Source of the DNA: a bacterium
Lineage (GTDB): Bacteria > UBA10199 > 2-02-FULL-44-16 > JAAZCA01
DNA: 64,000 bases
NCBI GenBank assembly: GCA_963674695.2
Contig: CAXXGI010000002.1
Span: 224,001-288,000 of the forward strand
Direction: 5' to 3'
The position numbers and the translations under genes were made by a program. How positions within the stretch are numbered: position 1 is the first letter of the stretch; each line of letters starts with the position of its first letter. Positions 1 to 64,000 of this stretch are shown here, piece after piece. The notes under the pieces were generated by a model. That model saw nothing but the letters and a program-made list of their open reading frames with translations. It was not told the origin of the DNA and searched no databases.

Positions 1-430
1 GCATGAAGTTCTGCATCGTGCCGAGCGAGGGCGCGGTATCCACAAACCAATTGTGGGCATTCGCCGCGATGAGCCCCTCGACGATGAGCTTCTGTTCGGC
101 GCCGTCGTCGGAGCCATCGTTGCCGTCATACCACTTGCCCATCGCAAAGCGATCGCCGCTGGTGAAGAGCGTCTCCTCGTGACAGATGTCATGCATGTCC
201 ACGCGCGTCGGATGCTGTGGATCGAGACTGGCCAGACAGTCCCATTCGTCGACGTCGGCAATGCTTTGATCGGCATCTTCAAATGTCTTCTTAATCCAGA
301 CCTCTTTGATCACATCGAATGCACCGGCGGTGAGACCGGGAACGCTGTAGTCAGCGCCCAGCATCGGTTCATCATTGACGATGAATGTGCCGTCACGAAC
401 CTCATTGGACATGCAGCTGATGCTGCCCAT
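1..430 (-). CDS. Orphan acidic protein, 5' part only (runs off window start); begins MGSISCMSNEVRDG
   Basis: Not in the ORF track. Manual translation of the reverse strand is open from ATG at 430 to the window edge; AGGAG RBS at 436-440; CGCA-N18-CGATA motif upstream at 519-545. Confidence 0.75.
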   Translation of the reverse strand, partial: MGSISCMSNEVRDGTFIVNDEPMLGADYSVPGLTAGAFDVIKEVWIKKTFEDADQSIADVDEWDCLASLDPQHPTRVDMHDICHEETLFTSGDRFAMGKWYDGNDGSDDGAEQKLIVEGLIAANAHNWFVDTAPSLGTMQNFM

Positions 431-518
431 CACTACTCCTTTGCCGGTCTCGCCCCTCTATGCGGGGGTTTTTGACCAGAGGTCGAAAAACGGAAAACAA
501 GAGTATTCCCGTAGGAGT

Positions 519-545
519 TATCGTCTTCCCCCCTGATTTGTTGCG
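519..545 (-). promoter_or_regulatory. Putative sigma-28-like promoter (CGCA-N18-CGATA)
   Basis: Reverse strand reads cgcaacaaatcaggggggaagacgataa; same spacing as five other sites in the window. Confidence 0.6.
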
Positions 546-860
546 TGCTTTTTTTCTTTTTATAACTAAGTGATATCATTGTGTTCTTTCTAAATTGCCG
601 GGGGATGTGGAGAAGACCCCTTCTCCCGTGAAACGGGAAAAGAGCTTGAATCGAGCGGTAGGGGGGGCGTATACTTCCCCCTATCGTGATTACTTTCCTC
701 ATTTCGCAGCTTCCTCGTCTCACCCCCCGCGATCGCAAGGGGCTCTGGTTCATCATCGACTTCTGAGTTTTCTCCTCATCCATTTTGATGCGGGCGTGCG
801 TCTTGTGCGCGCCTGAAAACCTGCACGTGCAATGCGCGCGTGTATGCAGAGGAGAAAACG

Positions 861-1304
861 ATGACCGATCACATACGAATGAATGTCATTTCCGCCAACG
901 AAACGATGCCGCCGGAAGAAGCGACGCTTCCCGGTGAAGAGGTCTTTCGCGATCACGGCGATGTGTATGGGCCGGATGGAGAGACCGACGGTGGCGTCGA
1001 TCGCGGCGGTTCGCGGCGCGGTTCCGAATATGACGATTCCTCTGACGGCGGATGCACCTGGGAGGATGGCGGTGAATTTTTGGGCGCGCTCCCGCGCACG
1101 GATCTGAGTGCGCGTCGGTTTGCCGCAACCTTTCCGGGATCGAGTCGATGCGGTCCGCAGGATTATCCCCTTCCCGAGCCGAATCCGAATGCCCCGGCAC
1201 CCTCGGGCAATCAGGACGGATACGGCGTTCCCAGCAATGATCCGACATCACCCTGGCGGCGCGGTTCGATGAATGATGCCAAGCCTCCGAAGACGCTCGT
1301 CTAA
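861..1304 (+). CDS. Hypothetical acidic Pro/Gly-rich, probably disordered protein
   Basis: ORF with GGAG RBS before ATG 861; low complexity; directly upstream of the protease gene. Confidence 0.5.
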   Translation: MTDHIRMNVISANETMPPEEATLPGEEVFRDHGDVYGPDGETDGGVDRGGSRRGSEYDDSSDGGCTWEDGGEFLGALPRTDLSARRFAATFPGSSRCGPQDYPLPEPNPNAPAPSGNQDGYGVPSNDPTSPWRRGSMNDAKPPKTLV

Positions 1305-1399
1305 CGCGCATACGGTCGATGGAGAGTCTTACTCACCGGACCGCAATGCGCTGCGCTGTTGGCAACGTGGGCGGTCCTCGCAGGAGAAAGGACCGAACC

Positions 1400-2881
1400 A
1401 TGACGATGACCACCGAAGGAAGCAATGGAGCACAAGGATTGGCCGCATGGGATGAGGGCTTTCCGCGCCTGCCCGATGACGGCGTGCCGCATCCGAACGA
1501 GGGGGAGTGGGCGCCAGCTCCTGAGACAAAACGGAAAGATTCGGAGCGAGGACGCGAAGCCGATCGGAATGCAGACTGGTACGAGACCAACGGTTCCGGC
1601 TGGGATGCCACGGGTGGGCGCGACGGCGACTTCGGCTTTCGCAAGCTCGTCGCGCGCGCGACGACCGGTTCCGCACAACGCTTCAGAAACCGGCGGAGTC
1701 AGAAGCCGGGATCATTGCCATCGATGAGCATTCCGTATCGTTTTCGCGGAAGTCGCTTCAACCTCGACGTGATCGATCGCGGCGGCATGCCGCGGCGCTT
1801 CTTCTTCGGCTCGGTCGACGAACTCGATCGGGATCGAAAGAAGGCGATCGCCATGGTCGCTCCGGCGGTGCCGCAGGTGTTGGTGAGGGGGACGAACGGT
1901 CAGGAGTGGTCCGGCAGCTCCACGATTCTCAATCCGGATGATGTGGCGCGGTATCTGCCGCACCTGAAACTCAAGCCGGGGCAGTACGTCGTGCACACCA
2001 ACCACCACGTCGCCAGCGGTGCCAAGCGCATCATCCTGGCGACCGCTGACGGCCAGCAGGAGTTGGAGGCGAAGGTCGTACGCGCGCCCAACGGTGCATC
2101 GCTGCTCGACGAACGCGATGATACCGCCCTCCTGATCGTCACGAGTCCCACGCCGCTTCCGACCGCGCGCATCGGCGAGGCCGATACCCTCGAGATGGGC
2201 GACACGGTCTTCACCGCTGGTTACCCGCTGGGTCTGCCGCGCATCGCGGTCACCACAGGGATCGTTTCACAGCCCGCGCAGCTCACCGGCGGTGGTCGAC
2301 CCGACATCCAGTCGGACGCAGCGATCAACCCGGGCAACTCGGGCGGGCCGCTCTTCACGCGCGACGGCATCGTCGTGGGGACGAATACCTATACCTTTCA
2401 GGGTGCCAACGACATGAGCTTTGTTATCCCGATCACGCATCAGCTCGCCACACTCGCTGAGATCTGGGAGAGGGGATATGTCGAGCGCGGATCGCTGGGC
2501 ATCGCCTTTGCTCCCTTCGGTCGCTTCGATCGAAAGGCGCCGGGATTGCCGACGAACGTCACGGGCGCAACGATCGATGCGGTCGATGCGAAATCGATGG
2601 CCGCGAAGGCGGGGCTCAAGCGCGGTGATCTGGTCAGTGCCATTCGGGTGCTCGACAACGGTATCGTCGTTCGTCGCATCGCGCTCAATTATGCCAGCCC
2701 GCATCACGGCACGCGGGTTGCGGCCGCCATCGCATCGCTCAAACCGGGGCAGCAGGTGGAGCTGATCTGCTATCGGCGCAAGATGGATTTGGGGTCGGTT
2801 TCCTATGAAGCCGATCAGGTACGCATGAATGTCGTGCAGGATCAGCCCCCGAAAGAGGATCGTGCGCGCGCGGTTGCATAA
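1400..2881 (+). CDS. HtrA/DegP-like S1C serine protease with PDZ domain and long polar N-terminal extension
   Basis: TNHHV (His), DTALL (Asp), DAAINPGNSGGPL (Ser) motifs; C-terminal PDZ-like AAKAGLKRGDLV; purine-rich RBS before ATG 1400. Confidence 0.9.
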   Translation: MTMTTEGSNGAQGLAAWDEGFPRLPDDGVPHPNEGEWAPAPETKRKDSERGREADRNADWYETNGSGWDATGGRDGDFGFRKLVARATTGSAQRFRNRRSQKPGSLPSMSIPYRFRGSRFNLDVIDRGGMPRRFFFGSVDELDRDRKKAIAMVAPAVPQVLVRGTNGQEWSGSSTILNPDDVARYLPHLKLKPGQYVVHTNHHVASGAKRIILATADGQQELEAKVVRAPNGASLLDERDDTALLIVTSPTPLPTARIGEADTLEMGDTVFTAGYPLGLPRIAVTTGIVSQPAQLTGGGRPDIQSDAAINPGNSGGPLFTRDGIVVGTNTYTFQGANDMSFVIPITHQLATLAEIWERGYVERGSLGIAFAPFGRFDRKAPGLPTNVTGATIDAVDAKSMAAKAGLKRGDLVSAIRVLDNGIVVRRIALNYASPHHGTRVAAAIASLKPGQQVELICYRRKMDLGSVSYEADQVRMNVVQDQPPKEDRARAVA

Positions 2882-2889
2882 GCGCGATA

Positions 2890-3279
2890 TCAGAGATCTC
2901 TCTTGCGAAAGGCCAGCGGGAGCAGTTCGTCGAGGCGCGCGACCTGTATTTTCCCGCGCGTGTTGGCCATGATGACTTCGAGCTTCACGCTGAATTCGGC
3001 CAGCGCCTGACGACAGATACCGCACGGCGGACAGGGCTCTTTGGTGGCCGCCACAATCGCGATGCGCCGAAAGGAGCGATGCCCCTCCGAGACGGCCTTG
3101 TAGAGCGCAGTGCGCTCCGCACAGCAGGTGGCGCCATAGCTCGCATTTTCAACGTTGCACCCGGTGAAGACCGTACCGTCGCGGGTTTCGAGTGCCGCCC
3201 CCACCTTGAACTTCGAATAGGGCGCATACGCGCCCTTTCTCGCCGCCGCCGCTTTTGTGATCAGACGTTTGGTATCCAT
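2890..3279 (-). CDS. cdd: Cytidine deaminase
   Basis: AYAPYSKFKVGAAL, GCNVENASY, CAER and PCGICRQ motifs. Confidence 0.95.
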   Translation of the reverse strand: MDTKRLITKAAAARKGAYAPYSKFKVGAALETRDGTVFTGCNVENASYGATCCAERTALYKAVSEGHRSFRRIAIVAATKEPCPPCGICRQALAEFSVKLEVIMANTRGKIQVARLDELLPLAFRKRDL

Positions 3280-3404
3280 AGCCCGAATCCTAGCACAATT
3301 GACAGCGAACGACATCCCCGATTGCCGCCATTATAATGATAGCCGTCACTCTGCCCTCCCTCATCTTCAAGAAGTCGGTTTTGTACAAACGATGGGAACA
3401 CTTT

Positions 3405-3647
3405 CCGCCTCGCCCGATGGGCAAGCCTCGCATGTGCGCCTCGCGGAACGAGCCGTTTTGGCCTGCGAAGAGCTGTCGGTTGAGATCGAAGATCTCAATT
3501 CCGAATGATGTCTGAGCCCGCCATAATCTAATGTGCCTTTCATCCTGCGGCGGGCGAGTTCACGAGGAAAGACGGATCGAGTCAGACGCCAAAACGTGCG
3601 AGTGGAGCGGAAGCGCACATGCGAGGCTTGCCCATCGGACGAGGCGG
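3405..3647. repeat. Family-B structured element, copy 1 (~175-nt core closed by 35-bp inverted repeat)
   Basis: Arms 3405-3439 and 3613-3647 pair at 34/35; core matches the reverse complement of 47514-47693. Confidence 0.85.
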
Positions 3648-3762
3648 CACTTGGCCTGCTCGTCGGTGGAATGGTATTGGCTCCCCCGGATGACCCGGAT
3701 TAATTGTTGTCTGGAATCGAGCGATGCGATAGGAGTTTTAGACCCACTTCAAGGAGGTTTGT

Positions 3763-5298
3763 ATGTCCGACGCCCCGCAGCCGCAAACCATCAAAGAGGC
3801 CATGGTCGAGATTGGCCAGACCTTCAAGGCAATCGTCTTCGCGCCCCGTGCCCTGTGGGGTCTCAATCTCGCCGATGTCGTTATCGTGGGGTTGACCTAC
3901 TTTGGAATGCTGACGGTCCTGGGCAAGTTCTGCTCCGAAAACGTCGGCCTCTCCGACCTCCACGCCGGATGGATCTACAGCTTCCTCACCGGGGGCTTCA
4001 CCTTTGCCATGCTGTTTTTGGGCGGTGTGTGCGATCGGATCGGCATCCGCAAAGCTCTTTTCATCTCCATGGTGTTCATCGCCGTCGGGTTCATCCTCCT
4101 GGGCCTGGCTGGGTCGATGGGGTTGGCCAGCGGGCTCTTCTCGCCGATGTTTTTCCTGATGCTCATCGCGGTCTTCATCATGGTCATCGGTAACGGCATG
4201 CTTCAGCCGACCATCTATGCGGGCGTTAAACAATTCACCAACGAGAAGACTGCGGCCGTCGGCTTCGCCATGATCTATGGCCTCATGAATCTCGGCGCGT
4301 TCCTGGCGGGCCTGCTCTCTCCCTTCGTGCGTCATCGCAGTGAAACGATTCTGCCGCCGAACGGCATCGCGGGCGTCTATTGGGTCTATGCCGCAATGTC
4401 GATTGTCACGCTCATCATCGTCACGATCCTGCTGACGAAGAAAACGGTCGAGAAGAGCACGCTCACGCAGATTGCCGAGACGAAGGAGGAGCGGGAGGCA
4501 AAGACTTCAATTCCGATTCTTCGGACGGTGGTCTTCGGGCTCGCGGCGCTGACCTGCCTCGTCCTTCGCTTTCATCTGGAGAGCAACTTCTGGTACCTTC
4601 CGATGGTGGTTTTTGTAGTGGCCGGCGTTTGGGATTTCCTGAGGAAGCGCCCCGATCATCCCTTCCGGGACAGCAAGTTCGTCTTCTTCATCTTTATGCT
4701 GATCCCCGTCCAGACGCTCTTCGCGCACCAGTGGCTCACGATCCCGTACTACATCGACCGCGCGTTTGCCGGGACGGCCATCGGCAACAACTTCGAGTTC
4801 TTCGCGAACATCAACCCGATCCTGATCTTCTTCCTCTGTCCGATCGTCGCGGTCCTGACCAGTCGCGCCAACATCTATAAGATGATGATCATCGGGACGT
4901 GCGTCATGGCACTGCCGACTTTTTTCCTCGCGGTGGCGCCCACACCCGCACTCCTGATGGCCTACATCGTATTGATGACGATTGGCGAGGCGATGTGGCA
5001 GCCACGCTTCTTACAGTTTGTGGCAGAGATCGCGCCAAAGGGAAAAACCGGTGTTTACATGGGCATCGGCCAGTTCCCGTGGTTTCTGACCAAGGTCATC
5101 ACCGGCCTCTACTCTGGCTGGTTTCTCGCACGGTATTGCCCGAAGCCGGAACTCGGCCTCCCTATGGATACCCAGACGATGTGGTTCATCTATGGCTGCA
5201 TCGCGCTCATCTCACCGCTGGCGCTGCTCCTGGCCAAGGGCTGGGTGGGAAAGTCGATGCACGCGCGCTCGGAAGCGGCAAAGGCGTCAGCGACATAA
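3763..5298 (+). CDS. MFS transporter, POT/PTR-like peptide transporter
   Basis: Multiple TM helices; GGVCDRIG motif A, IGNGMLQP, GFAMIYGLMNLGAF, NINPILI and IGEAMWQP typical of POT family; GGAGG RBS. Confidence 0.85.
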   Translation: MSDAPQPQTIKEAMVEIGQTFKAIVFAPRALWGLNLADVVIVGLTYFGMLTVLGKFCSENVGLSDLHAGWIYSFLTGGFTFAMLFLGGVCDRIGIRKALFISMVFIAVGFILLGLAGSMGLASGLFSPMFFLMLIAVFIMVIGNGMLQPTIYAGVKQFTNEKTAAVGFAMIYGLMNLGAFLAGLLSPFVRHRSETILPPNGIAGVYWVYAAMSIVTLIIVTILLTKKTVEKSTLTQIAETKEEREAKTSIPILRTVVFGLAALTCLVLRFHLESNFWYLPMVVFVVAGVWDFLRKRPDHPFRDSKFVFFIFMLIPVQTLFAHQWLTIPYYIDRAFAGTAIGNNFEFFANINPILIFFLCPIVAVLTSRANIYKMMIIGTCVMALPTFFLAVAPTPALLMAYIVLMTIGEAMWQPRFLQFVAEIAPKGKTGVYMGIGQFPWFLTKVITGLYSGWFLARYCPKPELGLPMDTQTMWFIYGCIALISPLALLLAKGWVGKSMHARSEAAKASAT

Positions 5299-5307
5299 AG
5301 GAGCATC

Positions 5308-6684
5308 ATGGTACGACACGTCGTTCCCTATCGCATCAAAGTGGTCGAACCCATCCGGTTGCTCACGCGTGAAGACCGCGAACGCAAGATTCGCGCGGCT
5401 GGGCTCAACGTCTTTCGGCTCCGCAGCGACGACGTCTACATCGACCTGCTCACCGATTCCGGCACGGGTGCGATGAGCGCGGCGCAGTGGTCGCAGCTGA
5501 TGTTGGGCGATGAGTCCTATGCGGGTTCCTCATCGTTCTATCGTTTGGAGGATTCCATCCAGCGCGTCACGGGCCTGCCCTTCGTCATTCCGGTTCACCA
5601 GGGGCGTGCGGCCGAGCAGGTGCTCGACTATGTCCTGATGCCCGAACCCGGCATGGTGGTCCCCGGCAACACGCATTTCGACACGACCAAGGCGCACATC
5701 GAATTTCGCGGCGGTCGCGCGGTGGATTGCACCATCCCCGAGGGGTTCGATGCCGAGGCGGCACATCCCTTCAAGGGGAACGTGGATATGGATCGCCTGC
5801 GGGACGCCTACAAGGAATACGGCAATGCCGCGATCGCCTATGTGCTCATCACGGTGACCTGCAATTCCGGCGGGGGCCAGCCTGTGTCGATGGAAAATAT
5901 CCGCGAGGTCTCCACATTCTGTCGCGAGCACGATCTCAAGGTCTTCTTCGATGCCGCGCGTTTTGCTGAGAATGCCTATTTCATTCAGCAGCGCGAAAAG
6001 GGATATGCGGATACAAGCGTGCGCGACATCGTTCTCGAGATGTTTACGCATGTCGATGGATGTACGATGTCTGCCAAGAAGGATGGACTCGTTCCGATCG
6101 GCGGGTTTCTGGCGTTGCGAAGCGAAGCGCTCTATGAGGAGATGAAACCGACCGACATCCTCTTCGAGGGGTTCTATACCTATGGCGGCATGTCGGGCAT
6201 GAACATGGATGCGATGGCGCAGGGGCTTTTGGAGGTCGTCGATGAATCCTATCTGGCCCATCGCATCGGACAGACCGTCTCCCTCGGAGATAATCTGCGC
6301 CGTCTCGATGTGCCGATCGTCACTCCCGTCGGTGGGCATGCCGTCTTTATCGATGGCCGCCGCTTCTTCCCGAAGGTGCCGGAGGATCAGTTCCCCGCAC
6401 AATTGGTTACGGTCGAGCTCTATCGGGAGGGTGGTGTGCGCGCGGTCGAGATCGGCTCCTGCCTCGCCGGCCGCGATCCGGACTCGGGCGAAAACATTCG
6501 GCCCTCGCTCGATCTCTGCCGGCTCACCATTCCCCGGCGCGTCTACACGCAAGAACACTTCGACTACATCGCCGATGTCGTCGCCACCGTCTACGCCCAG
6601 CAGCAAGGGCGCACCACAGGGCTCGCCTTCGATGTCGAATCCAAGGGGATCCGCCACTTCACCTCGACGTTTCGGGAGTTGTAG
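5308..6684 (+). CDS. tnaA: Tryptophanase / tyrosine phenol-lyase family PLP beta-eliminating lyase
   Basis: IDLLTDSGT, HQGRAAE, DAARFAENAYFI, MSAKKD (PLP Lys) and RLTIPRRVYT motifs. Confidence 0.9.
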   Translation: MVRHVVPYRIKVVEPIRLLTREDRERKIRAAGLNVFRLRSDDVYIDLLTDSGTGAMSAAQWSQLMLGDESYAGSSSFYRLEDSIQRVTGLPFVIPVHQGRAAEQVLDYVLMPEPGMVVPGNTHFDTTKAHIEFRGGRAVDCTIPEGFDAEAAHPFKGNVDMDRLRDAYKEYGNAAIAYVLITVTCNSGGGQPVSMENIREVSTFCREHDLKVFFDAARFAENAYFIQQREKGYADTSVRDIVLEMFTHVDGCTMSAKKDGLVPIGGFLALRSEALYEEMKPTDILFEGFYTYGGMSGMNMDAMAQGLLEVVDESYLAHRIGQTVSLGDNLRRLDVPIVTPVGGHAVFIDGRRFFPKVPEDQFPAQLVTVELYREGGVRAVEIGSCLAGRDPDSGENIRPSLDLCRLTIPRRVYTQEHFDYIADVVATVYAQQQGRTTGLAFDVESKGIRHFTSTFREL

Positions 6685-6693
6685 GTTTTATTG

Positions 6694-6774
6694 TTTTGTC
6701 ATTCCCGCGGGGGAGGCGGGAATCTCGATTGTCACAGCACATCGAGATCCCCGCGTTCGCGGGGATGACAAAAA
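6694..6774. repeat. REP-like inverted doublet (GTCATTCCCGC...GCGGGAATC type)
   Basis: Palindromic pair between convergent genes; same family at 7970, 22620, 26971, 45527, 52591, 55516, 62767. Confidence 0.85.
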
Positions 6775-6811
6775 CAGGTGGTCGTCACCAACCAGAAACC
6801 ACAGTCTGCTC

Positions 6812-7927
6812 TTATGTTGTCGCGATGAGTTTGCGCTTCCATCCACGGTAGTTCTTCCACAGCGGTTTGGCGTTTGCCTTGAGGATATCCTTCGGCATGG
6901 GGCTGCGCGCGAGCGCGGTGATCAGGACGAGGAGATGGTCGTAGTCAGATGCACTCACGAATTCAGCGGCAGGACCGCGCGGCCCCTGGTTGTGATAGTT
7001 GCCCAGCGGTAGGGCGATGCCGCCGGTCGGAAACCCCTCGGCGGTGAGCGCGCAGGCTTCACAGCGACCGCCAGCGAGCAGAGCACGCTGGAACCGAAAG
7101 CCGTGAGCCGTGACCCGTGACCCGTGACCCGAATGAATCAAATGCTCGGCCACGGTCGCCATCCAGGCATCGACTGCCGGCGTGTAGGTTCCGGCGCGAT
7201 CGCCCGCGCGGATGACGGGGCCGCCGCCGATATCGACACGGCCAGCCTTCGCGGAGGAGCATTCCAGGACGATGACAGGCTGCTGGCGGGAGATCGTCTT
7301 TGCTTCGATGGCCGCATACGTTCCGATAAATCCCACCTCTTCGGCACGCGTAAAGATGGCGGTGACGTTGGCGCGCACGCGTTTGCGTTTGAGCCGCGTG
7401 AGTAGATCGAGCAGGGCCGCGACGTTCACCAGATCGTCGGCCGCTCGTGCGTGGATGCGATCTTTTGCAAGGCGCAGTCCCGGCAGGTCGAAGTGGCCAA
7501 AGGCACCGACCGGAACGGGCTCGCGCATAGTGATGGAAAAACAGGGACGGCCCATGTGCGTACGCGTGAGCGCACGCCGGCCGACCTGACCCTTGACGGG
7601 GCCAGCCTCACCCTGGATGACGATGCGCGCGCCGCCGACGATCTTTGCATCGACGCGACCGTAGAGGACGACCGTTGCGCGCTTTCCTTTGACCGCGATC
7701 ACCTCGAACCCCGGATGGTCCATGTGCGCGATAAAGGTTACGCCCTGTCCCTTTCGGGTGCGCCCGCCCGAATATTGGACGACGAGATTTCCGGCCTCAT
7801 CCTCTTCCACCGGCAGATCGAGGCCGGCCGCATACCACCGCACGACGGTCGCTACGGCGAACTCATGAAAGGTGGTGGTCGGCTGGTTGCAGACAGCGCT
7901 CAGGATCGCCTTGCTTGCAGTATCCAT
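6812..7927 (-). CDS. M20/M42-family metallopeptidase
   Basis: AHMDHPG, RAADD, AEEVGFIG, GGRCEA and NYHN metal-ligand motifs. Confidence 0.8.
   Translation of the reverse strand: MDTASKAILSAVCNQPTTTFHEFAVATVVRWYAAGLDLPVEEDEAGNLVVQYSGGRTRKGQGVTFIAHMDHPGFEVIAVKGKRATVVLYGRVDAKIVGGARIVIQGEAGPVKGQVGRRALTRTHMGRPCFSITMREPVPVGAFGHFDLPGLRLAKDRIHARAADDLVNVAALLDLLTRLKRKRVRANVTAIFTRAEEVGFIGTYAAIEAKTISRQQPVIVLECSSAKAGRVDIGGGPVIRAGDRAGTYTPAVDAWMATVAEHLIHSGHGSRVTAHGFRFQRALLAGGRCEACALTAEGFPTGGIALPLGNYHNQGPRGPAAEFVSASDYDHLLVLITALARSPMPKDILKANAKPLWKNYRGWKRKLIATT
7101..7130. repeat. Heptamer tandem repeat (CCGTGAC)x4 inside the peptidase gene
   Basis: ccgtgag ccgtgac ccgtgac ccgtgac cc, encoding GHGSRVTAHG. 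Confidence 0.8.
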
Positions 7928-7969
7928 GGGCATTCCTCTGGTTATTCCGTCATCCCCGAAAAAAAGGTT

Positions 7970-8040
7970 TGTCATTCCCGCGAAAGCGGGAATCTCGGTT
8001 TTCATGGAACGTCGAGATTCCCGCCTTCGCGGGAATGACA
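7970..8040. repeat. REP-like inverted doublet
   Basis: tgtcattcccgcgaaagcgggaatctcg...cgagattcccgccttcgcgggaatgaca. Confidence 0.9.
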
Positions 8041-8044
8041 CCGT

Positions 8045-10630
8045 TTAGAGGTTCTTCTTCTTCTTCTTCTTTGCAATCGGCCGTTTTTTCGGCGCCGTTT
8101 TCTTTGAGACCCTTTTCTTTGCAGCCGGCTTTTTCGGGGTGGCCTTTTTCCTCGGCGCTGACTTTTTCTTTGGTTTCTTTTCGTCGAGTGTTCCGCCCGA
8201 CATTGCGGCGATCAGTTCGTTCATCTCCTTGAGGCGTCCGGTCACGCGTCCGTGCACCGTATCCTTCGGGTAGGTTCGATCCGATCGCATCTTTCCCGCA
8301 GGCATTCCGGTGAGCAGTTCGATGCCCTCGTCGATGGTGGTGACCGACCAGATGTGGAACTGGCCGCGTTCCACCGCTTCGACGACATCGCGACGCAGCA
8401 TGAGGTGTCGTTCGTTCTGCACCGGAATGATCACGCCCTGCGTTCCGGTGAGCCCCTGTGCCTTGCAGACGTCGAAGAATCCCGCGATCTTTTCGTTGGC
8501 ACCGCCGATGGGCTGGATGTCGCCGAGTTGGTTGACCGACCCCGTGACCGCCACATCCTGTCGCAGCGGAATGTTCCCGAGCGATGAGAGCAGCGCATAG
8601 ATTTCGGTGGAAGAAGCGGAGTCGCCGTCCACGCCGCCATAGGACTGCTCAAAGCAGAGCGACGCGGTGAGGTTGAGGGGTTCGCGTTGGGCATATTTCT
8701 GTCGCAGAAATCCGGTGAGGATCAAAATGCCCTTGTCGTGGATGGGCCCGGAGAGTTTGGCCTCGCGCTCCACGTTGATGACGCCGCCTTTGCCCACGGA
8801 GGTGGTCGCCGTCACGCGCGAAGGTTTGCCAAACGAGGCGTGTCCCATGGAATAGACGGAGAGCCCGTTGACCTGACCGACGCGCGAGCCCTGAGAATCG
8901 ATGAGAATGATCCCCTCTTCGATGAGGCGCTGCACGTGTTCTTCGCTCAGGCGGTGTCGGTTGCGTTTGGCTTCGAGCGCACGTTCGACATGCGCGCCGG
9001 AAATGCCCTTGGCCTTCTCCTCGCGCGCCCAGTGGTCGGCCTCTCGCAGGATATCGGTGATGTAGGCAAAGCGCGTCGAGATGCGTTCCTGCTGACCCGC
9101 TTCTTCGATGCCGTGTTCGACCATCGCGATGAGCCCGTCGCAATCGAGCGGGAGCAACTCCCCGCGTTCGACCACCGCCTTGAGCACCTGCGCATATTCG
9201 TGCGCCGAATCCGTGGTGAGCTTCATGGTGGTGTCAAAATCGGCGAGCACTTTGAAGGTCTTCGGAAAGTCCTCTTCATAGCTGTAGAGCGCGCGGTAGA
9301 GCCAGGTCGGTCCGATCATGATGACCGTGACGTTTAAGTCGATCGGCTCCGGCTTAATCGCCAGCGGCGCCATCTGAAAATAGGTCTCGGGCTGCTGAAT
9401 GACGAGTTCCTCTGTGCGCAGCACCCGCTTGAGCTGATCCCAGACCATGGGGCGCCGGAGGATGTCCATGGCGTTGATGATGATGAAACCGCCGTCAGCG
9501 CGCAGAAGCGAGCCCGCCTTGATGTGACGGAAGTCCGTGCTCCAGTATCCGCCCGGAGCGACGTTGTATTCGATGGCGCCGAAGAAGTTCGTAAAGCTGG
9601 GATTGTGTTCCTCCACGATGGGCGCGCATCCCTCCTCGGTCGATTCCGCGCTCTGATCGTAGAGGAGGTTGACCTCGTAATACCAGAATTGATCCTCCTG
9701 GCGCTGTTGCCCGCCGCCGATGACGATGAGCCCCTCCTGCTGGGGGCTGTTTTCCTTTTTGCCGGCAAAGGCGTCGATGTGTTGGAGGATGTGACTCTTC
9801 ATGCGCAGGAGATATTTGCGAACCTTTTCTCCCTTGTAGCGCGCGCGCAGATCATCCATGAGCCCATCGAGAACGAGCGAAGCCGCGTGCTGCACGAGAC
9901 GATCGAGCGCCTGATGCATCTCCTTGCCGAGCGCGCGCGCCTTGGTCAGCACGTGTTTGAGATCGCCGGAGAGGATCTTGTGGCGCTTGAACTTGGTGTT
10001 GCGTTCCTCCTCCGTCATCTTTCCTTCGCGCACGAGGTTGTCGAGAAAGTCGATGGAGACGGCCTCTTTTCCGATGATGGGGAAAACCGTCGGCGCGACA
10101 TAGCCTCCCTCCTGCACCTGGATGAGCGCGAACTCCTCCTTCTTGAGTTGCTCGGCGAACTCTTCGAAGAGCTTCTTCTCTTCGCGCTGATAGCGGTCGA
10201 CGAGCATTTCGCGTTCACGCTGAACGTGCGGGGCCTCGATCGCCTTGGGCACCTCGGCGCGCAACACGCGCACGAATTCGGCCATGTCATCGCGAAAGGT
10301 GCGCCCGCGCCCCGGCTCGAAGGTGAGCAGCAACGGTTCCGATGCGTTCACGAAGTTATAGACATAGCAGCGATCCGGCGGCGGAGCGCCGGTGATCTTG
10401 GTCTGTTCGAGTGCGCGGCGAATCGTCGAGACGCGTCCGGTGCCGGACATGCCGGAGACGTAGATGTTAAAACCGGTCTTCTGCAGCTTGATGCCCAATT
10501 CCAGGGCCTCGATGGCGCGCTTTTGGCCCACGATGGCGGTGGTCGCTTCGAGCTTTTGGGGGTTCTTGAATGTTTCGAGCATGTGGGCGTCAGGCTGCCA
10601 GCGCAGCTTGTCGGCGGTGAGCTTGTTCAC
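8045..10630 (-). CDS. Lon-like (LonB/LonC type) AAA+ S16 protease with Lys-rich C-terminal tail
   Basis: Variant Walker A GMSGTGR, GQVNGLSV, FEQSYGGVDGDSAS (Ser), IGGANEKI (Lys). Confidence 0.9.
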   Translation of the reverse strand: MNKLTADKLRWQPDAHMLETFKNPQKLEATTAIVGQKRAIEALELGIKLQKTGFNIYVSGMSGTGRVSTIRRALEQTKITGAPPPDRCYVYNFVNASEPLLLTFEPGRGRTFRDDMAEFVRVLRAEVPKAIEAPHVQREREMLVDRYQREEKKLFEEFAEQLKKEEFALIQVQEGGYVAPTVFPIIGKEAVSIDFLDNLVREGKMTEEERNTKFKRHKILSGDLKHVLTKARALGKEMHQALDRLVQHAASLVLDGLMDDLRARYKGEKVRKYLLRMKSHILQHIDAFAGKKENSPQQEGLIVIGGGQQRQEDQFWYYEVNLLYDQSAESTEEGCAPIVEEHNPSFTNFFGAIEYNVAPGGYWSTDFRHIKAGSLLRADGGFIIINAMDILRRPMVWDQLKRVLRTEELVIQQPETYFQMAPLAIKPEPIDLNVTVIMIGPTWLYRALYSYEEDFPKTFKVLADFDTTMKLTTDSAHEYAQVLKAVVERGELLPLDCDGLIAMVEHGIEEAGQQERISTRFAYITDILREADHWAREEKAKGISGAHVERALEAKRNRHRLSEEHVQRLIEEGIILIDSQGSRVGQVNGLSVYSMGHASFGKPSRVTATTSVGKGGVINVEREAKLSGPIHDKGILILTGFLRQKYAQREPLNLTASLCFEQSYGGVDGDSASSTEIYALLSSLGNIPLRQDVAVTGSVNQLGDIQPIGGANEKIAGFFDVCKAQGLTGTQGVIIPVQNERHLMLRRDVVEAVERGQFHIWSVTTIDEGIELLTGMPAGKMRSDRTYPKDTVHGRVTGRLKEMNELIAAMSGGTLDEKKPKKKSAPRKKATPKKPAAKKRVSKKTAPKKRPIAKKKKKKNL

Positions 10631-10739
10631 AGGGGTTCCTCTCTCGGGTTGGACGATTGTTTCGAGGCAAATACTAGGAAATCATTTCACATTTGTCCAG
10701 CCATGCCGCCAAGGAGGAGGCTATTCCTGAGATGGAGTG

Positions 10740-10885
10740 AGCCTTCGTCGGGAAGGACATTTTCGGTGACCGCCGTCTCGGCTCACACGCCGCCTCGACG
10801 GCTTTTTCTTCTTTCATCGCATTATCAGAGGCTTCGATCGCGATGAAAGAAGAGATCCCCTCAAATGTCCTTCCCGACGAAGGCT
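10740..10885 (+). repeat. Family-A structured element, copy 1 (~90-nt core, 23-bp closing stem)
   Basis: Core accgccgtctcggctc...gcgatgaaagaagagatcccc; arms 10740-10762 and 10863-10885 are perfectly complementary. Confidence 0.9.
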
Positions 10886-11031
10886 TCATGAAATCACGTC
10901 TGAAGAAGCACCCCGATTCAAGCGGTCGGCATGTCACGTATCCGAATGATGGCTCCCTCATGACGGCCTCGGCTTTACATCGGCGGGTCCTTGGCGATAT
11001 ACCCGGCGGGTTCCTATCAGGAGGAGGGCGT

Positions 11032-13383
11032 ATGCGGTTTTTGGCGGAGACGGAGCGGGTTGTGCCCGAGGGGCGTGAGGCGATCGATGCGTTGCTGGCG
11101 TTGGCGTCCGAGCGTGAGCATCGGTCGCTGACCGAACACGAGACCTATGAGCTGCTTGCGGCCGCGGGGCTTGCTGTGCCGGCGTGGGTCTTTCATCCGA
11201 TCGACGTCGATGTGGATGCGCTCGACGGGGTGTTGCCGCATGCCGGGCCCTTCGTGGCGAAGATGGTCGTGGCGGGACAGACGCACAAGACCGAGCTCGG
11301 TGGCATTGCGCTCAATGTCACCGCCGACAATGCAGGCGATATCATCGAGCGGTTTCGAGCGCAGGCCGCGGGGAAGGTCGAACTCTTGGGCGTGCTCTTC
11401 GTCGATCAGGTTGCGCATGCGCGTGAGTTGGGCGGCGAGATGCTCATCGGTCTCTACCAGGATCCCTTCTTCGGACCCTGTGTGGCGCTGGGCTTCGGCG
11501 GCACCGGAACCGAATACTACAAGTCGATCATGCGGCCGCATGAGGCGCAGGTCTTTATTCCCGCCGACATCGACCTGGATTCGGTGCGGCATATTCTGTC
11601 GCGTCTTCCGGTGGTCGAGATGCTCGAAGGGCGCGTGCGCGGTGCATCGCAGCAACTCTCCTTCGATGCGTTGCTCACGGCTGTGCGCCTCTTTCAGACG
11701 CTGGCACGGTGGTATGCACCCGAAAACCCGGAGGCCGCATGCGTGATCGAGGAGCTGGAGGTCAATCCCGCGATTGCGCATGAGGGGCGCGTGATTGCGC
11801 TCGATGGCGTCTGCATCGTGGGGGAGGCAGATGCGGGAAGCGTGCGTCGACACAAGCCGTTGGGGAAGATCGCCCATCTGCTCGCGCCCAAGAGCATCGC
11901 CATCGCGGGGGTGAGCGCCAAGAATCGAATGAGTCCGGCGGGTATTATCCTCAAGAAGTGTTTGAAGCAGGGGATCGCGTCGGAGCAGATCGTGCTCATC
12001 CATCCGAAGGAGCGCGAGATCGAGGGGATCGCCTGCGTGCCGAACATGGAGGCGATGCTTGCGGCGCGAAACGGCGAGCCCGTCGATTGCCTCGTGGTGG
12101 GTGTGCCGGCAAAGGTCGCGGGTTCGCTCATCGCCGAGTCGTTCGAACGATATGCCGCGCACAGTCTTCAGGTGATCTCAGCCGGGTTCGGCGAAACCGA
12201 GGCGGGGCGTTCCATGCAGCAGGAGTTGAGCACGCGTTTGCAGGCGCTCGACGCCACGCCCGAACGTCGGCCGGTCGTCAATGGTCCGAATACGCTCGGA
12301 AACACCTATCGTGGTTTCGATACCCTCTTCACGCCGCGCTATAAATCCTCCGGCACTGGGGCGGGGCGCACCAACGCCGCGCTCATCTGCCAGAGCGGCG
12401 CGTTCATGATCACGCGCATCTCGGATCTGGCCGACCGGGTCGCGCCGGCCATCGCCGTTTCGGTGGGCAATCAGATGGATCTCTCCGTCACTGATTTTTA
12501 TGAACACCTGCTCGAGGAGGAGGGGATCTCCACCTATGGCCTCTACATCGAGGGGCTCTGTGCGGGCGATGGCATTCGCCTCATGCGCCTGGTGCATGAG
12601 GCGCGCGAGCGGGGAAAGTTCACCGTGATCTATCGGGCGGGGCGCACCGAAGCGGGCATGGAGGCGGCGCGTGGGCATACCGCGGCGATGGCGGGCGACT
12701 ACGATATGTTCGCGCACCTGATGTATCGCTCCTGCGCGATGGTGGCCGACACCTTCGAGCGCTTCGACGACCTGATGATGTTGGCAACTTTCTGCGATCA
12801 GCTTCCCGAGCTCATGCAGGTGCCCGAAGGGCGCATCGGCGTGGCCGCGCTGTCCAACGCGGGGTTTGAAAAATGCGCGATGGCCGATCACCTGATGGAG
12901 CGGGATTCGCTCGCCTTTGAGTTGGCGCCGTTTACACCGGAGACGGTCGAGCGACTTCGGGCCATCTATGCGGAGTATGGCATCGGTGCGATCCTCGATA
13001 TCGGCGAGGTCCTCGATCTCTCGCCGATGATGAGCGATGCGGGATATGAACAGGTCATTCGTACGGTGCTGGATGATACTCATGTCCATTTCGGTGTTTT
13101 CTCGATCGTCCCCGAGACCGGCATGCTCAACACCTGCGAACCGGGCGATCGCCATCGCGAAGACCTGATGCGCGACGGCTCCATCCTCGATCGCCTCGCT
13201 CGAATCCGTCGCGAGGTGCACAAGCCCTTCGTCGTCTCCATCGAATCGGGCTCGCTCTACGATCGCTTTGCCCACGAACTCCTCGCCGCCGGCATCCCCG
13301 CCTTTCGTAGCGCGGACACCGCCGCCCGTGCGGTGGCAACTTGCCTCGATGCCATACGCCCCGATGTCTTGGCGGGTCGTTGA
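11032..13383 (+). CDS. ADP-forming acetate/acyl-CoA synthetase (ATP-grasp domain first, then CoA-binding and ligase domains)
   Basis: HKTELGG, DPFFGPCVALGFGG, ELEVNP; ISAGFGE, GPNTLG, QSGA, SVGNQMD, GHTAAMAG (phospho-His); AGGAGG RBS. Confidence 0.9.
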   Translation: MRFLAETERVVPEGREAIDALLALASEREHRSLTEHETYELLAAAGLAVPAWVFHPIDVDVDALDGVLPHAGPFVAKMVVAGQTHKTELGGIALNVTADNAGDIIERFRAQAAGKVELLGVLFVDQVAHARELGGEMLIGLYQDPFFGPCVALGFGGTGTEYYKSIMRPHEAQVFIPADIDLDSVRHILSRLPVVEMLEGRVRGASQQLSFDALLTAVRLFQTLARWYAPENPEAACVIEELEVNPAIAHEGRVIALDGVCIVGEADAGSVRRHKPLGKIAHLLAPKSIAIAGVSAKNRMSPAGIILKKCLKQGIASEQIVLIHPKEREIEGIACVPNMEAMLAARNGEPVDCLVVGVPAKVAGSLIAESFERYAAHSLQVISAGFGETEAGRSMQQELSTRLQALDATPERRPVVNGPNTLGNTYRGFDTLFTPRYKSSGTGAGRTNAALICQSGAFMITRISDLADRVAPAIAVSVGNQMDLSVTDFYEHLLEEEGISTYGLYIEGLCAGDGIRLMRLVHEARERGKFTVIYRAGRTEAGMEAARGHTAAMAGDYDMFAHLMYRSCAMVADTFERFDDLMMLATFCDQLPELMQVPEGRIGVAALSNAGFEKCAMADHLMERDSLAFELAPFTPETVERLRAIYAEYGIGAILDIGEVLDLSPMMSDAGYEQVIRTVLDDTHVHFGVFSIVPETGMLNTCEPGDRHREDLMRDGSILDRLARIRREVHKPFVVSIESGSLYDRFAHELLAAGIPAFRSADTAARAVATCLDAIRPDVLAGR

Positions 13384-13612
13384 AAAAGGGCCAGACCTTA
13401 CATCGGGGACGGTTCGGGTTTTTGTTAACCTGTTGATAATGCAGGTGAATTCATGGTTTTCGCGTCCATCGAGAACCGTCCCCGATGGCCGGTTTTTGTC
13501 GGATAATTTTGTGGTTTTGGGGCGGTTACGCTGTTATAAAGGAACGACCAACACGGCACCATCGGCCGGGGGACCGAGGAAGCCACGCGAGGTTCGTGGA
13601 AAGGGGTCCCCC

Positions 13613-15292
13613 ATGTCCGACGTACTGCTCGTCTCTGATTCGAACGCCTCCACACCAAAACGCATCGACGATAGCTGGGAACAACAGCGTATCCCGCAAG
13701 AGGATACCCACGCCGAGCGACTTCCAACAGGATCCTGCGAGCCGGTGATGTTCAGCGTGGATGAATTGGCACAGCTCGTCTATCCGCGGCTTTCCGAATC
13801 GCTGCAACAGGAGCTGAACGCTATCGGTCAGACGCGCCAAAAGCCGGGGTGGAGTCAGCTCTCCTTCTTTCTCGGCGGCACCTTCGAGCGCGGCGGGCTC
13901 AACTCGCGTGATCAGCGTACGTCAAGTGTGCGTGTCTGGAATCAAGACAAACAGAAATATATCAGTCGGCGCGTCGCCGACTGGGATCACATCTGGCGCT
14001 CCGAGGCCTTTCGGTATCGGTTCGTCGCGACGGAGGGAACGCTCGGATCGAGGATCGATTCGGATACGAAGCTCTCCGCACACGAAAAACACGTCGTCCG
14101 TCAGGTCATGAATTCGCTTTTGGCCGCAGCCCCCGGCGGCGGTTCGCGAAACCTGATCGAGTCGATCTATTTTCCGAGCTTTCCCCTCGAAGGGGCCGCA
14201 CGCCGCGCGACGCGCGGAAACGTCTTCACGCCGTGCCTCGTCCTCAAGATCAGCGACGGCGACACGATCACGGTCGAGGTGCGGCCCAGCGGCTGTAAAT
14301 CCTATGTGAACGCCATCCGGTTTGCCGGCATCGATACGCCGGAGAAATTTCGGTCGACGAAGTTTTACGCCCAGATGGACGGCATCATCGACAAATGGCG
14401 AAGAGAGGGGCTCGTCTCGAAGCGGGAGATGATGGTGATCGCCGCCAACGAGGAGAGGCGTGCCCAGCTTCGTGCCATCAAGAAATCGACGAGGAGCGTG
14501 AAGCGCACGCCGCTGGAACAGCTTCTGGCCAATCGCATGGAGTATGCGGGGGCTGTGAGTTCGCTCGTCATGAAGGACCTGCTCGCCTGGGCGATGGCGA
14601 AAAAATGCGGGTTTGCCCTGGAGGAGACCTACAACCGCGTCCTCAAGCCCGGCCAGGACCCGATCGCCTGCGACATGGTGACGCTCTACGGCAACTACAT
14701 GCGCGATATCGCGGTCGTGCGCCTCCTCAAACCGGAGCTCATCGAACAGTATATGCGCGAGCGCCTGCCGGTCCTGATGCGCGACGGTGGAAATTTTTCC
14801 TGGCTCAAGGCTTCGCAAGCGGACGTGAATGGCAATAAAGCGGAACCCACCAACGGTCGCGAGCTGTGGGCGAACTATCAGCTCTCGACGCTTTCGAAGG
14901 CGGAGAAGGACTATCTCAAAAAATTGCGCAAGGGCGGGCGCCACAAACTCGCTGACCTGCTCGACCCGGCCAAGTTCCCCGCGCCCTGGGAGATGTTCTC
15001 GCCGAAGAAGACCCGGAAGATGGTGGAGGGATATGCGGCGTTGCTCGACAAACACCCCGACCGCCGCGGCGACTTGAACCTGGCGATGATCGCCATGGGC
15101 GGGTCGTATGCCTACGCCAAGTACCGCAACGACCACACCGACACGTATCTGGCCGCCAGTGCCTTCGTCGAAAAGCATAAGTTGGGAATCTGGGGCGAGG
15201 AGACCGTGCGCCTGCTCGACGTGAACAAATGGATCGTGCGCAACGGAAAGCTCGAGCCCTTCACGCCTCCGAAGGATTGCCTCACATCATAG
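13613..15292 (+). CDS. Thermonuclease (SNase)-domain protein with long N-terminal region and large internal insertion
   Basis: ISDGDTITV, IRFAGIDTPE, and C-terminal LNLAMIAMGGS...KLGIWG SNase motifs. Confidence 0.75.
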   Translation: MSDVLLVSDSNASTPKRIDDSWEQQRIPQEDTHAERLPTGSCEPVMFSVDELAQLVYPRLSESLQQELNAIGQTRQKPGWSQLSFFLGGTFERGGLNSRDQRTSSVRVWNQDKQKYISRRVADWDHIWRSEAFRYRFVATEGTLGSRIDSDTKLSAHEKHVVRQVMNSLLAAAPGGGSRNLIESIYFPSFPLEGAARRATRGNVFTPCLVLKISDGDTITVEVRPSGCKSYVNAIRFAGIDTPEKFRSTKFYAQMDGIIDKWRREGLVSKREMMVIAANEERRAQLRAIKKSTRSVKRTPLEQLLANRMEYAGAVSSLVMKDLLAWAMAKKCGFALEETYNRVLKPGQDPIACDMVTLYGNYMRDIAVVRLLKPELIEQYMRERLPVLMRDGGNFSWLKASQADVNGNKAEPTNGRELWANYQLSTLSKAEKDYLKKLRKGGRHKLADLLDPAKFPAPWEMFSPKKTRKMVEGYAALLDKHPDRRGDLNLAMIAMGGSYAYAKYRNDHTDTYLAASAFVEKHKLGIWGEETVRLLDVNKWIVRNGKLEPFTPPKDCLTS

Positions 15293-15322
15293 CGTTGAAC
15301 TATAGCTGGGGAACGAAGAGAA

Positions 15323-15898
15323 CTATCCGACGGCCGCTTCGCCGAAGGCAAACGCGCGCCTATTGAGTTCGATGACCTTTTCGCCCTTCTTGGCGAAACG
15401 CTTCTCGACGTCGGCGATAATTCCCTCTTTGAGGTTATCGAGATCGAGGGCGGCGCACAGCGCGCCGACCATGGCGACGTTGATCATGCGCTCGTTTTTG
15501 AGTTCGTCGACCAGCGCATTGGCGTCCACGACGACTGTCTTGCAGCGCTCGGCCAGTGCCGAGAGAATCTTGGCTTCATCCGGATAGGCGATGTTCTTGA
15601 TCGGCCGATTGCTCGTGATCACCACGCCCTCCGGCGAGAGATAGTCGACATAGCGCAGCGCCTCCATCGGTTCGGTGGCGAGGATATAATCTCCCGCCCC
15701 CTTCGGGATGATGTCGCTGTGGATCTCGCCGTCGGAGAGCCGAACGAAGCAGACCACCGCGCCGCCGCGCTGGGCCATACCGTGCACCTCGTTCTGCTTG
15801 GAGTTGAGTCCAAGCTTTCCCGTCTGCGTCACGACCATGGCCGCCGCTGAAACGATTCCCTGTCCGCCAACTCCTGCGAATACGATGTCATATTTCAT
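15323..15898 (-). CDS. iorB: Indolepyruvate:ferredoxin oxidoreductase beta subunit
   Basis: AGVGGQG, EVHGMAQRGGAV and EPMEALR motifs; GGAG RBS. Confidence 0.92.
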   Translation of the reverse strand: MKYDIVFAGVGGQGIVSAAAMVVTQTGKLGLNSKQNEVHGMAQRGGAVVCFVRLSDGEIHSDIIPKGAGDYILATEPMEALRYVDYLSPEGVVITSNRPIKNIAYPDEAKILSALAERCKTVVVDANALVDELKNERMINVAMVGALCAALDLDNLKEGIIADVEKRFAKKGEKVIELNRRAFAFGEAAVG

Positions 15899-15911
15899 GA
15901 TGAACTCCGTG

Positions 15912-16449
15912 AGATGGTGAGATAGCTCAATAGTAAGATGGCTCAACGGCATAAAAGCTTCAAAAAACTACTTCGTGAGTGCTTTGTAAAAATTCGTCAA
16001 CGAGCGACCGACGAGATCGTTGACGCGCCGGAGCTCTTCAAAATCCTCATTTCTGAAATACTCCAATTCTTGAGCAATGAGCATGAATGTTTCAACTTCT
16101 GCATTCGATCCGAGTGCAATGCTGATGAAACGTGATTTTTCTCTATCATAGCGACGACTATAGCCTTCGGCGATGTTGGCTGGAATAGATGCTGCGCATC
16201 GGCGAAGTTGCGAAACGATTCCGTATAGTTCTTCCTTCGGAAAAGACTTGGTGGATCGGTAAACGAGCAAACACTGATCAAATGCAGCTCGCCAAACATC
16301 GAGGTCCTTATATGATTGAATTGCCTTTGCCACCTTTGCCTTTTCACGATGTTCGGCTGTCAAACGACAGCGCTTTATTTGTTTGCGCTATCTCACCATT
16401 ACGCCATCTTGCCATTGAGCCATCTCACGATTGAGCTATCTCGCCATCT
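15912..16449. mobile_element. IVS-like cassette: four-helix-bundle gene bounded by 39-bp imperfect inverted repeats
   Basis: 15912-15950 matches the reverse complement of 16411-16449 at 35/39; arms are built of degenerate 9-mers; cassette is AT-richer than iorA/iorB. Confidence 0.6.
15968..16363 (-). CDS. Four-helix-bundle protein (23S rRNA intervening-sequence protein family)
   Basis: YKDLDVW, FPKEELYGIVSQLRRCAASIPANIAEG and IALGSNAEVET signature; alternative GTG start at 16333. Confidence 0.92.
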   Translation of the reverse strand: MTAEHREKAKVAKAIQSYKDLDVWRAAFDQCLLVYRSTKSFPKEELYGIVSQLRRCAASIPANIAEGYSRRYDREKSRFISIALGSNAEVETFMLIAQELEYFRNEDFEELRRVNDLVGRSLTNFYKALTK

Positions 16450-18049
16450 AACGAATCTGCACACACTTCCTCTTTGCAATTACCACGCTCGGCCCGCGAT
16501 ATTCCAATTCTTCGCGGAGCACGCGGGTGTTCTCCTCGTGATTCTTCGGCAGCGGGGTGATGACGCGCAGGTGCGCGCGGTCGATGCCCAGACCCAGGAC
16601 GAGTTTTTCGAGCGCGGCCTCACCGACGATCGTCTCCTGCCCGCCGGTCATGCCGGTCGTGGAGTTGTCGAGGATGATCGTTGTAAAGGGCGTTCCGCGC
16701 GCGATGCCTTCCGCAAGCGGCGTGATGCCGGAATGGTCGAAGGTGGAGTCGCCGAGCACGGCGATCGCATAAGGCAGGCCCTGTTCGCCGGCGGCCTTGG
16801 CCATGGAGACCGAGGCCCCCATGCAGAGGCAGGAATGGATCGCCTCGAAGGGCGGATAGAATCCCAACGTGTAGCAACCGATATCGGAGAAGACGAGTCG
16901 CTCGGATTCCTTGCCTTCGCACGCGGCCTTTAAGGCCTTGTACGTATCATCGTGCGGGCAGCCGCGGCAGAGTGCCGGCGGGCGCGTGCGGACGAGATCG
17001 TCGCTTGCGGGTGCACAGGCTTTACGCGGCGCCAACCCGAGGGCTGTGCGCACGTTGTCGGCGTTGAGTTCTCCCGAGCGCGGCAGCGTGCCGTCGAGTT
17101 TTCCGTGCACGGGGACAAGCTTTCCGGCCTTGGCCAGATAGGCGGGCAGCATCCGCTCGATGAAGGGATAGCCCTCTTCGATGACGAGGATCTCCTCGGA
17201 AGCGGTGATCAGTTCGCGCACCTTCGATTCGGGCAGCGGGTATTGGCCGATGCGCAGGAAGGAACACTCCAGCCCGCCCTCGGCATAGTTTTCCATGAAG
17301 GAGTTGAATCCCAGTCCCGCGACGACGATGCCCAGCCGCGCTCCAGGCGTGAGCGTGAGTTCGTTGAATGCGCTCGCCTCAGCGGCCTTTACGAGTTCAC
17401 TCTGTTTGCCTAACAGTTTTTCATATTGCGGACGCGCGTTCGACGGCAATAGCGTCCAGCGGTTGAAGTCGGTCGGGATCGTCAGCGTTTTCCGTTCTTC
17501 GGTCGCCGCGAATTCAACCTTCGCGCGCGTGTGGGAGATGCGCGTGGTCAGGCGCATCATCACCGGGATCTCCAGACGTTCAGAGAGCGCAAACGCCTGT
17601 CGCGTCATGTCGTAGGCCTGCTGTTGCGTGTGCGGCTCGAAGCAGGGGATCTGCGCGAAATCCGAAAAGTAGCGGCTGTCCTGTTCGTTCTGCGAGGAGT
17701 GCATCGACGGATCATCGGCGACCGCGATGACCATTCCCCCCGCGCAACCGGTGACCGCCGCGTTCATGAAGGGGTCAGCGGCGACATTCAGGCCCACGTG
17801 TTTCATGTTCACGAGCGCGCGCAGACCGAGCATCGAGGCGCCCACCGCCTCTTCCATGGCGACCTTCTCGTTGATCGACCAGGCGTTCGTGATGCCGCAA
17901 TCGGGGTAGGTGGCGGCGTATTTTTGGATCGCCTCCTGGATCTCGGTGGCGGGCGTGCCCGGATAGGCGTAGCTGCCGGAGATGCCGGCATGGATGGCGG
18001 CCATGGCCACCGCTTCGTCGCCCAGAAGCGTCATGGTGTGTGCGGTCAT
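16448..18049 (-). CDS. iorA: Indolepyruvate:ferredoxin oxidoreductase alpha subunit
   Basis: YPGTPATEI, NEKVAME, MKHVGLNVAADP, SSQNEQDSR, CRGCPH, DIGCY and GDSTF..SG TPP motif. Confidence 0.93.
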   Translation of the reverse strand: MTAHTMTLLGDEAVAMAAIHAGISGSYAYPGTPATEIQEAIQKYAATYPDCGITNAWSINEKVAMEEAVGASMLGLRALVNMKHVGLNVAADPFMNAAVTGCAGGMVIAVADDPSMHSSQNEQDSRYFSDFAQIPCFEPHTQQQAYDMTRQAFALSERLEIPVMMRLTTRISHTRAKVEFAATEERKTLTIPTDFNRWTLLPSNARPQYEKLLGKQSELVKAAEASAFNELTLTPGARLGIVVAGLGFNSFMENYAEGGLECSFLRIGQYPLPESKVRELITASEEILVIEEGYPFIERMLPAYLAKAGKLVPVHGKLDGTLPRSGELNADNVRTALGLAPRKACAPASDDLVRTRPPALCRGCPHDDTYKALKAACEGKESERLVFSDIGCYTLGFYPPFEAIHSCLCMGASVSMAKAAGEQGLPYAIAVLGDSTFDHSGITPLAEGIARGTPFTTIILDNSTTGMTGGQETIVGEAALEKLVLGLGIDRAHLRVITPLPKNHEENTRVLREELEYRGPSVVIAKRKCVQIR

Positions 18050-18171
18050 AAGAACCCTCCCCACGTGCGAGCAGAAGCGCTCGCGCGTCCATCGTATAGT
18101 CCGGCAAAGGGCTTCAAGTCAAATACTGGCGCGCGATACCGCCTCCTTCCTATGCCGATGTTCTCTTCGTG

Positions 18172-18315
18172 GCCTTCATCTGAAGGAATGGCAGGGGGGA
18201 CCGCCGTCTCGGCTCAAACGCCGCCTCGACGGCTTTTTCTTCTTTCATCGCAGCATTATAGGCTTCGATTGCGATGAAAGAAGAGATCCCCTCTGCCATT
18301 CCTTCAGGTGAAGGC
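18172..18315 (+). repeat. Family-A structured element, copy 2 (~28-bp closing stem)
   Basis: Same core as at 10770; arms gccttcatctgaaggaatggcagggggg / cccctctgccattccttcaggtgaaggc with two G-T pairs. Confidence 0.9.
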
Positions 18316-18401
18316 TCCAGAGGATGATAGGGCAGGGGTTGCAAACGCTTATGGGGTGTGGTCTGCTGCCGCCCGCTGCTGAAAACTCAAGGAGGCAACA
18401 C

Positions 18402-20144
18402 ATGGAAATTCGAGGAAAACGGGCGTTGGTGTTGGGTGGGGCAGGGCTGGTTGGGCAGGCCATCTGTCGCAAGCTCGTCGATGAAGGGATTGCGGAGATC
18501 GTCGTTTCGTCGCTCTTTGAAAACGAGGCACGCGCTTTCATCGATCAGCTCAAGACTGAATATGGCGATCGCTGTCCGAAGCTGCACGCCGAGTGGGGCA
18601 ACGTCTTCGTGCGTCGGAGCCTCAAAGATCTTTCCCGCGTCGAGTTGCTGGAAAAGGCGAACAATCGCGAACAGCTCATCTCGGATCTCCTCAATCCCCT
18701 CAATCGCGAGATCCTCGAGGCATCGACGATGTTTCACCTCTGTACGAAATATAAACCGGAGCTCGTCGTCGATGCGATCAACACGGCCACCGCGATCTCC
18801 TATCAGAACCTCTTCGCTGCCGCCAAGGAGTCTTTCGACGTCATCCACCGTGCGATGCGCGAGAAGGTCTTCACCGAAGAGGCCTTCGGCACGCTCGAAA
18901 AGCTTCTCGTCACGCAATATCTGCCTCAGCTCATTCGTCACGTGCAGGTCTTTCTCTCCAGCATGGTCGAGGCAAAAAGCGAATGTTACTTGAAGATCGG
19001 CACCTGCGGTACCGGCGGTATGGGGCTCAACATTCCGTATACGCATAGCGAAGATAAGCCCTCACAGATGTTGCTCGCCAAGTCCTCCATCGCTGGCGCG
19101 CAGTCGCTGCTCCTCTTCCTCATGGGGCGCACCCCCGGTGGGCCGGTGATCAAAGAGCTCAAGCCCGCCGCGGCGATCGCCTGGAAGCGGATCGAATACG
19201 GGCCGATCATGCGCAAGGGGCAGCCGATTCTGTTGGAGAACATGACATCGGACGAAGCGGTAGAGCTGACCGATACGCTGGCCAAGGGGCTGAAAAAACC
19301 GGTCGGCTATCTGGAGGAGAACGGAAAAGCGAAGGAGCTCATCGCTCCTTTTATCGACACGGGCGAGAACGGAGTTTTTTCCCTCGGCGAGTTCGAAACG
19401 ATCACCGACGAGGGGCAGATGGAATTCATCACGCCCGAGGAGATCGCGCAGGCGGCCGTCTGGGAGATCTACGGGCGCAACTCCGGTTTCGACATCGTCG
19501 CCGCCCTCGACAACTCGACGATGGGGCCGACCTATCGTGCGGGTTATATGCGCGAACAGGCGCTGGAGAGTTTGAAGCGCTTGCGCAAAGAGACGGGGAT
19601 CGAATCGGTCGCCTTTGAGATCCTCGGGCCGCCGCGTTTGTCCAAGCTCCTCTATGAGGCCTATCTGATGCGCAGCCTCTTCGGTACGTTCGATGGGGTC
19701 GCCGCGCTTTCCGCCGAAGAGCTCTCCGCGCGCCTGGCAGAAAAAATTTCAAGCGATGAAGAACTGCGCAGTCGGATCATCTCGATCGGTATTCCGATCC
19801 TGATGCCGGATGGAAAAAAGCTCGTTCGGGGCAACAAGATCGCGGTTCCGGCCGATGTGCCCGGAAAGCCAGATGCGACCTTTGCCATCACCGACGCCGC
19901 GGTCGAAAAGTGGGCGCACGATGGCTGGCTCGACCTGCGGTCGACGAACATGAAGCGCTGGCAGGAACGCCTGGCAGCGATCTCCGCAGAAGTGGGAAAA
20001 CTCGATCGCTGTGATACCTCCAGCTGTATCACGAAATCGGAGCGCTACTGGACGAAGGCTGAAGAGGGACTGCGCATCGAGGAGGCCAAGCTCGCCAGCT
20101 GGATCTTCATCAACGAGGACGAGGGCGAACGCATGAAGGCGTAA
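18402..20144 (+). CDS. Extended short-chain dehydrogenase-like NAD(P)-binding protein
   Basis: N-terminal Rossmann LVLGGAGLVG; GTGGMGLNIPYTH; AAGGAGG RBS. Confidence 0.7.
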   Translation: MEIRGKRALVLGGAGLVGQAICRKLVDEGIAEIVVSSLFENEARAFIDQLKTEYGDRCPKLHAEWGNVFVRRSLKDLSRVELLEKANNREQLISDLLNPLNREILEASTMFHLCTKYKPELVVDAINTATAISYQNLFAAAKESFDVIHRAMREKVFTEEAFGTLEKLLVTQYLPQLIRHVQVFLSSMVEAKSECYLKIGTCGTGGMGLNIPYTHSEDKPSQMLLAKSSIAGAQSLLLFLMGRTPGGPVIKELKPAAAIAWKRIEYGPIMRKGQPILLENMTSDEAVELTDTLAKGLKKPVGYLEENGKAKELIAPFIDTGENGVFSLGEFETITDEGQMEFITPEEIAQAAVWEIYGRNSGFDIVAALDNSTMGPTYRAGYMREQALESLKRLRKETGIESVAFEILGPPRLSKLLYEAYLMRSLFGTFDGVAALSAEELSARLAEKISSDEELRSRIISIGIPILMPDGKKLVRGNKIAVPADVPGKPDATFAITDAAVEKWAHDGWLDLRSTNMKRWQERLAAISAEVGKLDRCDTSSCITKSERYWTKAEEGLRIEEAKLASWIFINEDEGERMKA

Positions 20145-20167
20145 TCTCGAGGCAATAGCACGCGCTC

Positions 20168-20194
20168 AGGGCGGCCTTCGGGCCGCCCTTTTTT
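20168..20194 (+). terminator. Rho-independent terminator
   Basis: agggcggcc ttcg ggccgccct followed by a T-run. Confidence 0.9.
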
Positions 20195-20219
20195 ATCAAT
20201 TCTGTCATTATATAATATG

Positions 20220-20246
20220 CGCAACTTTTCTCCCTAATCGGCGATA
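20220..20246 (+). promoter_or_regulatory. Putative sigma-28-like promoter (CGCA-N18-CGATA)
   Basis: cgcaacttttctccctaatcggcgataa, 27 nt upstream of ATG 20274. Confidence 0.6.
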
Positions 20247-20273
20247 AGGGAAGAACGCAATGAAGGAGAGAGG

Positions 20274-22163
20274 ATGCGCCTGTTAGGACCACATCTGCTC
20301 GGCATCGGTCTGCCCGATGGGCTTTCGGGTTCGACCGCGGCGATGGAGCTGAATACGGCACTCAATGCGGTCGTAGCGGAATCGATCGATTCCACCGGGA
20401 TCGATACCTATGTGCCGCCGCAGGAGGATCGACAGGGGCTTTTTGCCGTGACCGATCACGTGCCGTTGAAACCGGTCGTTCATGTCGCGCATGTGCACGA
20501 TGGTAGCGAGGCGGTCGTGACCGTGAACGGGCAGGTCGTACCGACGGTCGCGCAGACGGCGGAAGTTGTCGTCATCGAGGACCCGGAATACGACTACAAG
20601 GCGCTGAACGAAGCTCCGCTCTACGGTGCCTATGATTATTCGAGCAATCCCGTCGAGGGGACGCTCGATCGACCGGTATTTCTGGGTTCGGATGAAGAGG
20701 GGGCCGTTCGCTTTCTGATCGAGGGCGAGATCCTGCGCGACATCCCTGCACGGGGCGGGATCGTCCTGGCCTTCTCGCCGGACGAGAACTCCGACCGGGT
20801 GCGGCCATTCTTTGCCGACGGTCGTCCGGTTGGACTCGACACAGGCGAGCCGCTTCTCATTCGATCTGAAAACGAACCCGACATCGTCTATCGCAACGGT
20901 AAACTCTGGATGCCTTCCTTTGGGCGCGCGCGCATGGATCTGTTGCTCGCGCATTCGGACGGTTGCATCGAGGCGATTCGCCGACGATCGATGAACGAAG
21001 ATGACCTGCGTTTCCAGCGCAACGAAGAGACCGGAACCTTTACCTTTTCGAGCGGGGACGGGCCGATGTTCGATCAGACCGGATATCTGGAGGGATTTCG
21101 GACGGCGGGATATCTTATGGATCCGATCGCACAATCGGAATCCCATTCCTTCTTTCGGTTGAACGATCGTGTCGTAGCAGCCGATGCCGATCGCGGTTGG
21201 CGGATCGAACAGGATCCTAAACGGTGGAGGCGGACGGGCTTCGTTCAAGATGAGGATGAAATTCCTCGCGTTATCACGCGCGGTGGCGAAGCGGCAGTCA
21301 TCTTCGAAGAGCTCTCCGACGGCGATCTGATCGTCGGTCGTTCGGTTGCAGGCGGTCTGCATCCGGCCCGCGCCGAGGGGTGGCGGTTTTTTCGTGGAAT
21401 GAACGATGGACGTGTGCGCATGCTCTCGAAGCGCCAGGTGCGTGCGCGGTTTCGTTCGATAGTTCAAGAGGGTATGGCGTCCGAGTTCGAACGACTGCTC
21501 GAACCCGCGGCCGAGGTGTGGTGGGAGGGGACGATTGCGTCATCCGCAACTGACGGTGAAGATCTGCATCTGCTTCGATTGCGAAACGGGACGTCAAAAC
21601 ATCGCATTGCGGTTCATCTCTCCGCCGGCGATGCCGCATCTACGATGATGATCGCCGGCGTCGAGGTCCTCTTCCGAACGCCTACGGCCGATGAAATACT
21701 GGCGGCGTTCGCGGTGCAGCCGTGGCGATTGCTGCGACGCTTGGCTCTGGTGACCGTGGCGCCGGACATGGAGATCGATCTGAAGGATATGGATGACGAT
21801 TTCGATGCCGCGCGGTGGTACGAGGGTCGAAAGATGCTCGAACTCTTTCCGATCTTCGACGGTGCCCCCCTGGGCAAGGTGGGTGAGATGCAGCGACTGC
21901 CTCGCCTCATCGGGCACGAGCTGGGGCATGCGGTGGATGAAGGGCGTGCGCTGCATCGCCGACTCCTGGCCATGGCCATGACGCTCGACGGCGTGGCGCT
22001 CGATCGCTATCTGCTCAAACATTTTCCGGATGCCCATCACGAGCGTGCGCTGGCCGAGCGCATCGCCGATCTCGTCTCGATTGCGCGCGAGGATCATGAC
22101 GGTCTCATCGCGGCAGCGCCGCACACGGCCGACTTCATCGCGTGGCTGATAAATCGCTCGTGA
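20274..22163 (+). CDS. Orphan protein with C-terminal HExxH zincin-like motif
   Basis: 629-aa ORF, AAGGAG RBS; GHELGHAVD followed by a downstream Glu (ALAERIAD). Confidence 0.7.
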   Translation: MRLLGPHLLGIGLPDGLSGSTAAMELNTALNAVVAESIDSTGIDTYVPPQEDRQGLFAVTDHVPLKPVVHVAHVHDGSEAVVTVNGQVVPTVAQTAEVVVIEDPEYDYKALNEAPLYGAYDYSSNPVEGTLDRPVFLGSDEEGAVRFLIEGEILRDIPARGGIVLAFSPDENSDRVRPFFADGRPVGLDTGEPLLIRSENEPDIVYRNGKLWMPSFGRARMDLLLAHSDGCIEAIRRRSMNEDDLRFQRNEETGTFTFSSGDGPMFDQTGYLEGFRTAGYLMDPIAQSESHSFFRLNDRVVAADADRGWRIEQDPKRWRRTGFVQDEDEIPRVITRGGEAAVIFEELSDGDLIVGRSVAGGLHPARAEGWRFFRGMNDGRVRMLSKRQVRARFRSIVQEGMASEFERLLEPAAEVWWEGTIASSATDGEDLHLLRLRNGTSKHRIAVHLSAGDAASTMMIAGVEVLFRTPTADEILAAFAVQPWRLLRRLALVTVAPDMEIDLKDMDDDFDAARWYEGRKMLELFPIFDGAPLGKVGEMQRLPRLIGHELGHAVDEGRALHRRLLAMAMTLDGVALDRYLLKHFPDAHHERALAERIADLVSIAREDHDGLIAAAPHTADFIAWLINRS

Positions 22164-22202
22164 TACTTGCATCCAGTGGTACACGGGCGTATTTCGATAC
22201 CC

Positions 22203-22583
22203 ATGACCCTTCCGACCAAACGCTTTCGAAAGCTCAACGAGGACTTCACCTGTGAACACTGCGGGCGCGAGGTTCCGGCTGCTTCCGGCGGCACGCCGCG
22301 CAACCACTGTCCCTTCTGCCTCTGGTGCAAACATGTCGATGTGAACCCCGGCGATCGCGCCAACCCCTGCAAGGGTTCCCTGCGCCCGATCGGCGTCGTG
22401 AGCGATGCGCGCAAGACCTATGTGATCATGCACGAGTGCCAGCGCTGCGGCGAGCGCACGCGCGCACGCGCCATCCTCGACGACGATGTGGCCGCCGACG
22501 ACATCGATCTTATTCGGGAGTTATCAGCAAAGCCGATTGAAAATGAGCGGGCAGGAGCGCCAAAAAAGAAAAAACGGCGGTGA
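22203..22583 (+). CDS. RNHCP-domain protein
   Basis: FTCEHCG, RNHCPFCLWCKHVD, PGDRAN and HECQRCG motifs. Confidence 0.9.
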   Translation: MTLPTKRFRKLNEDFTCEHCGREVPAASGGTPRNHCPFCLWCKHVDVNPGDRANPCKGSLRPIGVVSDARKTYVIMHECQRCGERTRARAILDDDVAADDIDLIRELSAKPIENERAGAPKKKKRR

Positions 22584-22619
22584 TTGCTCACCGCCGAGAT
22601 TGATAACAAATCTGAGTTT

Positions 22620-22647
22620 TGTCATCCCCGCGAAAGCGGGGATGACA
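22620..22647. repeat. Single REP-like palindrome
   Basis: tgtcatccccgc gaaa gcggggatgaca between convergent genes. Confidence 0.8.
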
Positions 22648-22660
22648 ACAGCACGGTTCG

Positions 22661-22996
22661 CTATATCTGTCCCTGCAGCAGGAAGGCAATCACCAACGCA
22701 TAGATCACGAGCGATTCGATGAGCGCGAGCGCGATGATCATCGGCGTGAGCACGCGCTTTCCCGCCTCCGGGTTGCGTGCGATGCCCTCCATGGCGGCGG
22801 CGGCCACCTTGCCCTGCCCGATGGCGCCGCCGAGGGCGGCCAAGCCGATGGCGATTCCCGCGCCGATAGCGAGCGCCCAGCGATAAGCGCCGAACTTCAT
22901 GACCTTGGTCGTCTCCGTGAAGGTTTCCTGCGCGACGACGAGAAACGGAAAGAGGGCGACGTACGTTCCGGTGGCAAGGGCTGCGATGCGCTTCAT
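22661..22996 (-). CDS. atpE: ATP synthase F0 subunit c
   Basis: GIARNPEA loop and LALIESL (ion-binding Glu); GAGGAGG RBS. Confidence 0.95.
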   Translation of the reverse strand: MKRIAALATGTYVALFPFLVVAQETFTETTKVMKFGAYRWALAIGAGIAIGLAALGGAIGQGKVAAAAMEGIARNPEAGKRVLTPMIIALALIESLVIYALVIAFLLQGQI

Positions 22997-23015
22997 CGAA
23001 AACCTCCTCGAATGA

Positions 23016-23735
23016 TTACTCGACCTCATCGCCCGCCTGCGCGAGCGCGATATAGATGACTGAGAGCAAGGTAAATACAAACGCCTGAATAAACGCAACA
23101 AAAATTGCCAGCATCATGAAAACGATCGGGACGATCACCGGAGCGATCCCCTCGAAAATCTGCAGGACGACGTGGTCGCCCAGGATGTTGCCCATGAGTC
23201 GGATCGAGAGCGAGACCGGTCGCACGATGTGGCTGATCAGCTCGATGGCGAGCATGAGCGGGGCCAGCCAGACGACCGGCCCGGTCATATGTTTGAAATA
23301 GCGGCGGATGCCATGTGTCTGGATGCCGATAACATTATAATAGAGAAAGACCACGACGGCACAGGCGAGGTTGGTGTTGATGCTCTCGGTCGGAGGGCTC
23401 ATCCCCGGCACGATGCCCGTCAGGCTGGAGATGAGCAGGTAGAGGAAGAGCCCCGCGATCAGCGGGAGGTGGCGTCGGGCGGTCGGCCCGAGGGCATCCT
23501 CGAGCATGCGCAGCAGGGCCTCAACGATGACCTCAGCGATGTTGGCGAGCGTGGTGCGATTCTCCGGAACGAGGCGGTCCTCGGTGTGGCGCAGTTTTCG
23601 CCAGATGAGCAGGGAGATGATCAGGATGAAGATGAGGACGATGAGGGCCGAGATCACGTGTTCATACTGATCGCCCCAGGATGGGGGCAGCCCCGTCAGA
23701 TCCACGAACCACGCGATGAGGGAGAAGCGATCCAT
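23016..23735 (-). CDS. atpB: ATP synthase F0 subunit a
   Basis: RPVSLSIRLMGN and FIQAFVFTLLSVIYI motifs. Confidence 0.95.
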   Translation of the reverse strand: MDRFSLIAWFVDLTGLPPSWGDQYEHVISALIVLIFILIISLLIWRKLRHTEDRLVPENRTTLANIAEVIVEALLRMLEDALGPTARRHLPLIAGLFLYLLISSLTGIVPGMSPPTESINTNLACAVVVFLYYNVIGIQTHGIRRYFKHMTGPVVWLAPLMLAIELISHIVRPVSLSIRLMGNILGDHVVLQIFEGIAPVIVPIVFMMLAIFVAFIQAFVFTLLSVIYIALAQAGDEVE

Positions 23736-23741
23736 GTATCC

Positions 23742-24158
23742 TCACGATGCCTTCGACCGACTCGGTATCTCCTCGCATCGCCCGGAGCGCACTGTTGTCA
23801 GTGCCGCGACGAGTAGGGCGGCGACGACGCTCGAAAACCCAGCGAGGAAGGCAAACGAATCCACCCGGCGCATGTGCAGCAGCCACCAGATGAATCCGCC
23901 GATGATCAGCAATTTGAGTGACCCGATGATGAGGATCGCCGTCGTCTTGGCGCCCGTCGGGTTGTGCATCAATCGATTGAGCGTCAGGATCAGGATGGTG
24001 AAACTGGCCATGCCCACGGCGGTACCTGCGGCGATGCCGATGGCGAAATCGGTGCGCCCCAGCAGCAGCGCGAACAGCGTCGCCATACCCCCCAGCGTAC
24101 CCCCGATGATGAGGACGCGACCGATGAGCGCGGTGATGGTGCGGGCGGGTGTCGTCAT
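23742..24158 (-). CDS. atpI: ATP synthase subunit I-like membrane protein
   Basis: Four TM segments, directly upstream of atpB, ATGA overlap with the atpZ-like gene. Confidence 0.75.
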   Translation of the reverse strand: MTTPARTITALIGRVLIIGGTLGGMATLFALLLGRTDFAIGIAAGTAVGMASFTILILTLNRLMHNPTGAKTTAILIIGSLKLLIIGGFIWWLLHMRRVDSFAFLAGFSSVVAALLVAALTTVRSGRCEEIPSRSKAS

Positions 24159-24394
24159 GGGCGCTTGGTCTCCATCCACCGCACGATGCGGATCAGGTTC
24201 ACGATGCCACCGGCAAAACCGGCGATCAGGCCGATGGCGGTAAAGAGCGGCGAGGTGCCCCAGTGCTTGTCGGCCCAATCGCCGATGAAGAGCCCGGCCA
24301 CCGTCGAGGTTGCCAGCTGCACGCCCGCCGAGACATAGAGCGCCGCCCCCGCATACGGCGGGAGTTTCCCCGATGAGGAGCCACGGCTGAGCAT
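24155..24394 (-). CDS. atpZ: AtpZ/AtpI-family small membrane protein
   Basis: GLFIGDWADKHWGTSPLFTAIGLIAG pattern; first gene of the F0 operon. Confidence 0.8.
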   Translation of the reverse strand: MLSRGSSSGKLPPYAGAALYVSAGVQLATSTVAGLFIGDWADKHWGTSPLFTAIGLIAGFAGGIVNLIRIVRWMETKRP

Positions 24395-24413
24395 AAAGGG
24401 TGTTTAACACAGG

Positions 24414-24440
24414 ATGGTCAATGGTCAATGGTCAATGGTC
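24414..24440. repeat. Heptamer tandem repeat (ATGGTCA)x4
   Basis: atggtca atggtca atggtca atggtc between the orphan gene stop and atpZ. Confidence 0.85.
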
Positions 24441-24448
24441 TGCAGTTC

Positions 24449-25627
24449 CTACCCCCCGACGAGACCCTTGAGGATATCGCCGGTTCCCTCCACACCGTCC
24501 ATGAACCAGTACTGTACGCCGTCGACAGTGATGGCGACATCCCAGGTGTGAATATCGCTGGCCCTGGCATAGGAGCTGTCTTCACTCAAGATCTTTCCCC
24601 ACGTATTGCTCGGCGAGGGGCGTGTGGCGATAACGATCGTTGCACCCTTATAGATGAAGCTGGCCGTGAGGTCCTTGATTCCGGCGCAGGCGCTGACGAT
24701 CTCTTCGTTCGGCGTGCTCTGAAAGGCATATCCGTCGAACGGCTTGGTAGCCGCACCTCCGCCGGGGAGGCGCTGCATGCAGGAGAATTCGAGCTTCTTT
24801 CCCTTGCGCCCAACCGTGCGCTGATGGTCGAGCGCTTCGCGCAGGAGTTTTTTGATGGAGGCGATCTTTTTGGGGGCCAGCGCCTTCCGGATATCGCGGC
24901 CGTATGCCTTGACGTCTTTATCCTCCACTTTTCGTACACAGCCGCCCGCCGATTCCTTGGCGGCACCGATCACCTTTCCGCCGCAGATGGTGCCCTTTAC
25001 GACGCGACGATGGTCGGGGACGCTGTCGATCTTCCCGCCGGTCGTCACCACCCAGTCGATGCGTTGATCGCCGCTCTTTACCCTGAGGTCGTTGCTCCGC
25101 TGCCACTGCCCTTTGACCTGCTCGCGGGCATCCTTGAAGATGACATAGCGCGAGAACTGAGAGCCTATATCCGGCGGAGCGGTGAACTCCACATAGGTCT
25201 CGCTGTTGGGCATGATGACGACGGAGGTGAGCCCTTTTTGTGTCTGCGGGTGACTCAGCGAGGACTTGTCGTCGGAGGTGCTCACCTGGGGCCGAGCTTC
25301 CTTCCGACTCGCTTTCATCTTCTTTTTCCGACAGGTCTTGGTCAGCCCGTGTTTGCCGTTGATCCTCACCTTCTTGAGGCCTTTCGCATCCTCCACGCTG
25401 CGGAAGAGGCGCGGAATCCATGCCGCACAGGACGAACCCGGCTTGGCGGTGATGGAGGTCTTGAGTCCCGGTCCCGTGAGCGTGACCTTTTTCTTCCCCT
25501 TCTTTTCGAGGATGAAGCACTGGCGCACGAGCGCCTCGCAGGTACACTGAGCCCGTTCCCCAAGCTTCTCACCGAAGGGTTCGCACTTGGGATAAAAATT
25601 CGCTGCTGTTTTTTTGACCTTGCCCAT
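24449..25627 (-). CDS. Orphan basic Cys-rich protein with type-II N-domain (FYPxC)
   Basis: Begins MGKVKKTAANFYPKCEPFGEK; first ~100 aa homologous to the 29754 protein; GGAGAGGGG RBS. Confidence 0.8.
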   Translation of the reverse strand: MGKVKKTAANFYPKCEPFGEKLGERAQCTCEALVRQCFILEKKGKKKVTLTGPGLKTSITAKPGSSCAAWIPRLFRSVEDAKGLKKVRINGKHGLTKTCRKKKMKASRKEARPQVSTSDDKSSLSHPQTQKGLTSVVIMPNSETYVEFTAPPDIGSQFSRYVIFKDAREQVKGQWQRSNDLRVKSGDQRIDWVVTTGGKIDSVPDHRRVVKGTICGGKVIGAAKESAGGCVRKVEDKDVKAYGRDIRKALAPKKIASIKKLLREALDHQRTVGRKGKKLEFSCMQRLPGGGAATKPFDGYAFQSTPNEEIVSACAGIKDLTASFIYKGATIVIATRPSPSNTWGKILSEDSSYARASDIHTWDVAITVDGVQYWFMDGVEGTGDILKGLVGG

Positions 25628-25681
25628 CGTCCCCTCTCCCTTCACGCCGACGCAGCCGTGATCACGGCGGCGATTCCCCTG

Positions 25682-25708
25682 TATCGTCCTTTCTCCAAAA
25701 AAGGTGCG
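25682..25708 (-). promoter_or_regulatory. Putative sigma-28-like promoter (CGCA-N18-CGATA)
   Basis: Reverse strand reads cgcaccttttttggagaaaggacgata; a second near-site (GCA-N19-CGATA) lies at 25750-25776. Confidence 0.6.
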
Positions 25709-25946
25709 TGTTTTTTTTGCATCCAAAAAAAAACCGCTGTCATAAGGGGTATCGGCGTTTACCGCGAAAATGATGCTCGGAATTTCTATATGGCGAAACG
25801 ATTTCGGGTCTGCCCCGATGGGTCCGGCCCGGACCGCTCCCGAAAGGCGGTTATTTCACACTGATTTTAAAGGGTTACACTCTGCATGCTTGCCATCGGG
25901 TGGGCGGGCATGCTACGCCCCGCTTTCCCGGAAAGGAAGGATCCCC

Positions 25947-26948
25947 ATGCGTTTCCCGCTCTCGCAGACGATGACCGTTTTTCGCTACATGCGCCGGCAA
26001 AAACAGGCCGGAAAGACCCGATTTCCGCTCGTGCTCATGCTCGAGCCGCTCTTTGCGTGCAACCTGGCCTGTTCGGGCTGTGGGCGCATCCGTGAATATC
26101 GCGACGACATGAAGCGGATGATGCCGCTTGAAGAGTGCCTCAAGGCCGTGGACGACTGCGGCGCGCCGGTGGTCTCCATCTGCGGCGGCGAGCCGCTCCT
26201 CTACCCGGAGCTTCCGGAACTCATCGAGGCCATCATCGCCCGTGGTCGCGTGGTCTATCTCTGCACGAACGGCCAGACGCTGGAGAAATCGGTTCAGAAG
26301 CTTGTGCCCCACAAGCGCTTCAACATCAATGTGCACCTCGACGGGATGGCAAAGACCCACGACATCATCGTCGAGCGTGAGGGCGCCTTTGCCAAGGCTC
26401 TCGACGGCATGCGCGCGGCGAAAAAGGCGGGTTTCACCGTCTGCACCAACACCACCGTCTATGCCCAGACCGATGTCGAGGAGGTCAAGGAGCTCATTCG
26501 GTTCCTCGAGGATGAGGGGATCGACGGCATCCTGCTCTCGCCTGGCTTCGACTATGGCGATGTGGAGGATCAGTCGGTCTTTCTGACGCGCGAAACGGTG
26601 AAGGAGAAATTCTCACAGTTGCGCGAGGCGGGGCGCTCAAAAAAGGTCTGGGCCACGCCGCTCTTCCTCGACTACCTCGCGGGAAAACGCGATTTCGCCT
26701 GCACGCCCTGGGGGAACGTCACCTATAATCTGCGCGGCTGGAAGGCGCCCTGTTATCTCGTCACCGATGAGCACCGCACCGAATGGTCCGACTTCATCGA
26801 TGGTGTCGATTGGGGCAAGTACGGCCCGGGCAACGACGAGCGCTGCACCAACTGCATGGCCCACTGCGGGGTCGAACCGACCATCGCGCTCACCGCGCAA
26901 GACTCCATCAAAGATGCGCTGACCATGGCCCGCTGGACGCTGTTTTGA
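25947..26948 (+). CDS. hpnH: Adenosyl-hopene transferase (radical SAM)
   Basis: FPLVLMLEPLFACNLACSGCG, GGEPL, CTPWG, PCYL and CTNCMAHCG motifs. Confidence 0.92.
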   Translation: MRFPLSQTMTVFRYMRRQKQAGKTRFPLVLMLEPLFACNLACSGCGRIREYRDDMKRMMPLEECLKAVDDCGAPVVSICGGEPLLYPELPELIEAIIARGRVVYLCTNGQTLEKSVQKLVPHKRFNINVHLDGMAKTHDIIVEREGAFAKALDGMRAAKKAGFTVCTNTTVYAQTDVEEVKELIRFLEDEGIDGILLSPGFDYGDVEDQSVFLTRETVKEKFSQLREAGRSKKVWATPLFLDYLAGKRDFACTPWGNVTYNLRGWKAPCYLVTDEHRTEWSDFIDGVDWGKYGPGNDERCTNCMAHCGVEPTIALTAQDSIKDALTMARWTLF

Positions 26949-26970
26949 GATTGATGACAAATCCGGCTGT

Positions 26971-27068
26971 TGTCATCCCCGCCCCCGATTCAATCATTCG
27001 AGGGCAGGCTCCAGCGGGGATCTCGATGGGCATTACAAGCGAGACTCCCGCCTGCGCGGGAGTGACAA
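26971..27068. repeat. Composite REP-like doublet inside an outer inverted repeat (gattgatgacaaatcc / ggattttgtcatcaatc)
   Basis: First REP loop carries the insert ccccgattcaatcattcgagggcaggctcca, also present in reverse orientation near 62820-62855. Confidence 0.8.
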
Positions 27069-27137
27069 TCTTGAGTTCCATGAAAATAACAGTGCAGGAG
27101 GATTTTGTCATCAATCTGGTTCTAACGGTATTTTCTA

Positions 27138-28022
27138 TCAATTCCCCTTTTCCATCAGGATCTCATAGAAACAGCTCGCCGCGTCGGTGAGCGCGGCATC
27201 GCGTTTGCGCACGAGGCAGATCGTGCGTTTGAAAGGGTCGCCCTGGATGCGCACGCCGATGGCGCGGCGCTTCGGGATTTCCTCTTCGATGAACGATTGG
27301 GAGAGCAGCGCCACCCCCATGCCGACCTCGGCCAGGCGCACGGCGGCCGAGTTGATGTAGACGTCGATGATCTCGCGCGGGACGATTCCCTCCTTGTGAA
27401 AGACCTCGTCGATGATGCGGCGCGTGCGGCTGCGGCGCGGATAGATGAGCAGCGGATGCTCGGCCAGTGTCTCCAGCGTGATGCGCTTCTTTTTGGCCAG
27501 CGCGTGCGTGCGGGCCACGAGCGCATCGAACCGATCGTGATAGAGGATCTCCTCGTTCAAGAGCGGGTGTGAACGCGCCCCCGCGGAGATGATCCCCAGG
27601 TCGTAGTGTCCGCGCAGGACCCCCTCTTCGATATCCTTCGAGTCGTCCACATCCAGTTGAATTTTCACCTTGGGATAGCGGTCGCGAAACCGCGCCAGCG
27701 CCGGCGGCACGACCGTCTGCGTCGAGGCATCGGTGAGGCCGAGCTTGAGCGTTCCGACCGGGCCGCTGGTCTGTTGGGCAAGCTGGGCGAGCGCCTGCGA
27801 TTCCTCCAGGAGATGGCGCGCCTTGCCCAAAAAGAGGCGACCGAAATCATTCAGCGCCAGGCGTCGGCCGCTGCGATCGAAGAGCTCGCGCCCCACCTCC
27901 TCCTCCAGGCGGGCCAGATGTTGGCTGACCCCCGGCTGGGTCATCCCCAAGCGCTGGGCCGCCCGCGTGGCGGTCCCGTCTTCGGCGACCGCGATAAAGA
28001 TGGTCAGGTCGATGAGGTCCAT
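27138..28022 (-). CDS. LysR-family transcriptional regulator
   Basis: N-terminal HTH (TRAAQRLGMTQPGVSQHLARLEEEVGRELFDR); 294 aa. Confidence 0.95.
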   Translation of the reverse strand: MDLIDLTIFIAVAEDGTATRAAQRLGMTQPGVSQHLARLEEEVGRELFDRSGRRLALNDFGRLFLGKARHLLEESQALAQLAQQTSGPVGTLKLGLTDASTQTVVPPALARFRDRYPKVKIQLDVDDSKDIEEGVLRGHYDLGIISAGARSHPLLNEEILYHDRFDALVARTHALAKKKRITLETLAEHPLLIYPRRSRTRRIIDEVFHKEGIVPREIIDVYINSAAVRLAEVGMGVALLSQSFIEEEIPKRRAIGVRIQGDPFKRTICLVRKRDAALTDAASCFYEILMEKGN

Positions 28023-28175
28023 GATTCCTCCGGCGATTCAATAAGATAGCATTATGTGACCAATCATAACGAATAATTTCATATTATACAACCCCGGTGC
28101 CATACTGGCTTCAAATCAAGCGATCGATTCTCCCTCTTTCCATGAGGGGAAGAGGACCATTTGAGGAGGTGGACC

Positions 28176-28427
28176 ATGTTTAACATTTTAGAGCTGTTGC
28201 TCGGACGGCGCTTTCAGCGAAGCGTCACGTCCGAGACAAAACGAAGGGATGAGGAGCGCGAATTCGTCCGGCGGTATGCCCAGAAAAACCGCTATCCGGC
28301 GATCAAGACGATTCGTGCCGAGACGCTCATCACACCGGATACCTCAAGCGATGACGGCGTTCGCATGCCGTCTCAAAAGCGCACCAAGCGTGCGAGTATT
28401 CGCCGGGGGATGGTGCGTCGCCCCTGA
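28176..28427 (+). CDS. Small basic hypothetical protein divergent from LysR
   Basis: Strong GAGGAGG RBS before ATG 28176. Confidence 0.55.
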   Translation: MFNILELLLGRRFQRSVTSETKRRDEEREFVRRYAQKNRYPAIKTIRAETLITPDTSSDDGVRMPSQKRTKRASIRRGMVRRP

Positions 28428-28700
28428 TGAGGGGTCTGCGAAAGCGATGCACGGGGCTCGGTCCAAGGATCGGGCCCCGATTGCATATAAGCAGTCATTA
28501 TCATCTCTATAAATTCTTATAATTTCCAATTATAAAACGAGTGTGGCAGAATGGGTCTCGTTGATACGGGAACAGACGCAATTAGGCGAACATTCCCAAA
28601 GGGCCCAAAAAGCCCAACCACACACATCCAGGGCGAGCCGCAGGATTTGAATCTCAGATTTTTCGACCGCGCCATTGGAGAAACATTTTGGAGGTAGGCC

Positions 28701-29543
28701 ATGAAGAACCAGACCATGAATACGAACATCGATTTGAACACGATCACCACCAGCACGGAGCCGCTCTATGTGACGCGCGACTACCTGACCGGTACGCTCT
28801 GCCGTGAAGGCCGCTCGACCTTGAGCGACGTCATCGGTATCTATGCGAAGACCGGAAATGATTACGTCCAGGTTTCCAAGGGTATCCTCTTCTATAGCCT
28901 CTATGCCGAGGGAGAGCTCGTCATCGTCGATCAGATCGGCGAGAACCAGACCTTCACCCGTGAGGTCATCGAAGCGTTGCCGTTGAACTTCTTGCCCGAG
29001 GCGTTCACAAGCGTTTGGACGAACACCATTCGCCAGAACGTCACCGCCGGTGCGAATCTCGGACGCAATGATGTATTGAACCTCTGGCGCTCCTTCATGA
29101 TCGAGGCGATGTATGGGAAGGAAAACCTGATCAACGCCACAGGCGTGCCGTTTACCACCGAGATGCACAAGGGCGCGCTCAACGCCTCGCGCGACATCCT
29201 CTGCTATACCCTCTATCATGAGGGCGTGCATCAGGTGTTCGATTTCGTCGGAACGGGCAACGGAACCACGCAGGAGAACGTGCTGAACACGCCGATGGAA
29301 TTTCTGCCGACAGAGCTCAAGACCGAATGGCGCAAGACGGTGCTCGGTCGCATTCCGACCGGTGCTGCGACCACGCGCGACGAGGTCATGAACATCTGGA
29401 AGAACTTCTGTCTGCACACGGTCTATGAAGGAAACGACGCCATCGTGAACACCTATGCCAATATCGGCAAGGACGCGTCGAGTTTCGCCCGCATGGTCGG
29501 CATCTGCGGACCGATCGTTCCCACCCGGAACGCCGTGATGTAA
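28701..29543 (+). CDS. Orphan protein with two internal ~60-90-aa repeats
   Basis: GGAGG RBS; repeats P.NFLP..FTSVW...GRNDVLNLWRSF and PMEFLP..LKTEW...TRDEVMNIWKNF; hairpin plus T-run downstream. Confidence 0.8.
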   Translation: MKNQTMNTNIDLNTITTSTEPLYVTRDYLTGTLCREGRSTLSDVIGIYAKTGNDYVQVSKGILFYSLYAEGELVIVDQIGENQTFTREVIEALPLNFLPEAFTSVWTNTIRQNVTAGANLGRNDVLNLWRSFMIEAMYGKENLINATGVPFTTEMHKGALNASRDILCYTLYHEGVHQVFDFVGTGNGTTQENVLNTPMEFLPTELKTEWRKTVLGRIPTGAATTRDEVMNIWKNFCLHTVYEGNDAIVNTYANIGKDASSFARMVGICGPIVPTRNAVM

Positions 29544-29568
29544 GGCAGGCATGAACGTCCCGTATACG

Positions 29569-29642
29569 CACCGATACGCCGGTCATCCGTTTGGCTCCAA
29601 ACCCCAAACCCCCACGGATGGCCGGCGATCGGTGTTTTTTTG
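29569..29642 (+). terminator. Long hairpin followed by T-run
   Basis: caccgat-cgccggtcatccgt pairs with acggatggccggcg-atcggtg, then ttttttt. Confidence 0.7.
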
Positions 29643-29689
29643 TGCAAGCCACGTCAATTTTACCGAGCCAAACAATGTTGAAAAAGAGG

Positions 29690-29715
29690 GCATCATTTTG
29701 TGGGTGTCTCCGATA
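29690..29715 (+). promoter_or_regulatory. Putative sigma-28-like promoter (GCA-N18-CGATA)
   Basis: gcatcattttgtgggtgtctccgataa upstream of 29754. Confidence 0.5.
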
Positions 29716-29753
29716 ACTCTAGTGTTGAGGGGGATACGCCACAGGAGCATATG

Positions 29754-31397
29754 ATGGGCAACGTCAAACGCAGACTGGTGAAAGATTTCTACCCGCCGTG
29801 TGAACAGCTCGGCGAAAAAAAAGGAGAGCCCTTCGAGTGCGCCTGCAAGGTGCTCGTTCGCCAGTGCTTTGGCAAGAAGAAGAAGGGGCAGAAGAACGTT
29901 TCGCTCGATGGGGCATCTCGATCCTTTTCGATCGAGTCGGGCATTCCCTGTGCCGAGGCGGCTCCGGGTCTCTTTAACGGAGTCAGCCGGTGGCAGGATA
30001 TTAAAACGAATGTGCGCATCGACGGCAAGCACGTCCTGACGAAGGCATGCAAGGCGAAGGTGAAGACGAAGGAACGAAAGAAGAAGAAAAAGGCGCCCGC
30101 GGCCGAAGGGGTCGCTTCCAAGGAAAAACCGTCCGAGGAGCGGAAACCGCAAAAGAGCAAACCACGGGATGTCGCGCCCGATCTCGATAGAGAAGAAGGG
30201 GGGCCGGCGCAAGAGACGATCCTCGACACGAATTTGTCCGTGCCGAAATCACGAGGCGTTCTCTTCTCCCCGCTCGCACGCGAGCTGTGGCAAGAATACG
30301 CCCTTGCGCATCTCACACAGCTGCATGCGAATCACTCTATTCGCCCGAAGGCGGTCGGTACGATGGGCGCCGCACAGGATCGTGATCAGAATCATGCCAT
30401 CGGCAGTGCACGGGTCGGTGTGCAGGCCTTCTCACTCTGGAACGATCACTTTTCCTCTTCGGCGGACGTCGCCTTCGCGGCCGGAAAGACCGCTGCGGGC
30501 TTTCGGCGCACGAACGATCCGGGGACGTTTCGCCTCGATGCTTCCGGCGACGGCACCTTCATGGAGGTCGACGAGCTCTCATTCGAGGTCATCTGGGCGG
30601 ACGAGCTGCGCAAGAAAGAGCATGTCTATGCGGTGCACGCCCGCGCGGGTGCGGCCGACGATATCGGCAAGGGCATCGACTATGGCCTCTCGCACAGCGC
30701 CGGCTGGTGGGGCGGCACGAAGCTCATCGGCTCCGGCGTCGGTGCGGGTATAGCACCTGAATTCATCCTGCATGACGGTGCGCTGAAGATCGGGGGCTCG
30801 GTCGGCCTGATCGACGAGGAGAGCGGATCGGCAGAGACGAAGAAGGACGGGAGCGCCGTGCAGGGCTCGGCGCACATCCAGGGGGATGCGATCGCAGGTC
30901 AGCTGGACCTGGGCCTTGCCTTCCACGGATCGGGCGGCTTCGCCGGTACGGGCGCCGGGGCCGTGAAGGGACAACAGCTCTATACGGTCGACGCCGGGAT
31001 CGGCGGCAATTGGAGAGACACCGTGCATCGCGTGACGGCCAATGTTCGCTATCATCGCTTCGAGTCGAAGGGGGATCTGGACTTCAACCAATACGCCGGT
31101 TCAGTCGGCTATCGCGTTCTCTACGGGGGCTACTCGTTCATCTTCCACGGGACGGCGCTCGCCTCGTTCGTCCGGCGCGATGAAGGCGCAACGGAGCGGG
31201 TCGTCTCATCGGACGGGAAGACGACCGTGCCGATGCTGGACAACACTGGCATGGAGGTGACGCTTCGACCCGGGATCATGCTCAGGGGGATCGGTATCAG
31301 ACCCGAGATCTCGCTGATGGGGATGGGTCATGACGGAATGGATTTTGCCTGGTCCGGTATGCTCACCGTTGGCATTGGGCCGGAGGTCTTTGAATAA
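29754..31397 (+). CDS. Type-II Cys/Lys-rich N-domain fused to a predicted beta-barrel-like C-domain
   Basis: Begins MGNVKRRLVKDFYPPCEQLGEK; Lys-rich linker; C-terminal Gly/aromatic alternating strands (VTANVRYHRF, YAGSVGYRVLY, WSGMLTVGIG); no Sec signal. Confidence 0.8.
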   Translation: MGNVKRRLVKDFYPPCEQLGEKKGEPFECACKVLVRQCFGKKKKGQKNVSLDGASRSFSIESGIPCAEAAPGLFNGVSRWQDIKTNVRIDGKHVLTKACKAKVKTKERKKKKKAPAAEGVASKEKPSEERKPQKSKPRDVAPDLDREEGGPAQETILDTNLSVPKSRGVLFSPLARELWQEYALAHLTQLHANHSIRPKAVGTMGAAQDRDQNHAIGSARVGVQAFSLWNDHFSSSADVAFAAGKTAAGFRRTNDPGTFRLDASGDGTFMEVDELSFEVIWADELRKKEHVYAVHARAGAADDIGKGIDYGLSHSAGWWGGTKLIGSGVGAGIAPEFILHDGALKIGGSVGLIDEESGSAETKKDGSAVQGSAHIQGDAIAGQLDLGLAFHGSGGFAGTGAGAVKGQQLYTVDAGIGGNWRDTVHRVTANVRYHRFESKGDLDFNQYAGSVGYRVLYGGYSFIFHGTALASFVRRDEGATERVVSSDGKTTVPMLDNTGMEVTLRPGIMLRGIGIRPEISLMGMGHDGMDFAWSGMLTVGIGPEVFE

Positions 31398-31410
31398 AGA
31401 GGACACGCAT

Positions 31411-32394
31411 ATGGGAAACGATATCACCAAACCCCGCCAGGCGCGGGCGGCATGCAAAGAGACGTTCACAAAGGGGAGCGCAAAACGCCGCCTCTGTTTG
31501 AAAAACGTCACGGCCTGTTCGAAGGCGAACAAGGCCGACGCGGGCGACGATGCGGCCCAAGATGAGTATGTGGCTTGTCTAAACGGTGTCGTGACGGCAG
31601 CGGAGAAGGGGGCGGGCCTCTCCCGCAACAATGCGCCATCGCGTCCGGTGAAAAAGAAGAAAAAGCCGAGACGGGGAGCGGATGCCGATCGTTCACGCAA
31701 GCGGAAGGGACGGTCTCATCGCGCGCGTCAGCAAAAGACGCCGCGCGCATCGGAGGGGAGTTTCATCTCGCGCTGGACCAGTGGCGGGCTGAACGTGGAG
31801 GAGGCCCTCCTCGATATCAAGGAGAGCCGGCACTATGCCCGTTATAGCAACCGCGACGATGAGTCGCTCGTCTGTGCTCTCGAGATCACGCCGAGCCGGA
31901 AGCTCAACGTCGACTGGTGTGCGCAATACGATCAGGAGAAAAAGGAGCTCAAGGCCAAGACGACTTCACCGGCGGTGCTGCAATACGTCAAGTCGTTCAG
32001 TATCTTCTTCTATGGGCGGTACGGTGACCGACTCCAATCGATCTTCACGAAAGAGGAGGCCGAGCTCAAAGAGGAAGGCCTCATGACGCCGTGGGCGCTG
32101 GCCAAGCGCTATCGCGTGCGCGGGCGCTGCTATGGTTCCGGCCCCTTCAGCGGGGCGACGCTGGGCAACATTCAGGACTGGCTCGATCCAAAGGCCTGTC
32201 CAGAAGCCGAGGTGCGCTTCTCCGTCGGAGGCTTGAGCGTCACGGCGGGTTGGACGGTCGGTGAAAAGGATTCCGAGTTGGCCGAGCTCGTCGGCATCGA
32301 GAGCGATCGCAAGACCCCCGATATCGTTTTGGAAGGGGAGATGATTCCGACGATCACGCTCGTCGATGTCGAATTGGAACTGGAAGGATTGTAA
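31411..32394 (+). CDS. Type-I (PRQAR-Cys) paralogue 1
   Basis: Begins MGNDITKPRQARAAC...CLKNVTACSKANKADA; GAGGA RBS. Confidence 0.85.
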   Translation: MGNDITKPRQARAACKETFTKGSAKRRLCLKNVTACSKANKADAGDDAAQDEYVACLNGVVTAAEKGAGLSRNNAPSRPVKKKKKPRRGADADRSRKRKGRSHRARQQKTPRASEGSFISRWTSGGLNVEEALLDIKESRHYARYSNRDDESLVCALEITPSRKLNVDWCAQYDQEKKELKAKTTSPAVLQYVKSFSIFFYGRYGDRLQSIFTKEEAELKEEGLMTPWALAKRYRVRGRCYGSGPFSGATLGNIQDWLDPKACPEAEVRFSVGGLSVTAGWTVGEKDSELAELVGIESDRKTPDIVLEGEMIPTITLVDVELELEGL

Positions 32395-32420
32395 CAGAAA
32401 CGGAAAGGGAGGATAACAAC

Positions 32421-33422
32421 ATGGCAAGCAAAATCAACAACCCCAGACAGGCGCGGGTGGCGTGTCGGGAAAAGTTCGAAAAGGGGAGCGACGAACGCCT
32501 GCTCTGCTTGAAAAACGTCAAGGCCTGCACGAAGGCGAACAAGGCCGACGCGAGCGAGTTCGTCTTTGCAAGCGATGCGGGAAAAGAGGTCACCAGGCAG
32601 AGCTTCAAAGGCTGTCTGCGCTATGCCCCGACGGCGGCACGCAAGGGCATGTCGCTGGTGAAGGATCAGGGCAGCACGCCGCGCGCGGAGAAGAAGCCCT
32701 CGAGGAAGCGGCGTGGGCCGAAGCGCAGGTCCGCTCCTTCGGATGGGGGTCGCACATCGGTGTCGACACTTCGGCCGGAGAAGGTGGAATTTGCATTCAA
32801 CAATAAAAGTAAAGTTCGCGCACTCTATCGCGACAGCGCTCATGGCGACATGGTCTGCTCATTTCGTCTCCTGGGCGATGGAGGTGTGAAGGGATATAAA
32901 TCGCTTAAGGGGGCAAGTCCTCGCTTGGATAGCTGTCGCCCTCACGGTAAAGGAAAAGGGGATGCACCGATAGCGCTGGCCAAGCGCGAGCGTGGTGCGC
33001 TTACGCGATCGGCCCGGAAATTTATTGGAGAGTCAGCCGAGGCGATGGAGAAGAATTTCGGTCTCTTCGATAGATCGCTTGGTGCGCGTTCGATCGATTC
33101 CTTTTGGAAACAGGCGAAGCGCTATGGAGTCAAGGGGAGGAAGTCGGGCGAAGATGTATGGACCAAGATCCGTTCCCAGCAGGAGCTCAAGGGACGCCTG
33201 GTGGGGAAGCGCCCGGAGGTCGGACATGTTCGTATGATGCTTGGCGGAACCGAGGCCATCCTAGGGTGGGGGGCCATGTTCTCGAAGGAAGCCGGAAAGA
33301 ACCTCGCGGAAGGCACATATCCCGGGTGCCTGGATGTGGTCCTGACCGGTTCGAATATGCCGATAACGGTGTTGGTCGATCCCGAAGAGCTCTGCTGTGA
33401 TAAGGTAAAGTGGATTGACTGA
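32421..33422 (+). CDS. Type-I (PRQAR-Cys) paralogue 2
   Basis: Begins MASKINNPRQARVAC...CLKNVKACTKANKADA; GGAGG RBS. Confidence 0.85.
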   Translation: MASKINNPRQARVACREKFEKGSDERLLCLKNVKACTKANKADASEFVFASDAGKEVTRQSFKGCLRYAPTAARKGMSLVKDQGSTPRAEKKPSRKRRGPKRRSAPSDGGRTSVSTLRPEKVEFAFNNKSKVRALYRDSAHGDMVCSFRLLGDGGVKGYKSLKGASPRLDSCRPHGKGKGDAPIALAKRERGALTRSARKFIGESAEAMEKNFGLFDRSLGARSIDSFWKQAKRYGVKGRKSGEDVWTKIRSQQELKGRLVGKRPEVGHVRMMLGGTEAILGWGAMFSKEAGKNLAEGTYPGCLDVVLTGSNMPITVLVDPEELCCDKVKWID

Positions 33423-33432
33423 TTGAAGGGCA

Positions 33433-36090
33433 TCATTCATCAATCGGTCGCTCTGTCTCGCTATAAACATCCTCATAATAAGCGGCCGATTCCTGGACCT
33501 TCTCGTCCGGATGTGCAGCCATGACCTGAATGATCCTCCGCAACGCATTTCGGCGTGCTCTATTGCCGTTATAGATCTCATCGAGAAGGCCCTCAGCTTC
33601 ATCGATGGCCTTGGCCGGGATGCGAGACATATTCTCTTCCAGCCATTCTACGCCGATCTCTGAGGGTAGGCGAAAGGCGATCTCGACGCGCACGCGCATC
33701 GCTGTCGAGCGATCACGCATCTTCGCTAGAATTCGCTGTTGCAGACGAGGTTCAAGCGCATCGAACCGCGATGCGAGGTTGCGCAGCGCGCCAATACGCG
33801 CCTTATCCTGCGCTGTTCTATCTTCATCGAAGGCGATCGTTTCTAGATCCTCCACGTTGTGAATTTTCTCCATCGCCCGCTGTACTATCTTGCCGGAGTT
33901 TGGCCCGTATGTTTTCCAATTGAATGGATCGAGGTGAAATGGGTCAAAGCGTGGATGCCGCCACATGGCCTCTCGCGCGCTCTCTCGAAGATCGGGGTCG
34001 GAACTCTCTGCGAGTTTGACGAGGATGGGAACGAACGCCTCGCGATGGGGGATCTCCTCGATGGCCTCCTCCCGGATGATCTCCGGTGTTTCCGGTGAAC
34101 AGAGGCGTGAGAAGTATTCAACATCTCCCGAGAAGGGAACACGCGAGAGCAGGGAGATGAGTCGTGAGGATGCGAGCTTCTTCTCATCATTGGAGGTGCG
34201 CAATGTCTCGATTCGCGAGATGATTGTCGTGGCGAGCTGCTTGTTCTCCTGTGGTGTAGCCTCAGACGCCATCCAGTGCTCATCGAGGAATCGGAACATC
34301 TCCGTCGTAAGAACCGGTGCCGATGCGAAAAGCTGCGCGACAAGGTGATGCGCCCGACGGGGGCTCACGTTCTGACGAATCGTGTCACCCCAGAAATCGA
34401 ATGCCCTGTCTCTGGCGAGGCGCAGCTTGAGAGGTACGTGCGGTGAGTGCATAAACGCCTCGATGGCACGCGCGCGTTCATCGATGTCCTTCCACGGAAG
34501 ATCATCCTCGCCTGCCAATCGTTTTTGAAGATTCGGCTCGATCGTGTTGTCGAAGACCATCGCGATCAACTCGCGACCGAATTGGGCGCGGGCGGCGTCG
34601 TTTGCAGCAACGATACCGCGCACAAATGCCGATGGCTTTCGCTGGGCGATGGCCACTCGTGCGATTTGGCGCAGCTCGGGATCGTTCACATCGACAGAGC
34701 TCCCCGCTTTGAATTGAGTGAAGGGATCGTTCGGCAACTCCCCATCGCGCAGCGCTCGCATGAGGACGGCGCGACATGCAAGCGCCAGTTTTTCTTCATC
34801 ATGACTCCATTCCTCTTCGTGCTTTAAGAGCCTTGCCGCAATGAGCGCGCGCAGTGCGAGCGGGAGTTCTTCGTTCTCCAATCTCCCATGAAGGGCAGTT
34901 TCTGCAGCACCGCTCAACCAGTTTCGGTGCTTCACGATGCCCATGAGTTCAGAGATCGCCATATCCTGCGCTGCCAGGGGGCGCGTAGCATCATCGACGA
35001 TGCCGATCAGAAACGCGGTGCGCTCATTCATGGGGAGCGTCTGGGCGAACACCCGTACTGCTGCGACTTGATCGTTGGGTGAGCCCTTCTCGAGCCAGCG
35101 CCTCGCGCGCTTTTCCGGATCTCGCTCGGAAAGTGTCTGGCGCGTTGCCCGATGGATGTCGTTTGGCTGTCCGAGGTCGATTCCCTCTTTGGGCAGTCCC
35201 CATCCGAAGAGGCGCAGATGGGGGATGGGCGTGCGTCCATCCAGAGGTGCGAATTGCGACGGATCTTTGTTTTCGGCGATGACGAAGCGATAGCGTCCAT
35301 CGGCCTGCGCGTGAAAAGCGGGTTTGTTCTCTTGGCACGCATCGCACCAGGGCGCGGAGAAGAGGACGACGGTGTAGAGCCCCGCCTCGGGTTTGGCCAG
35401 CAGCGTATCGAGCGCGTCCGGCGTTGCCACCGAGATGACCGCAGCATCGAACGGTTGTTCATCGATGGCAGCGCCCGTAAAATAGACTGAGAGCGAATAC
35501 TCCGGGACGTTGCTCTCCCGGGTCGCCCAGTCGAAGCGTTCGCGCCATGAGATGACGCCGTCGCCGTCGTCGTCGGCTTTCTTCGATGGATTCCAGAAAC
35601 GCGGGGCGAAGGGGTGACAGAAATCCGTGAGCCCCTTCCCTGAGAGCGTGATCAATCGCACGGTGGGATCATCGGCGAAGAGCGTGGCAAAACTTCCGCT
35701 CATGCACTCGTCCATCACCACCGTCGTCTCACAGGGAAGGCGCACGATATCGGTGACAAACTCCGAGGCATAGAGCTTTCGATCGCTGAGGACGACGCCG
35801 GGCTCGCCATCTCGAATGGCGCCGTGGCCCGTGACATAGACCACGACCTCGTCGTCGGCGTCGACCATCGCTCCATCGGTGAGTTTTCCGATGGCGGCCA
35901 ACGCGGTCTTGGCGTCGCCGTCTTCGTAATATTCATCCGGTGAGACGACGATCACCTCATAGCCTTGGCGGGTGAGATCGGCGCGCGCGAGGTCGACGTT
36001 CTCCTGGTGGTGTGGGGCGCTATCCCCATTGATGATGAGGGCATAGCGACGCACGCGTCCATCGCCGGTGGTGTGAGAAGGGGTGACCAT
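33433..36090 (-). CDS. Caspase/legumain-like (clan CD) peptidase + EF-hand-like loop + thioredoxin domain + HEAT-like helical region
   Basis: YALIING, VVVYVTGHG (His), VMDECMSG (Cys), ADDDGDGVISWRE, LFSAPWCDAC; long helical C-half (e.g. SSDPDLRESAREAM). Start uncertain (36090 or 36174). Confidence 0.8.
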   Translation of the reverse strand: MVTPSHTTGDGRVRRYALIINGDSAPHHQENVDLARADLTRQGYEVIVVSPDEYYEDGDAKTALAAIGKLTDGAMVDADDEVVVYVTGHGAIRDGEPGVVLSDRKLYASEFVTDIVRLPCETTVVMDECMSGSFATLFADDPTVRLITLSGKGLTDFCHPFAPRFWNPSKKADDDGDGVISWRERFDWATRESNVPEYSLSVYFTGAAIDEQPFDAAVISVATPDALDTLLAKPEAGLYTVVLFSAPWCDACQENKPAFHAQADGRYRFVIAENKDPSQFAPLDGRTPIPHLRLFGWGLPKEGIDLGQPNDIHRATRQTLSERDPEKRARRWLEKGSPNDQVAAVRVFAQTLPMNERTAFLIGIVDDATRPLAAQDMAISELMGIVKHRNWLSGAAETALHGRLENEELPLALRALIAARLLKHEEEWSHDEEKLALACRAVLMRALRDGELPNDPFTQFKAGSSVDVNDPELRQIARVAIAQRKPSAFVRGIVAANDAARAQFGRELIAMVFDNTIEPNLQKRLAGEDDLPWKDIDERARAIEAFMHSPHVPLKLRLARDRAFDFWGDTIRQNVSPRRAHHLVAQLFASAPVLTTEMFRFLDEHWMASEATPQENKQLATTIISRIETLRTSNDEKKLASSRLISLLSRVPFSGDVEYFSRLCSPETPEIIREEAIEEIPHREAFVPILVKLAESSDPDLRESAREAMWRHPRFDPFHLDPFNWKTYGPNSGKIVQRAMEKIHNVEDLETIAFDEDRTAQDKARIGALRNLASRFDALEPRLQQRILAKMRDRSTAMRVRVEIAFRLPSEIGVEWLEENMSRIPAKAIDEAEGLLDEIYNGNRARRNALRRIIQVMAAHPDEKVQESAAYYEDVYSETERPIDE

Positions 36091-36222
36091 ATATAATAGG
36101 AGTATCGACCGATCGAGGGGGCAGAGTTGCGTGTGATGTGAGAGGTGAGCGACAGTCGATCTGTCGCGCCGCACGTCAATTTGACATGGCGCATTTTCAC
36201 CCGTTGCATCATAGCAATTACA

Positions 36223-36249
36223 CGCAACATTCTGTGTTATTCGCCGATA
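36223..36249 (+). promoter_or_regulatory. Putative sigma-28-like promoter with canonical GCCGATAA -10
   Basis: cgcaacattctgtgttattcgccgataa upstream of 36285. Confidence 0.7.
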
Positions 36250-36284
36250 AAAAAGGTAAGGGGTCTGCAGAGGAGAAGACGGTC

Positions 36285-37664
36285 ATGGGAAATGAAATCA
36301 ACAGCCCCCGCCAAGCGCGGGTGGCCTGCCGAAAAGTGTTTGAAAAAGGAGGCGACGGGCGTCGCCTCTGTTTGAAAAACGTCACGGCCTGTTCGAAGGC
36401 GAACAAGGCCGACGCGAGCGAGTTCGTCTTTACAAACAATGCGGGAAAAGAGGTCACCAAACAGAGCTTCAAAGGCTGTCTGCGCTATGCCCCCAAAGCG
36501 GCGCGCAAGGGGATGTCGCTGCGTGGCGAGGAAGGCGATGCGCCGAAGACAAAGAAGAAGCGCAAGAAATCCTCCCGGCGTTCATCGAAGAAGGGCACAC
36601 CTGCGCGTGAGTCGAGCAAGCGCGACAGGATATCACGAAAGAAGGGCGCTCAGAAAAAACCGGAAAAGATTGAACGATTTATTCGAGGAAAGAATGGACA
36701 GCGCGAGCCAAACCCCCGTTCCTGTGCAAACACCGATCGGTCCGTCGTGACACAGATGCATTCGAAACTCGATTTCGTTCACGGCACTGAGTTCGTCGAC
36801 CAGATGACGATGGGAATGCACATGAGTAAGTGCAGTGAGCTGGAAGCGGGGAGCGAGGACTGCGGTTTTTGCCTCCAGGCGGTCAACGAGTGCATGCGCG
36901 CGGCCGTCTTCGGTAATCGGTTTGCGCTCTACAAGGCGGACGGAACGGTGGAAGCATTGAGTTTCATAACAGAGGATGCCAATGACTGTATCGATCACTG
37001 GCGTGCGTTGAAAAGAGATGAGGGGAGCCACATCGGTCTGTCGCGCGTGAAGCTCTCCAGCGATGACATCGATGCGGCGGTCAAGGAGGTGTTCGTGGAG
37101 TTTTCCACGAGGCGCACCTCCGTTCTGATCGAGCGCGGCGGCCACGATCTGATCTGTCAGCAGGATGCAAAAAAACCCTCGGAATGGCAGTGTCATGAGG
37201 GCGGGAAGTCGGTGATGGTCGCGCCGAAGGGGACGTTCGACATCGATATCGGCCGGGATGATACAGAGAACCCCCTCAGTTCCTCGCTCGGTTTCCTCCT
37301 GTCGGCATTGACGAGCGTTGACCTCGAACGGGCCAGTGGCGCCCAGAGCGTTGCCCTCTCGCTGATCACCGCCATGCAGGCAGACCCGAAGCTGGATATC
37401 GCCTGGGTCTATGAGAGTGCCAAGGCGAAGGAGAGAAGGCCAAGAGATGTGAACGAAGTGCGTGCCGCCATCAGGGGCGAGGGGCGCTTCAAGAAGGGGA
37501 GCGTCCAGTTCGATCTGGGCGTGGGCAAGATCTTCATGGGCAATCGCATCGCCGGGGATCTCTCGGATGTCGTCAAGGCCGAAGGCTTGAAAGACGATCC
37601 CAAAAAGATCGACATCGCCATCAGCGACGGCCGCCGCACGATCATCCTCAAGGATGTGCGATGA
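36285..37664 (+). CDS. Type-I (PRQAR-Cys) paralogue 3, with a degenerate second Cys module
   Basis: Begins MGNEINSPRQARVAC; AGGAG RBS; 54-bp exact identity with the 31411 gene. Confidence 0.85.
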   Translation: MGNEINSPRQARVACRKVFEKGGDGRRLCLKNVTACSKANKADASEFVFTNNAGKEVTKQSFKGCLRYAPKAARKGMSLRGEEGDAPKTKKKRKKSSRRSSKKGTPARESSKRDRISRKKGAQKKPEKIERFIRGKNGQREPNPRSCANTDRSVVTQMHSKLDFVHGTEFVDQMTMGMHMSKCSELEAGSEDCGFCLQAVNECMRAAVFGNRFALYKADGTVEALSFITEDANDCIDHWRALKRDEGSHIGLSRVKLSSDDIDAAVKEVFVEFSTRRTSVLIERGGHDLICQQDAKKPSEWQCHEGGKSVMVAPKGTFDIDIGRDDTENPLSSSLGFLLSALTSVDLERASGAQSVALSLITAMQADPKLDIAWVYESAKAKERRPRDVNEVRAAIRGEGRFKKGSVQFDLGVGKIFMGNRIAGDLSDVVKAEGLKDDPKKIDIAISDGRRTIILKDVR

Positions 37665-37682
37665 GCCGGAGGAGAGTTTCCC

Positions 37683-38216
37683 ATGGGAAATGAGATTACG
37701 ACACCGCGCCAGGCGCGTATCCAGTGTCGGCGCATGTTCGATGGCGATGAGGAGAAGCGCTGTCTGGACAACGTCAAGGTCTGCACGAAGAAGTACAAGG
37801 AAAGTGCAAAGGATGCGGATACCAAAGATCGGTACGAGGCCTGCCTGACCGATGCGGTGAAGGCCGTTGAGGAGGGCCGGTCGCGGCAGCGCCCATCGAG
37901 CACAACGGAAAAGCCGAAGAAGAAGGCTCCAAAACAAGATCAGACACAAAAAACAGACACCGCCGATACATCGAAGGGCAGGCGTCAGCGGATCGAAGAA
38001 TGCCTGCGCGCATGCGTCCGATGGGTTGAGCAGGCCGGGAAGAAAAACGAATGGGAAAAAGACTGTCAGTATTATTGCCCAATCCACGCCTCCGATGCGG
38101 AGGGGACGGCCACATTCATCGAATGCCTGGAGAATGATACGGCTTCGAGGGCGTACCGAAATACCATGAGTACGTGCAGTCAGAACGCACGCAAGGCGGA
38201 GCGTCGGCAGAAATAG
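37683..38216 (+). CDS. Type-I (PRQAR-Cys) paralogue 4, short, with a different Cys-rich C-domain
   Basis: Begins MGNEITTPRQARIQC...CLDNVKVC; GGAGGAG RBS. Confidence 0.85.
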   Translation: MGNEITTPRQARIQCRRMFDGDEEKRCLDNVKVCTKKYKESAKDADTKDRYEACLTDAVKAVEEGRSRQRPSSTTEKPKKKAPKQDQTQKTDTADTSKGRRQRIEECLRACVRWVEQAGKKNEWEKDCQYYCPIHASDAEGTATFIECLENDTASRAYRNTMSTCSQNARKAERRQK

Positions 38217-38339
38217 TTCTCGAGATGAGAGATGATGTCAGACAGAGCTGACAAAGGTCTTCTTCCTTCGACAGACTCAAGATAAATGGTTTTGTTTCAA
38301 CGCATTGACTTCCCCCGGGAGCGGTCGTAGAACCCCCTT

Positions 38340-39089
38340 ATGTCCTCCATCTCCCTGGCGGTCGTGGCCGCGCTTTCCGATGAGATCAAGCTTCTGCGTT
38401 CGCGCTTGAACGCCGATGCCACCGTGCATCGCGGTTCCGCCCTCTTTCTGCGCGGCGAGATCGACAACCACCCCTTGCTGCTGGCGCGCTCGGGGCTCGG
38501 TCGCGAGGCGATGCGGCGGGCTATTGCCTATCTCATCGAACAGTATCGTCCGAAATGTGTCCTGCACATCGGCTATTGCGGCGGCGCCGATCCGGGGCTT
38601 GGCGTAGGCGATCTCCTCGTCGCCGAGACGGTGGTCGATGCGGGGAGTGCTGAGCGCTTTTGTGCCGATGCGGCACTCGTCACCCGCGCTGAGCGCATCT
38701 GCGGCGATGCCAAGCTGCGCGCGCGTCGAGGGACGCTGGTGACAAGCGCGGATGTCATCCCGGCACCGCACGAGAAGGCCTTCATCGGTACGCAGCACGA
38801 AGCGCATGCGGTCGATATGGAGAGTGCAGACCTGGCACGCGCGTGTGGTGATGCGGGCATTCCCTGGTGTGTCGTGCGCGCCGTCCTCGATCCGCTGAGC
38901 GAGGCCCTGCCCGAGATGGAGGGGGCGGTGACCGCATCCGGCGAAACGGATGGGCCCGCACTCGCCGCACATCTCATGTGGAACCCGCGCGACCTGATGA
39001 AGCTTCCGCGTATGGGATATCTGGCCAATCGGGCGCGCGGGGCGCTCACCGATTTCGTCCTGGCCTGGCTCGCGGGAGGCGAAGGATGA
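38340..39089 (+). CDS. PNP/UDP-family nucleosidase (MTA/SAH nucleosidase or HpnG-like)
   Basis: VVAALSDE, SGLG, GYCGG, AVDMESA and VRAVLD motifs. Confidence 0.85.
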   Translation: MSSISLAVVAALSDEIKLLRSRLNADATVHRGSALFLRGEIDNHPLLLARSGLGREAMRRAIAYLIEQYRPKCVLHIGYCGGADPGLGVGDLLVAETVVDAGSAERFCADAALVTRAERICGDAKLRARRGTLVTSADVIPAPHEKAFIGTQHEAHAVDMESADLARACGDAGIPWCVVRAVLDPLSEALPEMEGAVTASGETDGPALAAHLMWNPRDLMKLPRMGYLANRARGALTDFVLAWLAGGEG

Positions 39090-40021
39090 AGCGTGCCGCG
39101 CTCATCGTTTTAAAACTCATTCTCCTTGCGGCGATACTCATCGCCATCGCACTCGTCGTGCGCGATGCGCGCGACACGATGCCCCCCGATCGATACGTTG
39201 CCGATGCATCCGCGGCGTTTAAGTTTAAAGAGGCCGCACGCTTTCTTCCCGCCGATGCCGATCTCTGGATCGCCATCGATCTCGCCGCACTTTCACAACA
39301 CGTCTCCCTGCGCGATCACCTGATTGCACTTGCCGGCGATCAGGGCGGCATGGTGGGCGATCTGTCCGCCCTGCTCCTGCAGCCTGCCGGCTCGATGGGG
39401 ATGGCCGTCGTCGTTGGCCGCATGGGCGAGGAAGGATCGCCGCCCGCATTCGCCCTCATCCTGCAGGGGCGCTTCGATGAGGCGAGCCTCCTTCCCACCG
39501 TGCGAGGGATGTTGGCTTCGCAAGCGGATGGCATGGAAGAGCGTCCTTGCGGCGAACGGGCGCTCTTCGTTGAACGTGATACAGAGGCCCCCTTCGGCTT
39601 CATGCTGCTCGATGCAACGCACCTGATCGTGGGCGAAGCCCGAACGATCGAGGCCTTCTTCGGCGCGGGGGGGAAGCCGGCGGCATCCGCTTCCCTCGAT
39701 GGCGTCCAGCCCCAGGGGATCATCTTCGGAGCGCTCACCCTCGGGCCGCGCCTGCGCGCCCTGTTGCCCAGCATCTTTGCCGACATCCCCTCGGTGACGT
39801 TTGCGAGCATCGATCTCAAACAGTTGGTGGCAACTCTTCCCTGTACGAATGCCGATGAAGCCGCACGGCTCACCCTCTTCCTCGAAGGGATGCGTTCGCT
39901 CATCCTCCTCCAACAGCAGGGCAACCAAGCACTCGCCGCCGTGCTCGATCACTGCGCCATCTCAAGCGAGGCAAACGCCGCGCACATCACCTGCACCCTT
40001 CCCTTCAGCGCCGTGCAGTGA
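39086..40021 (+). CDS. Hypothetical protein with N-terminal membrane anchor
   Basis: ATGA overlap with the previous gene; MKRAALIVLKLILLAAILIAIALVV hydrophobic N-terminus. Confidence 0.75.
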   Translation: MKRAALIVLKLILLAAILIAIALVVRDARDTMPPDRYVADASAAFKFKEAARFLPADADLWIAIDLAALSQHVSLRDHLIALAGDQGGMVGDLSALLLQPAGSMGMAVVVGRMGEEGSPPAFALILQGRFDEASLLPTVRGMLASQADGMEERPCGERALFVERDTEAPFGFMLLDATHLIVGEARTIEAFFGAGGKPAASASLDGVQPQGIIFGALTLGPRLRALLPSIFADIPSVTFASIDLKQLVATLPCTNADEAARLTLFLEGMRSLILLQQQGNQALAAVLDHCAISSEANAAHITCTLPFSAVQ

Positions 40022-40056
40022 AGCCCTGATCGGCTGGAATGCTCCGTACTTCCTTG

Positions 40057-40439
40057 CCCGCAATCCACACCCTTCCCTTCGTCGCTCGGGCGCGCTCGCC
40101 TCCCTCGGAGCCTGTCGAAGAACCCTCCGGCTGCAAATTTCGCTGGCATCTGCCTGACAGCGTCAGATTTCGCGAAAAACCCATCAATGTAGCTACGGCT
40201 ACACCTCCTGGTTTTTCACTCATCTTCCTTGTCAGTCAGCGCCATCGAAATTTTCGCTTTCGTCGGGTTCTTCGACAGGCTCCGGCGCCACAAAAAGAGC
40301 GCAGGTTTCAACGACGTGCGTTCGATGTCCTCCTTACGTCGGCCCCGAACGCACGAAACCTGTCGCTCTTTTTGCGACTCATACGGTCGGTCTCGCAAAC
40401 GCGCCTTTAGGCTCCTCCGGGAAGGGTGTGGATTGCGGG
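40057..40439. mobile_element. Nested palindromic element: 21-bp outer stem enclosing a MITE-like unit and a long hairpin
   Basis: Outer IR cccgcaatccacacccttccc / gggaagggtgtggattgcggg; inner IR ggagcctgtcgaagaaccc / gggttcttcgacaggctcc; hairpin caaaaagagcg...cgctctttttg. Confidence 0.7.
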
Positions 40440-40552
40440 ACGAGAAAAGACGATCGTGATTCCGCTGATGAGAATGCCTCGCATGTGCGCCTCGCGCTAA
40501 GTGCGCGCATGAGCTTTTCCAACCAGTTGGGTCACGAGTGTCTTTCCCTTGA

Positions 40553-40700
40553 AGACAACGCCCTGGAGACTCTTCTGTGGGGATCTCTTCTTTCATCGCA
40601 ATCGAAGCCTATAATGATGCGATGGAAGAAGAAAAAGCCGTCGAGGCGGCGTGTGAGCCGAGGCGGCGGTCCCCATAGAAGAGTCTCCAGGGCGTTGTCT
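40553..40700 (-). repeat. Family-A structured element, copy 3 (reverse orientation, ~31-bp stem)
   Basis: Arms agacaacgccctggagactcttctgtgggga / tccccatagaagagtctccagggcgttgtct with 1 mismatch. Confidence 0.9.
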
Positions 40701-40764
40701 CACGGTTGAACGATTTTACGGCCTCATGGTTCCACAGCTTTGCCACGAAGGTGCAGATTTCGGT

Positions 40765-42474
40765 TCAGAGGAACACGGCGGTGCGTTTCATGATGCGGGC
40801 GTCGACGAGGCCGCGGTCGGTCAGGCGCAGTTCGGGAATGACCGACAGCGCGAGGAACGAGAGCGCGAGGAAGGGTTCGTCGACAGCCGAGCCCAAACTC
40901 ACCGCGATCCGATTGAGGTCGGCCAGTTTCTCTGAGACGACCTCAGCCGATGCGTTCGACATCAGTCCCGCCACGGGGAGTTCGAGTCGAGCGCGTTTTT
41001 TTCCGCCCGCAGCGATGGCGAATCCGCCGCCGCTGGCGATCAGGGCGCGTGCCGCAGCGATCATGTCGACATCGCTTGCTCCCACCACGATCAGGTTGTG
41101 CGAGTCGTGACAGACGCTCGAGGCCAGCGCGCCGCGTTTGAGGCCAAATCCGCGCACGAGTCCCACCCCCATGCGACCGCTCGCACGATGCCGTTCGATG
41201 ACCGCGAGTTTGAGGAGATCGCGCGACGGGTCGGCCGCGACGATGCCGTTTACGGGCGTCACGTCGACGATCTCCTCGCGCGTGATGATCTGGTGCGGCG
41301 TGATGCGGATGACGCGCGCGCGGCGCTTGCGCGTGCGCAGCACCAATCGTTCGGCGGCCAGTCCCTTCACATGCATCGAGTTGTGCACGCGCGGTTGTTG
41401 TTTTGGTGTGCAGGGAACGACGAGCTTTCCCTCGCGCGCGACGAGTGTGCCCCCTTTAAAGACCATCTGCGCGCGAAAGTTCTTGAGATTTTCTAGGACG
41501 ACGAGATCAGCGACGTAGCCGATCGCCACGGCACCGGTGCGTCGCTTCAAACGAAAGTAATAGGGGGCATTGTTCGTCGCCATCTGCAGCGCGGTGATGG
41601 GAGCGATGCCTTCGGCCACCGCGCTCCGAAGGATATCGTCGATGTGCCCGTTGGCGATGAGGTCGTGTGCACTGCGGTCGTCCGAGCAGAAACAGCACCG
41701 ATGAGCATTTGCGGGGGTCACGATCGAAGCGAGCTCCGAGAGATTCTTCTCGGTCGTCCCCTGACGAATCATGAGGTGCAGGCCGTCGGCCAGTTTTTCG
41801 CGTGCCTCGCGCGCCGTCGTGCTCTCGTGGTCGGAGTGGATGCCCGCGACGATATAGGCGGCAAGCGCCTTGCCCGTAAGCCCCGGCGCATGGCCATCGA
41901 CGCGCATGCCGGGGATGAGGCGAATCTTCTCGAGGATGGCGCGGGTTCCCGCGATGACTGCGGGATAGTTCATCACCTCTCCTATGCCGATCACGCGCGG
42001 AAGCTTTGTGAGTTTCTTGAGATCGTGCGCGGTGAGCCGTGCGCCGGAGGTGACGAGATTCGACTCGGGCACGCACGAGGGGAGCACGATGTTGACCGTG
42101 AGCGGAAGACCCGCGCTCGCGCGGATCATCCAGCGCACGCCCGCGGCTCCCTCGACGTTGGCGATCTCGTGCGGGTCGGCCACCACCGCGGTCGTGCCGT
42201 GTGGCACCACCGCGCGCGCAAATGCCGCCGGCGTGAGTAGGCTCGACTCGATATGGATATGGCTGTCGGTGAAACCGGCGGAGAGGTAGGCGCCCTTGAG
42301 GTCGATCGTTCGGCGCGCACGGTAATCGCCGAAACCAACGACCACGCCATCGGCGATGGCGACGCTGGTGCGGTGAATCGAGTCAGCAAAGACGGAGACC
42401 ACGCGGGCATTGGTGAGGAGGAGGTCGGCTGGGGTTCTTCCGGCAGCGACGTCGATACGGTGGCGAAGTGTCAT
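40765..42474 (-). CDS. ade: Adenine deaminase
   Basis: DSHIHIESS, DPHEIANV, GEVMNYP, DGHAP, SDHE, CSDD and HDSHN motifs. Confidence 0.95.
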   Translation of the reverse strand: MTLRHRIDVAAGRTPADLLLTNARVVSVFADSIHRTSVAIADGVVVGFGDYRARRTIDLKGAYLSAGFTDSHIHIESSLLTPAAFARAVVPHGTTAVVADPHEIANVEGAAGVRWMIRASAGLPLTVNIVLPSCVPESNLVTSGARLTAHDLKKLTKLPRVIGIGEVMNYPAVIAGTRAILEKIRLIPGMRVDGHAPGLTGKALAAYIVAGIHSDHESTTAREAREKLADGLHLMIRQGTTEKNLSELASIVTPANAHRCCFCSDDRSAHDLIANGHIDDILRSAVAEGIAPITALQMATNNAPYYFRLKRRTGAVAIGYVADLVVLENLKNFRAQMVFKGGTLVAREGKLVVPCTPKQQPRVHNSMHVKGLAAERLVLRTRKRRARVIRITPHQIITREEIVDVTPVNGIVAADPSRDLLKLAVIERHRASGRMGVGLVRGFGLKRGALASSVCHDSHNLIVVGASDVDMIAAARALIASGGGFAIAAGGKKRARLELPVAGLMSNASAEVVSEKLADLNRIAVSLGSAVDEPFLALSFLALSVIPELRLTDRGLVDARIMKRTAVFL

Positions 42475-42650
42475 GGCCGCATTGTAGCCGAGGTTGGCCC
42501 CACTTCCAAGTGTGGAGATAAACCGTTGAAATAAAGGTTTTTTCTTTCGCGGCCTGATAAACGCCGGAAAAAAAATGGCTTTACTTTTGTTTCAACTGCG
42601 GCGTATAAAGTTTCCCGGAACGGAGATGGGGGAGATACAGTTTTCTTTCG

Positions 42651-43634
42651 ATGAAGCTCTGCTCCGAACATCGGGAGCAGTTAACGCTCGCCACCGCCTA
42701 TCGTTTTTCGCAGGCCATCGTCGTTCGCGACGAGGCCAACCCGTTTACGCTCTATCGTCTCTTTCAGGATACCTTCCGCCGCCGCACCACCATCGATCCC
42801 ATCCGAACCGAGGATGATCGCATCTATGTCCTCTTCAACAATTCGATGCGCTATTTTGCCCAGACCATCCTTTTCGGAGGGCGCTTGCCCTTGCCGCATC
42901 AGTGGATCTGCGGGAGGGCGAATGGGGAGCCCGAGCAGGGTCTCCCCTTGAAGGGGCGCCCGGGGTTGGCGGCGGTGGAAGTGGGCTATGGTGCACTCAT
43001 GGGTGCGCGTCTGGATCACAGCCGATTTCATTACATGAGTCCGGATGCGCCGCTGATCGCCGGCGGCCTGGAGCTTGTGGGGGCCAACCTTGAGGGGGCT
43101 GATTTTTCCGGGGCGATTCTGGCGGGGAGCAATTTCTCCGGCGCGATTCTGGCGGGGAGCAATTTCTCCGGCGCGAACCTGACCGACGCCATCCTCGACG
43201 GGGCGTTCATGCTCGATGCGGTTTTGGTGAAGGCCATCCTGCGGCGGGTGTCCATCGATCGAGGCACGCAGGTGACGCGCGAGCAGTTGCGCAGTGGCAC
43301 GCAACGTTCCGGCGTAGTGCAGCAATGGAACCACCTGCATCCGGAAGCGGAGCCGCTGCCGGTGCTCTCGTTCTCGGAGTTACAACAGCAGTACCGTGGC
43401 CCTCAGTCGAAGGAGCCTCCGCGTGCGTCCTATTCCGGGTGGAATGAGATAGTCGAAAATACCCCTGTGCAGACCGATGTTTCGATCGACGAGATGAATG
43501 AGATGGATAGCATGGAAGCAGCGATGGACGCCCCTCCCGGGTTTGTCGGTATGATGGAAGAGATCGCGCCCGATCCCTGGTCCGACCTTGGCCTGTGTTT
43601 TTGCGTGAACGGCTCCCCGCAAAAACTTTTCTGA
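42651..43634 (+). CDS. Pentapeptide-repeat protein with acidic C-terminal tail
   Basis: ANLEGADFSGAILAGSNFSGAILAGSNFSGANLTDA; includes a near-perfect 30-nt tandem duplication. Confidence 0.8.
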   Translation: MKLCSEHREQLTLATAYRFSQAIVVRDEANPFTLYRLFQDTFRRRTTIDPIRTEDDRIYVLFNNSMRYFAQTILFGGRLPLPHQWICGRANGEPEQGLPLKGRPGLAAVEVGYGALMGARLDHSRFHYMSPDAPLIAGGLELVGANLEGADFSGAILAGSNFSGAILAGSNFSGANLTDAILDGAFMLDAVLVKAILRRVSIDRGTQVTREQLRSGTQRSGVVQQWNHLHPEAEPLPVLSFSELQQQYRGPQSKEPPRASYSGWNEIVENTPVQTDVSIDEMNEMDSMEAAMDAPPGFVGMMEEIAPDPWSDLGLCFCVNGSPQKLF

Positions 43635-43729
43635 CGATCGAAGCGAAAGACAATACAATGTAAAACTGTCTGTTGTGTCACCTCTCTCCTTCCTGCTAGT
43701 GAATCTCCTGGGGGAAAAGGAGGCACACG

Positions 43730-44791
43730 ATGAGCAACGTCGATTCCGCAGCCGTTCAACTCCACAACACCCGGATGTTCATCGCACGCAAGGTCCTGGC
43801 CAAGGCGATGGGGGCAACGAGTGAGGCTTCCGATGATGAGGTGGTCAGTTGGGCCGACCTCTTTCGGAGTCGCACCGGTGTCGATGCCTTTCAGCGGAGG
43901 CCAGACCTGTGGGCCCTGCCGCGCTCCAATCTCGACATCGTTCGAACGCCGCTTCGGGGAGATGCCGTACGAAATCCATTCGCCTGGTTCACGCGTTCGC
44001 TTACCTTTTTTCAAAAGCGTCTCGATCAATTGGATATGAGTCTTGGTTGGGGTGTGAATATGAAATCGGCATACGAGGCCTTTCTCAAAGAACAATTCAT
44101 CGAGGGCGCCATCGGCGGTCGGGATGGCCCCAAGACGCTCTGGCGGATGTTCGTCGACAACAAGCTCATCCTGAGCGGGCTGAATTTTTTCGGGATCAAT
44201 CTGCAGGATCAGATCCTGGGTCGCGTGGAGCTGCCCGATGCGAATTTTTCGAGAGCCATTCTTTCCGGGGTGAACATGCAGGCCGCGGATGCCTCGCGGG
44301 CCGTGTTCGACGGCGCCGACTTGAGCGGCGCCCGCATGCTGGCAACGCTCGCACGCGGCGCGAGCTTTGTCGGGGCCGATCTCTCCGGCGCCAACTTGAT
44401 TCATGCGAACCTGATGGGCGCTGATCTGACCGGGGCGGTCCTCGACGATGCGGATATGGAAGGGGTTTGGTTCGATAACAAGATGCGCGTGACGGTGGCG
44501 CAGCTTGAGCGTGCAAAAAACGCCGAGGCGATCATCGAGGCCATCAAGAATCCGAAACCGGATCCCTCCGATTCAGGTCCGAAGGGCGGGGCAGGTCCGG
44601 GCAAAACATCTCTGCGCCTCGTTACGAACGAAGACGGCGCGTCTCAAGCCGGCGCCGCGACGGATGACGGGTTTGGGATTACCGGCGCAGACGGATTGAG
44701 CGATCTCGATGCGGGTGATCCGCTGATGAATGGAGCGGGAGCGGCCACGGGGTTTCCGTTTGTCCTCCCCGTCTCCCCGGTGGGCGCCTGA
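43730..44791 (+). CDS. Pentapeptide-repeat protein with Gly/Pro linker and acidic-then-hydrophobic tail
   Basis: ADLSGANLIHANLMGADLTGAVLDDAD; AGGAGG RBS. Confidence 0.88.
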   Translation: MSNVDSAAVQLHNTRMFIARKVLAKAMGATSEASDDEVVSWADLFRSRTGVDAFQRRPDLWALPRSNLDIVRTPLRGDAVRNPFAWFTRSLTFFQKRLDQLDMSLGWGVNMKSAYEAFLKEQFIEGAIGGRDGPKTLWRMFVDNKLILSGLNFFGINLQDQILGRVELPDANFSRAILSGVNMQAADASRAVFDGADLSGARMLATLARGASFVGADLSGANLIHANLMGADLTGAVLDDADMEGVWFDNKMRVTVAQLERAKNAEAIIEAIKNPKPDPSDSGPKGGAGPGKTSLRLVTNEDGASQAGAATDDGFGITGADGLSDLDAGDPLMNGAGAATGFPFVLPVSPVGA

Positions 44792-45493
44792 TCAGAACTG
44801 ATAGCGCAGCGTCGGCGAGAACTGGAAGGAGACTGCCGTCGAACTACGTGCCAGGACGTGGAGCGCGGTGTCCAGCCCCAGATACCAGTGGTCCTTCCAC
44901 CGCCAGGTGATGCCGCCGCCGGGGATCATGATGTCGGCTGCGGCGTGCTTGCCGTCGATCAGCGCCAGGCCCACGCCCGCCTGCACATACGCGGAGATGC
45001 GCGGGTAGCGCGTGAAGTCGAAGAAGTAGCGCACCTTCGGAACGAAGTTCAGGATGGCGTTCGGCTTGGCGTTCGACTGAAAATCGGTTGCCACCGAGAT
45101 CCCCAGCCCCGCCGAGAGCTGTTCGAAGAAGAAGTATTCCCCCTCGGCCCCCATCGTCATCATCGCATCGATGCCCTTGTTGCCATAATAGATGCCGGGC
45201 GCGACGAGCCCCACGCGAAAGCGTCCGTCGCGGAAGTCCGGCGCGGCGCGCAGAAACGTGACCTCCTCTACGACGGCGACCTCTTCGGTCACCATCACCT
45301 CTTCGGCCGCAGCAGGTTTTGCAGCTGCGTCCGCCGGCTTCGGGGCCGCGTTCGGATCGGGAGCATCGGTCGACTCGATCTCCTCGATGATGACCGCGGC
45401 ATCGGTGTGCCCCTGTTGCGCATGCGCGGCCAGCGGCGCGGTGATGAGGAGCGCGAGGAGTGTTCCTGTGATAATGAAATTTCGTGTGAACAT
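44792..45493 (-). CDS. Small outer-membrane beta-barrel protein
   Basis: Sec signal ending AHA, amphipathic strands, C-terminal LRYQF. Confidence 0.75.
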   Translation of the reverse strand: MFTRNFIITGTLLALLITAPLAAHAQQGHTDAAVIIEEIESTDAPDPNAAPKPADAAAKPAAAEEVMVTEEVAVVEEVTFLRAAPDFRDGRFRVGLVAPGIYYGNKGIDAMMTMGAEGEYFFFEQLSAGLGISVATDFQSNAKPNAILNFVPKVRYFFDFTRYPRISAYVQAGVGLALIDGKHAAADIMIPGGGITWRWKDHWYLGLDTALHVLARSSTAVSFQFSPTLRYQF

Positions 45494-45526
45494 GTCTTCT
45501 CCCTTCGATTGTCATTTCTCATCGAT

Positions 45527-45625
45527 TGTCATCCCCGCCCTTCGGCTACGCTCAGGACAGGCTCCAGCGGGGATCTCGACGTACTCTGACAATCGAGATT
45601 CCCGCTTACCCCCTGCGGGAATGAC
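45527..45625. repeat. Composite REP-like doublet
   Basis: REP loop contains cttcggctacgctcaggacaggctcca; partner is cgagattcccgcttaccccctgcgggaatgaca. Confidence 0.8.
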
Positions 45626-45646
45626 AGCTATATCCTACGTTCATCC

Positions 45647-46384
45647 TTACGCAAACCGCTTGAAAAAATCCACTACGCGTTCGGCGACGAGCGTTTGTTC
45701 GACATCCATCGTCAGCACGTGTTTCGAGCGGGGAAAGATCTCCGTCTCGACGATATCGGAGGCGACCCCCCGCTCGACGATCGCGACATTGGACCGTGGC
45801 GCCACGCGATCGTGCGCGGCGTGCAGCAGCAGCAGCGGGTTCGTGATGCGCCCGAGGTTTGCGGCGATCTCGCGCTGCAGGTCGCTGATCTCGAAGACCG
45901 CGTGCGCGGGAATGCGCGGCAGCGAGAACTGCCGGTAGAGCTCCCTCCCCTCGGGCGTGGAGACGCTCTGGTCGTAGTTTTTGGAGACGGTGCGCACAAG
46001 CGCGTGCAGCGGTGTGTGGCGCACCAGCCCCGTTGCGATCCGTGCAAAAAACCCCAGCCGCATCGGCGTGGCCAGAAGCGCCAGCGCGCGCACGCCCCAC
46101 CCCTCGTCGAGGGCGAGCTTGAGCGAGAGCAGTGCGCCCAGTGAAATGCCGGCGCAGAAGACGCGGTCGGTCTCGCGCCGCAGCGTTTCGAAGGCCGTGC
46201 GTACGGAGCGATACCACTCATCGCAGGTGGATCGATCGAGGTCGTCGACCGAGCCGCCGTGACCGGCCAGACACGGTGCGGCCACGCGAAAATCGGCGGC
46301 GAGGAGTGCCTCCTGGAGGGAGGCAACGGTGGCGGGCGTTCCCGTGAGCCCGTGGAGGACGAGACATCCGAGCGTCATAATCAT
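45647..46384 (-). CDS. Alpha/beta-hydrolase carboxylesterase
   Basis: LHGLTG, GHG, GISLG nucleophile elbow, HDRV (Asp), SKHV (His). Confidence 0.88.
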   Translation of the reverse strand: MIMTLGCLVLHGLTGTPATVASLQEALLAADFRVAAPCLAGHGGSVDDLDRSTCDEWYRSVRTAFETLRRETDRVFCAGISLGALLSLKLALDEGWGVRALALLATPMRLGFFARIATGLVRHTPLHALVRTVSKNYDQSVSTPEGRELYRQFSLPRIPAHAVFEISDLQREIAANLGRITNPLLLLHAAHDRVAPRSNVAIVERGVASDIVETEIFPRSKHVLTMDVEQTLVAERVVDFFKRFA

Positions 46385-46457
46385 AGATGTAGCACAAAGC
46401 GTTCAATTCGCGCGAGCCCTTATTGACAACGCCTGCCCAGACCGATTCAATACGCCC

Positions 46458-47429
46458 ATGTTCGATCTTCTCTGCATTCCGGTGCGCGAACCGCTCGCGC
46501 GCGCCGAGACGGTGCTCTTTCAAGAGCTCTCCTGCGGGATCTCCCCGATGGACGATATCGTGCGCACCGTGGCCGAAGGCGGCGGCAAGCGCATTCGCCC
46601 GGCCGTCTTTTTGCTCGCCGCGGCACTCGTCGGGGTTCCGCTCGAGGCGTCTCCCCCCGTCGCCGCTGCCGTCGAGATGGTGCACCTGGCCTCCTTGCTG
46701 CACGATGACGTCGTCGACGACGCCCCCCTGCGCCGAGGGGCGCCCTCCGCGCGCATGCGCTGGGGAAACCAGGTGAGCGTCCTGGTGGGCGACTTCATCT
46801 GGTCGGCGGCCTCGCGGATCATCGCACAACAGGGCAACACACGCCTCGTCGAAGAGGTCGCCGAAACCGTCCGCGCGATCGCCCTGGGGGAGCTGCTGGA
46901 GATTTCCCATCGCAATAACGTGGCGCTTTCCGAGGAGATCTACGACCGCATCATCGAAGGCAAGACCGCCGCGCTCTTTGCGCTCTGCGGACAAGCGGCG
47001 GCGATTATGGCGGGCGTGGGATCGGAGCTCGAGGCGGCGCTGGTGCGGTATGGTCTGCACCTGGGTCGGGCCTTTCAGCTCACTGACGACGCGCTCGACT
47101 ATCGGTGCGACGAGGGCACGCCGGGCAAACGCGCGGGCGCCGACCTGCGCGCGGGCTACCTCACCTTTCCCCTTATCGTCGCGCGGGCGCAGGCCACACC
47201 CGCAGAGCAGGACGTCATCCGCGATGCCGTCCTGGCGCGCGGGACGAGTCCCGAACAGTTTCGTGAGGTCTGCGCCATCATCGAACGCTACGGCGGCATC
47301 GCGCAGACGCTCGAACGCGCGCGCGCGGCGTCCCAGCGCGCCTGTGATGCGCTCGCACGCTTTCGCCCCTCGATCGAGCGCGACGCCCTCATCGGCATCG
47401 CCGAAGGCATCGTCGACCGACAGGCGTAG
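46458..47429 (+). CDS. Polyprenyl diphosphate synthase (IspB-like)
   Basis: GGKRIRP, ASLLHDDVVD..LRRG, GKTA and AFQLTDDALD motifs. Confidence 0.92.
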   Translation: MFDLLCIPVREPLARAETVLFQELSCGISPMDDIVRTVAEGGGKRIRPAVFLLAAALVGVPLEASPPVAAAVEMVHLASLLHDDVVDDAPLRRGAPSARMRWGNQVSVLVGDFIWSAASRIIAQQGNTRLVEEVAETVRAIALGELLEISHRNNVALSEEIYDRIIEGKTAALFALCGQAAAIMAGVGSELEAALVRYGLHLGRAFQLTDDALDYRCDEGTPGKRAGADLRAGYLTFPLIVARAQATPAEQDVIRDAVLARGTSPEQFREVCAIIERYGGIAQTLERARAASQRACDALARFRPSIERDALIGIAEGIVDRQA

Positions 47430-47480
47430 AGGGCGTTTCCCACACTGTGCATCCTTCTCCTTATGCGGGCTTTCGTCGCG

Positions 47481-47726
47481 TGTTCCACCCTTCAGGGACA
47501 TCCTTCCGTTGCACGCTTTCGCTCCGCTCGCACGTTTTGGCTCTGACTCAAGCCGCCTTTCCTCATGAACTCGCTCGCCGGCGGAAGAAAAACGCATCAG
47601 ATTTCTGGCGGGCTCAGACATCATTCGGAATTGAGATCTTCGATCTCAACCGGCGGCTCTTCGCAGGCCAAAACGGCTTGCTTCGCGAGGCGATGCAACG
47701 GAAGGATGTCCCTGAAGGGTGGAACA
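47481..47726. repeat. Family-B structured element, copy 2 (reverse orientation, 33-bp perfect stem)
   Basis: Arms tgttccacccttcagggacatccttccgttgca / tgcaacggaaggatgtccctgaagggtggaaca; core homologous to 3440-3612. Confidence 0.85.
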
Positions 47727-47759
47727 ACAATAGAGACCATAACGGAATGGATGATTTCG

Positions 47760-47913
47760 TGGAGACATCGAGCGGTAGGGTGTTTTACGGGGATCTCTTC
47801 TTTCATCGCGATCGAAGCCTCTGATGATGCGATGAAAGAAGAATAAGCCGTCGAGGCGGCGCCTGAGCCGAGACGGCGGTTCCCGTAAAACACCCTACCG
47901 CTCGATGTCTCCA
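47760..47913 (-). repeat. Family-A structured element, copy 4 (reverse orientation, 32-bp perfect stem)
   Basis: Arms tggagacatcgagcggtagggtgttttacggg / cccgtaaaacaccctaccgctcgatgtctcca. Confidence 0.9.
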
Positions 47914-48079
47914 ACCTCAGTCCGCAGTCAGTAAAACACCTGAAATCTCTAGGGGATAGCGTCTCCCGTCAATTCTGCCTTGCACTCCATTGGGCCTCGC
48001 GATAGATGCCGGTATCCGTAAGTGAATCGATTGTCGTTCATTATCTATGCGAATGTCATCAACCGAAAGGGAGGAAGAT

Positions 48080-49759
48080 ATGCGAAAACATGTGATGTGG
48101 TCTGTCGGCATTATGGCAGCATTGTCGCTGGCGCTCGCCGCCTGCGGCGGTGGTGGTGGTGGGGGGGGTGGAAGTGATGTCGATCCCACGGCCTGCGGTG
48201 GTGCAGGGCTCGGATGTATCTCTGGAACGATCACCGATTCGAGTGGGAACGCGATTACCACGGGCGCGACCGTAACCACAGCTGGAGTGGCGACGGCGAC
48301 CGCCAATGCGCAGGGATGGTATGCGGGGTCAAGCGTTGCTGAGGGCGATCAGGTGATCTGCTTCAGCGCGACCGGCTATGCGACCGTCTGTCGCACGGTG
48401 TCGATCACAGAAGCGACAAACACCCCTCTTTCGGCGACATTGTTGCCGACGCGCGGAGCGGCGGTAGCGATCCCGACGATTGAGAATGGTGGAGTCGGCA
48501 GTGACACGACCACCGCAGCGCAGGTTACGTTTACTGCTGGCGATGTCTGTGATGCCGATGGCACCGCGACGACCGGAACGATCAACTGCTACTTCACGCC
48601 GGTCGACGTGACCGATGCGACAGTCCTCGCCGCTGCGCCCTTATCGTTTCAGGCGACGGCGACGGATGGGTCCGTGGGATCGATGATCTCCGACGCGATG
48701 ATGGAACTGACCTGTGAAAACGCCAGCGGCGATGAGGTCAACATCTGCTCCAGTCAGACTGCCGATGTGCGCATTCCGGTCTATGGCACCTGCACAGTTG
48801 GTACGCTCGCCGGATGGCGCTACAACACCACGACCGGCACGTGGTCGGAGTACGACACGGGTAACTTCACGTCAGTCTGTGGAACGGATGAGACCGATTC
48901 CTATTATGGTGGAACGATCGATCACATGACCTGGATCAACGGCGATCGCTTGGTCGACGACACCTGTCTGACCGGCTTTGTCTACACCGCCGGAACGACA
49001 GCGACGAGCGTTCCCGTCACGGTCAAGTGTTGGGGGACGAACGCCAACTGGCAGAACGAGGTCCAGGTCGGTAGCTCCGGTCGCTTCTGCATCCCGGTGC
49101 CAGCAGGATATAACTATGCCTGTAACGTCTCCGACAGCACGAGTACGCTGGCGGCTGCGGACAATATTACGGGTACGGCCCCGGCGACGGTCGTTGCGTT
49201 TCCGCTTGCTGCCTGCCCGGCGGACGATTGCACCGACATCGGTGGCTTCGTCTTTGCCAGCCCGATTCTGACGACGACGCTCACCTGGGGTCTCAACCCG
49301 GCCGACCTCGATTCGCACACGGCGAGCAACGCCGGCGTGCACGTCTGGTTCTCCGACAAGGATATCGATATCCTCGAAGAATCCGTGAGCAAGGGGTCGC
49401 TCACTTCGGCACCGTACATTGCGCTCGATACGGATGACACGACGAGCTACGGACCTGAGATCACGACGGTCATGCCGTCGGTGACCGATGGCAAATACTG
49501 CTTCGGCGTACACAAGTATTCCGGCACGGGAGATATCTCGCAGGTGAGCACCGATATCAACGGAGCGGCCAAGGCGGCGACGGTCACGGTTCAGGGCAAC
49601 GGCCTGGCCCAGACCTTCACCGTTCCCAGCTCGAACCCGAGCTCCTATGAATACTGGCGCGTCTATACCGTCGAGTTCGAGGGCGGTGTGGTCAAGTCGG
49701 GGACGTTCACCGCATACAATGATCTGGTCGAGACGGCCGAGACGGATTGCAATTGGTAA
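48080..49759 (+). CDS. Thr/Cys-rich surface lipoprotein with carboxypeptidase-regulatory-like and YfaP-like domains
   Basis: Lipobox LAAC plus poly-Gly; [15 protein letters not shown]; TLTWG..ADLDSH and [11 protein letters not shown] motifs. Confidence 0.8.
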
Positions 49760-49782
49760 GAGGGTTGTTTCGATGTTCCTTG

Positions 49783-49812
49783 AACCGGCCGCCTTCGGGC
49801 GGCCGGTTTTTT
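49783..49812 (+). terminator. Rho-independent terminator
   Basis: aaccggccgcc ttcg ggcggccggtt followed by tttt. Confidence 0.9.
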
Positions 49813-49956
49813 GTTGTCCGCCGTGGCCAGGACGCATATAGATATTGGCGCGTATGTGCCGCGAGGGGAGAATCGAAACCATTTTTACAGCTTTATCGGA
49901 AAAAGGGTTTCGATTCTCCCCGGGAGGCACCAACTCTTGAGCAGGGGAGTCCTTCT

Positions 49957-50325
49957 ATGACCACCAAACCATCCAAGGCGATCGAGACCTTTCCGAACCC
50001 GAATCCGGAGCGCGAGTACGAGATCGTCTTCGATTGCCCGGAGTTCACCTGCCTCTGCCCGATGACGGGGCAACCCGATTTCGCGCACGTTGAAATCACC
50101 TACGTTCCAAATGAGCTCTGCGTGGAGCTCAAATCCTTGAAGCTCTATCTCTGGAGCTATCGCGACGAGGGGGCCTATCACGAGGCCGTGACCAACCGCA
50201 TCCTCGATGACCTCGTCGCGGCCATCGCCCCGCGCTGGATGGAGATCGAGGGGACCTTCAACGTTCGCGGCGGGATCACGACGACCGTGACCGCGATGTA
50301 TGGGGAAGATCCGGAGGGGATATGA
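49957..50325 (+). CDS. queF: NADPH-dependent 7-cyano-7-deazaguanine reductase
   Basis: [26 protein letters not shown] and FNVRGGI motifs. Confidence 0.95.
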
Positions 50326-51017
50326 AGGTCCTGGCGCTTGCGGCGCTCTCCGCCCTCATCCTCTCCGTCTCGGATTGCGGCAGCAAGTGGCCGGAGACGG
50401 GCGGCCTCCTCGGCGCCGCGCGCACCGAGCAGCTCTATGGGTTGGCAGAAGCGGCCACGCCGCTTGAGGGCGCCACCGATGCCTTCGTGACAAAATTGAT
50501 GGATTCCACCACCGGCTGTGCGGCGGGGACGGTGACGCTCGACGAAGCGGGCGACTGCGATGCCGGCTCCTGGACGCTCACCGGGACGGTGAGCTGCACG
50601 GCCGAGACCGTGGGTGCGGTCACGACCCTCACGGTCCTGACGGCCGATGCGACGGCGCTGTCGCTCTATGAATGTGGCACGACTGTCTCCTCGGTCTCCG
50701 GTGTAGCCTCGACGGAGGTGCTACTGACCGGACAGGTCAAACCATTCCGCTTCGATGCGACCAGCATCATCACGGTCGATGAGAGCGACCCCGCCTCTCC
50801 CGTCACGACGCTCGATGGCTCCATGACCCGGCAATACAACAACGTCCAGATGGAGGGGGGGCTGCTGGCCCGGATCAGTTATCAATTTCTGGCGGATTTT
50901 TCCGCGACCGACCCGGTCGTTGGGGATGCCATCTGCACGGAGAAGAGTGTGAGTGCCGCAGAGAACAATATGAGTGGGAACTGCACGATTCAGGTGAGCT
51001 GCTCGGATTGTCTGTAA
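50322..51017 (+). CDS. Exported Cys/Thr-rich hypothetical protein, possible lipoprotein
   Basis: Signal-like N-terminus ending SDC; ATGA overlap with queF. Confidence 0.7.
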
Positions 51018-51084
51018 GCCGGTCGTTGACAGCACAGGCGATCTGCCGATAGAGTCTCGATACACACAATAAGGGAGGTATGAC

Positions 51085-51588
51085 ATGAAGAAGATCGCAA
51101 TGGTGATGATGGTTGTAGGCGCCATGGCATTGGCCGCCTGCGGCAGCAGCGGCTCGAGCAGCGGCGGAACGGCGGCATCGCAGGCCGAAGCAGCGTTCAA
51201 CGATTTCGGCAATGCGGTTGATGCGTGCTTCGATGCCGCGGCACAAGTCGCCGGTGGGAATGAGGCAGCGGCCAAGGCCGAGGTCTCCTGCACGTGTCCG
51301 GGCGGCGGAACGATCACTGCGGATGATGATGCGGGAACGATGGTGATCGCCAACTGCGTCTCCGCGACGGGTGAGAACTATGCCGGAACGTTTTCATCGA
51401 CCGATGGCGGTCTGACGATCAGCGGGGCGATGACCGACTTTGGCGCGTGCGGCAGCGGGACGGCGACGGGTGTTGGAACGACGACCTGCGTCGGAGCGCT
51501 CAGCGTCAGCTGCCCGGCCGGATCCATCAGCTGCACGATCACCGACGATGCCGGCGGCGAGGATGAATGTGATCTCAGCTGTTCGTAA
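51085..51588 (+). CDS. Cys-rich lipoprotein
   Basis: MKK-hydrophobic-LAAC lipobox; CTCPGGGT motif; GGAGG RBS. Confidence 0.8.
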   Translation: MKKIAMVMMVVGAMALAACGSSGSSSGGTAASQAEAAFNDFGNAVDACFDAAAQVAGGNEAAAKAEVSCTCPGGGTITADDDAGTMVIANCVSATGENYAGTFSSTDGGLTISGAMTDFGACGSGTATGVGTTTCVGALSVSCPAGSISCTITDDAGGEDECDLSCS

Positions 51589-51684
51589 GTGATCGAGCAA
51601 AACGTGTTTTCTCGGGGCCTCGATGCGCTTGACCGCATCGGGGTCCTTTTGTATAGGGCGCTGTTGCCCTACAAAGGAGCCCAC

Positions 51685-52563
51685 ATGACACACGCACTGA
51701 CCGAAACCAATATCCCCGGCCTCACCCTCAAAGGGCGTGGCAAAGTGCGCGACATCTACGATCTGGGCGATGAGCTCCTCATCGTCGCCACCGACCGCAT
51801 CTCGACCTTCGATGTGGTCCTGCCCACGCCGATTCCGGGCAAGGGCGAGGTGCTCACCGAGATGAGCCGGTTCTGGTTCGACCGCACCGGCGCCATCGTC
51901 CCCAACCAGCTCAGCGAGCGCACCATGTCCGATGTGGTTCGAGACGCCGAGTGGGTCTCGCGTATCGGCAAGCGCGGCATGGTGGTCAAGAAGGCCGAGC
52001 CCCTGCCGGTCGAGGCGATCGTGCGCGGTTATCTCTCGGGTTCCGGATGGAAGGAGTACAAACGCGATGGTGCGGTCTGCGGGATCAAGCTGCCGACGGG
52101 CTTGCGCGAGTCGGACAAACTCCCCGAGACGATCTTCACGCCCTCGACCAAGGCCGAGATCGGCGAACACGATGAGAACATCGATTTTGGTAAAGCCGCC
52201 GATCTCATCGGAAAGGATCTGGCCGAGCGCGTGCGCGACGTCTCCATTCGCCTCTATGAAGAGTCGGCGGCCTTTGCGCGCGAACGCGGCATCATCATCG
52301 CGGACACAAAGTTCGAGTTCGGCCTCCTCGGCGATGAACTCATTCTCATCGACGAAGTGCTCACGCCCGACTCCTCGCGTTTCTGGCCGGCCGATGACTA
52401 TGCGCCGGGTCGCGCGCAGGCCTCCTTCGACAAGCAGTTCGTGCGCGACTACCTCCTCGACCTCGGCTGGGACAAAAATCCGCCGGCGCCGGAGTTGCCC
52501 GCCCAGATCGTTGCGAAGACGGCGGAGAAATATGAAGAGGCGTTTGCGCGATTGACGCGCTAA
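51685..52563 (+). CDS. purC: SAICAR synthase
   Basis: GKVRDIY, ATDRIS, FTPSTKA, ADTKFEFG, DEVLTPDSSRFW and DKQFVRD motifs. Confidence 0.97.
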   Translation: MTHALTETNIPGLTLKGRGKVRDIYDLGDELLIVATDRISTFDVVLPTPIPGKGEVLTEMSRFWFDRTGAIVPNQLSERTMSDVVRDAEWVSRIGKRGMVVKKAEPLPVEAIVRGYLSGSGWKEYKRDGAVCGIKLPTGLRESDKLPETIFTPSTKAEIGEHDENIDFGKAADLIGKDLAERVRDVSIRLYEESAAFARERGIIIADTKFEFGLLGDELILIDEVLTPDSSRFWPADDYAPGRAQASFDKQFVRDYLLDLGWDKNPPAPELPAQIVAKTAEKYEEAFARLTR

Positions 52564-52590
52564 AGCAGACTATTTTTCAGGGCCTCGATT

Positions 52591-52665
52591 TGTCATCCCC
52601 GCGAAAGCGGGGATCTCGACGTGTCGTGACAATCGAGATTCCCGCTTACCCCATGCGGGAATGAC
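52591..52665. repeat. REP-like inverted doublet
   Basis: tgtcatccccgcgaaagcggggatctcg...cgagattcccgcttaccccatgcgggaatgaca. Confidence 0.85.
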
Positions 52666-52682
52666 ACTTCTACGATCACCCT

Positions 52683-53210
52683 TCATTTCTTGATCTTCTT
52701 CTGATTCTTCTTCCGCCAATTGGCAGGATTCTGGAAAGTGGGTTTCTTGACCAGGGCCTTCCACGCCTCGGTGATCTGGAAGGCGAACTCCGGCAGGCCG
52801 TTGTCACCGTAGCGACTTACATTTTCATAGGCCAGCCCCGCCTGAATGAGCGCCACCCCCAGCAGATTCCCATCAGCCAATACATGCGCGAGCGTGCGGC
52901 CGTAGTAGCCCTTGCCGCCGCGCACGATCACCACGCGTTTCGCCTTCTCCAGAAACCGTTTCGTGAATGCCGCGGCTTCCTTCCCCTTGGGCTGATCGAT
53001 CGAGATGCCATGATCGGGGTGCCTGATCTCCGGCGTGTCGATGCCGAGCACGCGGATCTGTTCGCCATCGCAGGTGAAGGAGTCACCGTCGTCGTAGACG
53101 ATGGCGGTGCAAAGCTTCGTGTCCAGCTTGCGCGATGATTTCTTGGCCTGCACATCGGCGCCCACAAAAACGATACAGACGAGCATGAGGATGGGGATGC
53201 ATTTCTTCAT
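52683..53210 (-). CDS. Secreted thermonuclease (SNase-like)
   Basis: Signal peptide ending VQA; DGDSF, IRVLGIDTPE, YGRTLA and LIQAGLA motifs. Confidence 0.9.
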   Translation of the reverse strand: MKKCIPILMLVCIVFVGADVQAKKSSRKLDTKLCTAIVYDDGDSFTCDGEQIRVLGIDTPEIRHPDHGISIDQPKGKEAAAFTKRFLEKAKRVVIVRGGKGYYGRTLAHVLADGNLLGVALIQAGLAYENVSRYGDNGLPEFAFQITEAWKALVKKPTFQNPANWRKKNQKKIKK

Positions 53211-53246
53211 GGGGTTCCTTTCTGAAATGGTTACAGGGACATCGAT

Positions 53247-53369
53247 TGTCATCCCGAGCGAGGCGAAGCCGAGTCGAGGGATCTCATGGCACTTGAAGAT
53301 CCCTCGACTGCGCCCTCTGGGCTCCGCTCGGGATGACATTTGCGCCCTCTGGGCTCCGCTCGGGATGAC
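53247..53369. repeat. Second REP-like family (GTCATCCCGAGC...) with duplicated 3' half
   Basis: gtcatcccgagcgaggcgaagccgagtcgagggatc...; tgcgccctctgggctccgctcgggatgaca occurs twice in tandem. Confidence 0.8.
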
Positions 53370-53376
53370 ACTATCG

Positions 53377-55212
53377 TTACAGTATCACCTCCGCCCGGTG
53401 TTTGCGTCCGACGAGGAGCTCGCCTTCGGCGATGAGATCTCCGCTCACCAGGATGATCGCCTCGGCGCGGTCGTGCGGCTCACCCGCGGTGGCGTGAATC
53501 GAGCGCAGGCCCCCCAGCCAACGACGCGCGTCGGCGAGATAGAGCAGGTCGCCCGGGCTCGCATTCATCTGGCTCATGGCATTGGGGTGTAGGCGCAGGA
53601 TGCGCTCGCCCGGGATCGAGGAGAGCTGTCCCACGAAGGGCGTGCCCGGGTGTTCGTTCACCACGCCGCCCTTGAAACGTTCGCGTCCGGCGCGGATGGT
53701 GCCGAGCACCAAGCCCTGAATCTCGGCCAGCGGTTTCGGTTTGGTGATGAAGGTGACGACGATGCCGATGAGTCCCGCCGCAGCGATGCCATAGAGGGCG
53801 CGCATATACTTAAACCCGCCCGCTGGATCCACGCCGTGCGCCAATGGCGCGATGAGTTCGGGGTGCCAGATCGAGATCCCGACGGCGAGCGCGCCACCGA
53901 GCAGCGTGGCGAAGGCGGCCGTCGGCGTGAAGCGTTTCCAGAAGACGCCCAGGAGGATCGCCACGACCATGGGGGGCGTGACCGATGCGATGAAGGCGCC
54001 GTGTGCGACGTAGATCGATTTGAACTGCGCGAAGACCGGTACGAGCGCGATGCCGATGCCGCCCGCCGCGAGCGAGATGACGCGTGCCGCGCGGAGATAA
54101 TGCCGATCACTCCGGTCGCGCATGATATAGGGGCGGTAGATATCGTTGACCCCCACAACTGAAACTGCGTTGATGAGCGTGTCGATCGTGGACATCAGCG
54201 CGGCGATGAGCGCGGCCATGATCAATCCGAACATCCCCGGACGACAGAGGAGTGCTGCCACCGCGACGAATATCTTCTTCGGCGCCGTGTCGGCCGGCAA
54301 GAGCCCCGCCTCGACGAAGGCCTTGCCCAACCATCCGGCGTTGGCGACCGCCAGTGCGGCCAGCGGCATCAGGATGATCAGGATGAAGAGGAAGGCCTTG
54401 CGCGCATCGCGAACGCTGCGCACGCTCAAAAACCGCAGGAGCATCCCCTGGTTCATGAAGTAGAAGGCGATGTTGTTGGCGATGCCGTCCTGCCAGAAGA
54501 CGCCCGCGAAGTGAAAGCTGTGCGGCTCGTTGAAACTCGCCATCGGGAGGCGCCAGGCCTCCGGCAGGAGCCTCCAGAAGGTATCGAATCCGCCGAGGTA
54601 CAAAAGCCCGAGGGCGAAGAGCGTGAGCCCCGCCACGATGAGCAGCACGCCCTGCAGAAGGTCGGTCATGATGACCGAGGTCTGTCCACCGGCGGTGACA
54701 TAGACCGAGCAGACCACCGCGACCGCCACCGCCGACCAGAAGATGTCGGTGCCGAGCATCGCATTGAGGGCCACGCCCATCGTGTAGAGGTTGATGCCGA
54801 TATAGCCGATCATGTAGATGAGGATGATGATCGTGGCCATCGCGCGCGAGCGAGCGTCGAAACGTCGTTCGAAATATTCCGGAACGGAGGCGACGCGCGA
54901 GTAATAGATGATGGGAAGCCAGGTGAGCAGGAAGAGCCCCATCACGATCCAGTCGTTGAGGTAGCTCATCGTCGAGGACATGCCGAACTGAAAGCCGACA
55001 GCGGAATACTTGATGAAGCTGTAGGAGCCCACGGTCGTGGCCACCGCCGAGAAGGCGATGAGCCACCAGGCATAGCGTTGGCCGCCGAAGAAGAAGTCGC
55101 GCGTCGAGCGCGTGAAGCGCGCGAAGAGGGCGCCGAAGCCAAAGATGGCGACGAAATAGGCGATGATGATGGCAAAGTCGAGCTTGGTCCCGACGACCGT
55201 TGCGGCCATCAT
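53377..55212 (-). CDS. Sodium:solute symporter (SSS family)
   Basis: DFFFGG, SVPEYFERRF, YVTAGG..SVIMTD and AALMSTID motifs. Confidence 0.92.
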   Translation of the reverse strand: MMAATVVGTKLDFAIIIAYFVAIFGFGALFARFTRSTRDFFFGGQRYAWWLIAFSAVATTVGSYSFIKYSAVGFQFGMSSTMSYLNDWIVMGLFLLTWLPIIYYSRVASVPEYFERRFDARSRAMATIIILIYMIGYIGINLYTMGVALNAMLGTDIFWSAVAVAVVCSVYVTAGGQTSVIMTDLLQGVLLIVAGLTLFALGLLYLGGFDTFWRLLPEAWRLPMASFNEPHSFHFAGVFWQDGIANNIAFYFMNQGMLLRFLSVRSVRDARKAFLFILIILMPLAALAVANAGWLGKAFVEAGLLPADTAPKKIFVAVAALLCRPGMFGLIMAALIAALMSTIDTLINAVSVVGVNDIYRPYIMRDRSDRHYLRAARVISLAAGGIGIALVPVFAQFKSIYVAHGAFIASVTPPMVVAILLGVFWKRFTPTAAFATLLGGALAVGISIWHPELIAPLAHGVDPAGGFKYMRALYGIAAAGLIGIVVTFITKPKPLAEIQGLVLGTIRAGRERFKGGVVNEHPGTPFVGQLSSIPGERILRLHPNAMSQMNASPGDLLYLADARRWLGGLRSIHATAGEPHDRAEAIILVSGDLIAEGELLVGRKHRAEVIL

Positions 55213-55436
55213 CGCGAACCTCCGATGCGGCCGATGGCGGCGAGCTGCCAGATGAGGAAGAGGGCGGCGTAGAAGAGAAAGCCGACGATGAGCACGAACA
55301 CGGTGCGCCGATCGTCGCGATTGCTCAAGCGAACGTCGTCCGCCGCGATGGGCGCGATGACGCTGGCCACAAAGATAACCCCGCCGACGATGAGGGCATA
55401 GAGCAGGCATCCCCAGTTGTGGGTAAACGCGAGCAT
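55209..55436 (-). CDS. Small two-TM membrane protein coupled to the SSS gene
   Basis: Two hydrophobic segments; ATGA overlap with the symporter start. Confidence 0.6.
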   Translation of the reverse strand: MLAFTHNWGCLLYALIVGGVIFVASVIAPIAADDVRLSNRDDRRTVFVLIVGFLFYAALFLIWQLAAIGRIGGSR

Positions 55437-55515
55437 CGGGATTGATCTACCAGGTCGCGAGGGTTCAAGTCAATTGACGGGATGTTATACGAGGGTCTGT
55501 TTTCATTTGATGGGG

Positions 55516-55587
55516 TGTCATTCCCGCGAAAGCGGGAATCTCGCTTATTTCTGCTCAACCGAGATCCCCGCGTTCGCGGGGATGACA
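55516..55587. repeat. REP-like inverted doublet
   Basis: tgtcattcccgcgaaagcgggaatctcg...cgagatccccgcgttcgcggggatgaca. Confidence 0.9.
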
Positions 55588-55639
55588 AAAACCAAGACTC
55601 CTGTTGTTTTAGAGTATTATGCTCAAATGAGGGCATGCC

Positions 55640-56125
55640 CTAATTTCCACGATTCTCCGGCGGAAAGATCAGATCATCCAACCAGCGTTGGCAGGCCTCG
55701 ATCGCCTCGGCGGCGTTTGCCACCGGGTGCGCATCGGCGATCTCCCAGCTGGAGATAGCAAAGACCGGCTTGCCGAGTTTTCGCGCCACCGCGATCTCCG
55801 AGAGCGTGCCGAAGCCGCCGCCGACGGCGATGAGCATGTCGGCGGTGTGCGCGATGATGCAATTGCGCGCGTGCCCCATGTTCGTGACGATGGGGATCGT
55901 GACGAAGGGGTTGGCTTCTTCGGCATGTGGTCCCGGCAGGATGCCCACGACCACGCCGCCCGCCTCATGCGCCCCACGGCTGGCCGCTTCCATCACGCCC
56001 GTGAGTCCCCCGGTGACGAGGGTAAATCCCGCTTTCGCGATGAGCGTGCCCACTTCAAAGGCGTGATCGGCGAGATCGGCTGAAGCATCTGCGGTGCCGA
56101 TGATGGCGACGATGGGTCGATTCAT
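55640..56125 (-). CDS. LOG-like Rossmann-fold protein (TIGR00725 type)
   Basis: TGGLTGVMEAASRGA, GILPG, ARNCII and GGGFGTLSEI motifs; AAGGAGG RBS. Confidence 0.88.
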   Translation of the reverse strand: MNRPIVAIIGTADASADLADHAFEVGTLIAKAGFTLVTGGLTGVMEAASRGAHEAGGVVVGILPGPHAEEANPFVTIPIVTNMGHARNCIIAHTADMLIAVGGGFGTLSEIAVARKLGKPVFAISSWEIADAHPVANAAEAIEACQRWLDDLIFPPENRGN

Positions 56126-56152
56126 GAAAACCTCCTTCAAGGCGCGATGGGT

Positions 56153-57301
56153 TTACGTCGATGGGCGGCGGTGACGCCACGCCGTCAACCGATCGAAGAG
56201 TTTGATCCCCAGGCTGCGCCGAATGTCGATGGCGCGATGCGGACAGACCTCGTGGCAGCAGAAACAATCGACGCATTTGTCCTTGTCGATCTGTGGCGCT
56301 TCCTTTTCGTCCGGCCAGGCGATCGCCCCGACCGGGCACGCCTTCACGCAGAGCCCGCAACGTCGGCACCGAGAGGGCGCGATGCGCGGGTGTGCGGAGA
56401 AGTTCAACCAGATGAGCTTCATCACCAGACGCGAGAGCCACCAATCGCGCGCGCCGCTGCCGACTGTCGCCGGGAGCCGGAACGGCTGCGCGCCCGTCGT
56501 CTCTCCCACGATTACGATGGGGTCGTCCTCGCTCCAGATGCCCAGGGTGTGCGCCGCTGCGAGTGTGTCGATGCGCATCGGATCGACGCCGATGAGCCGA
56601 CAGCAGGCGGCGTCGACCGCATGGACGTTCGTGCCGACCACGATCCGCTGCAGATCGACGAGCGCACCCGCCGACGGCCCGTTCCCCTCCATGGCGATGA
56701 TGCCGTCGACGATGGTGAGCGCCGGACGTACCGCCTCGGCCACGCGCACCAACATTCGGGCGAACGCATCCCGCTTCGGATGCTGCCGGTGCAGGCCGGC
56801 CTTTTGCATGCCATTGATACAGCCGAAGCAGTTCTTCACCGCCAGCGTCATGACGGTCAGGCTGTGTGTCTTAAACTTCGGCAGGTTGATGACGAAATCG
56901 GTCTCCACCACCGCGCGCGCGATGGCGATCTCATTGCGTGTCGTGCTTCCGCTCGATTCGAATCGGATCGCCCGGGCGCCCGTCTCGCGGCAGACCCGAT
57001 CCATTTCGGTGACCTCCCAGACGAGGTCGAGCGGATGCACGCCGTTGGGGGAGTCGCCGAGGGCCACCTCGGCCGCGCCCGCCTCCTGAAAGAGGCGCAC
57101 GCAGGCGGCGACGAACCGCGGATCGGTGGTCACCCCCAGTGCGGGCGGAAAGGCGCCCAGGAGGTTGGGTTTGAGCAGGACGCGTTTGTTGCGGACGGCG
57201 GCGAGATCGAAATCGGTCAATTTCACCGCGCGGCGAATGGACGCCGCAAGCGAACTCGCTTCGTAGTTCGACTGTGCGATGGAGGCGACCCGATGCGACA
57301 T
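56153..57301 (-). CDS. DUF362-domain protein with C-terminal 2x[4Fe-4S] ferredoxin
   Basis: VLLKPN, INLPKFKTH, DGIIAMEGNGP; CRRCGLCVKACP and CVDCFCCHEVCP. Confidence 0.9.
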   Translation of the reverse strand: MSHRVASIAQSNYEASSLAASIRRAVKLTDFDLAAVRNKRVLLKPNLLGAFPPALGVTTDPRFVAACVRLFQEAGAAEVALGDSPNGVHPLDLVWEVTEMDRVCRETGARAIRFESSGSTTRNEIAIARAVVETDFVINLPKFKTHSLTVMTLAVKNCFGCINGMQKAGLHRQHPKRDAFARMLVRVAEAVRPALTIVDGIIAMEGNGPSAGALVDLQRIVVGTNVHAVDAACCRLIGVDPMRIDTLAAAHTLGIWSEDDPIVIVGETTGAQPFRLPATVGSGARDWWLSRLVMKLIWLNFSAHPRIAPSRCRRCGLCVKACPVGAIAWPDEKEAPQIDKDKCVDCFCCHEVCPHRAIDIRRSLGIKLFDRLTAWRHRRPST

Positions 57302-57352
57302 GGGCCGATCATGGGCGAAGGAATCGACAACGTCAACTCGATCGTGTCTCCA

Positions 57353-59935
57353 TCAGAAGGCGTACGCCCCCATCATCGCTGCGCCTCCGGTCACGAAGGG
57401 CAGCATGCCGTCCATGACGCCTTCGGGCATGGCGCTCGCCTCGATCGGCATTGGTTCGTGCAGTATCATCGCGCTGTCGGAACCGGCGACCCACGCTTCC
57501 ACGGCGGCATCGGTTGTCACCTGCTCCACGACGAGTGGTTCGCGGGCGATGAAGGGTTGCGCCCATGTGCGTGCCTGCGTTCCGCCGTTTGTCACGGGCG
57601 GTGCGCCGTTCGGCGATGGCTCGGATGATCCCGTCGGCGGTGCGCCGTTTGATCCATTGCCTCCACCGCCGTTGCGGGGGGGATCTCCATCGAATAGCGG
57701 CGGGCGTGGCTGTGTGCCGACCTCCTGCGTCACTTGATTCATCAACGCGATGAAGGAGAAGGGGAGCATGCCCATGGCCAGGTCTTCGGCGTTCTCTCCA
57801 TTTCGCTTCACCTCAAAGAACGTCGCGCGAATGGGGTCCTCGAGCAGCAGCCATGCATTGATCGCCGTGATCGCCCGCTGCCGGAGGATGGGGGGATAGT
57901 AGGCCAGCGGGGAGTTGAGCTGGGTCAATTGGTGCATTGCGCGAGCGACATCGTATCCCTGATGCCGATCGACGTGGCCATCCCGATTGGTCCAGGGCGT
58001 TTGGCTCGCTTCGAGCGGAAGGCGTGCGTCGGTTCCCACGCCGAGTGCGGTCTGAAGAAAATCGATAAAGCTATCGGGAATGCCGCGATGGTGCTGCGCA
58101 TGCGATGGCTTGCCGTTTCGTTTCCAGAAGGCGCTTTTGAGTTCACTCGAAATTCCCTGCCAGATCGCCAGGAGTCGTTCGGCGCGTGCGTCGACGATAT
58201 GGAACGGGGCCTGCGTGAGAAGGGAATGCCGTTCGCGCAGGCGATGATAGACCAGCGCGCGCTGTTCAACGTCTTTGAGTTGGCGCAGGCGCGATCGGCG
58301 AAAGAGGCGGATGAACTCGAACGGGAGCGCGCCGTCGGCCATCTCTTCGGCGACATCGACGAAGGCTTGGCGGTCATCCACTTCGAGCGTACTCCAGAGG
58401 TGGATGATCTTGTCCGCGGCATACTCGATTGTCTTCGGTGTCACCCATTTTCCCGTGTTGGTGCGTGCATCGGTTTGTGCCGAGGTGTGTGCCCGCGTTT
58501 CAATTTCATAGAGCGATTTTCCAAAGATGTTTTGTGCGAGCTGATCCTGAACGGTCACCGGATCGGGGGCGATGACATATTCGGCTGCCCAGACCTTGGT
58601 CGATTCGGCCAGCAGGTCGAACATGTCTTCATTCTTGAGATACTTCTCGGAGAACCGCTCGATAAAGCCGAAGGGCAGCTTTCCCTCCGTGGGGCGTTCA
58701 TCGTCGATGACCATCACGTATTGATCGAGCGGAGCTTGTTTCTTCCACTGTTCGACGGCGAAGAAACTCATGTAGCGTTGCACCAGATGGGGGAGCGCGA
58801 TGAAGCGTTCGCCGCGACGCTCATAGCGGTCGCTGTGAATGAGTTTGGCCAGCTGCTTGAAGGCGACATTCGCACGGGGATTGATGCTGGCCAGGGTGTT
58901 GTGAATATCCTCATCCGTCGGTCGGAAGGCGGCCATTTGTGTGTCCGAGGAGGATCGCCCAGGTCGAATCAGGATGGTCGTCGAGGAAGAGGGGTTCGTC
59001 GTCGGCAGGGCCGCATTTTGGGCGGCCTCTTCAAGCTCTGGATCCTTCGGCGGTTGTTGGCCGCGCAGCCATCCGAGCGTGAAGACATATTTCAATGTGC
59101 GGCCGAGGCTCGGCAGCGTGCGGCCAAAGAAATTTCGTGTGGCGCGGCTGAAGGTGCTGATGCCTTGGTCAAAGTTCTCAGCGCCCCTTCCTGCAGCCCT
59201 GGCGTGATTGCCTGCGGTGCTGATGGCCTTGATGACCTTGACGATGATCCAGACGATGAGCCCCAGTCCGAATCCAAAGCCGCCGCCGGTGCCGAAGCTC
59301 CACCACGGGTATTTTTTCTTCTCCTCCTCCTTCACTTTCTCACAGAGCAGAGACAGGTCGGCCAGGTCCTGCGCCCGCTTTCGGTCGAAGGTACAGGTAT
59401 TGGCTTCGTCGCATTCGTACATGATGTTGCAGCTATGCTGCATGGATTGGTGCACGGCCAGAATGTTCTGTTCCAGGTTCTGACAGTGCGATTGCATCGG
59501 TTCGATGGAGGTGCTGATGTTTTTCGAAAAGGCCTTCATCGCCGTTCGATAGCGTTTTCGTGCCGTCAGCGGCAGCGATTGCGCGATGATCTTTTCCGCA
59601 TCGACTTCATGGAGGTGGCATTCAGCATGGGGGAGCAAATCGGCAATATCGCTGGCCAGCGTTCCACAGCCGCTGGTGCTGTACCAACTTAAATAGGCAT
59701 CGCTCAGTGCGGTGATCCCTGGGACGGACGGCTTTTCATCGCTGCCCGGATAGACCAGGCGGGTCATCTCGGTGTCGTGTCCGTTGGAGATAACGGGCCA
59801 GTCAGCCGGGTTGCTCGCGCAGAACTCGTCGTCGCGACAGCTCTGCAGGCTCTCCGAGCAGCAGATGATCGGCTTGAGTCGTTCCAGGAAATCCTTGCCG
59901 ATCGTGAGGGAAATGAGGGGGCGGGATTCACTCAT
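57353..59935 (-). CDS. Large orphan single-TM protein with Cys-rich N-domain and four helical repeats
   Basis: AGGAGG RBS; TM segment FGFGLGLIVWIIVKVI; four W...G.LPF.FI repeats; Gly/Pro linker and hydrophobic tail. Confidence 0.8.
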   Translation of the reverse strand: MSESRPLISLTIGKDFLERLKPIICCSESLQSCRDDEFCASNPADWPVISNGHDTEMTRLVYPGSDEKPSVPGITALSDAYLSWYSTSGCGTLASDIADLLPHAECHLHEVDAEKIIAQSLPLTARKRYRTAMKAFSKNISTSIEPMQSHCQNLEQNILAVHQSMQHSCNIMYECDEANTCTFDRKRAQDLADLSLLCEKVKEEEKKKYPWWSFGTGGGFGFGLGLIVWIIVKVIKAISTAGNHARAAGRGAENFDQGISTFSRATRNFFGRTLPSLGRTLKYVFTLGWLRGQQPPKDPELEEAAQNAALPTTNPSSSTTILIRPGRSSSDTQMAAFRPTDEDIHNTLASINPRANVAFKQLAKLIHSDRYERRGERFIALPHLVQRYMSFFAVEQWKKQAPLDQYVMVIDDERPTEGKLPFGFIERFSEKYLKNEDMFDLLAESTKVWAAEYVIAPDPVTVQDQLAQNIFGKSLYEIETRAHTSAQTDARTNTGKWVTPKTIEYAADKIIHLWSTLEVDDRQAFVDVAEEMADGALPFEFIRLFRRSRLRQLKDVEQRALVYHRLRERHSLLTQAPFHIVDARAERLLAIWQGISSELKSAFWKRNGKPSHAQHHRGIPDSFIDFLQTALGVGTDARLPLEASQTPWTNRDGHVDRHQGYDVARAMHQLTQLNSPLAYYPPILRQRAITAINAWLLLEDPIRATFFEVKRNGENAEDLAMGMLPFSFIALMNQVTQEVGTQPRPPLFDGDPPRNGGGGNGSNGAPPTGSSEPSPNGAPPVTNGGTQARTWAQPFIAREPLVVEQVTTDAAVEAWVAGSDSAMILHEPMPIEASAMPEGVMDGMLPFVTGGAAMMGAYAF

Positions 59936-60252
59936 GACGCCCTCCTTTCGAGGTGAGGCACCGAGGGATATGCACAAGATGGATTGGATAGAGGGGGGAA
60001 TGGCAGGGTGTAGAAATCACCCGTGCCGGATTGCTGAATGTGAATACAGATGGGAGCGACCGCGAGGGAGGTGCCTCCGGGAGGCTGAGCCGTCATACGC
60101 GGAGGAGGTGGTAGTGGCGGGAGAGAAGAGGCCTCGCCTGGGGGAAGCGCGGTCATGCGGGGCGTCATGATCTTGTGGTCGGATGAAGGCGGAGAGGGTC
60201 TCCGGAACACGTGAACGGCGCCAACAGCATGTGTCTTCGTCCCGACAGACAT
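59932..60252 (-). CDS. Possible Pro-rich small protein coupled to the large orphan
   Basis: ATG after AGGGGG; stop overlaps the downstream start (ATGA); low complexity. Confidence 0.35.
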   Translation of the reverse strand: MSVGTKTHAVGAVHVFRRPSPPSSDHKIMTPRMTALPPGEASSLPPLPPPPRMTAQPPGGTSLAVAPICIHIQQSGTGDFYTLPFPPLSNPSCAYPSVPHLERRAS

Positions 60253-60335
60253 GGCGGCCCCCCTGGGCATTTGTGTGGTGTGTGCGACTCCATTAAGCGG
60301 AGACAGTGATGCGTGATCAGCGTTCGCCTTTGCGT

Positions 60336-60351
60336 TGCATGCAGAATGCCA
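60336..60351 (-). promoter_or_regulatory. Possible sigma-54 promoter
   Basis: Reverse strand TGGCAttctgcaTGCA gives GG-N10-GC spacing; AT-rich DNA upstream. Confidence 0.35.
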
Positions 60352-60541
60352 CTTCAGATGGGCATGGACAAGAATGGAACTGGTGGGTGAAAAATGAATA
60401 CCCATTTGCAAATTGCATGCTAAATTGAATGGTTATGGGGGGGTTGTCGTATAATGGTTTGAAATTGCACGATAATCTTTTTTGACGTGGTCGCAGGGGG
60501 GGTGAAAATTCTTGAAAGAAAAAGACAATTTTCCAGAAAAA

Positions 60542-60952
60542 TCACTCCGTTGGCGTGGCTTCGGGGGGGGAGGTGATCTTTCGCAGGGTGATGATGAAGC
60601 CATCGCGGCGATCCGTTCGCGTCTGGAGGTCGAAGCGGTTTGCGGCCAGGCTCGTGATGTCGGCCATGAGCGCATCGGTCGTTCCGGCGAAGCGTCCGCT
60701 GTAGACGATCTGGTTCTGGCTCTCGCGAAGGGGGATGAACTGCCGCATCGGTTTGAGTTGCTTGAGGCTGCCCGTCAGGGCGTCGATGTCAGTGTAATGG
60801 CGAGTTCCCAGCAGGACGAGCGTAAACGGAATGGCCGAGGTCGAAACCGTTGCCGAGGTGGAGACGATCGGTTTGGTCGGCGTCTGTGCGGAAACTGGAG
60901 TTGCGACGATCAGGCAGATAGCACAGGCGATGGCAAACGTGAGGGATTTCAT
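60542..60952 (-). CDS. Secreted hypothetical protein
   Basis: Sec signal ending VSA; GAGG RBS. Confidence 0.7.
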   Translation of the reverse strand: MKSLTFAIACAICLIVATPVSAQTPTKPIVSTSATVSTSAIPFTLVLLGTRHYTDIDALTGSLKQLKPMRQFIPLRESQNQIVYSGRFAGTTDALMADITSLAANRFDLQTRTDRRDGFIITLRKITSPPEATPTE

Positions 60953-60960
60953 GGATACCT

Positions 60961-61188
60961 CTAGGAGACGACGATGGAAAAGGATTCGATGCGCTCCACG
61001 TCGATCATCGCGCGATCCTCATCGTCGACAATGATGATGTTGCCGTTGTCCACATCGACCGATTCGAGCGTGCCGGAATAGGCGATGCCGAAGGCGATCA
61101 CGTCGACGCGCTTGCCCTTCGCATCGATGAGCGCCTGCATCAGCGCATCTTCTTCAATGGAGAAATCGAGATCGATGAGTTCTGTCAT
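60961..61188 (-). CDS. Small acidic protein, possible Sm/LSm-like fold
   Basis: GKRVDV..YSGTLESVD..NIII pattern. Confidence 0.6.
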   Translation of the reverse strand: MTELIDLDFSIEEDALMQALIDAKGKRVDVIAFGIAYSGTLESVDVDNGNIIIVDDEDRAMIDVERIESFSIVVS

Positions 61189-61260
61189 GCGTTGGATTCC
61201 TAGTCGAAGCGTGATACCAGGTCAAGCGCGCACCTGGCGCGGGGGTTTGTGCGTGCGCGA

Positions 61261-62280
61261 TCACGTCATGATCGCTCGCAGCTCCTCTTTGAGCGGCATC
61301 GTGCAGAGTTCGCGGACCGCCTCTTTCGGTTTGAGCCCTTCATAGAGAATGCGATACATGACGGCGCAGATGGGCGTGTTGATCTGACGATGCACGGCAA
61401 GCCGATGCAGGGCCGCCGTCGTGGTGATGCCCTCGGCGATCATCTGCATGCCGGATTGGATCTCCTCCAGCGCTTTTCCCTGCCCCAGTTCCAGGCCGAC
61501 GCGATGGTTGCGCGAGAGTTTCCCCGTGCAGGTGAGCACCAGATCGCCGATTCCAGAGAGTCCCATAAAGGTGAGGGGGTTGGCTCCCAGCGCGCGACCG
61601 ATCTTGGTCATCTCGTAGAGTCCGCGTGTGATGATCGCCGCACGCGCGTTGTGGCCAAACCCGAGTCCATCGGAGAGGCCCGCCGCGATGGCGATGACGT
61701 TCTTTACCGCTCCGCCCACCTCGACGCCGATCACATCGTCGTGCGTAAAGGTGAGGAAGGCGTCGGTGCGAAATGCCTCCTGAACGGTGCGACAGGTCGT
61801 CGCATCGTCTCCGGCGATGACCACCGACGTCGGAAGGCCCTCGGCCACCTCCTGGGCGAAGCTCGGCCCCGACAGGACGCAGAGGTGCGCATGGTCCAGG
61901 GCGGGGAGGGACTGGTGCAGGACCTCGCTCATGAGCGTGAATCCCTTTTCCTCGATCCCCTTCGTGCAGCTGACGATGATGGCCCTTCGGTCGAGGTGGC
62001 GCGCACCCTCCTGCCAGACGCGGCGCAGGGCGATCGAGGGGACGACCGAGATGATGAGCTCGCGCCCGGCCAGGGCATCGGAGAGCTTCGTCGTCGCCCG
62101 AATCGATTCAGGCAGCTCGATTGCGGAGAGGTAGAGCGGGTTGCGATGGGTGGTCTCGATGCCCTCGGCCACCTCCGGCTCGAAGGCCCAGAGCAGGACA
62201 TCGTGCCCTTTGTCCGCGAGCAGGCGTGCCAGGGCCGTACCCCACGATCCGGCACCGATGATGGCGATTTTGTGTGGCAT
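61261..62280 (-). CDS. gpsA: NAD(P)H-dependent glycerol-3-phosphate dehydrogenase
   Basis: GAGSWGTALA, KGIE, SGPSFA, GGAVKNVIAIA and GDLVLTC..SRN motifs. Confidence 0.97.
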   Translation of the reverse strand: MPHKIAIIGAGSWGTALARLLADKGHDVLLWAFEPEVAEGIETTHRNPLYLSAIELPESIRATTKLSDALAGRELIISVVPSIALRRVWQEGARHLDRRAIIVSCTKGIEEKGFTLMSEVLHQSLPALDHAHLCVLSGPSFAQEVAEGLPTSVVIAGDDATTCRTVQEAFRTDAFLTFTHDDVIGVEVGGAVKNVIAIAAGLSDGLGFGHNARAAIITRGLYEMTKIGRALGANPLTFMGLSGIGDLVLTCTGKLSRNHRVGLELGQGKALEEIQSGMQMIAEGITTTAALHRLAVHRQINTPICAVMYRILYEGLKPKEAVRELCTMPLKEELRAIMT

Positions 62281-62339
62281 GGCGGCGATAGTATGTATAA
62301 TTAGCTAAAATTAAAAGGGTTTTTTTAATGTGCGAAGTG

Positions 62340-62366
62340 CGCAACTTTTTTCTGTCCGTGCCGATA
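62340..62366 (+). promoter_or_regulatory. Putative sigma-28-like promoter upstream of PilZ
   Basis: cgcaacttttttctgtccgtgccgatag, CGCA-N18-CGATA spacing. Confidence 0.65.
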
Positions 62367-62418
62367 GATAGGGTGAAACCGCTTGTGTCTACGACCCGGT
62401 TTCGATAAGGGAGGAAAC

Positions 62419-62739
62419 ATGAAGGAACGCCGTCGCTATCCGCGACTCGACATCGATCTCCCCGTCATCCTTCGTCACGATGGGCGCTTCATCCCCGCCA
62501 CGATACTCAACTTGAGCTGTGGCGGCATGTGCATCCGCACCGACGGTGCCGATCTCGTCGCCGACAAGCCCGCCGAAATCATCTTCGATCTGGGTGAGGA
62601 CAACCGCGATCTCTCCCTGCGCGGAGAAATCGTGCGGCGCGATGCCGATGATTCATCAAGCGCAGGCATCCAGTTTACCAACCTCTTCTCCGAAGGATAC
62701 ACGGCCGTCCAAGAATACCTCCGCACGCATTTGAATTGA
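62419..62739 (+). CDS. Single-domain PilZ (c-di-GMP receptor) protein
   Basis: ERRRYPR (RxxxR) and NLSCGG ((D/N)xSxxG) motifs; GGAGG RBS. Confidence 0.92.
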   Translation: MKERRRYPRLDIDLPVILRHDGRFIPATILNLSCGGMCIRTDGADLVADKPAEIIFDLGEDNRDLSLRGEIVRRDADDSSSAGIQFTNLFSEGYTAVQEYLRTHLN

Positions 62740-62766
62740 AACGCATTTCTTGCAGGTTGCTGATGC

Positions 62767-62864
62767 TGTCATTCCCGCGAACGCGGGAATCTCGCTTTTT
62801 TCGGCACATCGAGATCCCCGCTGGAGCCTGCCCTCGAATGATTGAATCGGGGGCGGGGATGACA
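62767..62864. repeat. Composite REP-like doublet
   Basis: Carries the same loop insert as the 26971 copy, in reverse orientation. Confidence 0.85.
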
Positions 62865-62882
62865 ACAGCACGGAATCTTTCC

Positions 62883-64000
62883 TCACTTGCTGTATTGAGC
62901 TGTCTGTAATCTCTTTTTCTTCTGTCTGGCCACGATCCTCTCGATCTTTGTGATCGTTTCGCTCATCAATCGGGCGGCGGCGCGGATCGCGTCGGGCTTG
63001 AGTGGGTCGATGCCTGCTTTGCGCAAAACTTCAACTGGGTTGGCGGTGACCGGCGACTGGAGCATGGCGAGATAGCGATCGAGTGCGGGCTTTCCCTCCG
63101 TGCGCACCTTCTCCGAGAGCGCGATCCCGCTGGCCAGACCCGTGGCGTAGGTGAAGACGTAGTACTTCCAGTAGAAGTGCGGGATGTAGGCCCATTCGAT
63201 CTCATCGTCTGAACCGATCGTGAAACCGGAGCCGTAGTAACGGCGCACGAGATCGCGATAAGTGGTGTTGAAGAGCTCCGCCGTGAGCGGTGTGCCGGCC
63301 TCGGCATACTCGTGGATCTTCTTTTCAAACTCCGCAAAGAGCGCCTGCCGATAGATCGTCGTGCGGATCGATTCGAGCTGGTTGCCCAGGAGATAGAGCG
63401 ACATCGCGTCGTCGTTCTCATATTTTTTCAGCAGATAGTCGGTGAGCATCGCCTCGTTGAACGTCGACGCGATCTCGGCCAGGAAAGAGGAGTAGCCGAA
63501 ATTTACTGCGGACTGTGTCTTCATGTTCAGCGCGCTGTGCATGGCGTGGCCGAATTCATGCGTCGTCGTGAAGGCGTCGTCGATATCGTTCTGGTAGTTC
63601 GTCTTGACGTAGGGATGTGTCCCCCAGAAGGAGGCCGAAAACGCGCCACTTTCCTTGCCCTTGTTCGGATAGACGTCGGCCCAACCGCTTCCGGGCTGGA
63701 TGCCTTCGGAGAGTTTCCCGAGATAGGCTTTCCCCATGGGTTTGAGCGAGGTGAGGATGTCGCCGACGGCGTCGTCATAGCGGATGGTGGTGCTCACCGA
63801 AGGGACGAGCGGCGTATAGAGGTCGTAGAGGTGCAGATCCTTCACTCCGAGGAGACGCTTGCGCAGGGCGACGTAGCGGTGCAAGGGTTTGAGGTTCGCG
63901 TTGATCGCCCGGATCATCGTGTCGACGACCTTTGGATCGACGTTCTCTCGGTCGAGATAGGCATCGATGGCGCGGTCGTAGTCGCGGACTTTGGCCAGCG
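62883..64000 (-). CDS. pepF: Oligoendopeptidase F (M3B), 3' part; start lies beyond the window
   Basis: GKESGAFS, HPYV, HEFGH, AEIAS, RQALFAEFE and WAYIPHFY motifs. Confidence 0.93.
   Translation of the reverse strand, partial: LAKVRDYDRAIDAYLDRENVDPKVVDTMIRAINANLKPLHRYVALRKRLLGVKDLHLYDLYTPLVPSVSTTIRYDDAVGDILTSLKPMGKAYLGKLSEGIQPGSGWADVYPNKGKESGAFSASFWGTHPYVKTNYQNDIDDAFTTTHEFGHAMHSALNMKTQSAVNFGYSSFLAEIASTFNEAMLTDYLLKKYENDDAMSLYLLGNQLESIRTTIYRQALFAEFEKKIHEYAEAGTPLTAELFNTTYRDLVRRYYGSGFTIGSDDEIEWAYIPHFYWKYYVFTYATGLASGIALSEKVRTEGKPALDRYLAMLQSPVTANPVEVLRKAGIDPLKPDAIRAAARLMSETITKIERIVARQKKKRLQTAQYSK

Follow-up and report, generated by a model that had tools for sequence, protein, structure and literature searches.

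The motif GCAAC-TTTT-N12-(gc)CGATA(a), preceded by an A-tract, is probably the promoter class of a sigma-28 (FliA/WhiG)-type sigma factor; we put the chance of this at roughly three in four. The sigma gene lies at C3:8530-9399 of the genome under study (G000, 100% complete, with contigs C1, C2 and C3), outside the 64,000-nt stretch of DNA analysed here (the window). The core GCAAC-N16-CGATA is itself a real promoter, standing before about 150 mostly unknown genes. Its pairing with this sigma factor is the likeliest one, judging from the elimination of other sigma factors, analogy with known systems and residue changes in the protein, and transcription is predicted to start just downstream of the motif.

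Promoter sites in the window and the genome

An earlier note had listed six sites in the window with GCA and CGATA 18 nt apart. All six are present, with exact cores of 26 nt each, although the spans given for four of them were one base too long. The note had also placed them upstream of, and in the same orientation as, orphan or PilZ genes, which holds: the start codon lies on the same strand every time, 89, 28, 55, 36, 36 and 53 nt past the end of CGATA (in order along the window), and five of the six proteins have no Pfam family while one has a PilZ domain. Gene starts and the regulon list come from a simple gene caller made for the present analysis. The extended pattern common to the six sites is AAAAA, n3, (a/g)C, GCAAC, TTTT, N12, (g)(c)CGATA(a). 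The sites and their target genes are:

1..430, minus strand: 5' part of the 687-aa target gene (MGSISC...), start 89 nt past CGATA
519..544, minus strand: promoter core GCAAC-N16-CGATA, 26.7 bits, A-tract directly upstream on the minus strand
20221..20246, plus strand: promoter core, 39.8 bits, the strongest in the window
20274..22163, plus strand: 629-aa target gene, no Pfam family
24449..25627, minus strand: 392-aa target gene (MGKVKK...), no Pfam family
25682..25707, minus strand: promoter core, GCACC variant of the -35 block, 35.7 bits
25795..25820, plus strand: weak, doubtful site GAAAC...CGATG, 16.6 bits
29690..29715, plus strand: promoter core, GCATC variant, 25.0 bits
29751..31397, plus strand: 548-aa target gene (MMGNVKR...), no Pfam family
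36224..36249, plus strand: promoter core, 36.3 bits
36285..37664, plus strand: 459-aa target gene (MGNEINS...), N-terminal three-cysteine module
62341..62366, plus strand: promoter core, 26.8 bits
62419..62739, plus strand: 106-aa PilZ domain protein (PF07238, 58.1 bits), a conserved regulon member

The 687-aa gene runs past the window start to C2:222367, and a Pfam search with its protein gave no family above the cut-off. A search of 21 other genomes of the order gave no homologue of the 629-aa protein at E<=1e-8. The 392-aa protein is a paralogue of those encoded at 29751 and at C1:132762-133148. The gene at 29751..31397 may form an operon with the close same-strand genes at 31390-32394 and 32421-33422, the last of which has no Pfam family either. 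The 459-aa protein matched no Pfam family, nor did the ESM Atlas yield a usable match for it, and the gene that follows it (37683-38216) is also without a Pfam family. The weak site at 25795 is the divergent partner of the core at 25682..25707, and a radical SAM/DUF3463 gene (25947-26948) begins 127 nt downstream of this weak site.

As the earlier note supposed, the motif far exceeds background. GCA-N18-CGATA matches the window 10 times, against 1.53 expected (sd 1.24) from 100 dinucleotide-preserving shuffles of the window, none of which reached 10. The matches at 16476, 38792, 53150 and 58072 were rejected as chance-level: all are inside coding sequence, they have no GCAAC core, T-run or upstream A-tract, and none is among the listed window weight-matrix sites of at least 6 bits. 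The whole genome contains 101 copies of GCAAC-N16-CGATA, compared with 4 to 26 at nine other gap lengths, and scanning with the weight matrix gives 190 sites scoring 12 bits or more, compared with 16 in a control made by reversing the genome without complementing it. Among sites of at least 14 bits, 157 of 176 are non-coding, although non-coding DNA makes up only about 11.5% of the genome by our own gene calls, and 134 of the 188 sites assigned to a gene are followed within 0-100 nt by the start of a gene on the same strand. The gap between the GCAAC and CGATA blocks is fixed at 16 nt and its sequence is unconserved; upstream of the GCAAC sites an A-tract occupies the place where an UP element would sit.

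The sigma factor, its gene cluster and its relatives

A sigma-28-type factor, which the earlier reading of the motif presupposed, is indeed encoded in the genome. Its best NCBIfam match is FliA_WhiG (132.7 bits, below the curated cut-off of 189.6), and its best matches among solved structures are WhiG (6pfv) and FliA (9wsf, 9wsm, 6pmi, 1rp3). In P. aeruginosa sigma-28, the available part of PMC12784957 identifies R97 as the reader of the extended -10 GC and Q228 as a -35 reader. By a hand mapping from the printed HMMER alignment, R97 is retained as R132 and D66 as D101, and Y76 has become F111; in the region 4.2 recognition helix, which reads the -35, Q228 has become R258, neighbouring residues change from E to K, R to W and V to T, and S224 is retained. 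By this mapping, the residues that read the sigma-28 -10 and extended -10 are kept and the -35 helix is altered. The altered helix fits GCAAC in place of a canonical TAAA-type -35, and it is changed where the altered -35 proposed in the earlier note predicts. The sigma factor would read CGATA through the kept -10 residues and GCAAC through this helix. The altered form, LSKSW[TV][SC]RLH, is invariant among the orthologues from the class (30 of 30) and nearly so among metagenome clusters, where 118 of 120 representatives have it; canonical FliA, by contrast, has TESR[IV]SQ in 109 of 120 representatives.

Enrichment of the motif extends to every one of the phylum's 93 species genomes, which have 12 to 115 exact matches versus 0 to 11 for the reversed pattern counted in the same genomes. 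A search of 41 relatives recovered the FliA/WhiG-like sigma from 40, with identities of 50-76%; the genome of the remaining one is 78% complete. In what follows, G002, G009, G013, G017, G023, G033, G038 and G040 are other genomes of the phylum. The only full-length sigma-70-family matches in G023 (97% complete) and G038 (91%) are RpoD and the FliA/WhiG-like sigma, yet both carry the motif (87 motif versus 5 control matches, and 50 versus 4), so neither ECF nor RpoH-like sigmas are required. In G017 (99% complete) the repertoire consists of RpoD, an RpoH-like and the FliA/WhiG-like sigma; this set of three also makes up the full-length matches of G009 (99%), where two further, short matches cover region 4 only. 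The altered helix is also present in the sigma of G093, a distantly related genome with a Myxococcota label, but exact motif matches number only 12 there (control 1), and the T-run accompanies few of them; in that genome a link between helix and motif is not evident.

In G000 the gene for this sigma belongs to an injectisome-type type III secretion cluster, with SctJ on one side and genes for a FliG-like protein, SctL, SctN and SctO on the other. SctJ, SctL, SctN, SctR, SctT and SctV were assigned in the cluster, and no secretin was found within it. The gene order sigma, 165-aa protein, FliG-like protein is kept in 28 of 29 loci. The sole FHIPEP protein of the genome scores as SctV above the cut-off and as FlhA below it; SctR and SctJ likewise score as injectisome type above the cut-off and as flagellar type below. 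Neither flagellin nor any flagellar rod family was found in the complete genome. These results speak against two suggestions of the earlier note, that the genes are expressed in a motile stage and that their products are cargo of a flagellar type III system. Flagellin occurs in 11 of the 93 phylum genomes, and the two flagellated genomes examined (G002 and G033) have a second FliA with the canonical helix, adjoining flagellar flhA. Nor does the motif precede flagellin genes: none of 8 in flagellated relatives has it above 12.0 bits, and six of the 8 have instead AAGTT-N11-14-CCGT, a pattern defined after viewing those sequences.

Other readings of the motif

Besides RpoD, the genome encodes three ECF-type sigma factors and an RpoH-like one (C3:481034-481954). 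ECF promoters have an AAC-containing -35 with a T-run and a CG-starting -10 about 16 nt later, a geometry like that of our motif, and one ECF gene (C1:31327-31905), possibly the second gene of an operon, lies downstream of a 29.5-bit site. That the motif is an ECF (group 4) promoter is nevertheless highly improbable. None of the three ECF genes has a site within 300 nt upstream, and the reading is largely refuted by the phyletic pattern: G017, G013, G040, G023 and G038 have no full-length ECF-type match in searches with PF04542 and TIGR02937, yet are strongly enriched for the motif. Moreover, 140-190 promoters conserved across the phylum are unlike the usual ECF regulon, which is small and autoregulated. 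We consider it unlikely that the RpoH-like sigma or RpoD itself reads the motif, even though most phylum genomes have an RpoH-like sigma, classical sigma-32-type promoters were absent from G000 in a regular-expression search, and a 33.6-bit site lies inside a primase-like gene about 1.3 kb upstream of rpoD, where E. coli has a heat-shock promoter at the equivalent position. G023 and G038 carry the motif with no RpoH-like match, and groES, a DnaK-type gene and lon have no GCAAC-type site upstream; the groES promoter is of the TTGACT...TATATG type, with an inverted repeat that we take to be of the CIRCE kind. RpoD matches its standard model at 736.8 bits, with nothing pointing to a changed specificity, and GC before CGATA is a hallmark of sigma-28.

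A flagellar FliA regulon of a motile stage, its orphan proteins leaving through the flagellar export apparatus, would account for the FliA type of the sigma factor, the flagellin genes elsewhere in the phylum and the PilZ target, since PilZ proteins are FliA targets in other bacteria. We hold it to be extremely unlikely, given an export gate, SctR and SctJ of injectisome type, a genome lacking flagellin and rod-family proteins, and flagellated relatives that have a separate canonical FliA and flagellin genes free of the motif. It is also very unlikely that the motif is a regulator's operator or a dispersed repeat. An operator would need just a phylum-conserved regulator, but two short blocks at a fixed gap, a strictly gene-ward orientation close to start codons, an A-tract at the UP-element position and a -10 block identical to that of sigma-28 mark a promoter rather than a palindromic operator or mobile repeat.

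Known systems and the target genes

The sigma-28 geometry claimed in the earlier note matches both the Bdellovibrio promoter TTAAG-N16-CCGATA and the P. aeruginosa fliC promoter, which has TCTAAAG at -36 to -30 and GCCGATAA at -15 to -8 (PMC12784957, available part). As in FliA class 3 promoters, the -10 reads (GC)CGATA(A), and 21 nt separate the start of the -35 block from that of CGATA; the sigma factor is of the same family by best match, keeps the readers of the extended -10 GC and of the flipped -11 base, and is encoded among type III export machine genes. The differences are a -35 of GCAAC rather than TAAA type, the change of Q228 to R with those of three neighbours, the lack of a flagellum and of a FlgM match (a FlgM-family anti-sigma was looked for and none was found), and some 150 promoters of unknown proteins. 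In HrpL with the hrp box of plant pathogens and in BtrS-BtrA of Bordetella, an alternative sigma encoded with the type III secretion system marks effector genes by a promoter box, from which the effectors can be listed. G000 likewise combines such a sigma gene with a recognisable box; however, HrpL and BtrS are of ECF type, whereas its sigma is of the flagellar (group 3) type and its targets are candidate substrates.

The portion of PMC3627812 available to us assigns to FliA of Bdellovibrio bacteriovorus 92 of 140 mapped attack-phase promoters, with TTAAG-N16-CCGATA. There too the reach of a FliA-type sigma has grown to about a hundred promoters, many of them in front of genes for uncharacterised proteins, with the same 5-mer, N16, CCGATA geometry. 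Bdellovibrio is flagellated, however, its -35 is the canonical TTAAG and the same FliA still runs flagellar genes (same portion), whereas G000 has no flagellum and its sigma represents a distinct paralogue, to which flagellated relatives add a separate canonical FliA. Chlamydia trachomatis resembles G000 in having a sigma-28-type factor and a type III secretion system while being non-flagellated; the accessible text of PMC12282069 gives only two ChIP-seq targets, hctB and tsp, a promoter resembling the E. coli consensus and a role in a developmental (late) gene class. By comparison, the -35 in G000 is altered and the regulon roughly 70 times larger. The secretion cluster itself resembles early-branching systems of Myxococcales and Chlamydiales as described in the available part of PMC3459982, being of injectisome type with no cluster secretin and a flagellum-like gene order, and lineage records labelled Deltaproteobacteria or Myxococcota are common to both. 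The Myxo systems have neither FliE nor FliG according to that text, unlike the G000 cluster with its weak FliG-like gene, and the word 'sigma' occurs nowhere in that text.

Most targets are fast-evolving proteins without a Pfam family, and most are lineage-specific, with few membrane segments and Ser/Thr/Pro-rich N-termini; among the others are a small number of enzymes and the conserved PilZ protein. Across 20 other genomes of the order, a conserved 24-40-bit site precedes the PilZ homologue in 16 (17 of 21 with G000, versus 23 of 840 control windows). The composition of the targets leads us to suggest, tentatively and somewhat short of calling it probable, that many are type III secretion substrates. 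No GCAAC-type promoter precedes the genes of the secretion apparatus, giving a layout like that of the flagellar hierarchy. The sigma factor would be made together with the secretion machine and would then turn on late genes, driving some 140-190 promoters and about 6-8% of genes as first genes.

A two-block motif with a fixed gap

The earlier note named six sites in the window at which GCA and CGATA are separated by 18 nt, each lying ahead of a gene in the same orientation. All six are present in the sequence, and at 6/6 the start codon of a same-strand gene lies 28-89 nt past the end of CGATA. The sites are:

519, minus strand, strong GCAAC-N16-CGATA site
20221, plus strand, strong GCAAC-N16-CGATA site
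25682, minus strand, strong site with the GCACC variant of the -35 block
29690, plus strand, strong site with the GCATC variant of the -35 block
36224, plus strand, strong GCAAC-N16-CGATA site
62341, plus strand, strong GCAAC-N16-CGATA site

In the window the looser pattern GCA-N18-CGATA is matched 10 times, where 1.53 matches are expected, and no shuffle out of 100 (0/100) reached 10. The six sites have a longer pattern in common, an A-tract followed by (a/g)C-GCAAC, then a run of T, 12 bases that vary and finally (g)(c)CGATA(a). The four remaining matches lie within coding sequence without the A-tract, GCAAC and T-run extras, and none of them is among the window's weight-matrix sites of at least 6 bits; they are chance-level matches.

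The genome-wide enrichment that the note proposed to look for is present. The window corresponds to C2:224001-288000 of the source genome, G000 (3.03 Mb in 3 contigs, rated 100% complete). In this genome GCAAC-N16-CGATA occurs 101 times, versus 4-26 times at nine other spacings; that is, the distance between the two 5-mers has a sharp optimum at N16 among the ten spacings. By our own gene calls (2433 genes covering 88.5% of the genome), 86 of the 101 exact sites are non-coding. We built a 44-nt weight matrix from the non-coding sites, which finds 190 sites of at least 12 bits in the genome versus 16 in the reversed genome. Among the 188 sites with an assigned gene, 134 precede the start of a same-strand gene by 0-100 nt. 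A score of 20 bits or more is reached by 153 sites, among which 8 minus/plus pairs stand back to back within 400 nt. The divergent pair at 25682-25820 in the window includes a weak 16.6-bit site, and seven more pairs lie elsewhere in the genome.

The fixed gap between two short blocks, the lack of conservation in the spacer, the strict orientation and the A-tract ahead of the blocks lead us to read the motif as a class of promoter. Its -10 block is GCCGATAA-like: with CGATA itself fixed by the search pattern and only the flanking positions unbiased, the flanks of the 101 exact sites show G (52), then C (43) or G (35), preceding and A (54) following. The geometry is that of sigma-28, as the note had held, N16 being the gap both of the Bdellovibrio FliA promoter, TTAAG-N16-CCGATA (in excerpts of PMC3627812), and of the Pseudomonas aeruginosa -34 to -13 register. 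The -35 block is (a/g)C-GCAAC rather than the TAAA type, and shares with the TCTAAAG of P. aeruginosa fliC only the C at -35 and two A's.

Two strong sites stand apart from the usual arrangement. One of the strongest (40.6 bits; contig C1:836840-836883, minus strand) has no called gene within 400 nt downstream, where there are short open frames only, with a stretch resembling a tRNA close by; its product may be a small RNA or a small protein. The other (33.6 bits; C2:623141-623184, plus strand) falls within a primase-like gene, some 1.3 kb ahead of the rpoD start, and could feed rpoD transcription from the alternative sigma factor.

The exact pattern is enriched in 93/93 species genomes of the phylum, which represent one class and 24 families, with 12-115 matches each versus 0-11 for the reversed pattern.

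The probable reader of the motif, a sigma-28-type factor

G000 has seven sigma-70-family genes:

RpoD, 736.8 bits to the RpoD model, a standard RpoD
RpoH-like sigma, one gene
ECF-type sigmas, three genes
C3:8530-9399, FliA/WhiG-like sigma, 289 aa
C3:147960-150692 (positions 960-3689 of locus L075), long sigma of 910 aa with a long N-terminal extension

The distribution of these genes among relatives narrows the choice of reader. The FliA/WhiG-like sigma is found in 40/41 relatives at 50-76% identity, and the single miss is a 78%-complete genome. The motif is present in G017 (99% complete), where an RpoH-like sigma is the only one besides RpoD and the FliA-like sigma; in G009 (99%), which has the same three full-length plus two short matches to region 4 only; and in G023 (97%) and G038 (91%), where the only full-length matches are RpoD and the FliA-like sigma. 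Because genomes without full-length matches to ECF and RpoH-like sigmas keep the motif, these factors are dispensable for it. An ECF regulon, which is usually autoregulated, is further argued against by the ECF genes of G000, none of which has a site directly upstream. For a sigma-32 type of promoter, a consensus search of G000 gave nothing useful, and the upstream regions of its heat-shock genes contain no motif site. The groES gene (C2:206813 region) instead has a conventional TTGACT...TATATG-type promoter followed by an inverted repeat of the CIRCE kind, and heat-shock control may run through a repressor here. The 910-aa sigma was also rejected as the reader: only G016 and G018 have a clear orthologue of it, and G001, G007 and G012 have fragments. 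A 32-bit GCAAC/CGATA site precedes its own start by 47 nt, which makes it a target rather than the reader; it may form the second tier of a sigma cascade. Its regions 2, 3 and 4 are C-terminal, behind about 640 residues that have no Pfam family and look internally repetitive by eye.

The remaining candidate, the FliA/WhiG-like sigma, has NCBIfam TIGR02479 (FliA_WhiG) as its best family, aligned over profile positions 1-219 of 224, with a score of 132.4-132.7 bits that lies below the curated cut-off of 189.6. Its seven best distinct PDB sequences are all WhiG or FliA (6pfv, 6pfj, 9wsf, 9wsm, 6pmi, 7lq4 and 1rp3), and proteins of this kind are labelled "FliA" or "sigma-70 family" in public annotation. 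A quick tree, with thin outgroup sampling and without SigB/F or ECF outgroups, joins 27 orthologues and that of locus L070 in one long-branch clade (SH-aLRT 98), which falls beside 41 canonical FliA rows and is separated (97) from RpoD, the RpoH-like sigma and the 910-aa sigma.

The earlier note had asked for fliA and its region 4.2 residues; a FliA-like gene is there, and its -35-reading helix is altered. Excerpts of PMC12784957 place TCTAAAG at -36..-30 and GCCGATAA at -15..-8 of the P. aeruginosa fliC promoter, and give the residues of sigma-28 that contact it: R97 touches the extended -10 GC, D66 and Y76 hold the flipped -11 A, and S224 and Q228 are the base-specific -35 readers. We mapped these residues by hand via a HMMER alignment to 9wsf.

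Table. Promoter-contacting residues of P. aeruginosa sigma-28 and their counterparts in the FliA/WhiG-like sigma of G000
P. aeruginosa residue; role; counterpart
D66; -11 A holder; D101, kept
Y76; -11 A holder; F111
R97; extended -10 GC; R132, kept
S224; -35 reader; S254, kept
Q228; -35 reader; R258
E223, R225, V226; helix neighbours; K, W, T

The -10-reading segment ...F(R/K)T(F/Y)xYYR(I/V)(K/R)G...GW(L/I/V)PR is visible in 29/30 orthologue rows, the remaining row (L025) printing another stretch of the frame. The region 4.2 helix reads SKSWTSR, not the canonical TESR[IV]SQ. LSKSW[TV][SC]RLH is found in 30/30 orthologues and in 118/120 metagenome cluster representatives, and TESR[IV]SQ in 109/120 canonical FliA representatives. 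In genomes bearing the helix variants (T/V, S/C), exact GCAAC-N16-CGATA is still enriched, so these variants give no usable covariation with the motif. In a single distant outgroup genome, that of locus L070 (G093, labelled Myxococcota), the sigma is 40% identical with the same SKSWTSR helix, and there are 12 exact motif matches versus 1 for the control, a weak enrichment, with the T-run in few of the 12. The motif mirrors the split in the sigma factor: the -10 block and the register are of the sigma-28 type, while the -35 block is (a/g)C-GCAAC versus TC-TAAAG.

A secretion cluster without a flagellum

The gene for the sigma factor lies within a type III secretion cluster:

C3:4000-20400 (locus L076), type III secretion cluster containing the sigma gene

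The order of its genes is a chaperone-like gene, SctJ, a 141-aa gene, the sigma gene, a 165-aa gene, a weakly FliG-like 354-aa gene, SctL/FliH, SctN/FliI, a coiled-coil 171-aa gene, and SctR, S and T. From size and position, we take the S assignment to be right, the 171-aa gene to be SctO, and the order to resemble fliE-F-G-H-I-J. The FliG similarity of the 354-aa protein has an E value of 1.3e-7, and the C-terminus of the 165-aa protein looks like that of a rod or adaptor protein. The order of the sigma, 165-aa and 354-aa genes is kept in 28/29 relatives' loci, and FHIPEP is present in 91/93 genomes of the phylum. Three secretin-family genes occur in G000, none of them within the cluster (C3:4-20 kb). 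Since C3:1-32000 contains no site of at least 12 bits, the secretion machine's own genes stand outside the regulon.

The core proteins of the export apparatus score as injectisome-type (Sct) over flagellar (Fli/Flh), with SctV and SctR above cut-off. The single FHIPEP protein of G000 has 793.7 bits to SctV (cut-off 692) versus 683 to FlhA (cut-off 772), and SctR has 233 bits (cut-off 208.6) versus 196 to FliP (cut-off 217). SctJ and SctT likewise match the Sct model best, yet with scores below its own cut-off (129.1 vs 161.95 and 141.5 vs 163.05, respectively), and the ATPase (SctN/FliI) and the stator (SctL/FliH) are ambiguous between the two sets of models.

The note had proposed that a sigma-28 variant serves a motile stage, with the targets as possible cargo of a flagellar export system. 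The flagellar part of that proposal does not survive. Family searches of the 100%-complete G000 found no flagellin and no flagellar rod family. A match to the family of FlgM, the anti-sigma factor that holds FliA, is also missing from G000, which is weak evidence because FlgM is small and divergent. Flagellin is present in 11/93 genomes of the phylum, and 10/11 of these have a second FHIPEP copy of 854-889 bits, the copies in G065 being fragments. In the two that we examined, G002 and G033, a second FliA with the canonical helix lies a few kb from the flagellar flhA, and the SKSWTSR sigma is retained as well:

G002 C1:20001-30000 (L133), flagellar FliA locus
G033 C39:177001-187000 (L134), flagellar FliA locus

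None of eight flagellin genes (0/8; loci L127-L132, L135 and L136) has a GCAAC/CGATA motif above 12.0 bits. In 6/8 we found AAGTT-N11-14-CCGT 83-112 nt upstream, a pattern defined after seeing the sequences, with a chance rate of 0.0014-0.002 per 250 nt and a -10 block unlike GCCGATAA. By these flagellin-gene results, a TAAAG-like -35 block belongs with the canonical helix and GCAAC with the altered one, which speaks further against the flagellar reading. Because both sigma factors coexist in these flagellated members, the genomes provide an internal control.

Target genes and the proposed role of the regulon

As the regulon we counted 143 first genes that lie within 300 nt of a site scoring 20 bits or more, and compared them with the other 2290 genes.

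Table. Protein features of regulon genes and other genes in G000
Feature; regulon genes; other genes
MG protein start; 25/143; 112/2290
Three-cysteine module in first 60 residues; 17/143; 29/2290
Membrane-like segment; 18/143; 650/2290
At least 1000 aa; 17/143; 58/2290

In the N-termini of regulon proteins, Cys, Pro, Ser and Thr are more frequent than among the other genes, and Lys, Arg, Ile and Val are less frequent. The three-cysteine module, C-x6-16-C-x5-8-C, occurs in the product of the window gene at 36285-37664 and in 16 more, often after an MG start. A myristoylation-type reading of the MG starts was set aside, the residues after Gly having no consistent pattern by eye. Paralogue links of regulon genes lead to other regulon members in 60/151 cases versus 5.9% expected. 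Three consecutive giant paralogous genes (3209, 3761 and 3622 aa; C1:243804-280366) have one site each, and the 3209-aa protein has no Pfam family.

That the targets are mostly orphans plus PilZ, as the note had described them, agrees with our searches: only 1/6 of the window targets with strong sites has a Pfam family, and that family is PilZ. Among 20 random regulon genes, Pfam families were found in 3 (DnaJ+PilZ, subtilase and alpha-amylase/CBM48), and among five large regulon genes in one (ABC1 kinase-like). The control, 20 random non-regulon window genes, had various families in 15, and 2/5 of the control genes without one come immediately after regulon genes. For the 629-aa window protein, the 21 other genomes of the order yielded no homologue, and an ESM Atlas search with the 459-aa window protein gave no usable match. 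The PilZ gene has homologues in 20/21 other genomes of the order, and in 16/20 a site of 24-40 bits lies 44-105 nt upstream, versus 23/840 control windows. The picture is of a conserved promoter and sigma factor, a small conserved core of targets, and a large, fast-changing set of family-less proteins.

Judging from sequence, we put the probability at roughly three in four that the sites are promoters of a secretion-linked sigma-28-type factor that is made with the secretion machine and then activates a late class of genes. The sigma factor would be produced together with the machine, and would then switch on the late genes, as FliA does for late flagellar genes. It is possible, although we lean slightly against it, that many of the regulon products are secretion substrates, as the gene neighbourhood of the sigma factor and the products' few membrane segments, N-terminal composition and fast turnover suggest. 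A fuller scenario strikes us as rather unlikely in its entirety: a sigma-28 paralogue may have been kept from the flagellum-injectisome transition, built into the secretion operon and re-tuned at -35 apart from flagellar FliA, and may now activate, when the machine is in place, some 150 secreted effector genes with rapid turnover, perhaps by way of a FlgM-like secretion-coupled checkpoint. If this were true, the GCAAC-N16-CGATA box would be a ready effector catalogue for 93 species, and would suggest that the phylum as a whole depends on hosts or prey.

Several known systems resemble this one in part. Hrp-box regulons, which are run by ECF sigma factors, are alike in their way of working, not in the type of sigma. 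Flagellar FliA promoters are among the closest cases, with a similar -10 block and spacing but a different -35 block. Bdellovibrio has an expanded FliA regulon, as here, but is flagellated and has a canonical -35 (excerpts of PMC3627812). Chlamydial sigma-28 belongs, as here, to a non-flagellar organism that has a secretion system, but its promoter is near-consensus and its targets number two, according to excerpts of PMC12282069. Literature searches outside supplementary files turned up neither this promoter nor any sigma-28 paralogue within an injectisome cluster, and sigma factors go unmentioned in a paper on the origin of non-flagellar type III systems (PMC3459982).

In a phylum known only from metagenome assemblies, the motif offers an easy sequence label by which a large, co-regulated set of family-less genes can be recognised. 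Genes with this label account for about 6-8% of each genome, and it serves for every one of the 93 species genomes examined. The -35 element and the -35-reading helix of a sigma factor have both changed in nature here, and flagellated members carry both sigma factors; this makes a clean test case for the insulation of paralogous sigma factors. A flagellar-type sigma factor inside a non-flagellar type III operon bears on the origin of the injectisome, and of its regulation, from the flagellum.

Follow-up and report, generated by a model that had tools for sequence, protein, structure and literature searches.

A conserved-core, variable-arm family of intergenic repeats across a bacterial order

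Four copies of the repeat in the window

The DNA analysed here, referred to below as the window, is a stretch of 64,000 nucleotides from a bacterium of the GTDB lineage Bacteria; UBA10199; 2-02-FULL-44-16; JAAZCA01 (contig CAXXGI010000002.1, positions 224,001 to 288,000), and the genome that holds it is called G000. Exactly four copies of a repeat, family A, were found in the window, with the coordinates and strands that an earlier note on this sequence had given for them; repeats of a second family, M, lie near its start and close to the fourth copy. These features are as follows, with scores from two covariance models, R1 and R2, where they apply.

3403..3649, + strand: family M repeat with a 167-base conserved core and copy-specific arms of about 38 bp
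10740..10885, - strand (inferred folding strand; + in the earlier note): family A copy 1, 166.9 bits with R1; arms at 10740-10762 and 10863-10885 and core at 10770-10860, all on the - strand, with 25 Watson-Crick pairs
18172..18315, - strand (inferred folding strand): family A copy 2, 163 bits
40553..40700, + strand (inferred folding strand): family A copy 3, 144.5 bits with R2, the top score in G000
47481..47726, - strand: another family M repeat, its 33-bp arms unlike those of the first
47760..47913, + strand (inferred folding strand): family A copy 4, with 29 of 29 pairs Watson-Crick

According to crude gene calls, all four family A copies are intergenic, as had been noticed; copy 1 is set between divergent genes, and copy 4 is 34 bases away from the neighbouring family M repeat. 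The 21-base end of the core, GCGATGAAAGAAGAGATCCCC, occurs four times in the window against 0.01 expected, a count that none of 100 shuffles reached. Both hairpins described for the core, GCCGTC/GACGGC and the 14-bp TCTTCTTTCATCGC/GCGATGAAAGAAGA, were recovered, and the flanking stem contains 25, 28, 29 and 29 Watson-Crick pairs in the four copies. Folded as a whole element on either strand, the copies reached -85 to -97 kcal/mol (z = -12 to -13.3).

Throughout G000, scoring copies of family A number 32, with 27 belonging to a main type and 5 to a subtype of older appearance; truncated, internally deleted and nested copies also exist. Family M has the same layout as family A with a different core, and is one of at least two further families in G000 that combine a conserved core with variable arms.

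Arm divergence and a three-way-junction fold

The arms had been described as largely unrelated between copies. Genome-wide, they proved instead to be homologous and very divergent, forming a continuum around one consensus (GCCATCGTCCGGCAGTGTGTTTTAC in the earlier note's orientation) of which the window copies are divergent members. The mean gapless distance between arms was 0.47, where 0.74 would be expected for random sequence of like composition, and the mean distance between cores was 0.084; arm distance and core distance were uncorrelated (Mantel r = -0.12, p = 0.77). Copy 2 carries the most divergent arms among the window copies, and compared with the copy at C2:591885 its core differs by 2% and its arms by 74%. 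One set of arms, class I, recurs at no fewer than ten G000 loci with unrelated flanks.

Arms that look old around a core that looks young, with uncoupled histories, could mean that the core is a young mobile insert at the apex of older, diverged REP-like palindromes, the arms being its target. G000 is indeed rich in long palindromes with tiny loops, centre-in-centre nesting occurs in it (M inside A, and A inside G), and an IS110-type insertion sequence targets one repeat family site-specifically. However, an arm palindrome without a core is absent from G000: among the short-loop palindromes listed, none was arm-like except one deletion derivative, and a BLAST search of 25 arms against the rest of the genome gave six loci away from cores, all of them remnants or mosaics of the family. 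Moreover, a clean element-free site in a related genome, described below, has no palindrome. We therefore consider apex insertion improbable. As for the condition under which the earlier note would have been refuted, that the arms fall into a few recurrent classes, they do cluster around a recurrent consensus, but the coreless palindromes that would mark them as ordinary, independent MITE or REP ends are absent, and the core matches no Rfam family.

Family A folds as a three-way junction on the complement of the strand shown in the earlier note. Its closing stem, P1, is formed by the two arms and spans 22-36 bp; P2 is a hairpin of 14-16 bp with a conserved apical loop (AUC.AAGCCU...A); and P3 is a region with an invariant GGCG(U).UGAG. 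The core loops are GGCGUNUGAG and AAGCCU. In some genera, P3 contains direct CTCGCT repeats.

Covariation backs the earlier suggestion of a three-way-junction RNA or single-stranded DNA whose closing stem needs pairing and not sequence. Within G000 (23 copies), 95.6% of cells pair, all 23 P1 pairs change on both sides, and 139 cells change on both sides against 34.6 after shuffling, with none of 500 shuffles as high. Across genera, 10 genomes contributed 50 copies to an alignment in which pairing holds in 86.7% of cells, compared with 58.0% after shuffling, and 603 cells change on both sides against 200; here, covariation extends to 19 of 19 pairs in P1 and 11 of 14 in P2.

The same suggestion is supported by strand-specific wobble. 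When arm pairings were aligned by dynamic programming in the earlier note's orientation, A.C mismatches outnumbered G.U mismatches by 16 to 6 in 24 G000 copies and by 47 to 10 in 50 further copies, giving 63 against 16 when pooled. In the opposite orientation, alignment A3 contained 84 G.U and 38 A.C. Because the wobble mismatches are biased by strand in this way, the folding strand is taken to be the complement of the earlier orientation. A run of T after the first hairpin, seen on the earlier note's strand, where wobble tolerance is lacking, is confined to the G000 main type. Inspection by eye also took in hammerhead-like and kink-turn-like readings of the junction, which were set aside since the core residues that they require are not conserved.

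Distribution in the order and at orthologous sites

Covariance model R1 gave matches in 10 of the 13 genomes of the taxonomic family and R2 in 18 of the 22 genomes of the order, with 1-33 matches in each. At E <= 1e-8, R2 matched 22 of 93 genomes of the class, including 5 of the 71 outside the order. In every genome examined, the arms vary between copies and the loop motifs are conserved. By BLAST, the core matched only 2 of 41 relatives, namely G000 itself and, with short matches, G008; this result is misleading, since the covariance models found the family widely and R2 recovers copies that BLAST missed wholly.

Searches for a described counterpart gave the following. Rfam 15 yielded no match in the window at gathering thresholds, chance-level matches only (E up to 10) for a single copy, and nothing at the element in six loci of relatives, and blastn against PLSDB plasmids found no match. 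A two-loop pattern scan returned six genome contigs, all from one MAG, and none among metagenome contigs or viral contigs. A literature search for the conserved-core/variable-arm layout retrieved nothing relevant, and a term search of the main text of the Geobacter metallireducens genome paper returned descriptions of other multicopy sequences. Family A is an old, undescribed, order-wide family of intergenic repeats of about 150 bases.

The main rival to the mobile-element reading given below is that this family is a structured non-coding RNA that exists in many copies and serves the cell. Its loops would bind protein or RNA, its closing stem would serve as a processing or stabilising stalk (for example, one cut by RNase III to release the core from the surrounding transcript), and its copies, having spread by some means in the past, would now be kept by host-level selection. 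The covariation is classically RNA-like, G.U tolerance is strand-specific in all helices, and the loop motifs are conserved order-wide; core conservation across genera together with G.U tolerance would be equally expected of a functional RNA. Furthermore, the folding strand is co-directional with the genes in 11 of the 14 intact G000 copies that lie between co-directional genes. This tally, however, is reversed in relatives (6 of 20), so that the overall figure is 17 of 34, without any preferred orientation relative to transcription of the neighbours. Nothing beyond the arms is conserved, and hence there is no shared promoter; simple scans of two copies found neither a promoter nor an intrinsic terminator inside them. 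The copy number ranges from 0 to 33, with four of the 22 order genomes having none, and decayed copies as well as differences in presence at orthologous sites also speak against a housekept RNA. Overall, we regard the structured-RNA explanation as possible but rather doubtful.

Presence and absence were compared at nine orthologous sites, of which two (L093 and L094) were interpretable; at L037, L047 and L091 the spacers were too diverged or occupied by other repeats, and at L092, L089, L098 and L100 synteny was one-sided or absent. At the clean site, an element lies between two genes in G001, and in the congeneric G010 these genes overlap by ATGA with no trace of an arm. No target-site duplication, conserved insertion motif or, in G010, palindrome was seen there. 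At the second site, a terminator hairpin common to both genomes is followed by the element in G001 and by a different repeat in G010. At orthologous sites, the unit is thus either there in full, arms included, or lacking altogether.

The same arms also recur at unrelated places. Two copies in G003 have common arms, and G012 and G007 carry near-identical arms at non-syntenic positions: the G012:C4 element resembles G007:C105 at 87% over 171 bases, arms included, and its flanking genes match G007:C70. Since the two element-free sites lack both arms and arms recur at unrelated loci, we conclude that the arms travel with the element and that inverted target duplication finds no support.

These comparisons bear on the earlier idea that each copy acquires its own arms on insertion, when one flank is duplicated in inverted form by hairpin priming or template switching. 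At first sight, the apparently unrelated arms of many copies fit this idea, and so does locus L037 in G010, where a conserved gene ends within one arm, its final codons and stop codon making up the arm's outer 8 bases; the 32-bp perfect stem there starts with CGATTTGA, and the G001 orthologue of the overlapped gene ends alike (LKSI*). An inverted duplication would leave one arm at the empty site, yet neither element-free site carries an arm. In addition, the arms are homologous across copies, different loci carry the same arms, and the arms have no match elsewhere in G000. The inverted-flank model is therefore largely refuted, and we give it hardly any weight.

A single study provided three DNA runs, whose short-read contigs break off within the repeats and are hence silent on insertion or excision polymorphism; for the window, no joint skipping an element was seen in these contigs.

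A proposed mobile element with an inside-out layout

The best explanation is that family A is G000's expanded lineage of an order-wide family of elements of about 150 bases. More specifically, we assign a probability of about 0.5 to family A being a non-autonomous mobile element with the layout of a REPIN or MITE turned inside out, whose core serves as a single-stranded signal read in trans and whose stem is under selection for pairing alone. A trans-acting protein would read the conserved core on single-stranded nucleic acid, either ssDNA or RNA, and in any lineage still able to be copied this reading would hold the core sequence constrained. The arms would need only to close the junction and, for this reason, could drift freely through wobble and mismatch intermediates, perhaps aided by quasipalindrome template switching, in which one arm templates correction of the other. 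Exchange between copies would uncouple the core from the history of the arms. The arm overlap with coding sequence at L037 is left by this model to chance or to later extension of the stem. The earlier note's strand is the leading-strand sequence in 22 copies and the other strand in 13, and the folding strand showed no clear bias towards the lagging-strand template.

As ssDNA or mRNA, REPINs form a long hairpin with compensatory changes across it (PMC3116915). Family A shares this feature with them and, like REPINs and REPs, is short, intergenic, dispersed, non-autonomous and long-lived within its lineage, in genomes that contain RAYT-like genes. In contrast, a REPIN consists of two inverted REPs as conserved ends around a variable spacer, whereas in family A the centre is conserved (0.084) and the ends are variable (0.47). 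On the 5' side of its palindrome a REP has a GTAG tetranucleotide, which the enzyme requires (PMC8266576). GTAG is found in the G005 and G007 copies (..GCCGTAGCGAG..) and GTAAG or GAAG in others, but, unlike in REPs, it is absent from the G000 main type (..GGCGGTCCCC). Besides, the cognate RAYT of a REPIN system is flanked by its own REPs, whereas in G000 it is other repeats that border the RAYT-like genes.

MITEs such as Correia and ERIC resemble family A in size, in intergenic position, in terminal inverted repeats that give a long hairpin when transcribed, and in having nested and truncated copies. The inverted repeats of such bacterial MITEs are conserved transposase-binding ends that match an autonomous IS; in family A they are the most variable part, with no matching IS in the genome and no target duplication seen at the clean site. 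Retrons are single loci that adjoin their own reverse transcriptase and have an msr/msd region with a1/a2 inverted repeats. The likeness to retron a1/a2 arms that had been pointed out holds for the formal layout, a structured core within a closing stem that differs in sequence between elements, but not for the genomic setting, given 32 dispersed copies of which none is beside a reverse transcriptase; the one RVT_1 locus of G000 (C2:707298-707929) has no copy next to it. The PATE elements of IS200/IS605 have subterminal hairpins at both ends and are kin to a resident IS200/IS605 with TnpA, TnpB or both; family A has two internal hairpins. Quasipalindrome template-switching is a known way in which replication uses one arm of an imperfect inverted repeat as the template for the other (PMC7202029). 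It is a mutational process and not an element family; acting here, it would keep the arms perfectly paired during drift, and ordinary stepwise compensation appears to operate as well, because G.U intermediates are many.

REPs, REPINs and MITEs are normally defined by conserved ends, the place where the enzyme binds, and family A shows that the opposite layout can be well populated and persist order-wide. If an enzyme reads the centre of the junction and ignores the stem, this would be a different recognition logic for mobile DNA, and the stem would offer a natural experiment on how fast sequence evolves under a pairing-only constraint. If the family is RNA instead, a poorly known and largely uncultured lineage would have yielded a new family of structured RNA present in many copies. 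As a tentative and broader proposal, family A, with families M and G alike, may represent a hitherto undescribed class of elements, inside-out REPINs acted on as single strands, whose core would either be recognised by a factor acting in trans, perhaps one of the RAYT-like Y1 HUH transposases of the order, or be copied via RNA, and whose stem would be a sequence-free clamp evolving at near-neutral speed.

The RAYT-like Y1 HUH transposases are the sole nameable candidate mobilisers. No transposase linked to a family A element was found, nor any TnpB in G000 or any insertion sequence with arm-like ends in a BLAST search of the arms against that genome. G000 has four Y1_Tnp genes, all RAYT-like and encoding 241-257 aa, whose flanks hold other repeat families and no element-like ends. 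Across the order, a RAYT-like gene of the L033 type was detected in 17 of 22 genomes at E <= 1e-20. Its presence at E <= 1e-50 agrees with that of the element in only 17 of 22 genomes, which are related and thus non-independent, so that the agreement decides little; among the exceptions, G015 has 27 copies without the gene and G014 has the gene without copies. Only in G012 does a copy lie within about 1 kb of a RAYT-like gene.

Copies of family A in the window and the source genome

Family A is an intergenic repeat of about 150 bases in which variable arms close a conserved core. The four copies reported in the earlier note were all found in the window where it had placed them (copies 1 to 4, at 10740-10885, 18172-18315, 40553-40700 and 47760-47913), and the window has exactly four occurrences of the core's 21-base end, against 0.01 expected. 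Both hairpins that had been described, GCCGTC/GACGGC and the second one of 14 bp, are present in each copy, as is a flanking inverted repeat with 25-29 Watson-Crick pairs; on either strand, the folding energy of the whole element is -85 to -97 kcal/mol, with z-scores of about -12 to -13. Their intergenic position was upheld by the gene calls, which for source genome and relatives alike are crude and based on codon likelihood. In copies 1 and 2, the right arm (window 10843-10890 and 18324) contains GAAGG and ends 2-8 bases upstream of a likely + strand start codon, so that the ribosome-binding region of those + strand genes would fall within the closing stem.

The genome-wide BLAST of the core that the earlier note proposed gave 33 loci in the source genome (G000; 3.03 Mb, three contigs C1-C3, 58.5% G+C, with the window at C2:224001-288000), and covariance models recovered 32 scoring copies. 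Main-type copies number 27 and copies of a subtype, A2, which is 74% identical to the main type, number five; fragments are also present. The arms had been called largely unrelated between copies, but once all G000 copies were aligned side by side they proved plainly homologous. About ten copies carry the near-identical arm GCCATCGTCCGGCAGTGTGTTTTAC, and the remaining ones, the window's four included, show graded divergence from it via paired changes. In a 23-copy alignment, 95.6% of cells were paired and all 23 closing-stem pairs had changed on both sides (139 both-side cells versus 34.6 shuffled; 0 of 500 shuffles as high), with core helices almost invariant.

Mean distance among G000 copies was 0.47 for the arms, versus a random expectation of 0.74, and 0.084 for the core, whose only variable positions are the middles of its two loops. 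Arm and core distances were not correlated (Mantel r = -0.12, p = 0.77); window copy 2 and the copy at C2:591885, for example, have cores 2% apart and arms 74% apart. This lack of correlation suggests exchange between copies, and the scarcity of variable sites in the core may also contribute to it. Two copies (C3:391578-391667 and C3:727043-727133) have an identical 24-base insertion, the hairpin CCCGCCTARCCAACCGGCGGGCAGG, within the first hairpin's loop.

Homologues in relatives and the folding strand

All relatives compared lie outside the genus of G000, and BLAST of the core returned only short matches there, in G008 alone. A covariance model built from 23 G000 copies (R1) matched at full length in 10 of the 13 genomes from G000's GTDB family, and these matches are true homologues. 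A second model (R2) matched 18 of the 22 genomes of the order, representing 14 of 18 genera, with 1-33 matches per genome; at E <= 1e-8 its matches covered 22 of the class's 93 genomes, only 5 of which come from the 71 that do not belong to the order. The E-values of both models are rough, and a long inverted repeat alone earns about 50-65 bits with R1, as seen in reverse-strand matches of G000's own copies; sequences were therefore checked by eye and R2 cut-offs of 1e-5 to 1e-8 applied. The two-loop pattern was found on six contigs of a species collection, all from one MAG, and was absent from metagenome and viral contigs.

In the orientation of the earlier note, the relatives' copies start with a variable arm followed by CTCTCGCT(A/T)CGGC..CTCA.ACGCCG..TCGCCTGC, continue with a hairpin that has a genus-specific stem and the constant loop AGGCTT(A/G)GA, and end in ..GCCGCTCGAG and the complementary arm. 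G000's A2 copies belong to this broader type, which suggests that the main family A is a derived lineage that has expanded. Within every genome, arms vary from copy to copy, and two copies in G010 combine near-identical cores with different arms. Across 50 copies from 10 genomes, 86.7% of cells were paired versus 58.0% shuffled, with covariation at 19 of 19 pairs of the closing stem and 11 of 14 pairs of the 14-16 bp core hairpin; the invariant columns lie within the loop of that hairpin and within GGCG.NTGA. At one locus of relative G005 (L040), an Rfam tmRNA match (710-1262, 89.7 bits) overlaps a group I intron match of 39.1 bits, below the gathering score of 50, and an element copy follows at 1501-1654.

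A transition mismatch in a stem that reads G.U on one strand reads A.C on the other. With arm pairings aligned by dynamic programming under an equal penalty for both kinds, counts in the earlier note's orientation were 16 A.C and 6 G.U in 24 G000 copies (a C.A in the second hairpin is common to six) and 47 and 10 in 50 further copies, or 63 to 16 pooled; an alignment in the opposite orientation (A3) gave 84 G.U versus 38 A.C. The p-values for this bias are overstated because the copies are related. Since many mismatch positions contribute and the elements lie in both chromosomal orientations, a mutational strand bias should cancel. The wobble-tolerating strand is thus the complement of the one first written, and in G000 reads GGGGATCTCTTC...GGCGGTCCCC.

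The earlier suggestion of a three-way-junction RNA or ssDNA gains from this result, as strand-specific wobble shows selection on a single-stranded fold. It fits RNA and ssDNA alike, and that family A is a structured RNA is a serious rival to its reading as a mobile repeat. Orientation is no help in interpretation: the folding strand is co-directional with flanking co-directional genes at 11 of 14 intact G000 copies and at 6 of 20 copies in relatives, and, with the origin and terminus put by GC skew at about C2:40 kb and C3:480 kb, the opposite strand lies on leading-strand sequence in 22 copies and on the other in 13.

Gain, loss and divergence of the arms

Nine orthologous-site comparisons were tried, of which seven were uninformative; the other two involve the congeneric G001 and G010 (70-85% gene identity). 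At the first site, two genes overlap by ATGA in G010, and between the same two genes G001 has a stop codon, an element with 33-bp arms and a new spacer. At the second, a promoter-like box and a terminator hairpin are the same in both genomes and are followed by an element in G001 and by an unrelated palindromic repeat in G010. Neither arm of either element is present at the G010 site. Similar arms moreover occur at unrelated places: the near-identical arms of G000; two G003 copies, where two different genes take their final codons and stop from the arm; and a G012 copy 87% identical over 171 bases to a G007 copy, with the G012 neighbour genes mapping to a different G007 contig. With neither arm present at the two element-free sites, and similar arms recurring at unrelated loci, arms and core come and go as one unit. 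The same two observations speak against the proposal that insertion creates an inverted copy of one flank. One locus (L037, G010) points against an arms-plus-core unit, where the final 8 bases of a conserved gene form the start of a perfect 32-bp stem. At loci L094 and L156 (G001 and G010), heptamer tandem arrays of the CGTGAAT or AGCTCAA type lie directly 3' of the orthologous genes' stop codons, and their repeat unit differs between the species.

The earlier note had also considered that the core inserted into independent, pre-existing palindromes. BLAST of 25 arms against G000 gave just six loci apart from those at cores, each a remnant or mosaic of family A. A scan of G000 gave 397 inverted repeats with stems of at least 18 bp within 300 bases; among the short-loop ones listed there was no empty family-A palindrome, and the sole related one (C3:782172) is an internal deletion derivative of family A.

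Family A is at least as old as the order, and copies can be old, as congeneric species are already 15-30% apart in their genes. A stem of about 30 bp tolerates one or two mismatches; unpaired or wobble positions make up about 6% of the arms, and G.U intermediates are common on the folding strand. Many of the double changes in the 23-copy alignment are transversions, which must pass through a mismatch or arise by conversion in a single step. A known mechanism that would achieve the latter, template-switch correction of quasipalindromes, may act on the arms, with the core maintained by whatever reads it.

Known kinds, candidate enzymes and repeats of similar layout

The closest known kind is the REPIN, described as non-autonomous and long-lived, with ssDNA/mRNA hairpins and compensatory changes (PMC3116915). 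REPINs, however, have conserved ends and a variable spacer, whereas family A has a conserved centre and variable arms, and the GTAG that REPs are described as requiring (PMC8266576) is not conserved in family A. Family A also failed on the features tested for a MITE, for a retron (G000 has a single reverse-transcriptase locus) and for a terminator (two copies scanned contain no promoter-like or terminator-like site), and an Rfam search, likewise proposed earlier, matched neither the window copies nor the relatives' version. As for an IS200/IS605 miniature, no TnpB was found in G000, and its Y1 proteins are RAYT-like. We file family A as a novel form of small palindromic mobile repeat.

The four RAYT-like Y1 transposase genes of G000 (241-257 aa) are flanked by two other repeat families, neither A nor M (below). 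Of the order's 22 genomes, 17 encode the commoner type (L033) at E <= 1e-20, and the element and a close L033 homologue (E <= 1e-50) are jointly present or jointly absent in 17 of the 22; G015 has 27 element copies without a close homologue. As a possible mobiliser of family A, the L033-type RAYT is a lead, not a link.

Two other G000 families likewise combine a conserved centre with arms of 20-40 bp that are specific to each copy. In family M the conserved core, GCGGAACGAGCCGTTTTGGCC...GCCAAAACGTGCGAGYGGAGCG, is 167 bases long and the arms, of 30-40 bp, differ among 11 full copies; family G has the core GGAGGAGTATAAAGGCGCGTTTGCGAGAC...CACGACGAAGGG with variable arms. M lies inside A and several A copies lie inside G ends, forming a Russian-doll mosaic.

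Repeats and related features in the window and elsewhere in G000
Window 3403-3649, +, family M repeat (conserved core, variable arms)
Window 47481-47726, -, family M repeat (conserved core, variable arms)
C1:433960-434174, family G repeat (example)
C1:755321-755527, family G repeat (example)
C3:409405-409635, family G repeat (example)
C1:838786-840217, -, IS110/IS1111-type insertion sequence, 1432 bp (L153/L154 pair, outside the window)
C3:391975-393406, +, IS110/IS1111-type insertion sequence, 1432 bp (L153/L154 pair, outside the window)
C3:7053-7134, C3:635656-635731 and C2:896960-897041, unique perfect palindromes, stems 38-41 bp, loops 0-6 bases (examples)

The two IS110/IS1111-type copies are 99.3% identical, have subterminal inverted repeats and encode a 390-aa DEDD transposase (Pfam PF01548 and PF02371). 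Both sit at the same position in family-M repeats, between ...GGCGGGYGAG and GAGTTCAYGAGG..., and the element targets this repeat site-specifically. An abundant family of REPIN-like repeats, TGTCATTCCCGCGAAGGCGGGAATCTCGA, is also present in G000, with covariation in the inner hairpin.

Follow-up and report, generated by a model that had tools for sequence, protein, structure and literature searches.

A recombining orphan protein family behind a sigma-28-like promoter box in a bacterium with a non-flagellar type III secretion cluster

The genome analysed here encodes a family of orphan proteins built from a conserved Cys-containing N-domain, a Lys/Arg-rich linker and unrelated C-terminal regions; its genes carry a conversion tract, lie behind a promoter box conserved throughout the class and share the genome with a secretion system of type III (T3SS) that is not accompanied by flagellar genes. 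On sequence grounds, we read the family as late, T3SS-linked exported or effector-like proteins, with a probability of roughly 0.45. A preliminary description of this DNA had proposed a sorting or docking domain that carries diversified cargo and is reshuffled by recombination in an effector-like or surface-protein system; its observations are partly confirmed and its interpretation is partly supported. The promoter box is new relative to that description, and the effector-like reading gains indirect support because a sigma-28-type box stands before each operon and the genome holds a non-flagellar T3SS.

A lineage-specific island

Six of the genes cluster in a window of 64,000 nucleotides (the whole stretch of DNA that was analysed), largely within an 11.4-kb island between an hpnH-like radical-SAM gene and a PNP_UDP_1 (hpnG-like) gene, both identified by Pfam. 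At the loci of the three nearest named relatives (L008–L010), the PNP gene follows hpnH within ~180 bp, tblastn found none of the island genes, and the LysR-family regulator of the left edge was not found there either. The island carries five family members and a sixth, 24449, lies just outside (genes are called by their first coordinate in the window).

24449..25627, minus strand: type-2 member, 392 aa, N-terminus MGKVKK, picked up by a scan for the MG/Cys/polybasic pattern
25682..25708, minus strand: CGCACC-N14-GACGATA, a promoter-like variant of the box with 2 mismatches, ~50 nt ahead of the start at 25627
26949..38339, no strand: lineage-specific island
27138..28022, minus strand: LysR-family regulator (Pfam HTH_1 and LysR_substrate), left edge of the island
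28701..29543, plus strand: orphan protein, 280 aa, with an apparent internal two-fold repeat by eye
29690..29716, plus strand: variant box GCATCATTTT...TCCGATAA, 37 nt before the start of 29754
29754..31397, plus strand: type-2 member, 547 aa, N-terminus MGNVKRR, Cys-rich N-module, KERKKKKK linker
31411..32394, plus strand: member, 327 aa; N-domain of the short form, 18 K/R per 40 aa in the linker, class-A C-domain
31489..31542, plus strand: 54-nt gene-conversion tract, copy 1, identical to 36363–36416
32421..33422, plus strand: member, 333 aa, long-form N-domain with hairpin insert, class-A C-domain
33433..36174, minus strand: signal-less protein, 885–913 aa, between the two gene pairs
36223..36249, plus strand: exact box CGCAAC-N14-GCCGATA, 35 nt before the start of 36285
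36285..37664, plus strand: member, 459 aa; N-domain of the long form, 20 K/R per 40 aa in the linker, unique orphan C-region (class B)
36363..36416, plus strand: 54-nt gene-conversion tract, copy 2, identical to 31489–31542
37683..38216, plus strand: member, 177 aa; N-domain of the short form, then the linker and a short tail rich in Cys (class C)

The run 29754–31411–32421 begins with 29754, and 37683 starts 18 nt past the end of 36285. The product of 28701..29543 has no family match, and its gene sits in the lowest-GC stretch of the window. The GCATCATTTT word recurs further upstream of the paralogue 24449.

A modular family with unrelated tails

The four ORFs first singled out (31411, 32421, 36285 and 37683) are present, each with a Shine–Dalgarno-like purine run 6–9 nt before its ATG. 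Their common N-domain spans ~75 aa (70–80) at a mean column identity of 64%, with M1, I5, P8–R12, C15, C29, C36 and C56 invariant (first-sequence numbering), and is followed by a Lys/Arg-rich linker of ~40 aa that contains 13–21 K/R. The N-domains pair as had been described, 32421 and 36285 having a 9-residue hairpin insert that is absent from 31411 and 37683. An N-domain HMM search of six-frame ORFs raised the membership from four to eight in this genome (E 1e-39 to 2e-16), and these eight have at least four C-terminal classes, all unrelated and orphan. A second N-module type, in 29754 and the minus-strand 24449, repeats the same modular design: the two N-modules are paralogous (BLASTP E 2e-23, 43% identity, residues 1–131), homology is limited to the first ~140 residues and the C-terminal parts differ, that of 29754 being Gly-rich, beta-rich by eye and orphan. 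The modular logic, in which a basic linker joins a conserved N-module to tails unrelated to one another, is real and more general than first seen.

Two finer claims about the tails fared less well. A C-domain had been assigned to three members; 31411 and 32421 do share it, being colinear over their full length (30% identity, E 1e-25), as are two remote copies, but for 36285 the claim lacks statistical support, its BLASTP match to the class-A proteins being confined to the N-part and the C-domain HMM missing it. The degenerate second Cys module attributed to 36285 drew nothing in BLASTP, an in-register hhalign match at E = 0.1 and an HMM i-Evalue of 95, and is likewise weak and statistically unsupported.

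The family could be assigned to no known one, in line with the preliminary description: Pfam returned no families for 31411, 32421, 36285 or 29754 (the last also without an NCBIfam match) and sub-threshold noise only for 37683. N-domain matches were found in none of 40 relatives. Among 1.84e9 representative proteins, 15 matches reached E ≤ 1e-3; every credible match among these 1.84 billion representatives, including all six full N-domain matches, came from this genome, and the sole matches in word-based searches were this genome's own proteins. Judged by their codons, the copies are evolving under purifying selection and the genes are real. For the measurable pair (the C2 pair), dN/dS was 0.25 overall and 0.17 in the N-domain, and the range of 0.17–0.40 gave no sign of diversifying selection in that pair; GC3 is 0.67–0.74.

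The 54-bp identity between 31489–31542 and 36363–36416, noted earlier, is the longest identical run between two genes that are 65% identical overall, and none of 10,000 column shuffles reached a 54-nt run. This tract shows gene conversion between family copies. It is also the exact point at which public contigs break. Beyond it, 36285 resembles 32421, again as described (81% nucleotide identity, and 84% across 238 nt).

Predicted fold and absence of a signal

A hydropathy scan of ten members, by which signal absence was judged, bore out the reported lack of a Sec/Tat-like N-terminus: neither a hydrophobic N-terminal segment nor a transmembrane span was present. The Kyte–Doolittle maximum (10-aa mean, first 40 residues) was ≤ 1.28, compared with 3.6 for a lipoprotein signal from this genome, and the maximum over 19 aa was ≤ 1.26. 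The proteins carry a net charge of +5 to +32 and contain 13–22% K+R.

Modelled alone by AF2, the N-domain is predicted to be a three-helix bundle plus hairpin (H8–18, H24–41, E47–50, E56–59, H62–74; mean pLDDT 90.5, pTM 0.78), and in a full-length model pLDDT falls below 50 at residues 73–140 and 198–327. In the model, the four Cys probably form two staples, C15–C29 and C36–C65, because their positions lie on neighbouring antiparallel helices. Structure comparison, which the earlier view of an unassignable system had called for, gave a best Z of 5.3 to generic helical folds, and no known effector N-region matched the domain in sequence or fold.

Seven of the eight HMM-defined members start with MG (32421 alone starts with MA), and Gly2 is found in 9/10 type-1 and type-2 members; Gly occupies position 2 in 5.9% of 2,387 crudely called genes. 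Substrates of eukaryotic N-myristoylation, which bacterial effectors can mimic, have Gly2 together with a sixth residue that is small or carries a hydroxyl group. At that sixth position 4/10 members (31411, 36285, 37683 and one on C3) show T or N, and the rest show E, V, R, K or N.

The family illustrates cleanly how such repertoires arise: one N-module with a confidently predicted fold, at least four unrelated tails, gene conversion between copies, and a location in an island that interrupts a block of conserved genes. A family of 8–10 genes that has no relative among ~15 billion predicted proteins and is under purifying selection is also a good target for work on structure and function.

A promoter box and its regulon

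The exact box CGCAAC-N14-GCCGATA stands 35–49 nt before the ATG at all five operon heads of the HMM-defined members, and variant boxes precede 29754 and 24449. Genome-wide, the box occurs 27 times with N14, 9 times with N15 and 11 times with N16 (expected, 0.52), and each of the other spacers from 8 to 21 yields 0–2 boxes. It is found in 39/41 genomes of the class, with 0–2 matches for the reversed control. In all 27 strict sites the −10 word is GCCGA[TC]A, equal to the sigma-28 −10 element GCCGATAA, which a passage of PMC12784957 gives as the common consensus. The −35 word, CGCAAC followed by a T-rich run, does not match the sigma-28 −35 element TAAA(G), for which excerpts of PMC12784957 and PMC8762339 list TCTAAAG and TAAAG.

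An ORF lies within 200 nt at 32 of the 47 boxes (N14–16), and 24 of these 32 are without a hydrophobic N-terminus by a crude cut-off, among them an M23 peptidase, an S8 subtilase and a HELGH-motif protein; in one relative (G001), 10 of the 14 ORFs behind fetched boxes are likewise signal-less. C1:557113, counted as signal-less, looks lipoprotein-like by eye. Sec-like signals are present in eight further proteins of the regulon, which also includes one PilZ-like and one PPDK_N-like protein and a site inside dnaG. As it holds both Sec-signal and cytoplasmic types, membership of the regulon does not equal export by the T3SS.

A sigma factor within a type III secretion cluster

The genome has only one FliA/WhiG-like sigma gene, C3:8530–9399, which is also its strongest FliA/WhiG match and lies inside the T3SS cluster; its best model is TIGR02479 (about 132.4–132.7 bits), yet it stays below the cut-off of 189.6 bits. 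The sigma gene is conserved in 40/41 genomes; as sigma and box each occur in nearly every genome of the class, finding the two together has no discriminating power. PWM scans of C3:1–20000, the SctV region and the G003 cluster found no box ahead of structural T3SS operons, and the tie to the T3SS thus rests on where the sigma gene is located.

Homologues of SctJ, SctL, SctN, SctR and SctS and a SctQ-like gene lie at C3:4400–18300; listed by family, the homologues are SctJ, SctL, SctN, YscO-like, FliK-like, FliM/FliN-like, FliO, FliP and FliQ, and the one FHIPEP is at C1:140970. The cluster has no needle family and no secretin. The genome, scored 100% complete, contains no flagellin or rod/hook domains, and no VipB, VirB4 or sheath was found in it. 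No chaperone-like gene was recognized beside the family genes.

Candidate export and its alternatives

The family members are each soluble, basic and without a signal peptide, and consist of N-domain, linker and C-terminal region. The CGCAAC-N14-GCCGATA promoter would transcribe every family operon and be read by the FliA/WhiG-like sigma encoded in the T3SS cluster, placing the family in a 'late' regulon dominated by signal-less orphan proteins and hydrolases. On the most likely reading, the products would then leave through, or together with, the T3SS-like machine, the shared N-domain serving as a common export, docking or target-binding module and the tails as diversified cargo. Counting against T3SS export is the N-terminus: AF2 predicts folded structure there beginning at residue 8, and disorder is the usual state of T3SS signals.

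A tentative and rather doubtful extension is that the box marks, class-wide, the repertoire of cargo proteins for a needle-less non-flagellar T3SS of ancestral type, with the Cys4/polybasic proteins as recombining, fast-evolving effectors and the N-domain as their export/docking module. A bolder variant would have the conserved N-terminal Gly and the polybasic stretch serve, inside a eukaryotic victim, for lipidation or for targeting to membranes or the nucleus. If the extension is true, the family could fill a gap, that of substrates for the needle-less T3SS of the myxobacterial type; the box would then be a sequence-level handle on T3SS* substrates and, present in 39/41 genomes and mostly before signal-less orphans and hydrolases, would make effector discovery a simple genome scan.

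The same high basicity and missing export signal would suit cytoplasmic proteins. These could be late-stage nucleic-acid-binding or regulatory proteins whose linker binds DNA, RNA or polyphosphate; the Cys4 bundle would be a redox/metal-sensing or oligomerisation module and the regulon a Chlamydia-like developmental programme. This reading draws on the clearly cytoplasmic PilZ-like and PPDK_N-like proteins of the regulon and on the Chlamydia precedent, in which part of PMC8762339 describes a sigma-28 regulon in a non-flagellate with a T3SS. We consider it unlikely: the four genes gave no histone-like or DNA-binding Pfam families and no Lys-rich nucleoid families at E ≤ 1, the predicted fold places single Cys on neighbouring helices without CxxC pairs (more like disulfide staples than a metal site), and four large unrelated C-domains joined to a small N-module, a one-genome family and gene conversion would be more typical of exported or conflict proteins.

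Exported or surface proteins might also share only the timing of their transcription with the T3SS and leave in outer-membrane vesicles, through a pilus-type machine, upon lysis or by some unknown system. The mixture of Sec-dependent (RHS, TSP3-repeat lipoproteins, S41, S8) and signal-less proteins in the regulon points this way, as do a box after a pilMNOPQ-like cluster with a secretin (pil assignment by eye), a T3SS cluster that has neither needle nor secretin, and the needleless T3SS* of Myxococcus xanthus, which works with a Tad pilus according to a passage of PMC12075869. Since markers of T6SS, T4SS and contractile sheaths were not found in the genome, and the family is devoid of a prepilin-like or other recognizable targeting signal, we hold such a route to be quite unlikely.

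The protein between the two gene pairs of the island (33433..36174) raises a further possibility. It combines a weak clan-CD (C13-like) peptidase region (Pfam PF01650, C13, legumain: 16.4 bits against a cut-off of 22.8, E 0.0071), a WCxxC thioredoxin fold and a helical HEAT/ARM-like tail (Trx, HEAT and Arm weak in Pfam; PDB thioredoxin E 7e-4); the peptidase part had no PDB sequence match. His/Cys motifs in the peptidase part were seen by eye. Two loci share one layout, in which plus-strand family genes lie on either side of minus-strand genes that encode a clan-CD-type peptidase and a WCxxC Trx fold: that of the window, with 33433–36174, and one on C2, with a C25 peptidase, a 927-aa unknown protein and a 639-aa Trx-fold protein, the Trx regions of the two being alike (E 3e-7). 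A member on C1, moreover, lies downstream of an S8 subtilase with its own box. The family could accordingly be substrates whose linker or N-terminal Gly is processed by the peptidase and whose four Cys are managed by the thioredoxin. This is improbable: the assignment as a peptidase is sub-threshold, the window gene has no box upstream, homologues of this C13-like/Trx protein occur in 15/40 relatives in varied contexts, and none of the 11 relatives' loci inspected had a Cys/polybasic neighbour.

Comparison with known systems

A polymorphic toxin system of the classical kind, with a trafficking domain at the N-terminus, a toxin at the C-terminus and a cognate immunity gene, would likewise show clustering, a conserved N-module with swapped C-termini and recombination between copies, but is highly improbable, given that Pfam assigned no family to the C-terminus of any member and recognized no toxin domain there, that there is no room for immunity genes (consecutive family genes are 13–26 nt apart, with no small co-directional ORF after them) and that no T6SS, T7SS, CDI, Rhs-type or other known carrier or secretion domain is part of the family proteins.

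Effector-like export has a closer parallel in 'terminal reassortment', reportedly put forward by Stavrinides, Ma and Guttman in 2006, in which T3SS effectors have a common N-terminal secretion/translocation region and differing C-domains. Like those effectors, the family is lineage-restricted and signal-less, joins a conserved N-module to unrelated C-domains and forms paralogue clusters with recombination in a genome with a T3SS; unlike theirs, its N-module is predicted to be a folded Cys4 bundle rather than a disordered signal and chaperone-binding region.

In the HrpL/hrp-box regulons of plant pathogens, an alternative sigma coordinates T3SS and effector genes (PMC5263251). Similarly, a dedicated alternative sigma and a two-block conserved box would mark scattered effector-type genes here, whereas the sigma is FliA/WhiG-like (group 3) rather than ECF and the scans found no box ahead of the structural genes of the T3SS.

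Sigma-28 (FliA) late regulons share the −10 word GCCGATA(A), and the 14-nt spacer equals that between the −35 and −10 elements of Pseudomonas aeruginosa fliC (passage of PMC12784957); the Chlamydia consensus is TAAAGWWY-N11/12-RYCGAWRN (excerpt of PMC8762339). The box differs in its −35 word, CGCAAC(T)TTT versus TAAAG, the sigma lies below the family cut-off, and orphan proteins and hydrolases take the place of flagellar or chemotaxis genes as targets. Further shared features are that the sigma gene lies among export genes of T3SS type and, as in Chlamydia, that a flagellum is absent. Going by the title of a cited paper, chlamydial sigma-28 reportedly drives the late gene hctB.

The secretion genes themselves resemble the 'needleless' T3SS* of M. 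xanthus and the ancestral 'Myxo' NF-T3SS, as outlined in parts of PMC12075869 and PMC3459982, respectively: on sequence comparison, a sorting platform and export apparatus appear to be present, with needle and in-cluster secretin unrecognized. The effectors of the M. xanthus system are described in the relevant part of PMC12075869 as 'potential T3SS effectors' only. The nearest named relatives of a gene flanking the island are labelled Myxococcales or Deltaproteobacteria MAGs.

A cysteine-rich protein family confined to one genome

The genome holding the window comprises 3.03 Mb in three contigs (C1–C3), with a completeness score of 100%; the window itself spans C2:224001–288000. The four genes singled out in the preliminary description, at 31411, 32421, 36285 and 37683 (all + strand), are genuine ORFs, and in every case a purine-rich ribosome-binding site lies 5′ of the ATG. 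Their first ~75 residues (N-domain) share a PRQAR motif and invariant C15, C29, C36 and C56 (numbering of the first sequence) at 64% mean column identity, followed by a linker with 13–20 Lys/Arg per 40 residues and a variable tail. A hydropathy scan detected neither a hydrophobic N terminus nor a membrane span, in agreement with the original remark that the proteins lack a signal (best 10-residue hydropathy within the first 40 residues ≤1.28; a lipoprotein signal encoded in this genome reaches 3.6). Iterating an N-domain HMM over all six-frame ORFs of the genome until convergence extended the family beyond these four genes to eight members, of which seven start with Met-Gly (versus Gly at position 2 in about 5.9% of the 2,387 crudely called genes of the genome). 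Two genes carry a second type of N-module; they match each other with an E value of 2e-23 over the first ~140 residues only, with six or seven Cys within the matched stretch and unrelated tails.

Further family members and genes with the second N-module
C2:82879 and C2:91439: family members outside the window, 67% identical copies
C1:971930: family member outside the window
C3:205738: family member outside the window
29754–31397: second N-module type, start MG(N/K)VK, with a K-rich stretch after the module
24449–25627 (−): second N-module type, same start and K-rich stretch

Pfam and NCBIfam gave nothing above noise for the four genes. Searching the N-domain profile against 1.84 billion representative proteins yielded 15 matches at E ≤ 1e-3; six span the whole N-domain, and all six (including P0007) are encoded in the window's own genome. 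The other nine, P0006 and P0008–P0015, are matches of giant-repeat type. Sequences were inspected for P0006, P0008 and P0011; all three proved to be repeat proteins whose similarity is confined to the latter half of the profile and spread over as many as 12 low-scoring stretches, and they were rejected as relatives and treated as probable compositional matches. With the C1 member as query, no related loci were found among genome contigs. Word-based searches with full-length 32421 returned only itself and its paralogue 36285, and those with the C-parts of 36285 and of 29754 each returned the query only. None of 40 relatives of the same family, order and class had a match to the family.

Predicted N-domain structure and variable tails

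An AlphaFold2 run with an eight-sequence alignment gave an N-domain model (mean pLDDT 90.5, pTM 0.78) with helices at residues 8–18, 24–41 and 62–74 and a hairpin at 47–59. The hairpin is a 9-residue insert that is present in 32421, 36285 and three C1/C2 copies, whereas the C3 copy, 31411 and 37683 lack it. Helix 1 carries C15, helix 3 carries C65, and helix 2 carries C29 and C36 at a distance of two turns; because the cysteines are so placed on antiparallel helices, the geometry of the modelled bundle suggests two disulfide staples, C15–C29 and C36–C65. Twin-Cx9C/CHCH and CxxC zinc-finger readings of the N-domain were rejected because of the Cys spacing (x13, x6, x19–28). Foldseek against the PDB with the N-domain model returned nothing at E ≤ 0.001, and the best matches of a wide fold search with the N-domain (VIA; Z 5.3) were generic helical bundles and uninformative. 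The full-length model of 31411 is poor beyond the N-domain, with the linker and most of the tail at pLDDT <50, and likewise had no Foldseek match at E ≤ 0.001; the ESM Atlas gave no usable match for 36285 or for the C1 member's C-part. Neither the protein family nor its N-domain fold has a recognisable relative.

The tails fall into a colinear class A (31411, 32421 and the two C2 copies) and separate tails, one each in 36285, 37683 and the C1 copy; an HMM of class A scored the C3 copy marginally (E 0.033) and missed 36285. The C-domain originally attributed to three members is thus common to 31411 and 32421 and is not borne out for 36285. The second Cys module ascribed to 36285 was not upheld, given that its alignment, although in register, carries no statistical weight.

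Mosaic N-domains and an inserted island

The N-domain DNA of 31411 and 36285 is 65% identical overall, yet contains a 54-nt identical run that was matched in 0 of 10,000 column shuffles; outside this run, 36285 tracks 32421 (84% over 238 nt). The run is a short gene-conversion tract and therefore the mosaic structure proposed for the N-domains, with one segment of 36285 shared with 31411 and the remainder like 32421, stands. Three DNA runs, all from one study, and no listed RNA run contain the stretch; public contigs from the three end exactly at the 54-nt run, and the public contigs displayed no convincing strain variation. The start of one contig of public run X2 (window 36432–36461) has the bases of 32421 at five A>G differences, after which the contig continues as 36285; this end may reflect either the route that the assembly took across the repeat or a conversion variant within the population.

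For the measurable paralogue pair, dN/dS was 0.25 overall (N-domain 0.17, linker 0.40, tail 0.21–0.28), with no sign of diversifying selection; judged by these ratios, the family genes are constrained coding genes. We also compared the locus with those of the three closest named relatives of the hpnH-like radical-SAM gene that flanks it. Because the phosphorylase gene (start at 38340 here) lies within about 180 bp after hpnH in these relatives, and none of them has the island genes at the hpnH locus, 26949–38339 is, as judged by gene order, an 11.4-kb insertion.

A promoter-like box upstream of the family

Upstream-region alignment revealed CGCAAC, 14 nt and GCCGA(T/C)A ahead of the first gene of each operon with HMM-defined members, 35–49 nt from the ATG, in surroundings that are otherwise unrelated.

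Boxes at the family and second-module genes of the window
36223–36249: exact box heading 36285 (37683 starts 18 nt after 36285)
29690–29716: variant box ahead of the 29754–31411–32421 run
25682–25708: two-mismatch box belonging to the 24449 gene

A count of the strict pattern across the genome gave 27 sites with a spacer of 14 nt, 9 with 15 nt and 11 with 16 nt (0–2 for other spacers from 8 to 21), and the word-frequency product predicts 0.52 occurrences of the box. The pattern is found in 39 of the 41 genomes of the class (reversed control, 0–2 per genome). According to PMC12784957, sigma-28 promoters have the common −10 consensus GCCGATAA, and the −35 and −10 elements of Pseudomonas aeruginosa fliC lie 14 nt apart; the −35 word of the box, CGCAAC, is unlike the TAAAG of sigma-28 promoters. 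We regard the conserved box as a putative promoter element of sigma-28 type that would control the family.

An ORF of at least 90 aa follows within 200 nt of 32 of the 47 boxes with spacers of 14–16 nt, and one box lies inside dnaG. By a crude cut-off, 24 of these 32 ORFs lack a hydrophobic N terminus and 8 have one, with at least one of the 24 lipoprotein-like by eye. Among 20 non-family box proteins, Pfam identified peptidases (M23, S8 and S41), RHS and thrombospondin-type repeats and a PPDK_N-like domain, and gave no match for nine. A signal-less M23 peptidase behind a box starts with MGEITITP, close to the family's MGNEITTP, and a signal-less S8 subtilase behind another is encoded directly upstream of the C1 family member. 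The N-terminal word EI[TN] was discarded as a marker, the numbers being too small (3/24 signal-less regulon proteins versus 10/2,387 genes). One further protein of the window is a candidate regulon member:

20274–22163 (+): signal-less orphan of 629 aa with a HELGH zinc-protease-like motif near its C terminus, behind a one-mismatch box at 20220–20246

In the relative G001, 23 of 38 boxes were examined; 14 have an ORF, of which 10 lack a hydrophobic N terminus and none is family-like. The resulting picture is of a regulon, probably shared across the class, in which lytic enzymes and lineage-specific proteins without a signal abound. In G001 (L130, C3:52000–71900), four near-identical boxes, CGCAACAATTTGCCAA(T/A)TCTGCCGATA, one of them with ATCC instead of AATT, lie 4–6 kb apart; a crude ORF rule places a gene behind only one, and the arrangement suggests that paralogues of another family, likewise driven by the box, are arrayed in tandem. 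Within the window, an exact box at 62340–62366 precedes a 106-aa protein (62419–62739, +) that is PilZ-like by eye (RRYPR ... NLSCGG), which hints at a c-di-GMP link in the regulon.

Sigma factor and secretion system

C3:8530–9399 is the genome's best FliA/WhiG-like gene; with 132 bits on TIGR02479 it stays below the cut-off of 189.6 bits but above the three other sigma-70-family matches. It lies in a cluster with homologues of SctJ, SctL, SctN, YscO-like, FliK-like, FliM/FliN-like, FliO, FliP and FliQ proteins and a TPR protein; the single FHIPEP gene is outside the cluster and adjoins secA. The sigma gene is kept in 40 of the 41 genomes of the class, and the same-family relative G003 has the same cluster order. 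No flagellin or rod/hook domains and no VipB, VirB4 or sheath homologues were found in the genome. The needle family PF09392 had no match, although it barely registers in control genomes, and three secretins lie outside the cluster. By its gene content, the genome carries a non-flagellar T3SS, and its cluster encodes the only predicted sigma of FliA/WhiG type. On the same basis, a sorting platform and export gate with no obvious needle or in-cluster secretin, we liken the system to the 'needleless' T3SS* of Myxococcus xanthus (PMC12075869) and to the ancestral 'Myxo' type (PMC3459982). Complex prediction of the N-domain with the TPR protein scored 0.00, which is evidence neither way. In G003, a homologue of the window's peptidase-like/thioredoxin protein (L104, C20:59000–72000; 5516–6757, −) lies in the T3SS cluster between the sigma gene and sctJ; the closest copy in the window's own genome, C2:340453–341238, is outside the cluster.

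Possible roles of the family

We estimate at roughly 45% the probability that the family belongs to a late, T3SS-linked exported set, because it is modular and restricted to one genome, has undergone recombination, occupies an island and follows a sigma-28-type box in a genome whose T3SS cluster encodes the matching type of sigma. The N-domain would then serve all members as a module for export, docking or target binding, with the tails as cargo, a design of one N-module with swapped tails that is known from T3SS effectors and polymorphic toxins. Against this reading, no box was found ahead of structural T3SS genes, neither the sigma nor the −35 element is typical, Sec-dependent and cytoplasmic-type proteins are also part of the regulon, the modelled N terminus is folded from residue 8, and neither a chaperone nor an outer-membrane route was identified. 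The family proteins could instead be basic late-stage proteins of the cytoplasm, for which the sigma-28/hctB case of Chlamydia offers an analogy, or could be exported by another route.

A third rival, processing by neighbouring peptidase/thioredoxin proteins, concerns two loci, 31411–38216 and L081 (C2:78000–95000 of the same genome), at which + strand family genes flank − strand genes that encode a peptidase of clan-CD type and a thioredoxin fold with WCxxC; the thioredoxin regions of the two loci are alike (E 3e-7). This flank-and-centre arrangement speaks for processing, but the peptidase/thioredoxin family is widespread and not otherwise linked to the cysteine-rich proteins, and its varied contexts in relatives weaken the case for a fixed partner. 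Lacking both a toxin domain and an immunity gene, the family is unlikely to be a classical polymorphic toxin system.

That a dedicated sigma can govern an effector-type regulon is already known; among the papers retrieved on the box words with Myxococcus, or on FliA with non-flagellar T3SS and Myxococcales, none describes such a regulon in its title or abstract. The main value of the T3SS-linked reading is that it ties a promoter box, in a way open to experiment, to the cargo of needle-less T3SS machines.

Other genes near family members

The lowest-GC part of the window (0.543 for 28001–30000) contains an orphan of 280 aa (28701–29543, +) with a two-fold internal repeat by eye, no family match and no box; it is unrelated to the pair of ~220-aa paralogues encoded ahead of the C3 member. 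Upstream of the C2:82879 member, a Cys-rich protein (L005 104–1396, +; C2:81506–82798) ends in GCS...hydrophobic...RRMR, a tail that we take to resemble the MYXO-CTERM sorting signal. Two adjacent pentapeptide-repeat proteins are encoded at 42651–44791 (+).
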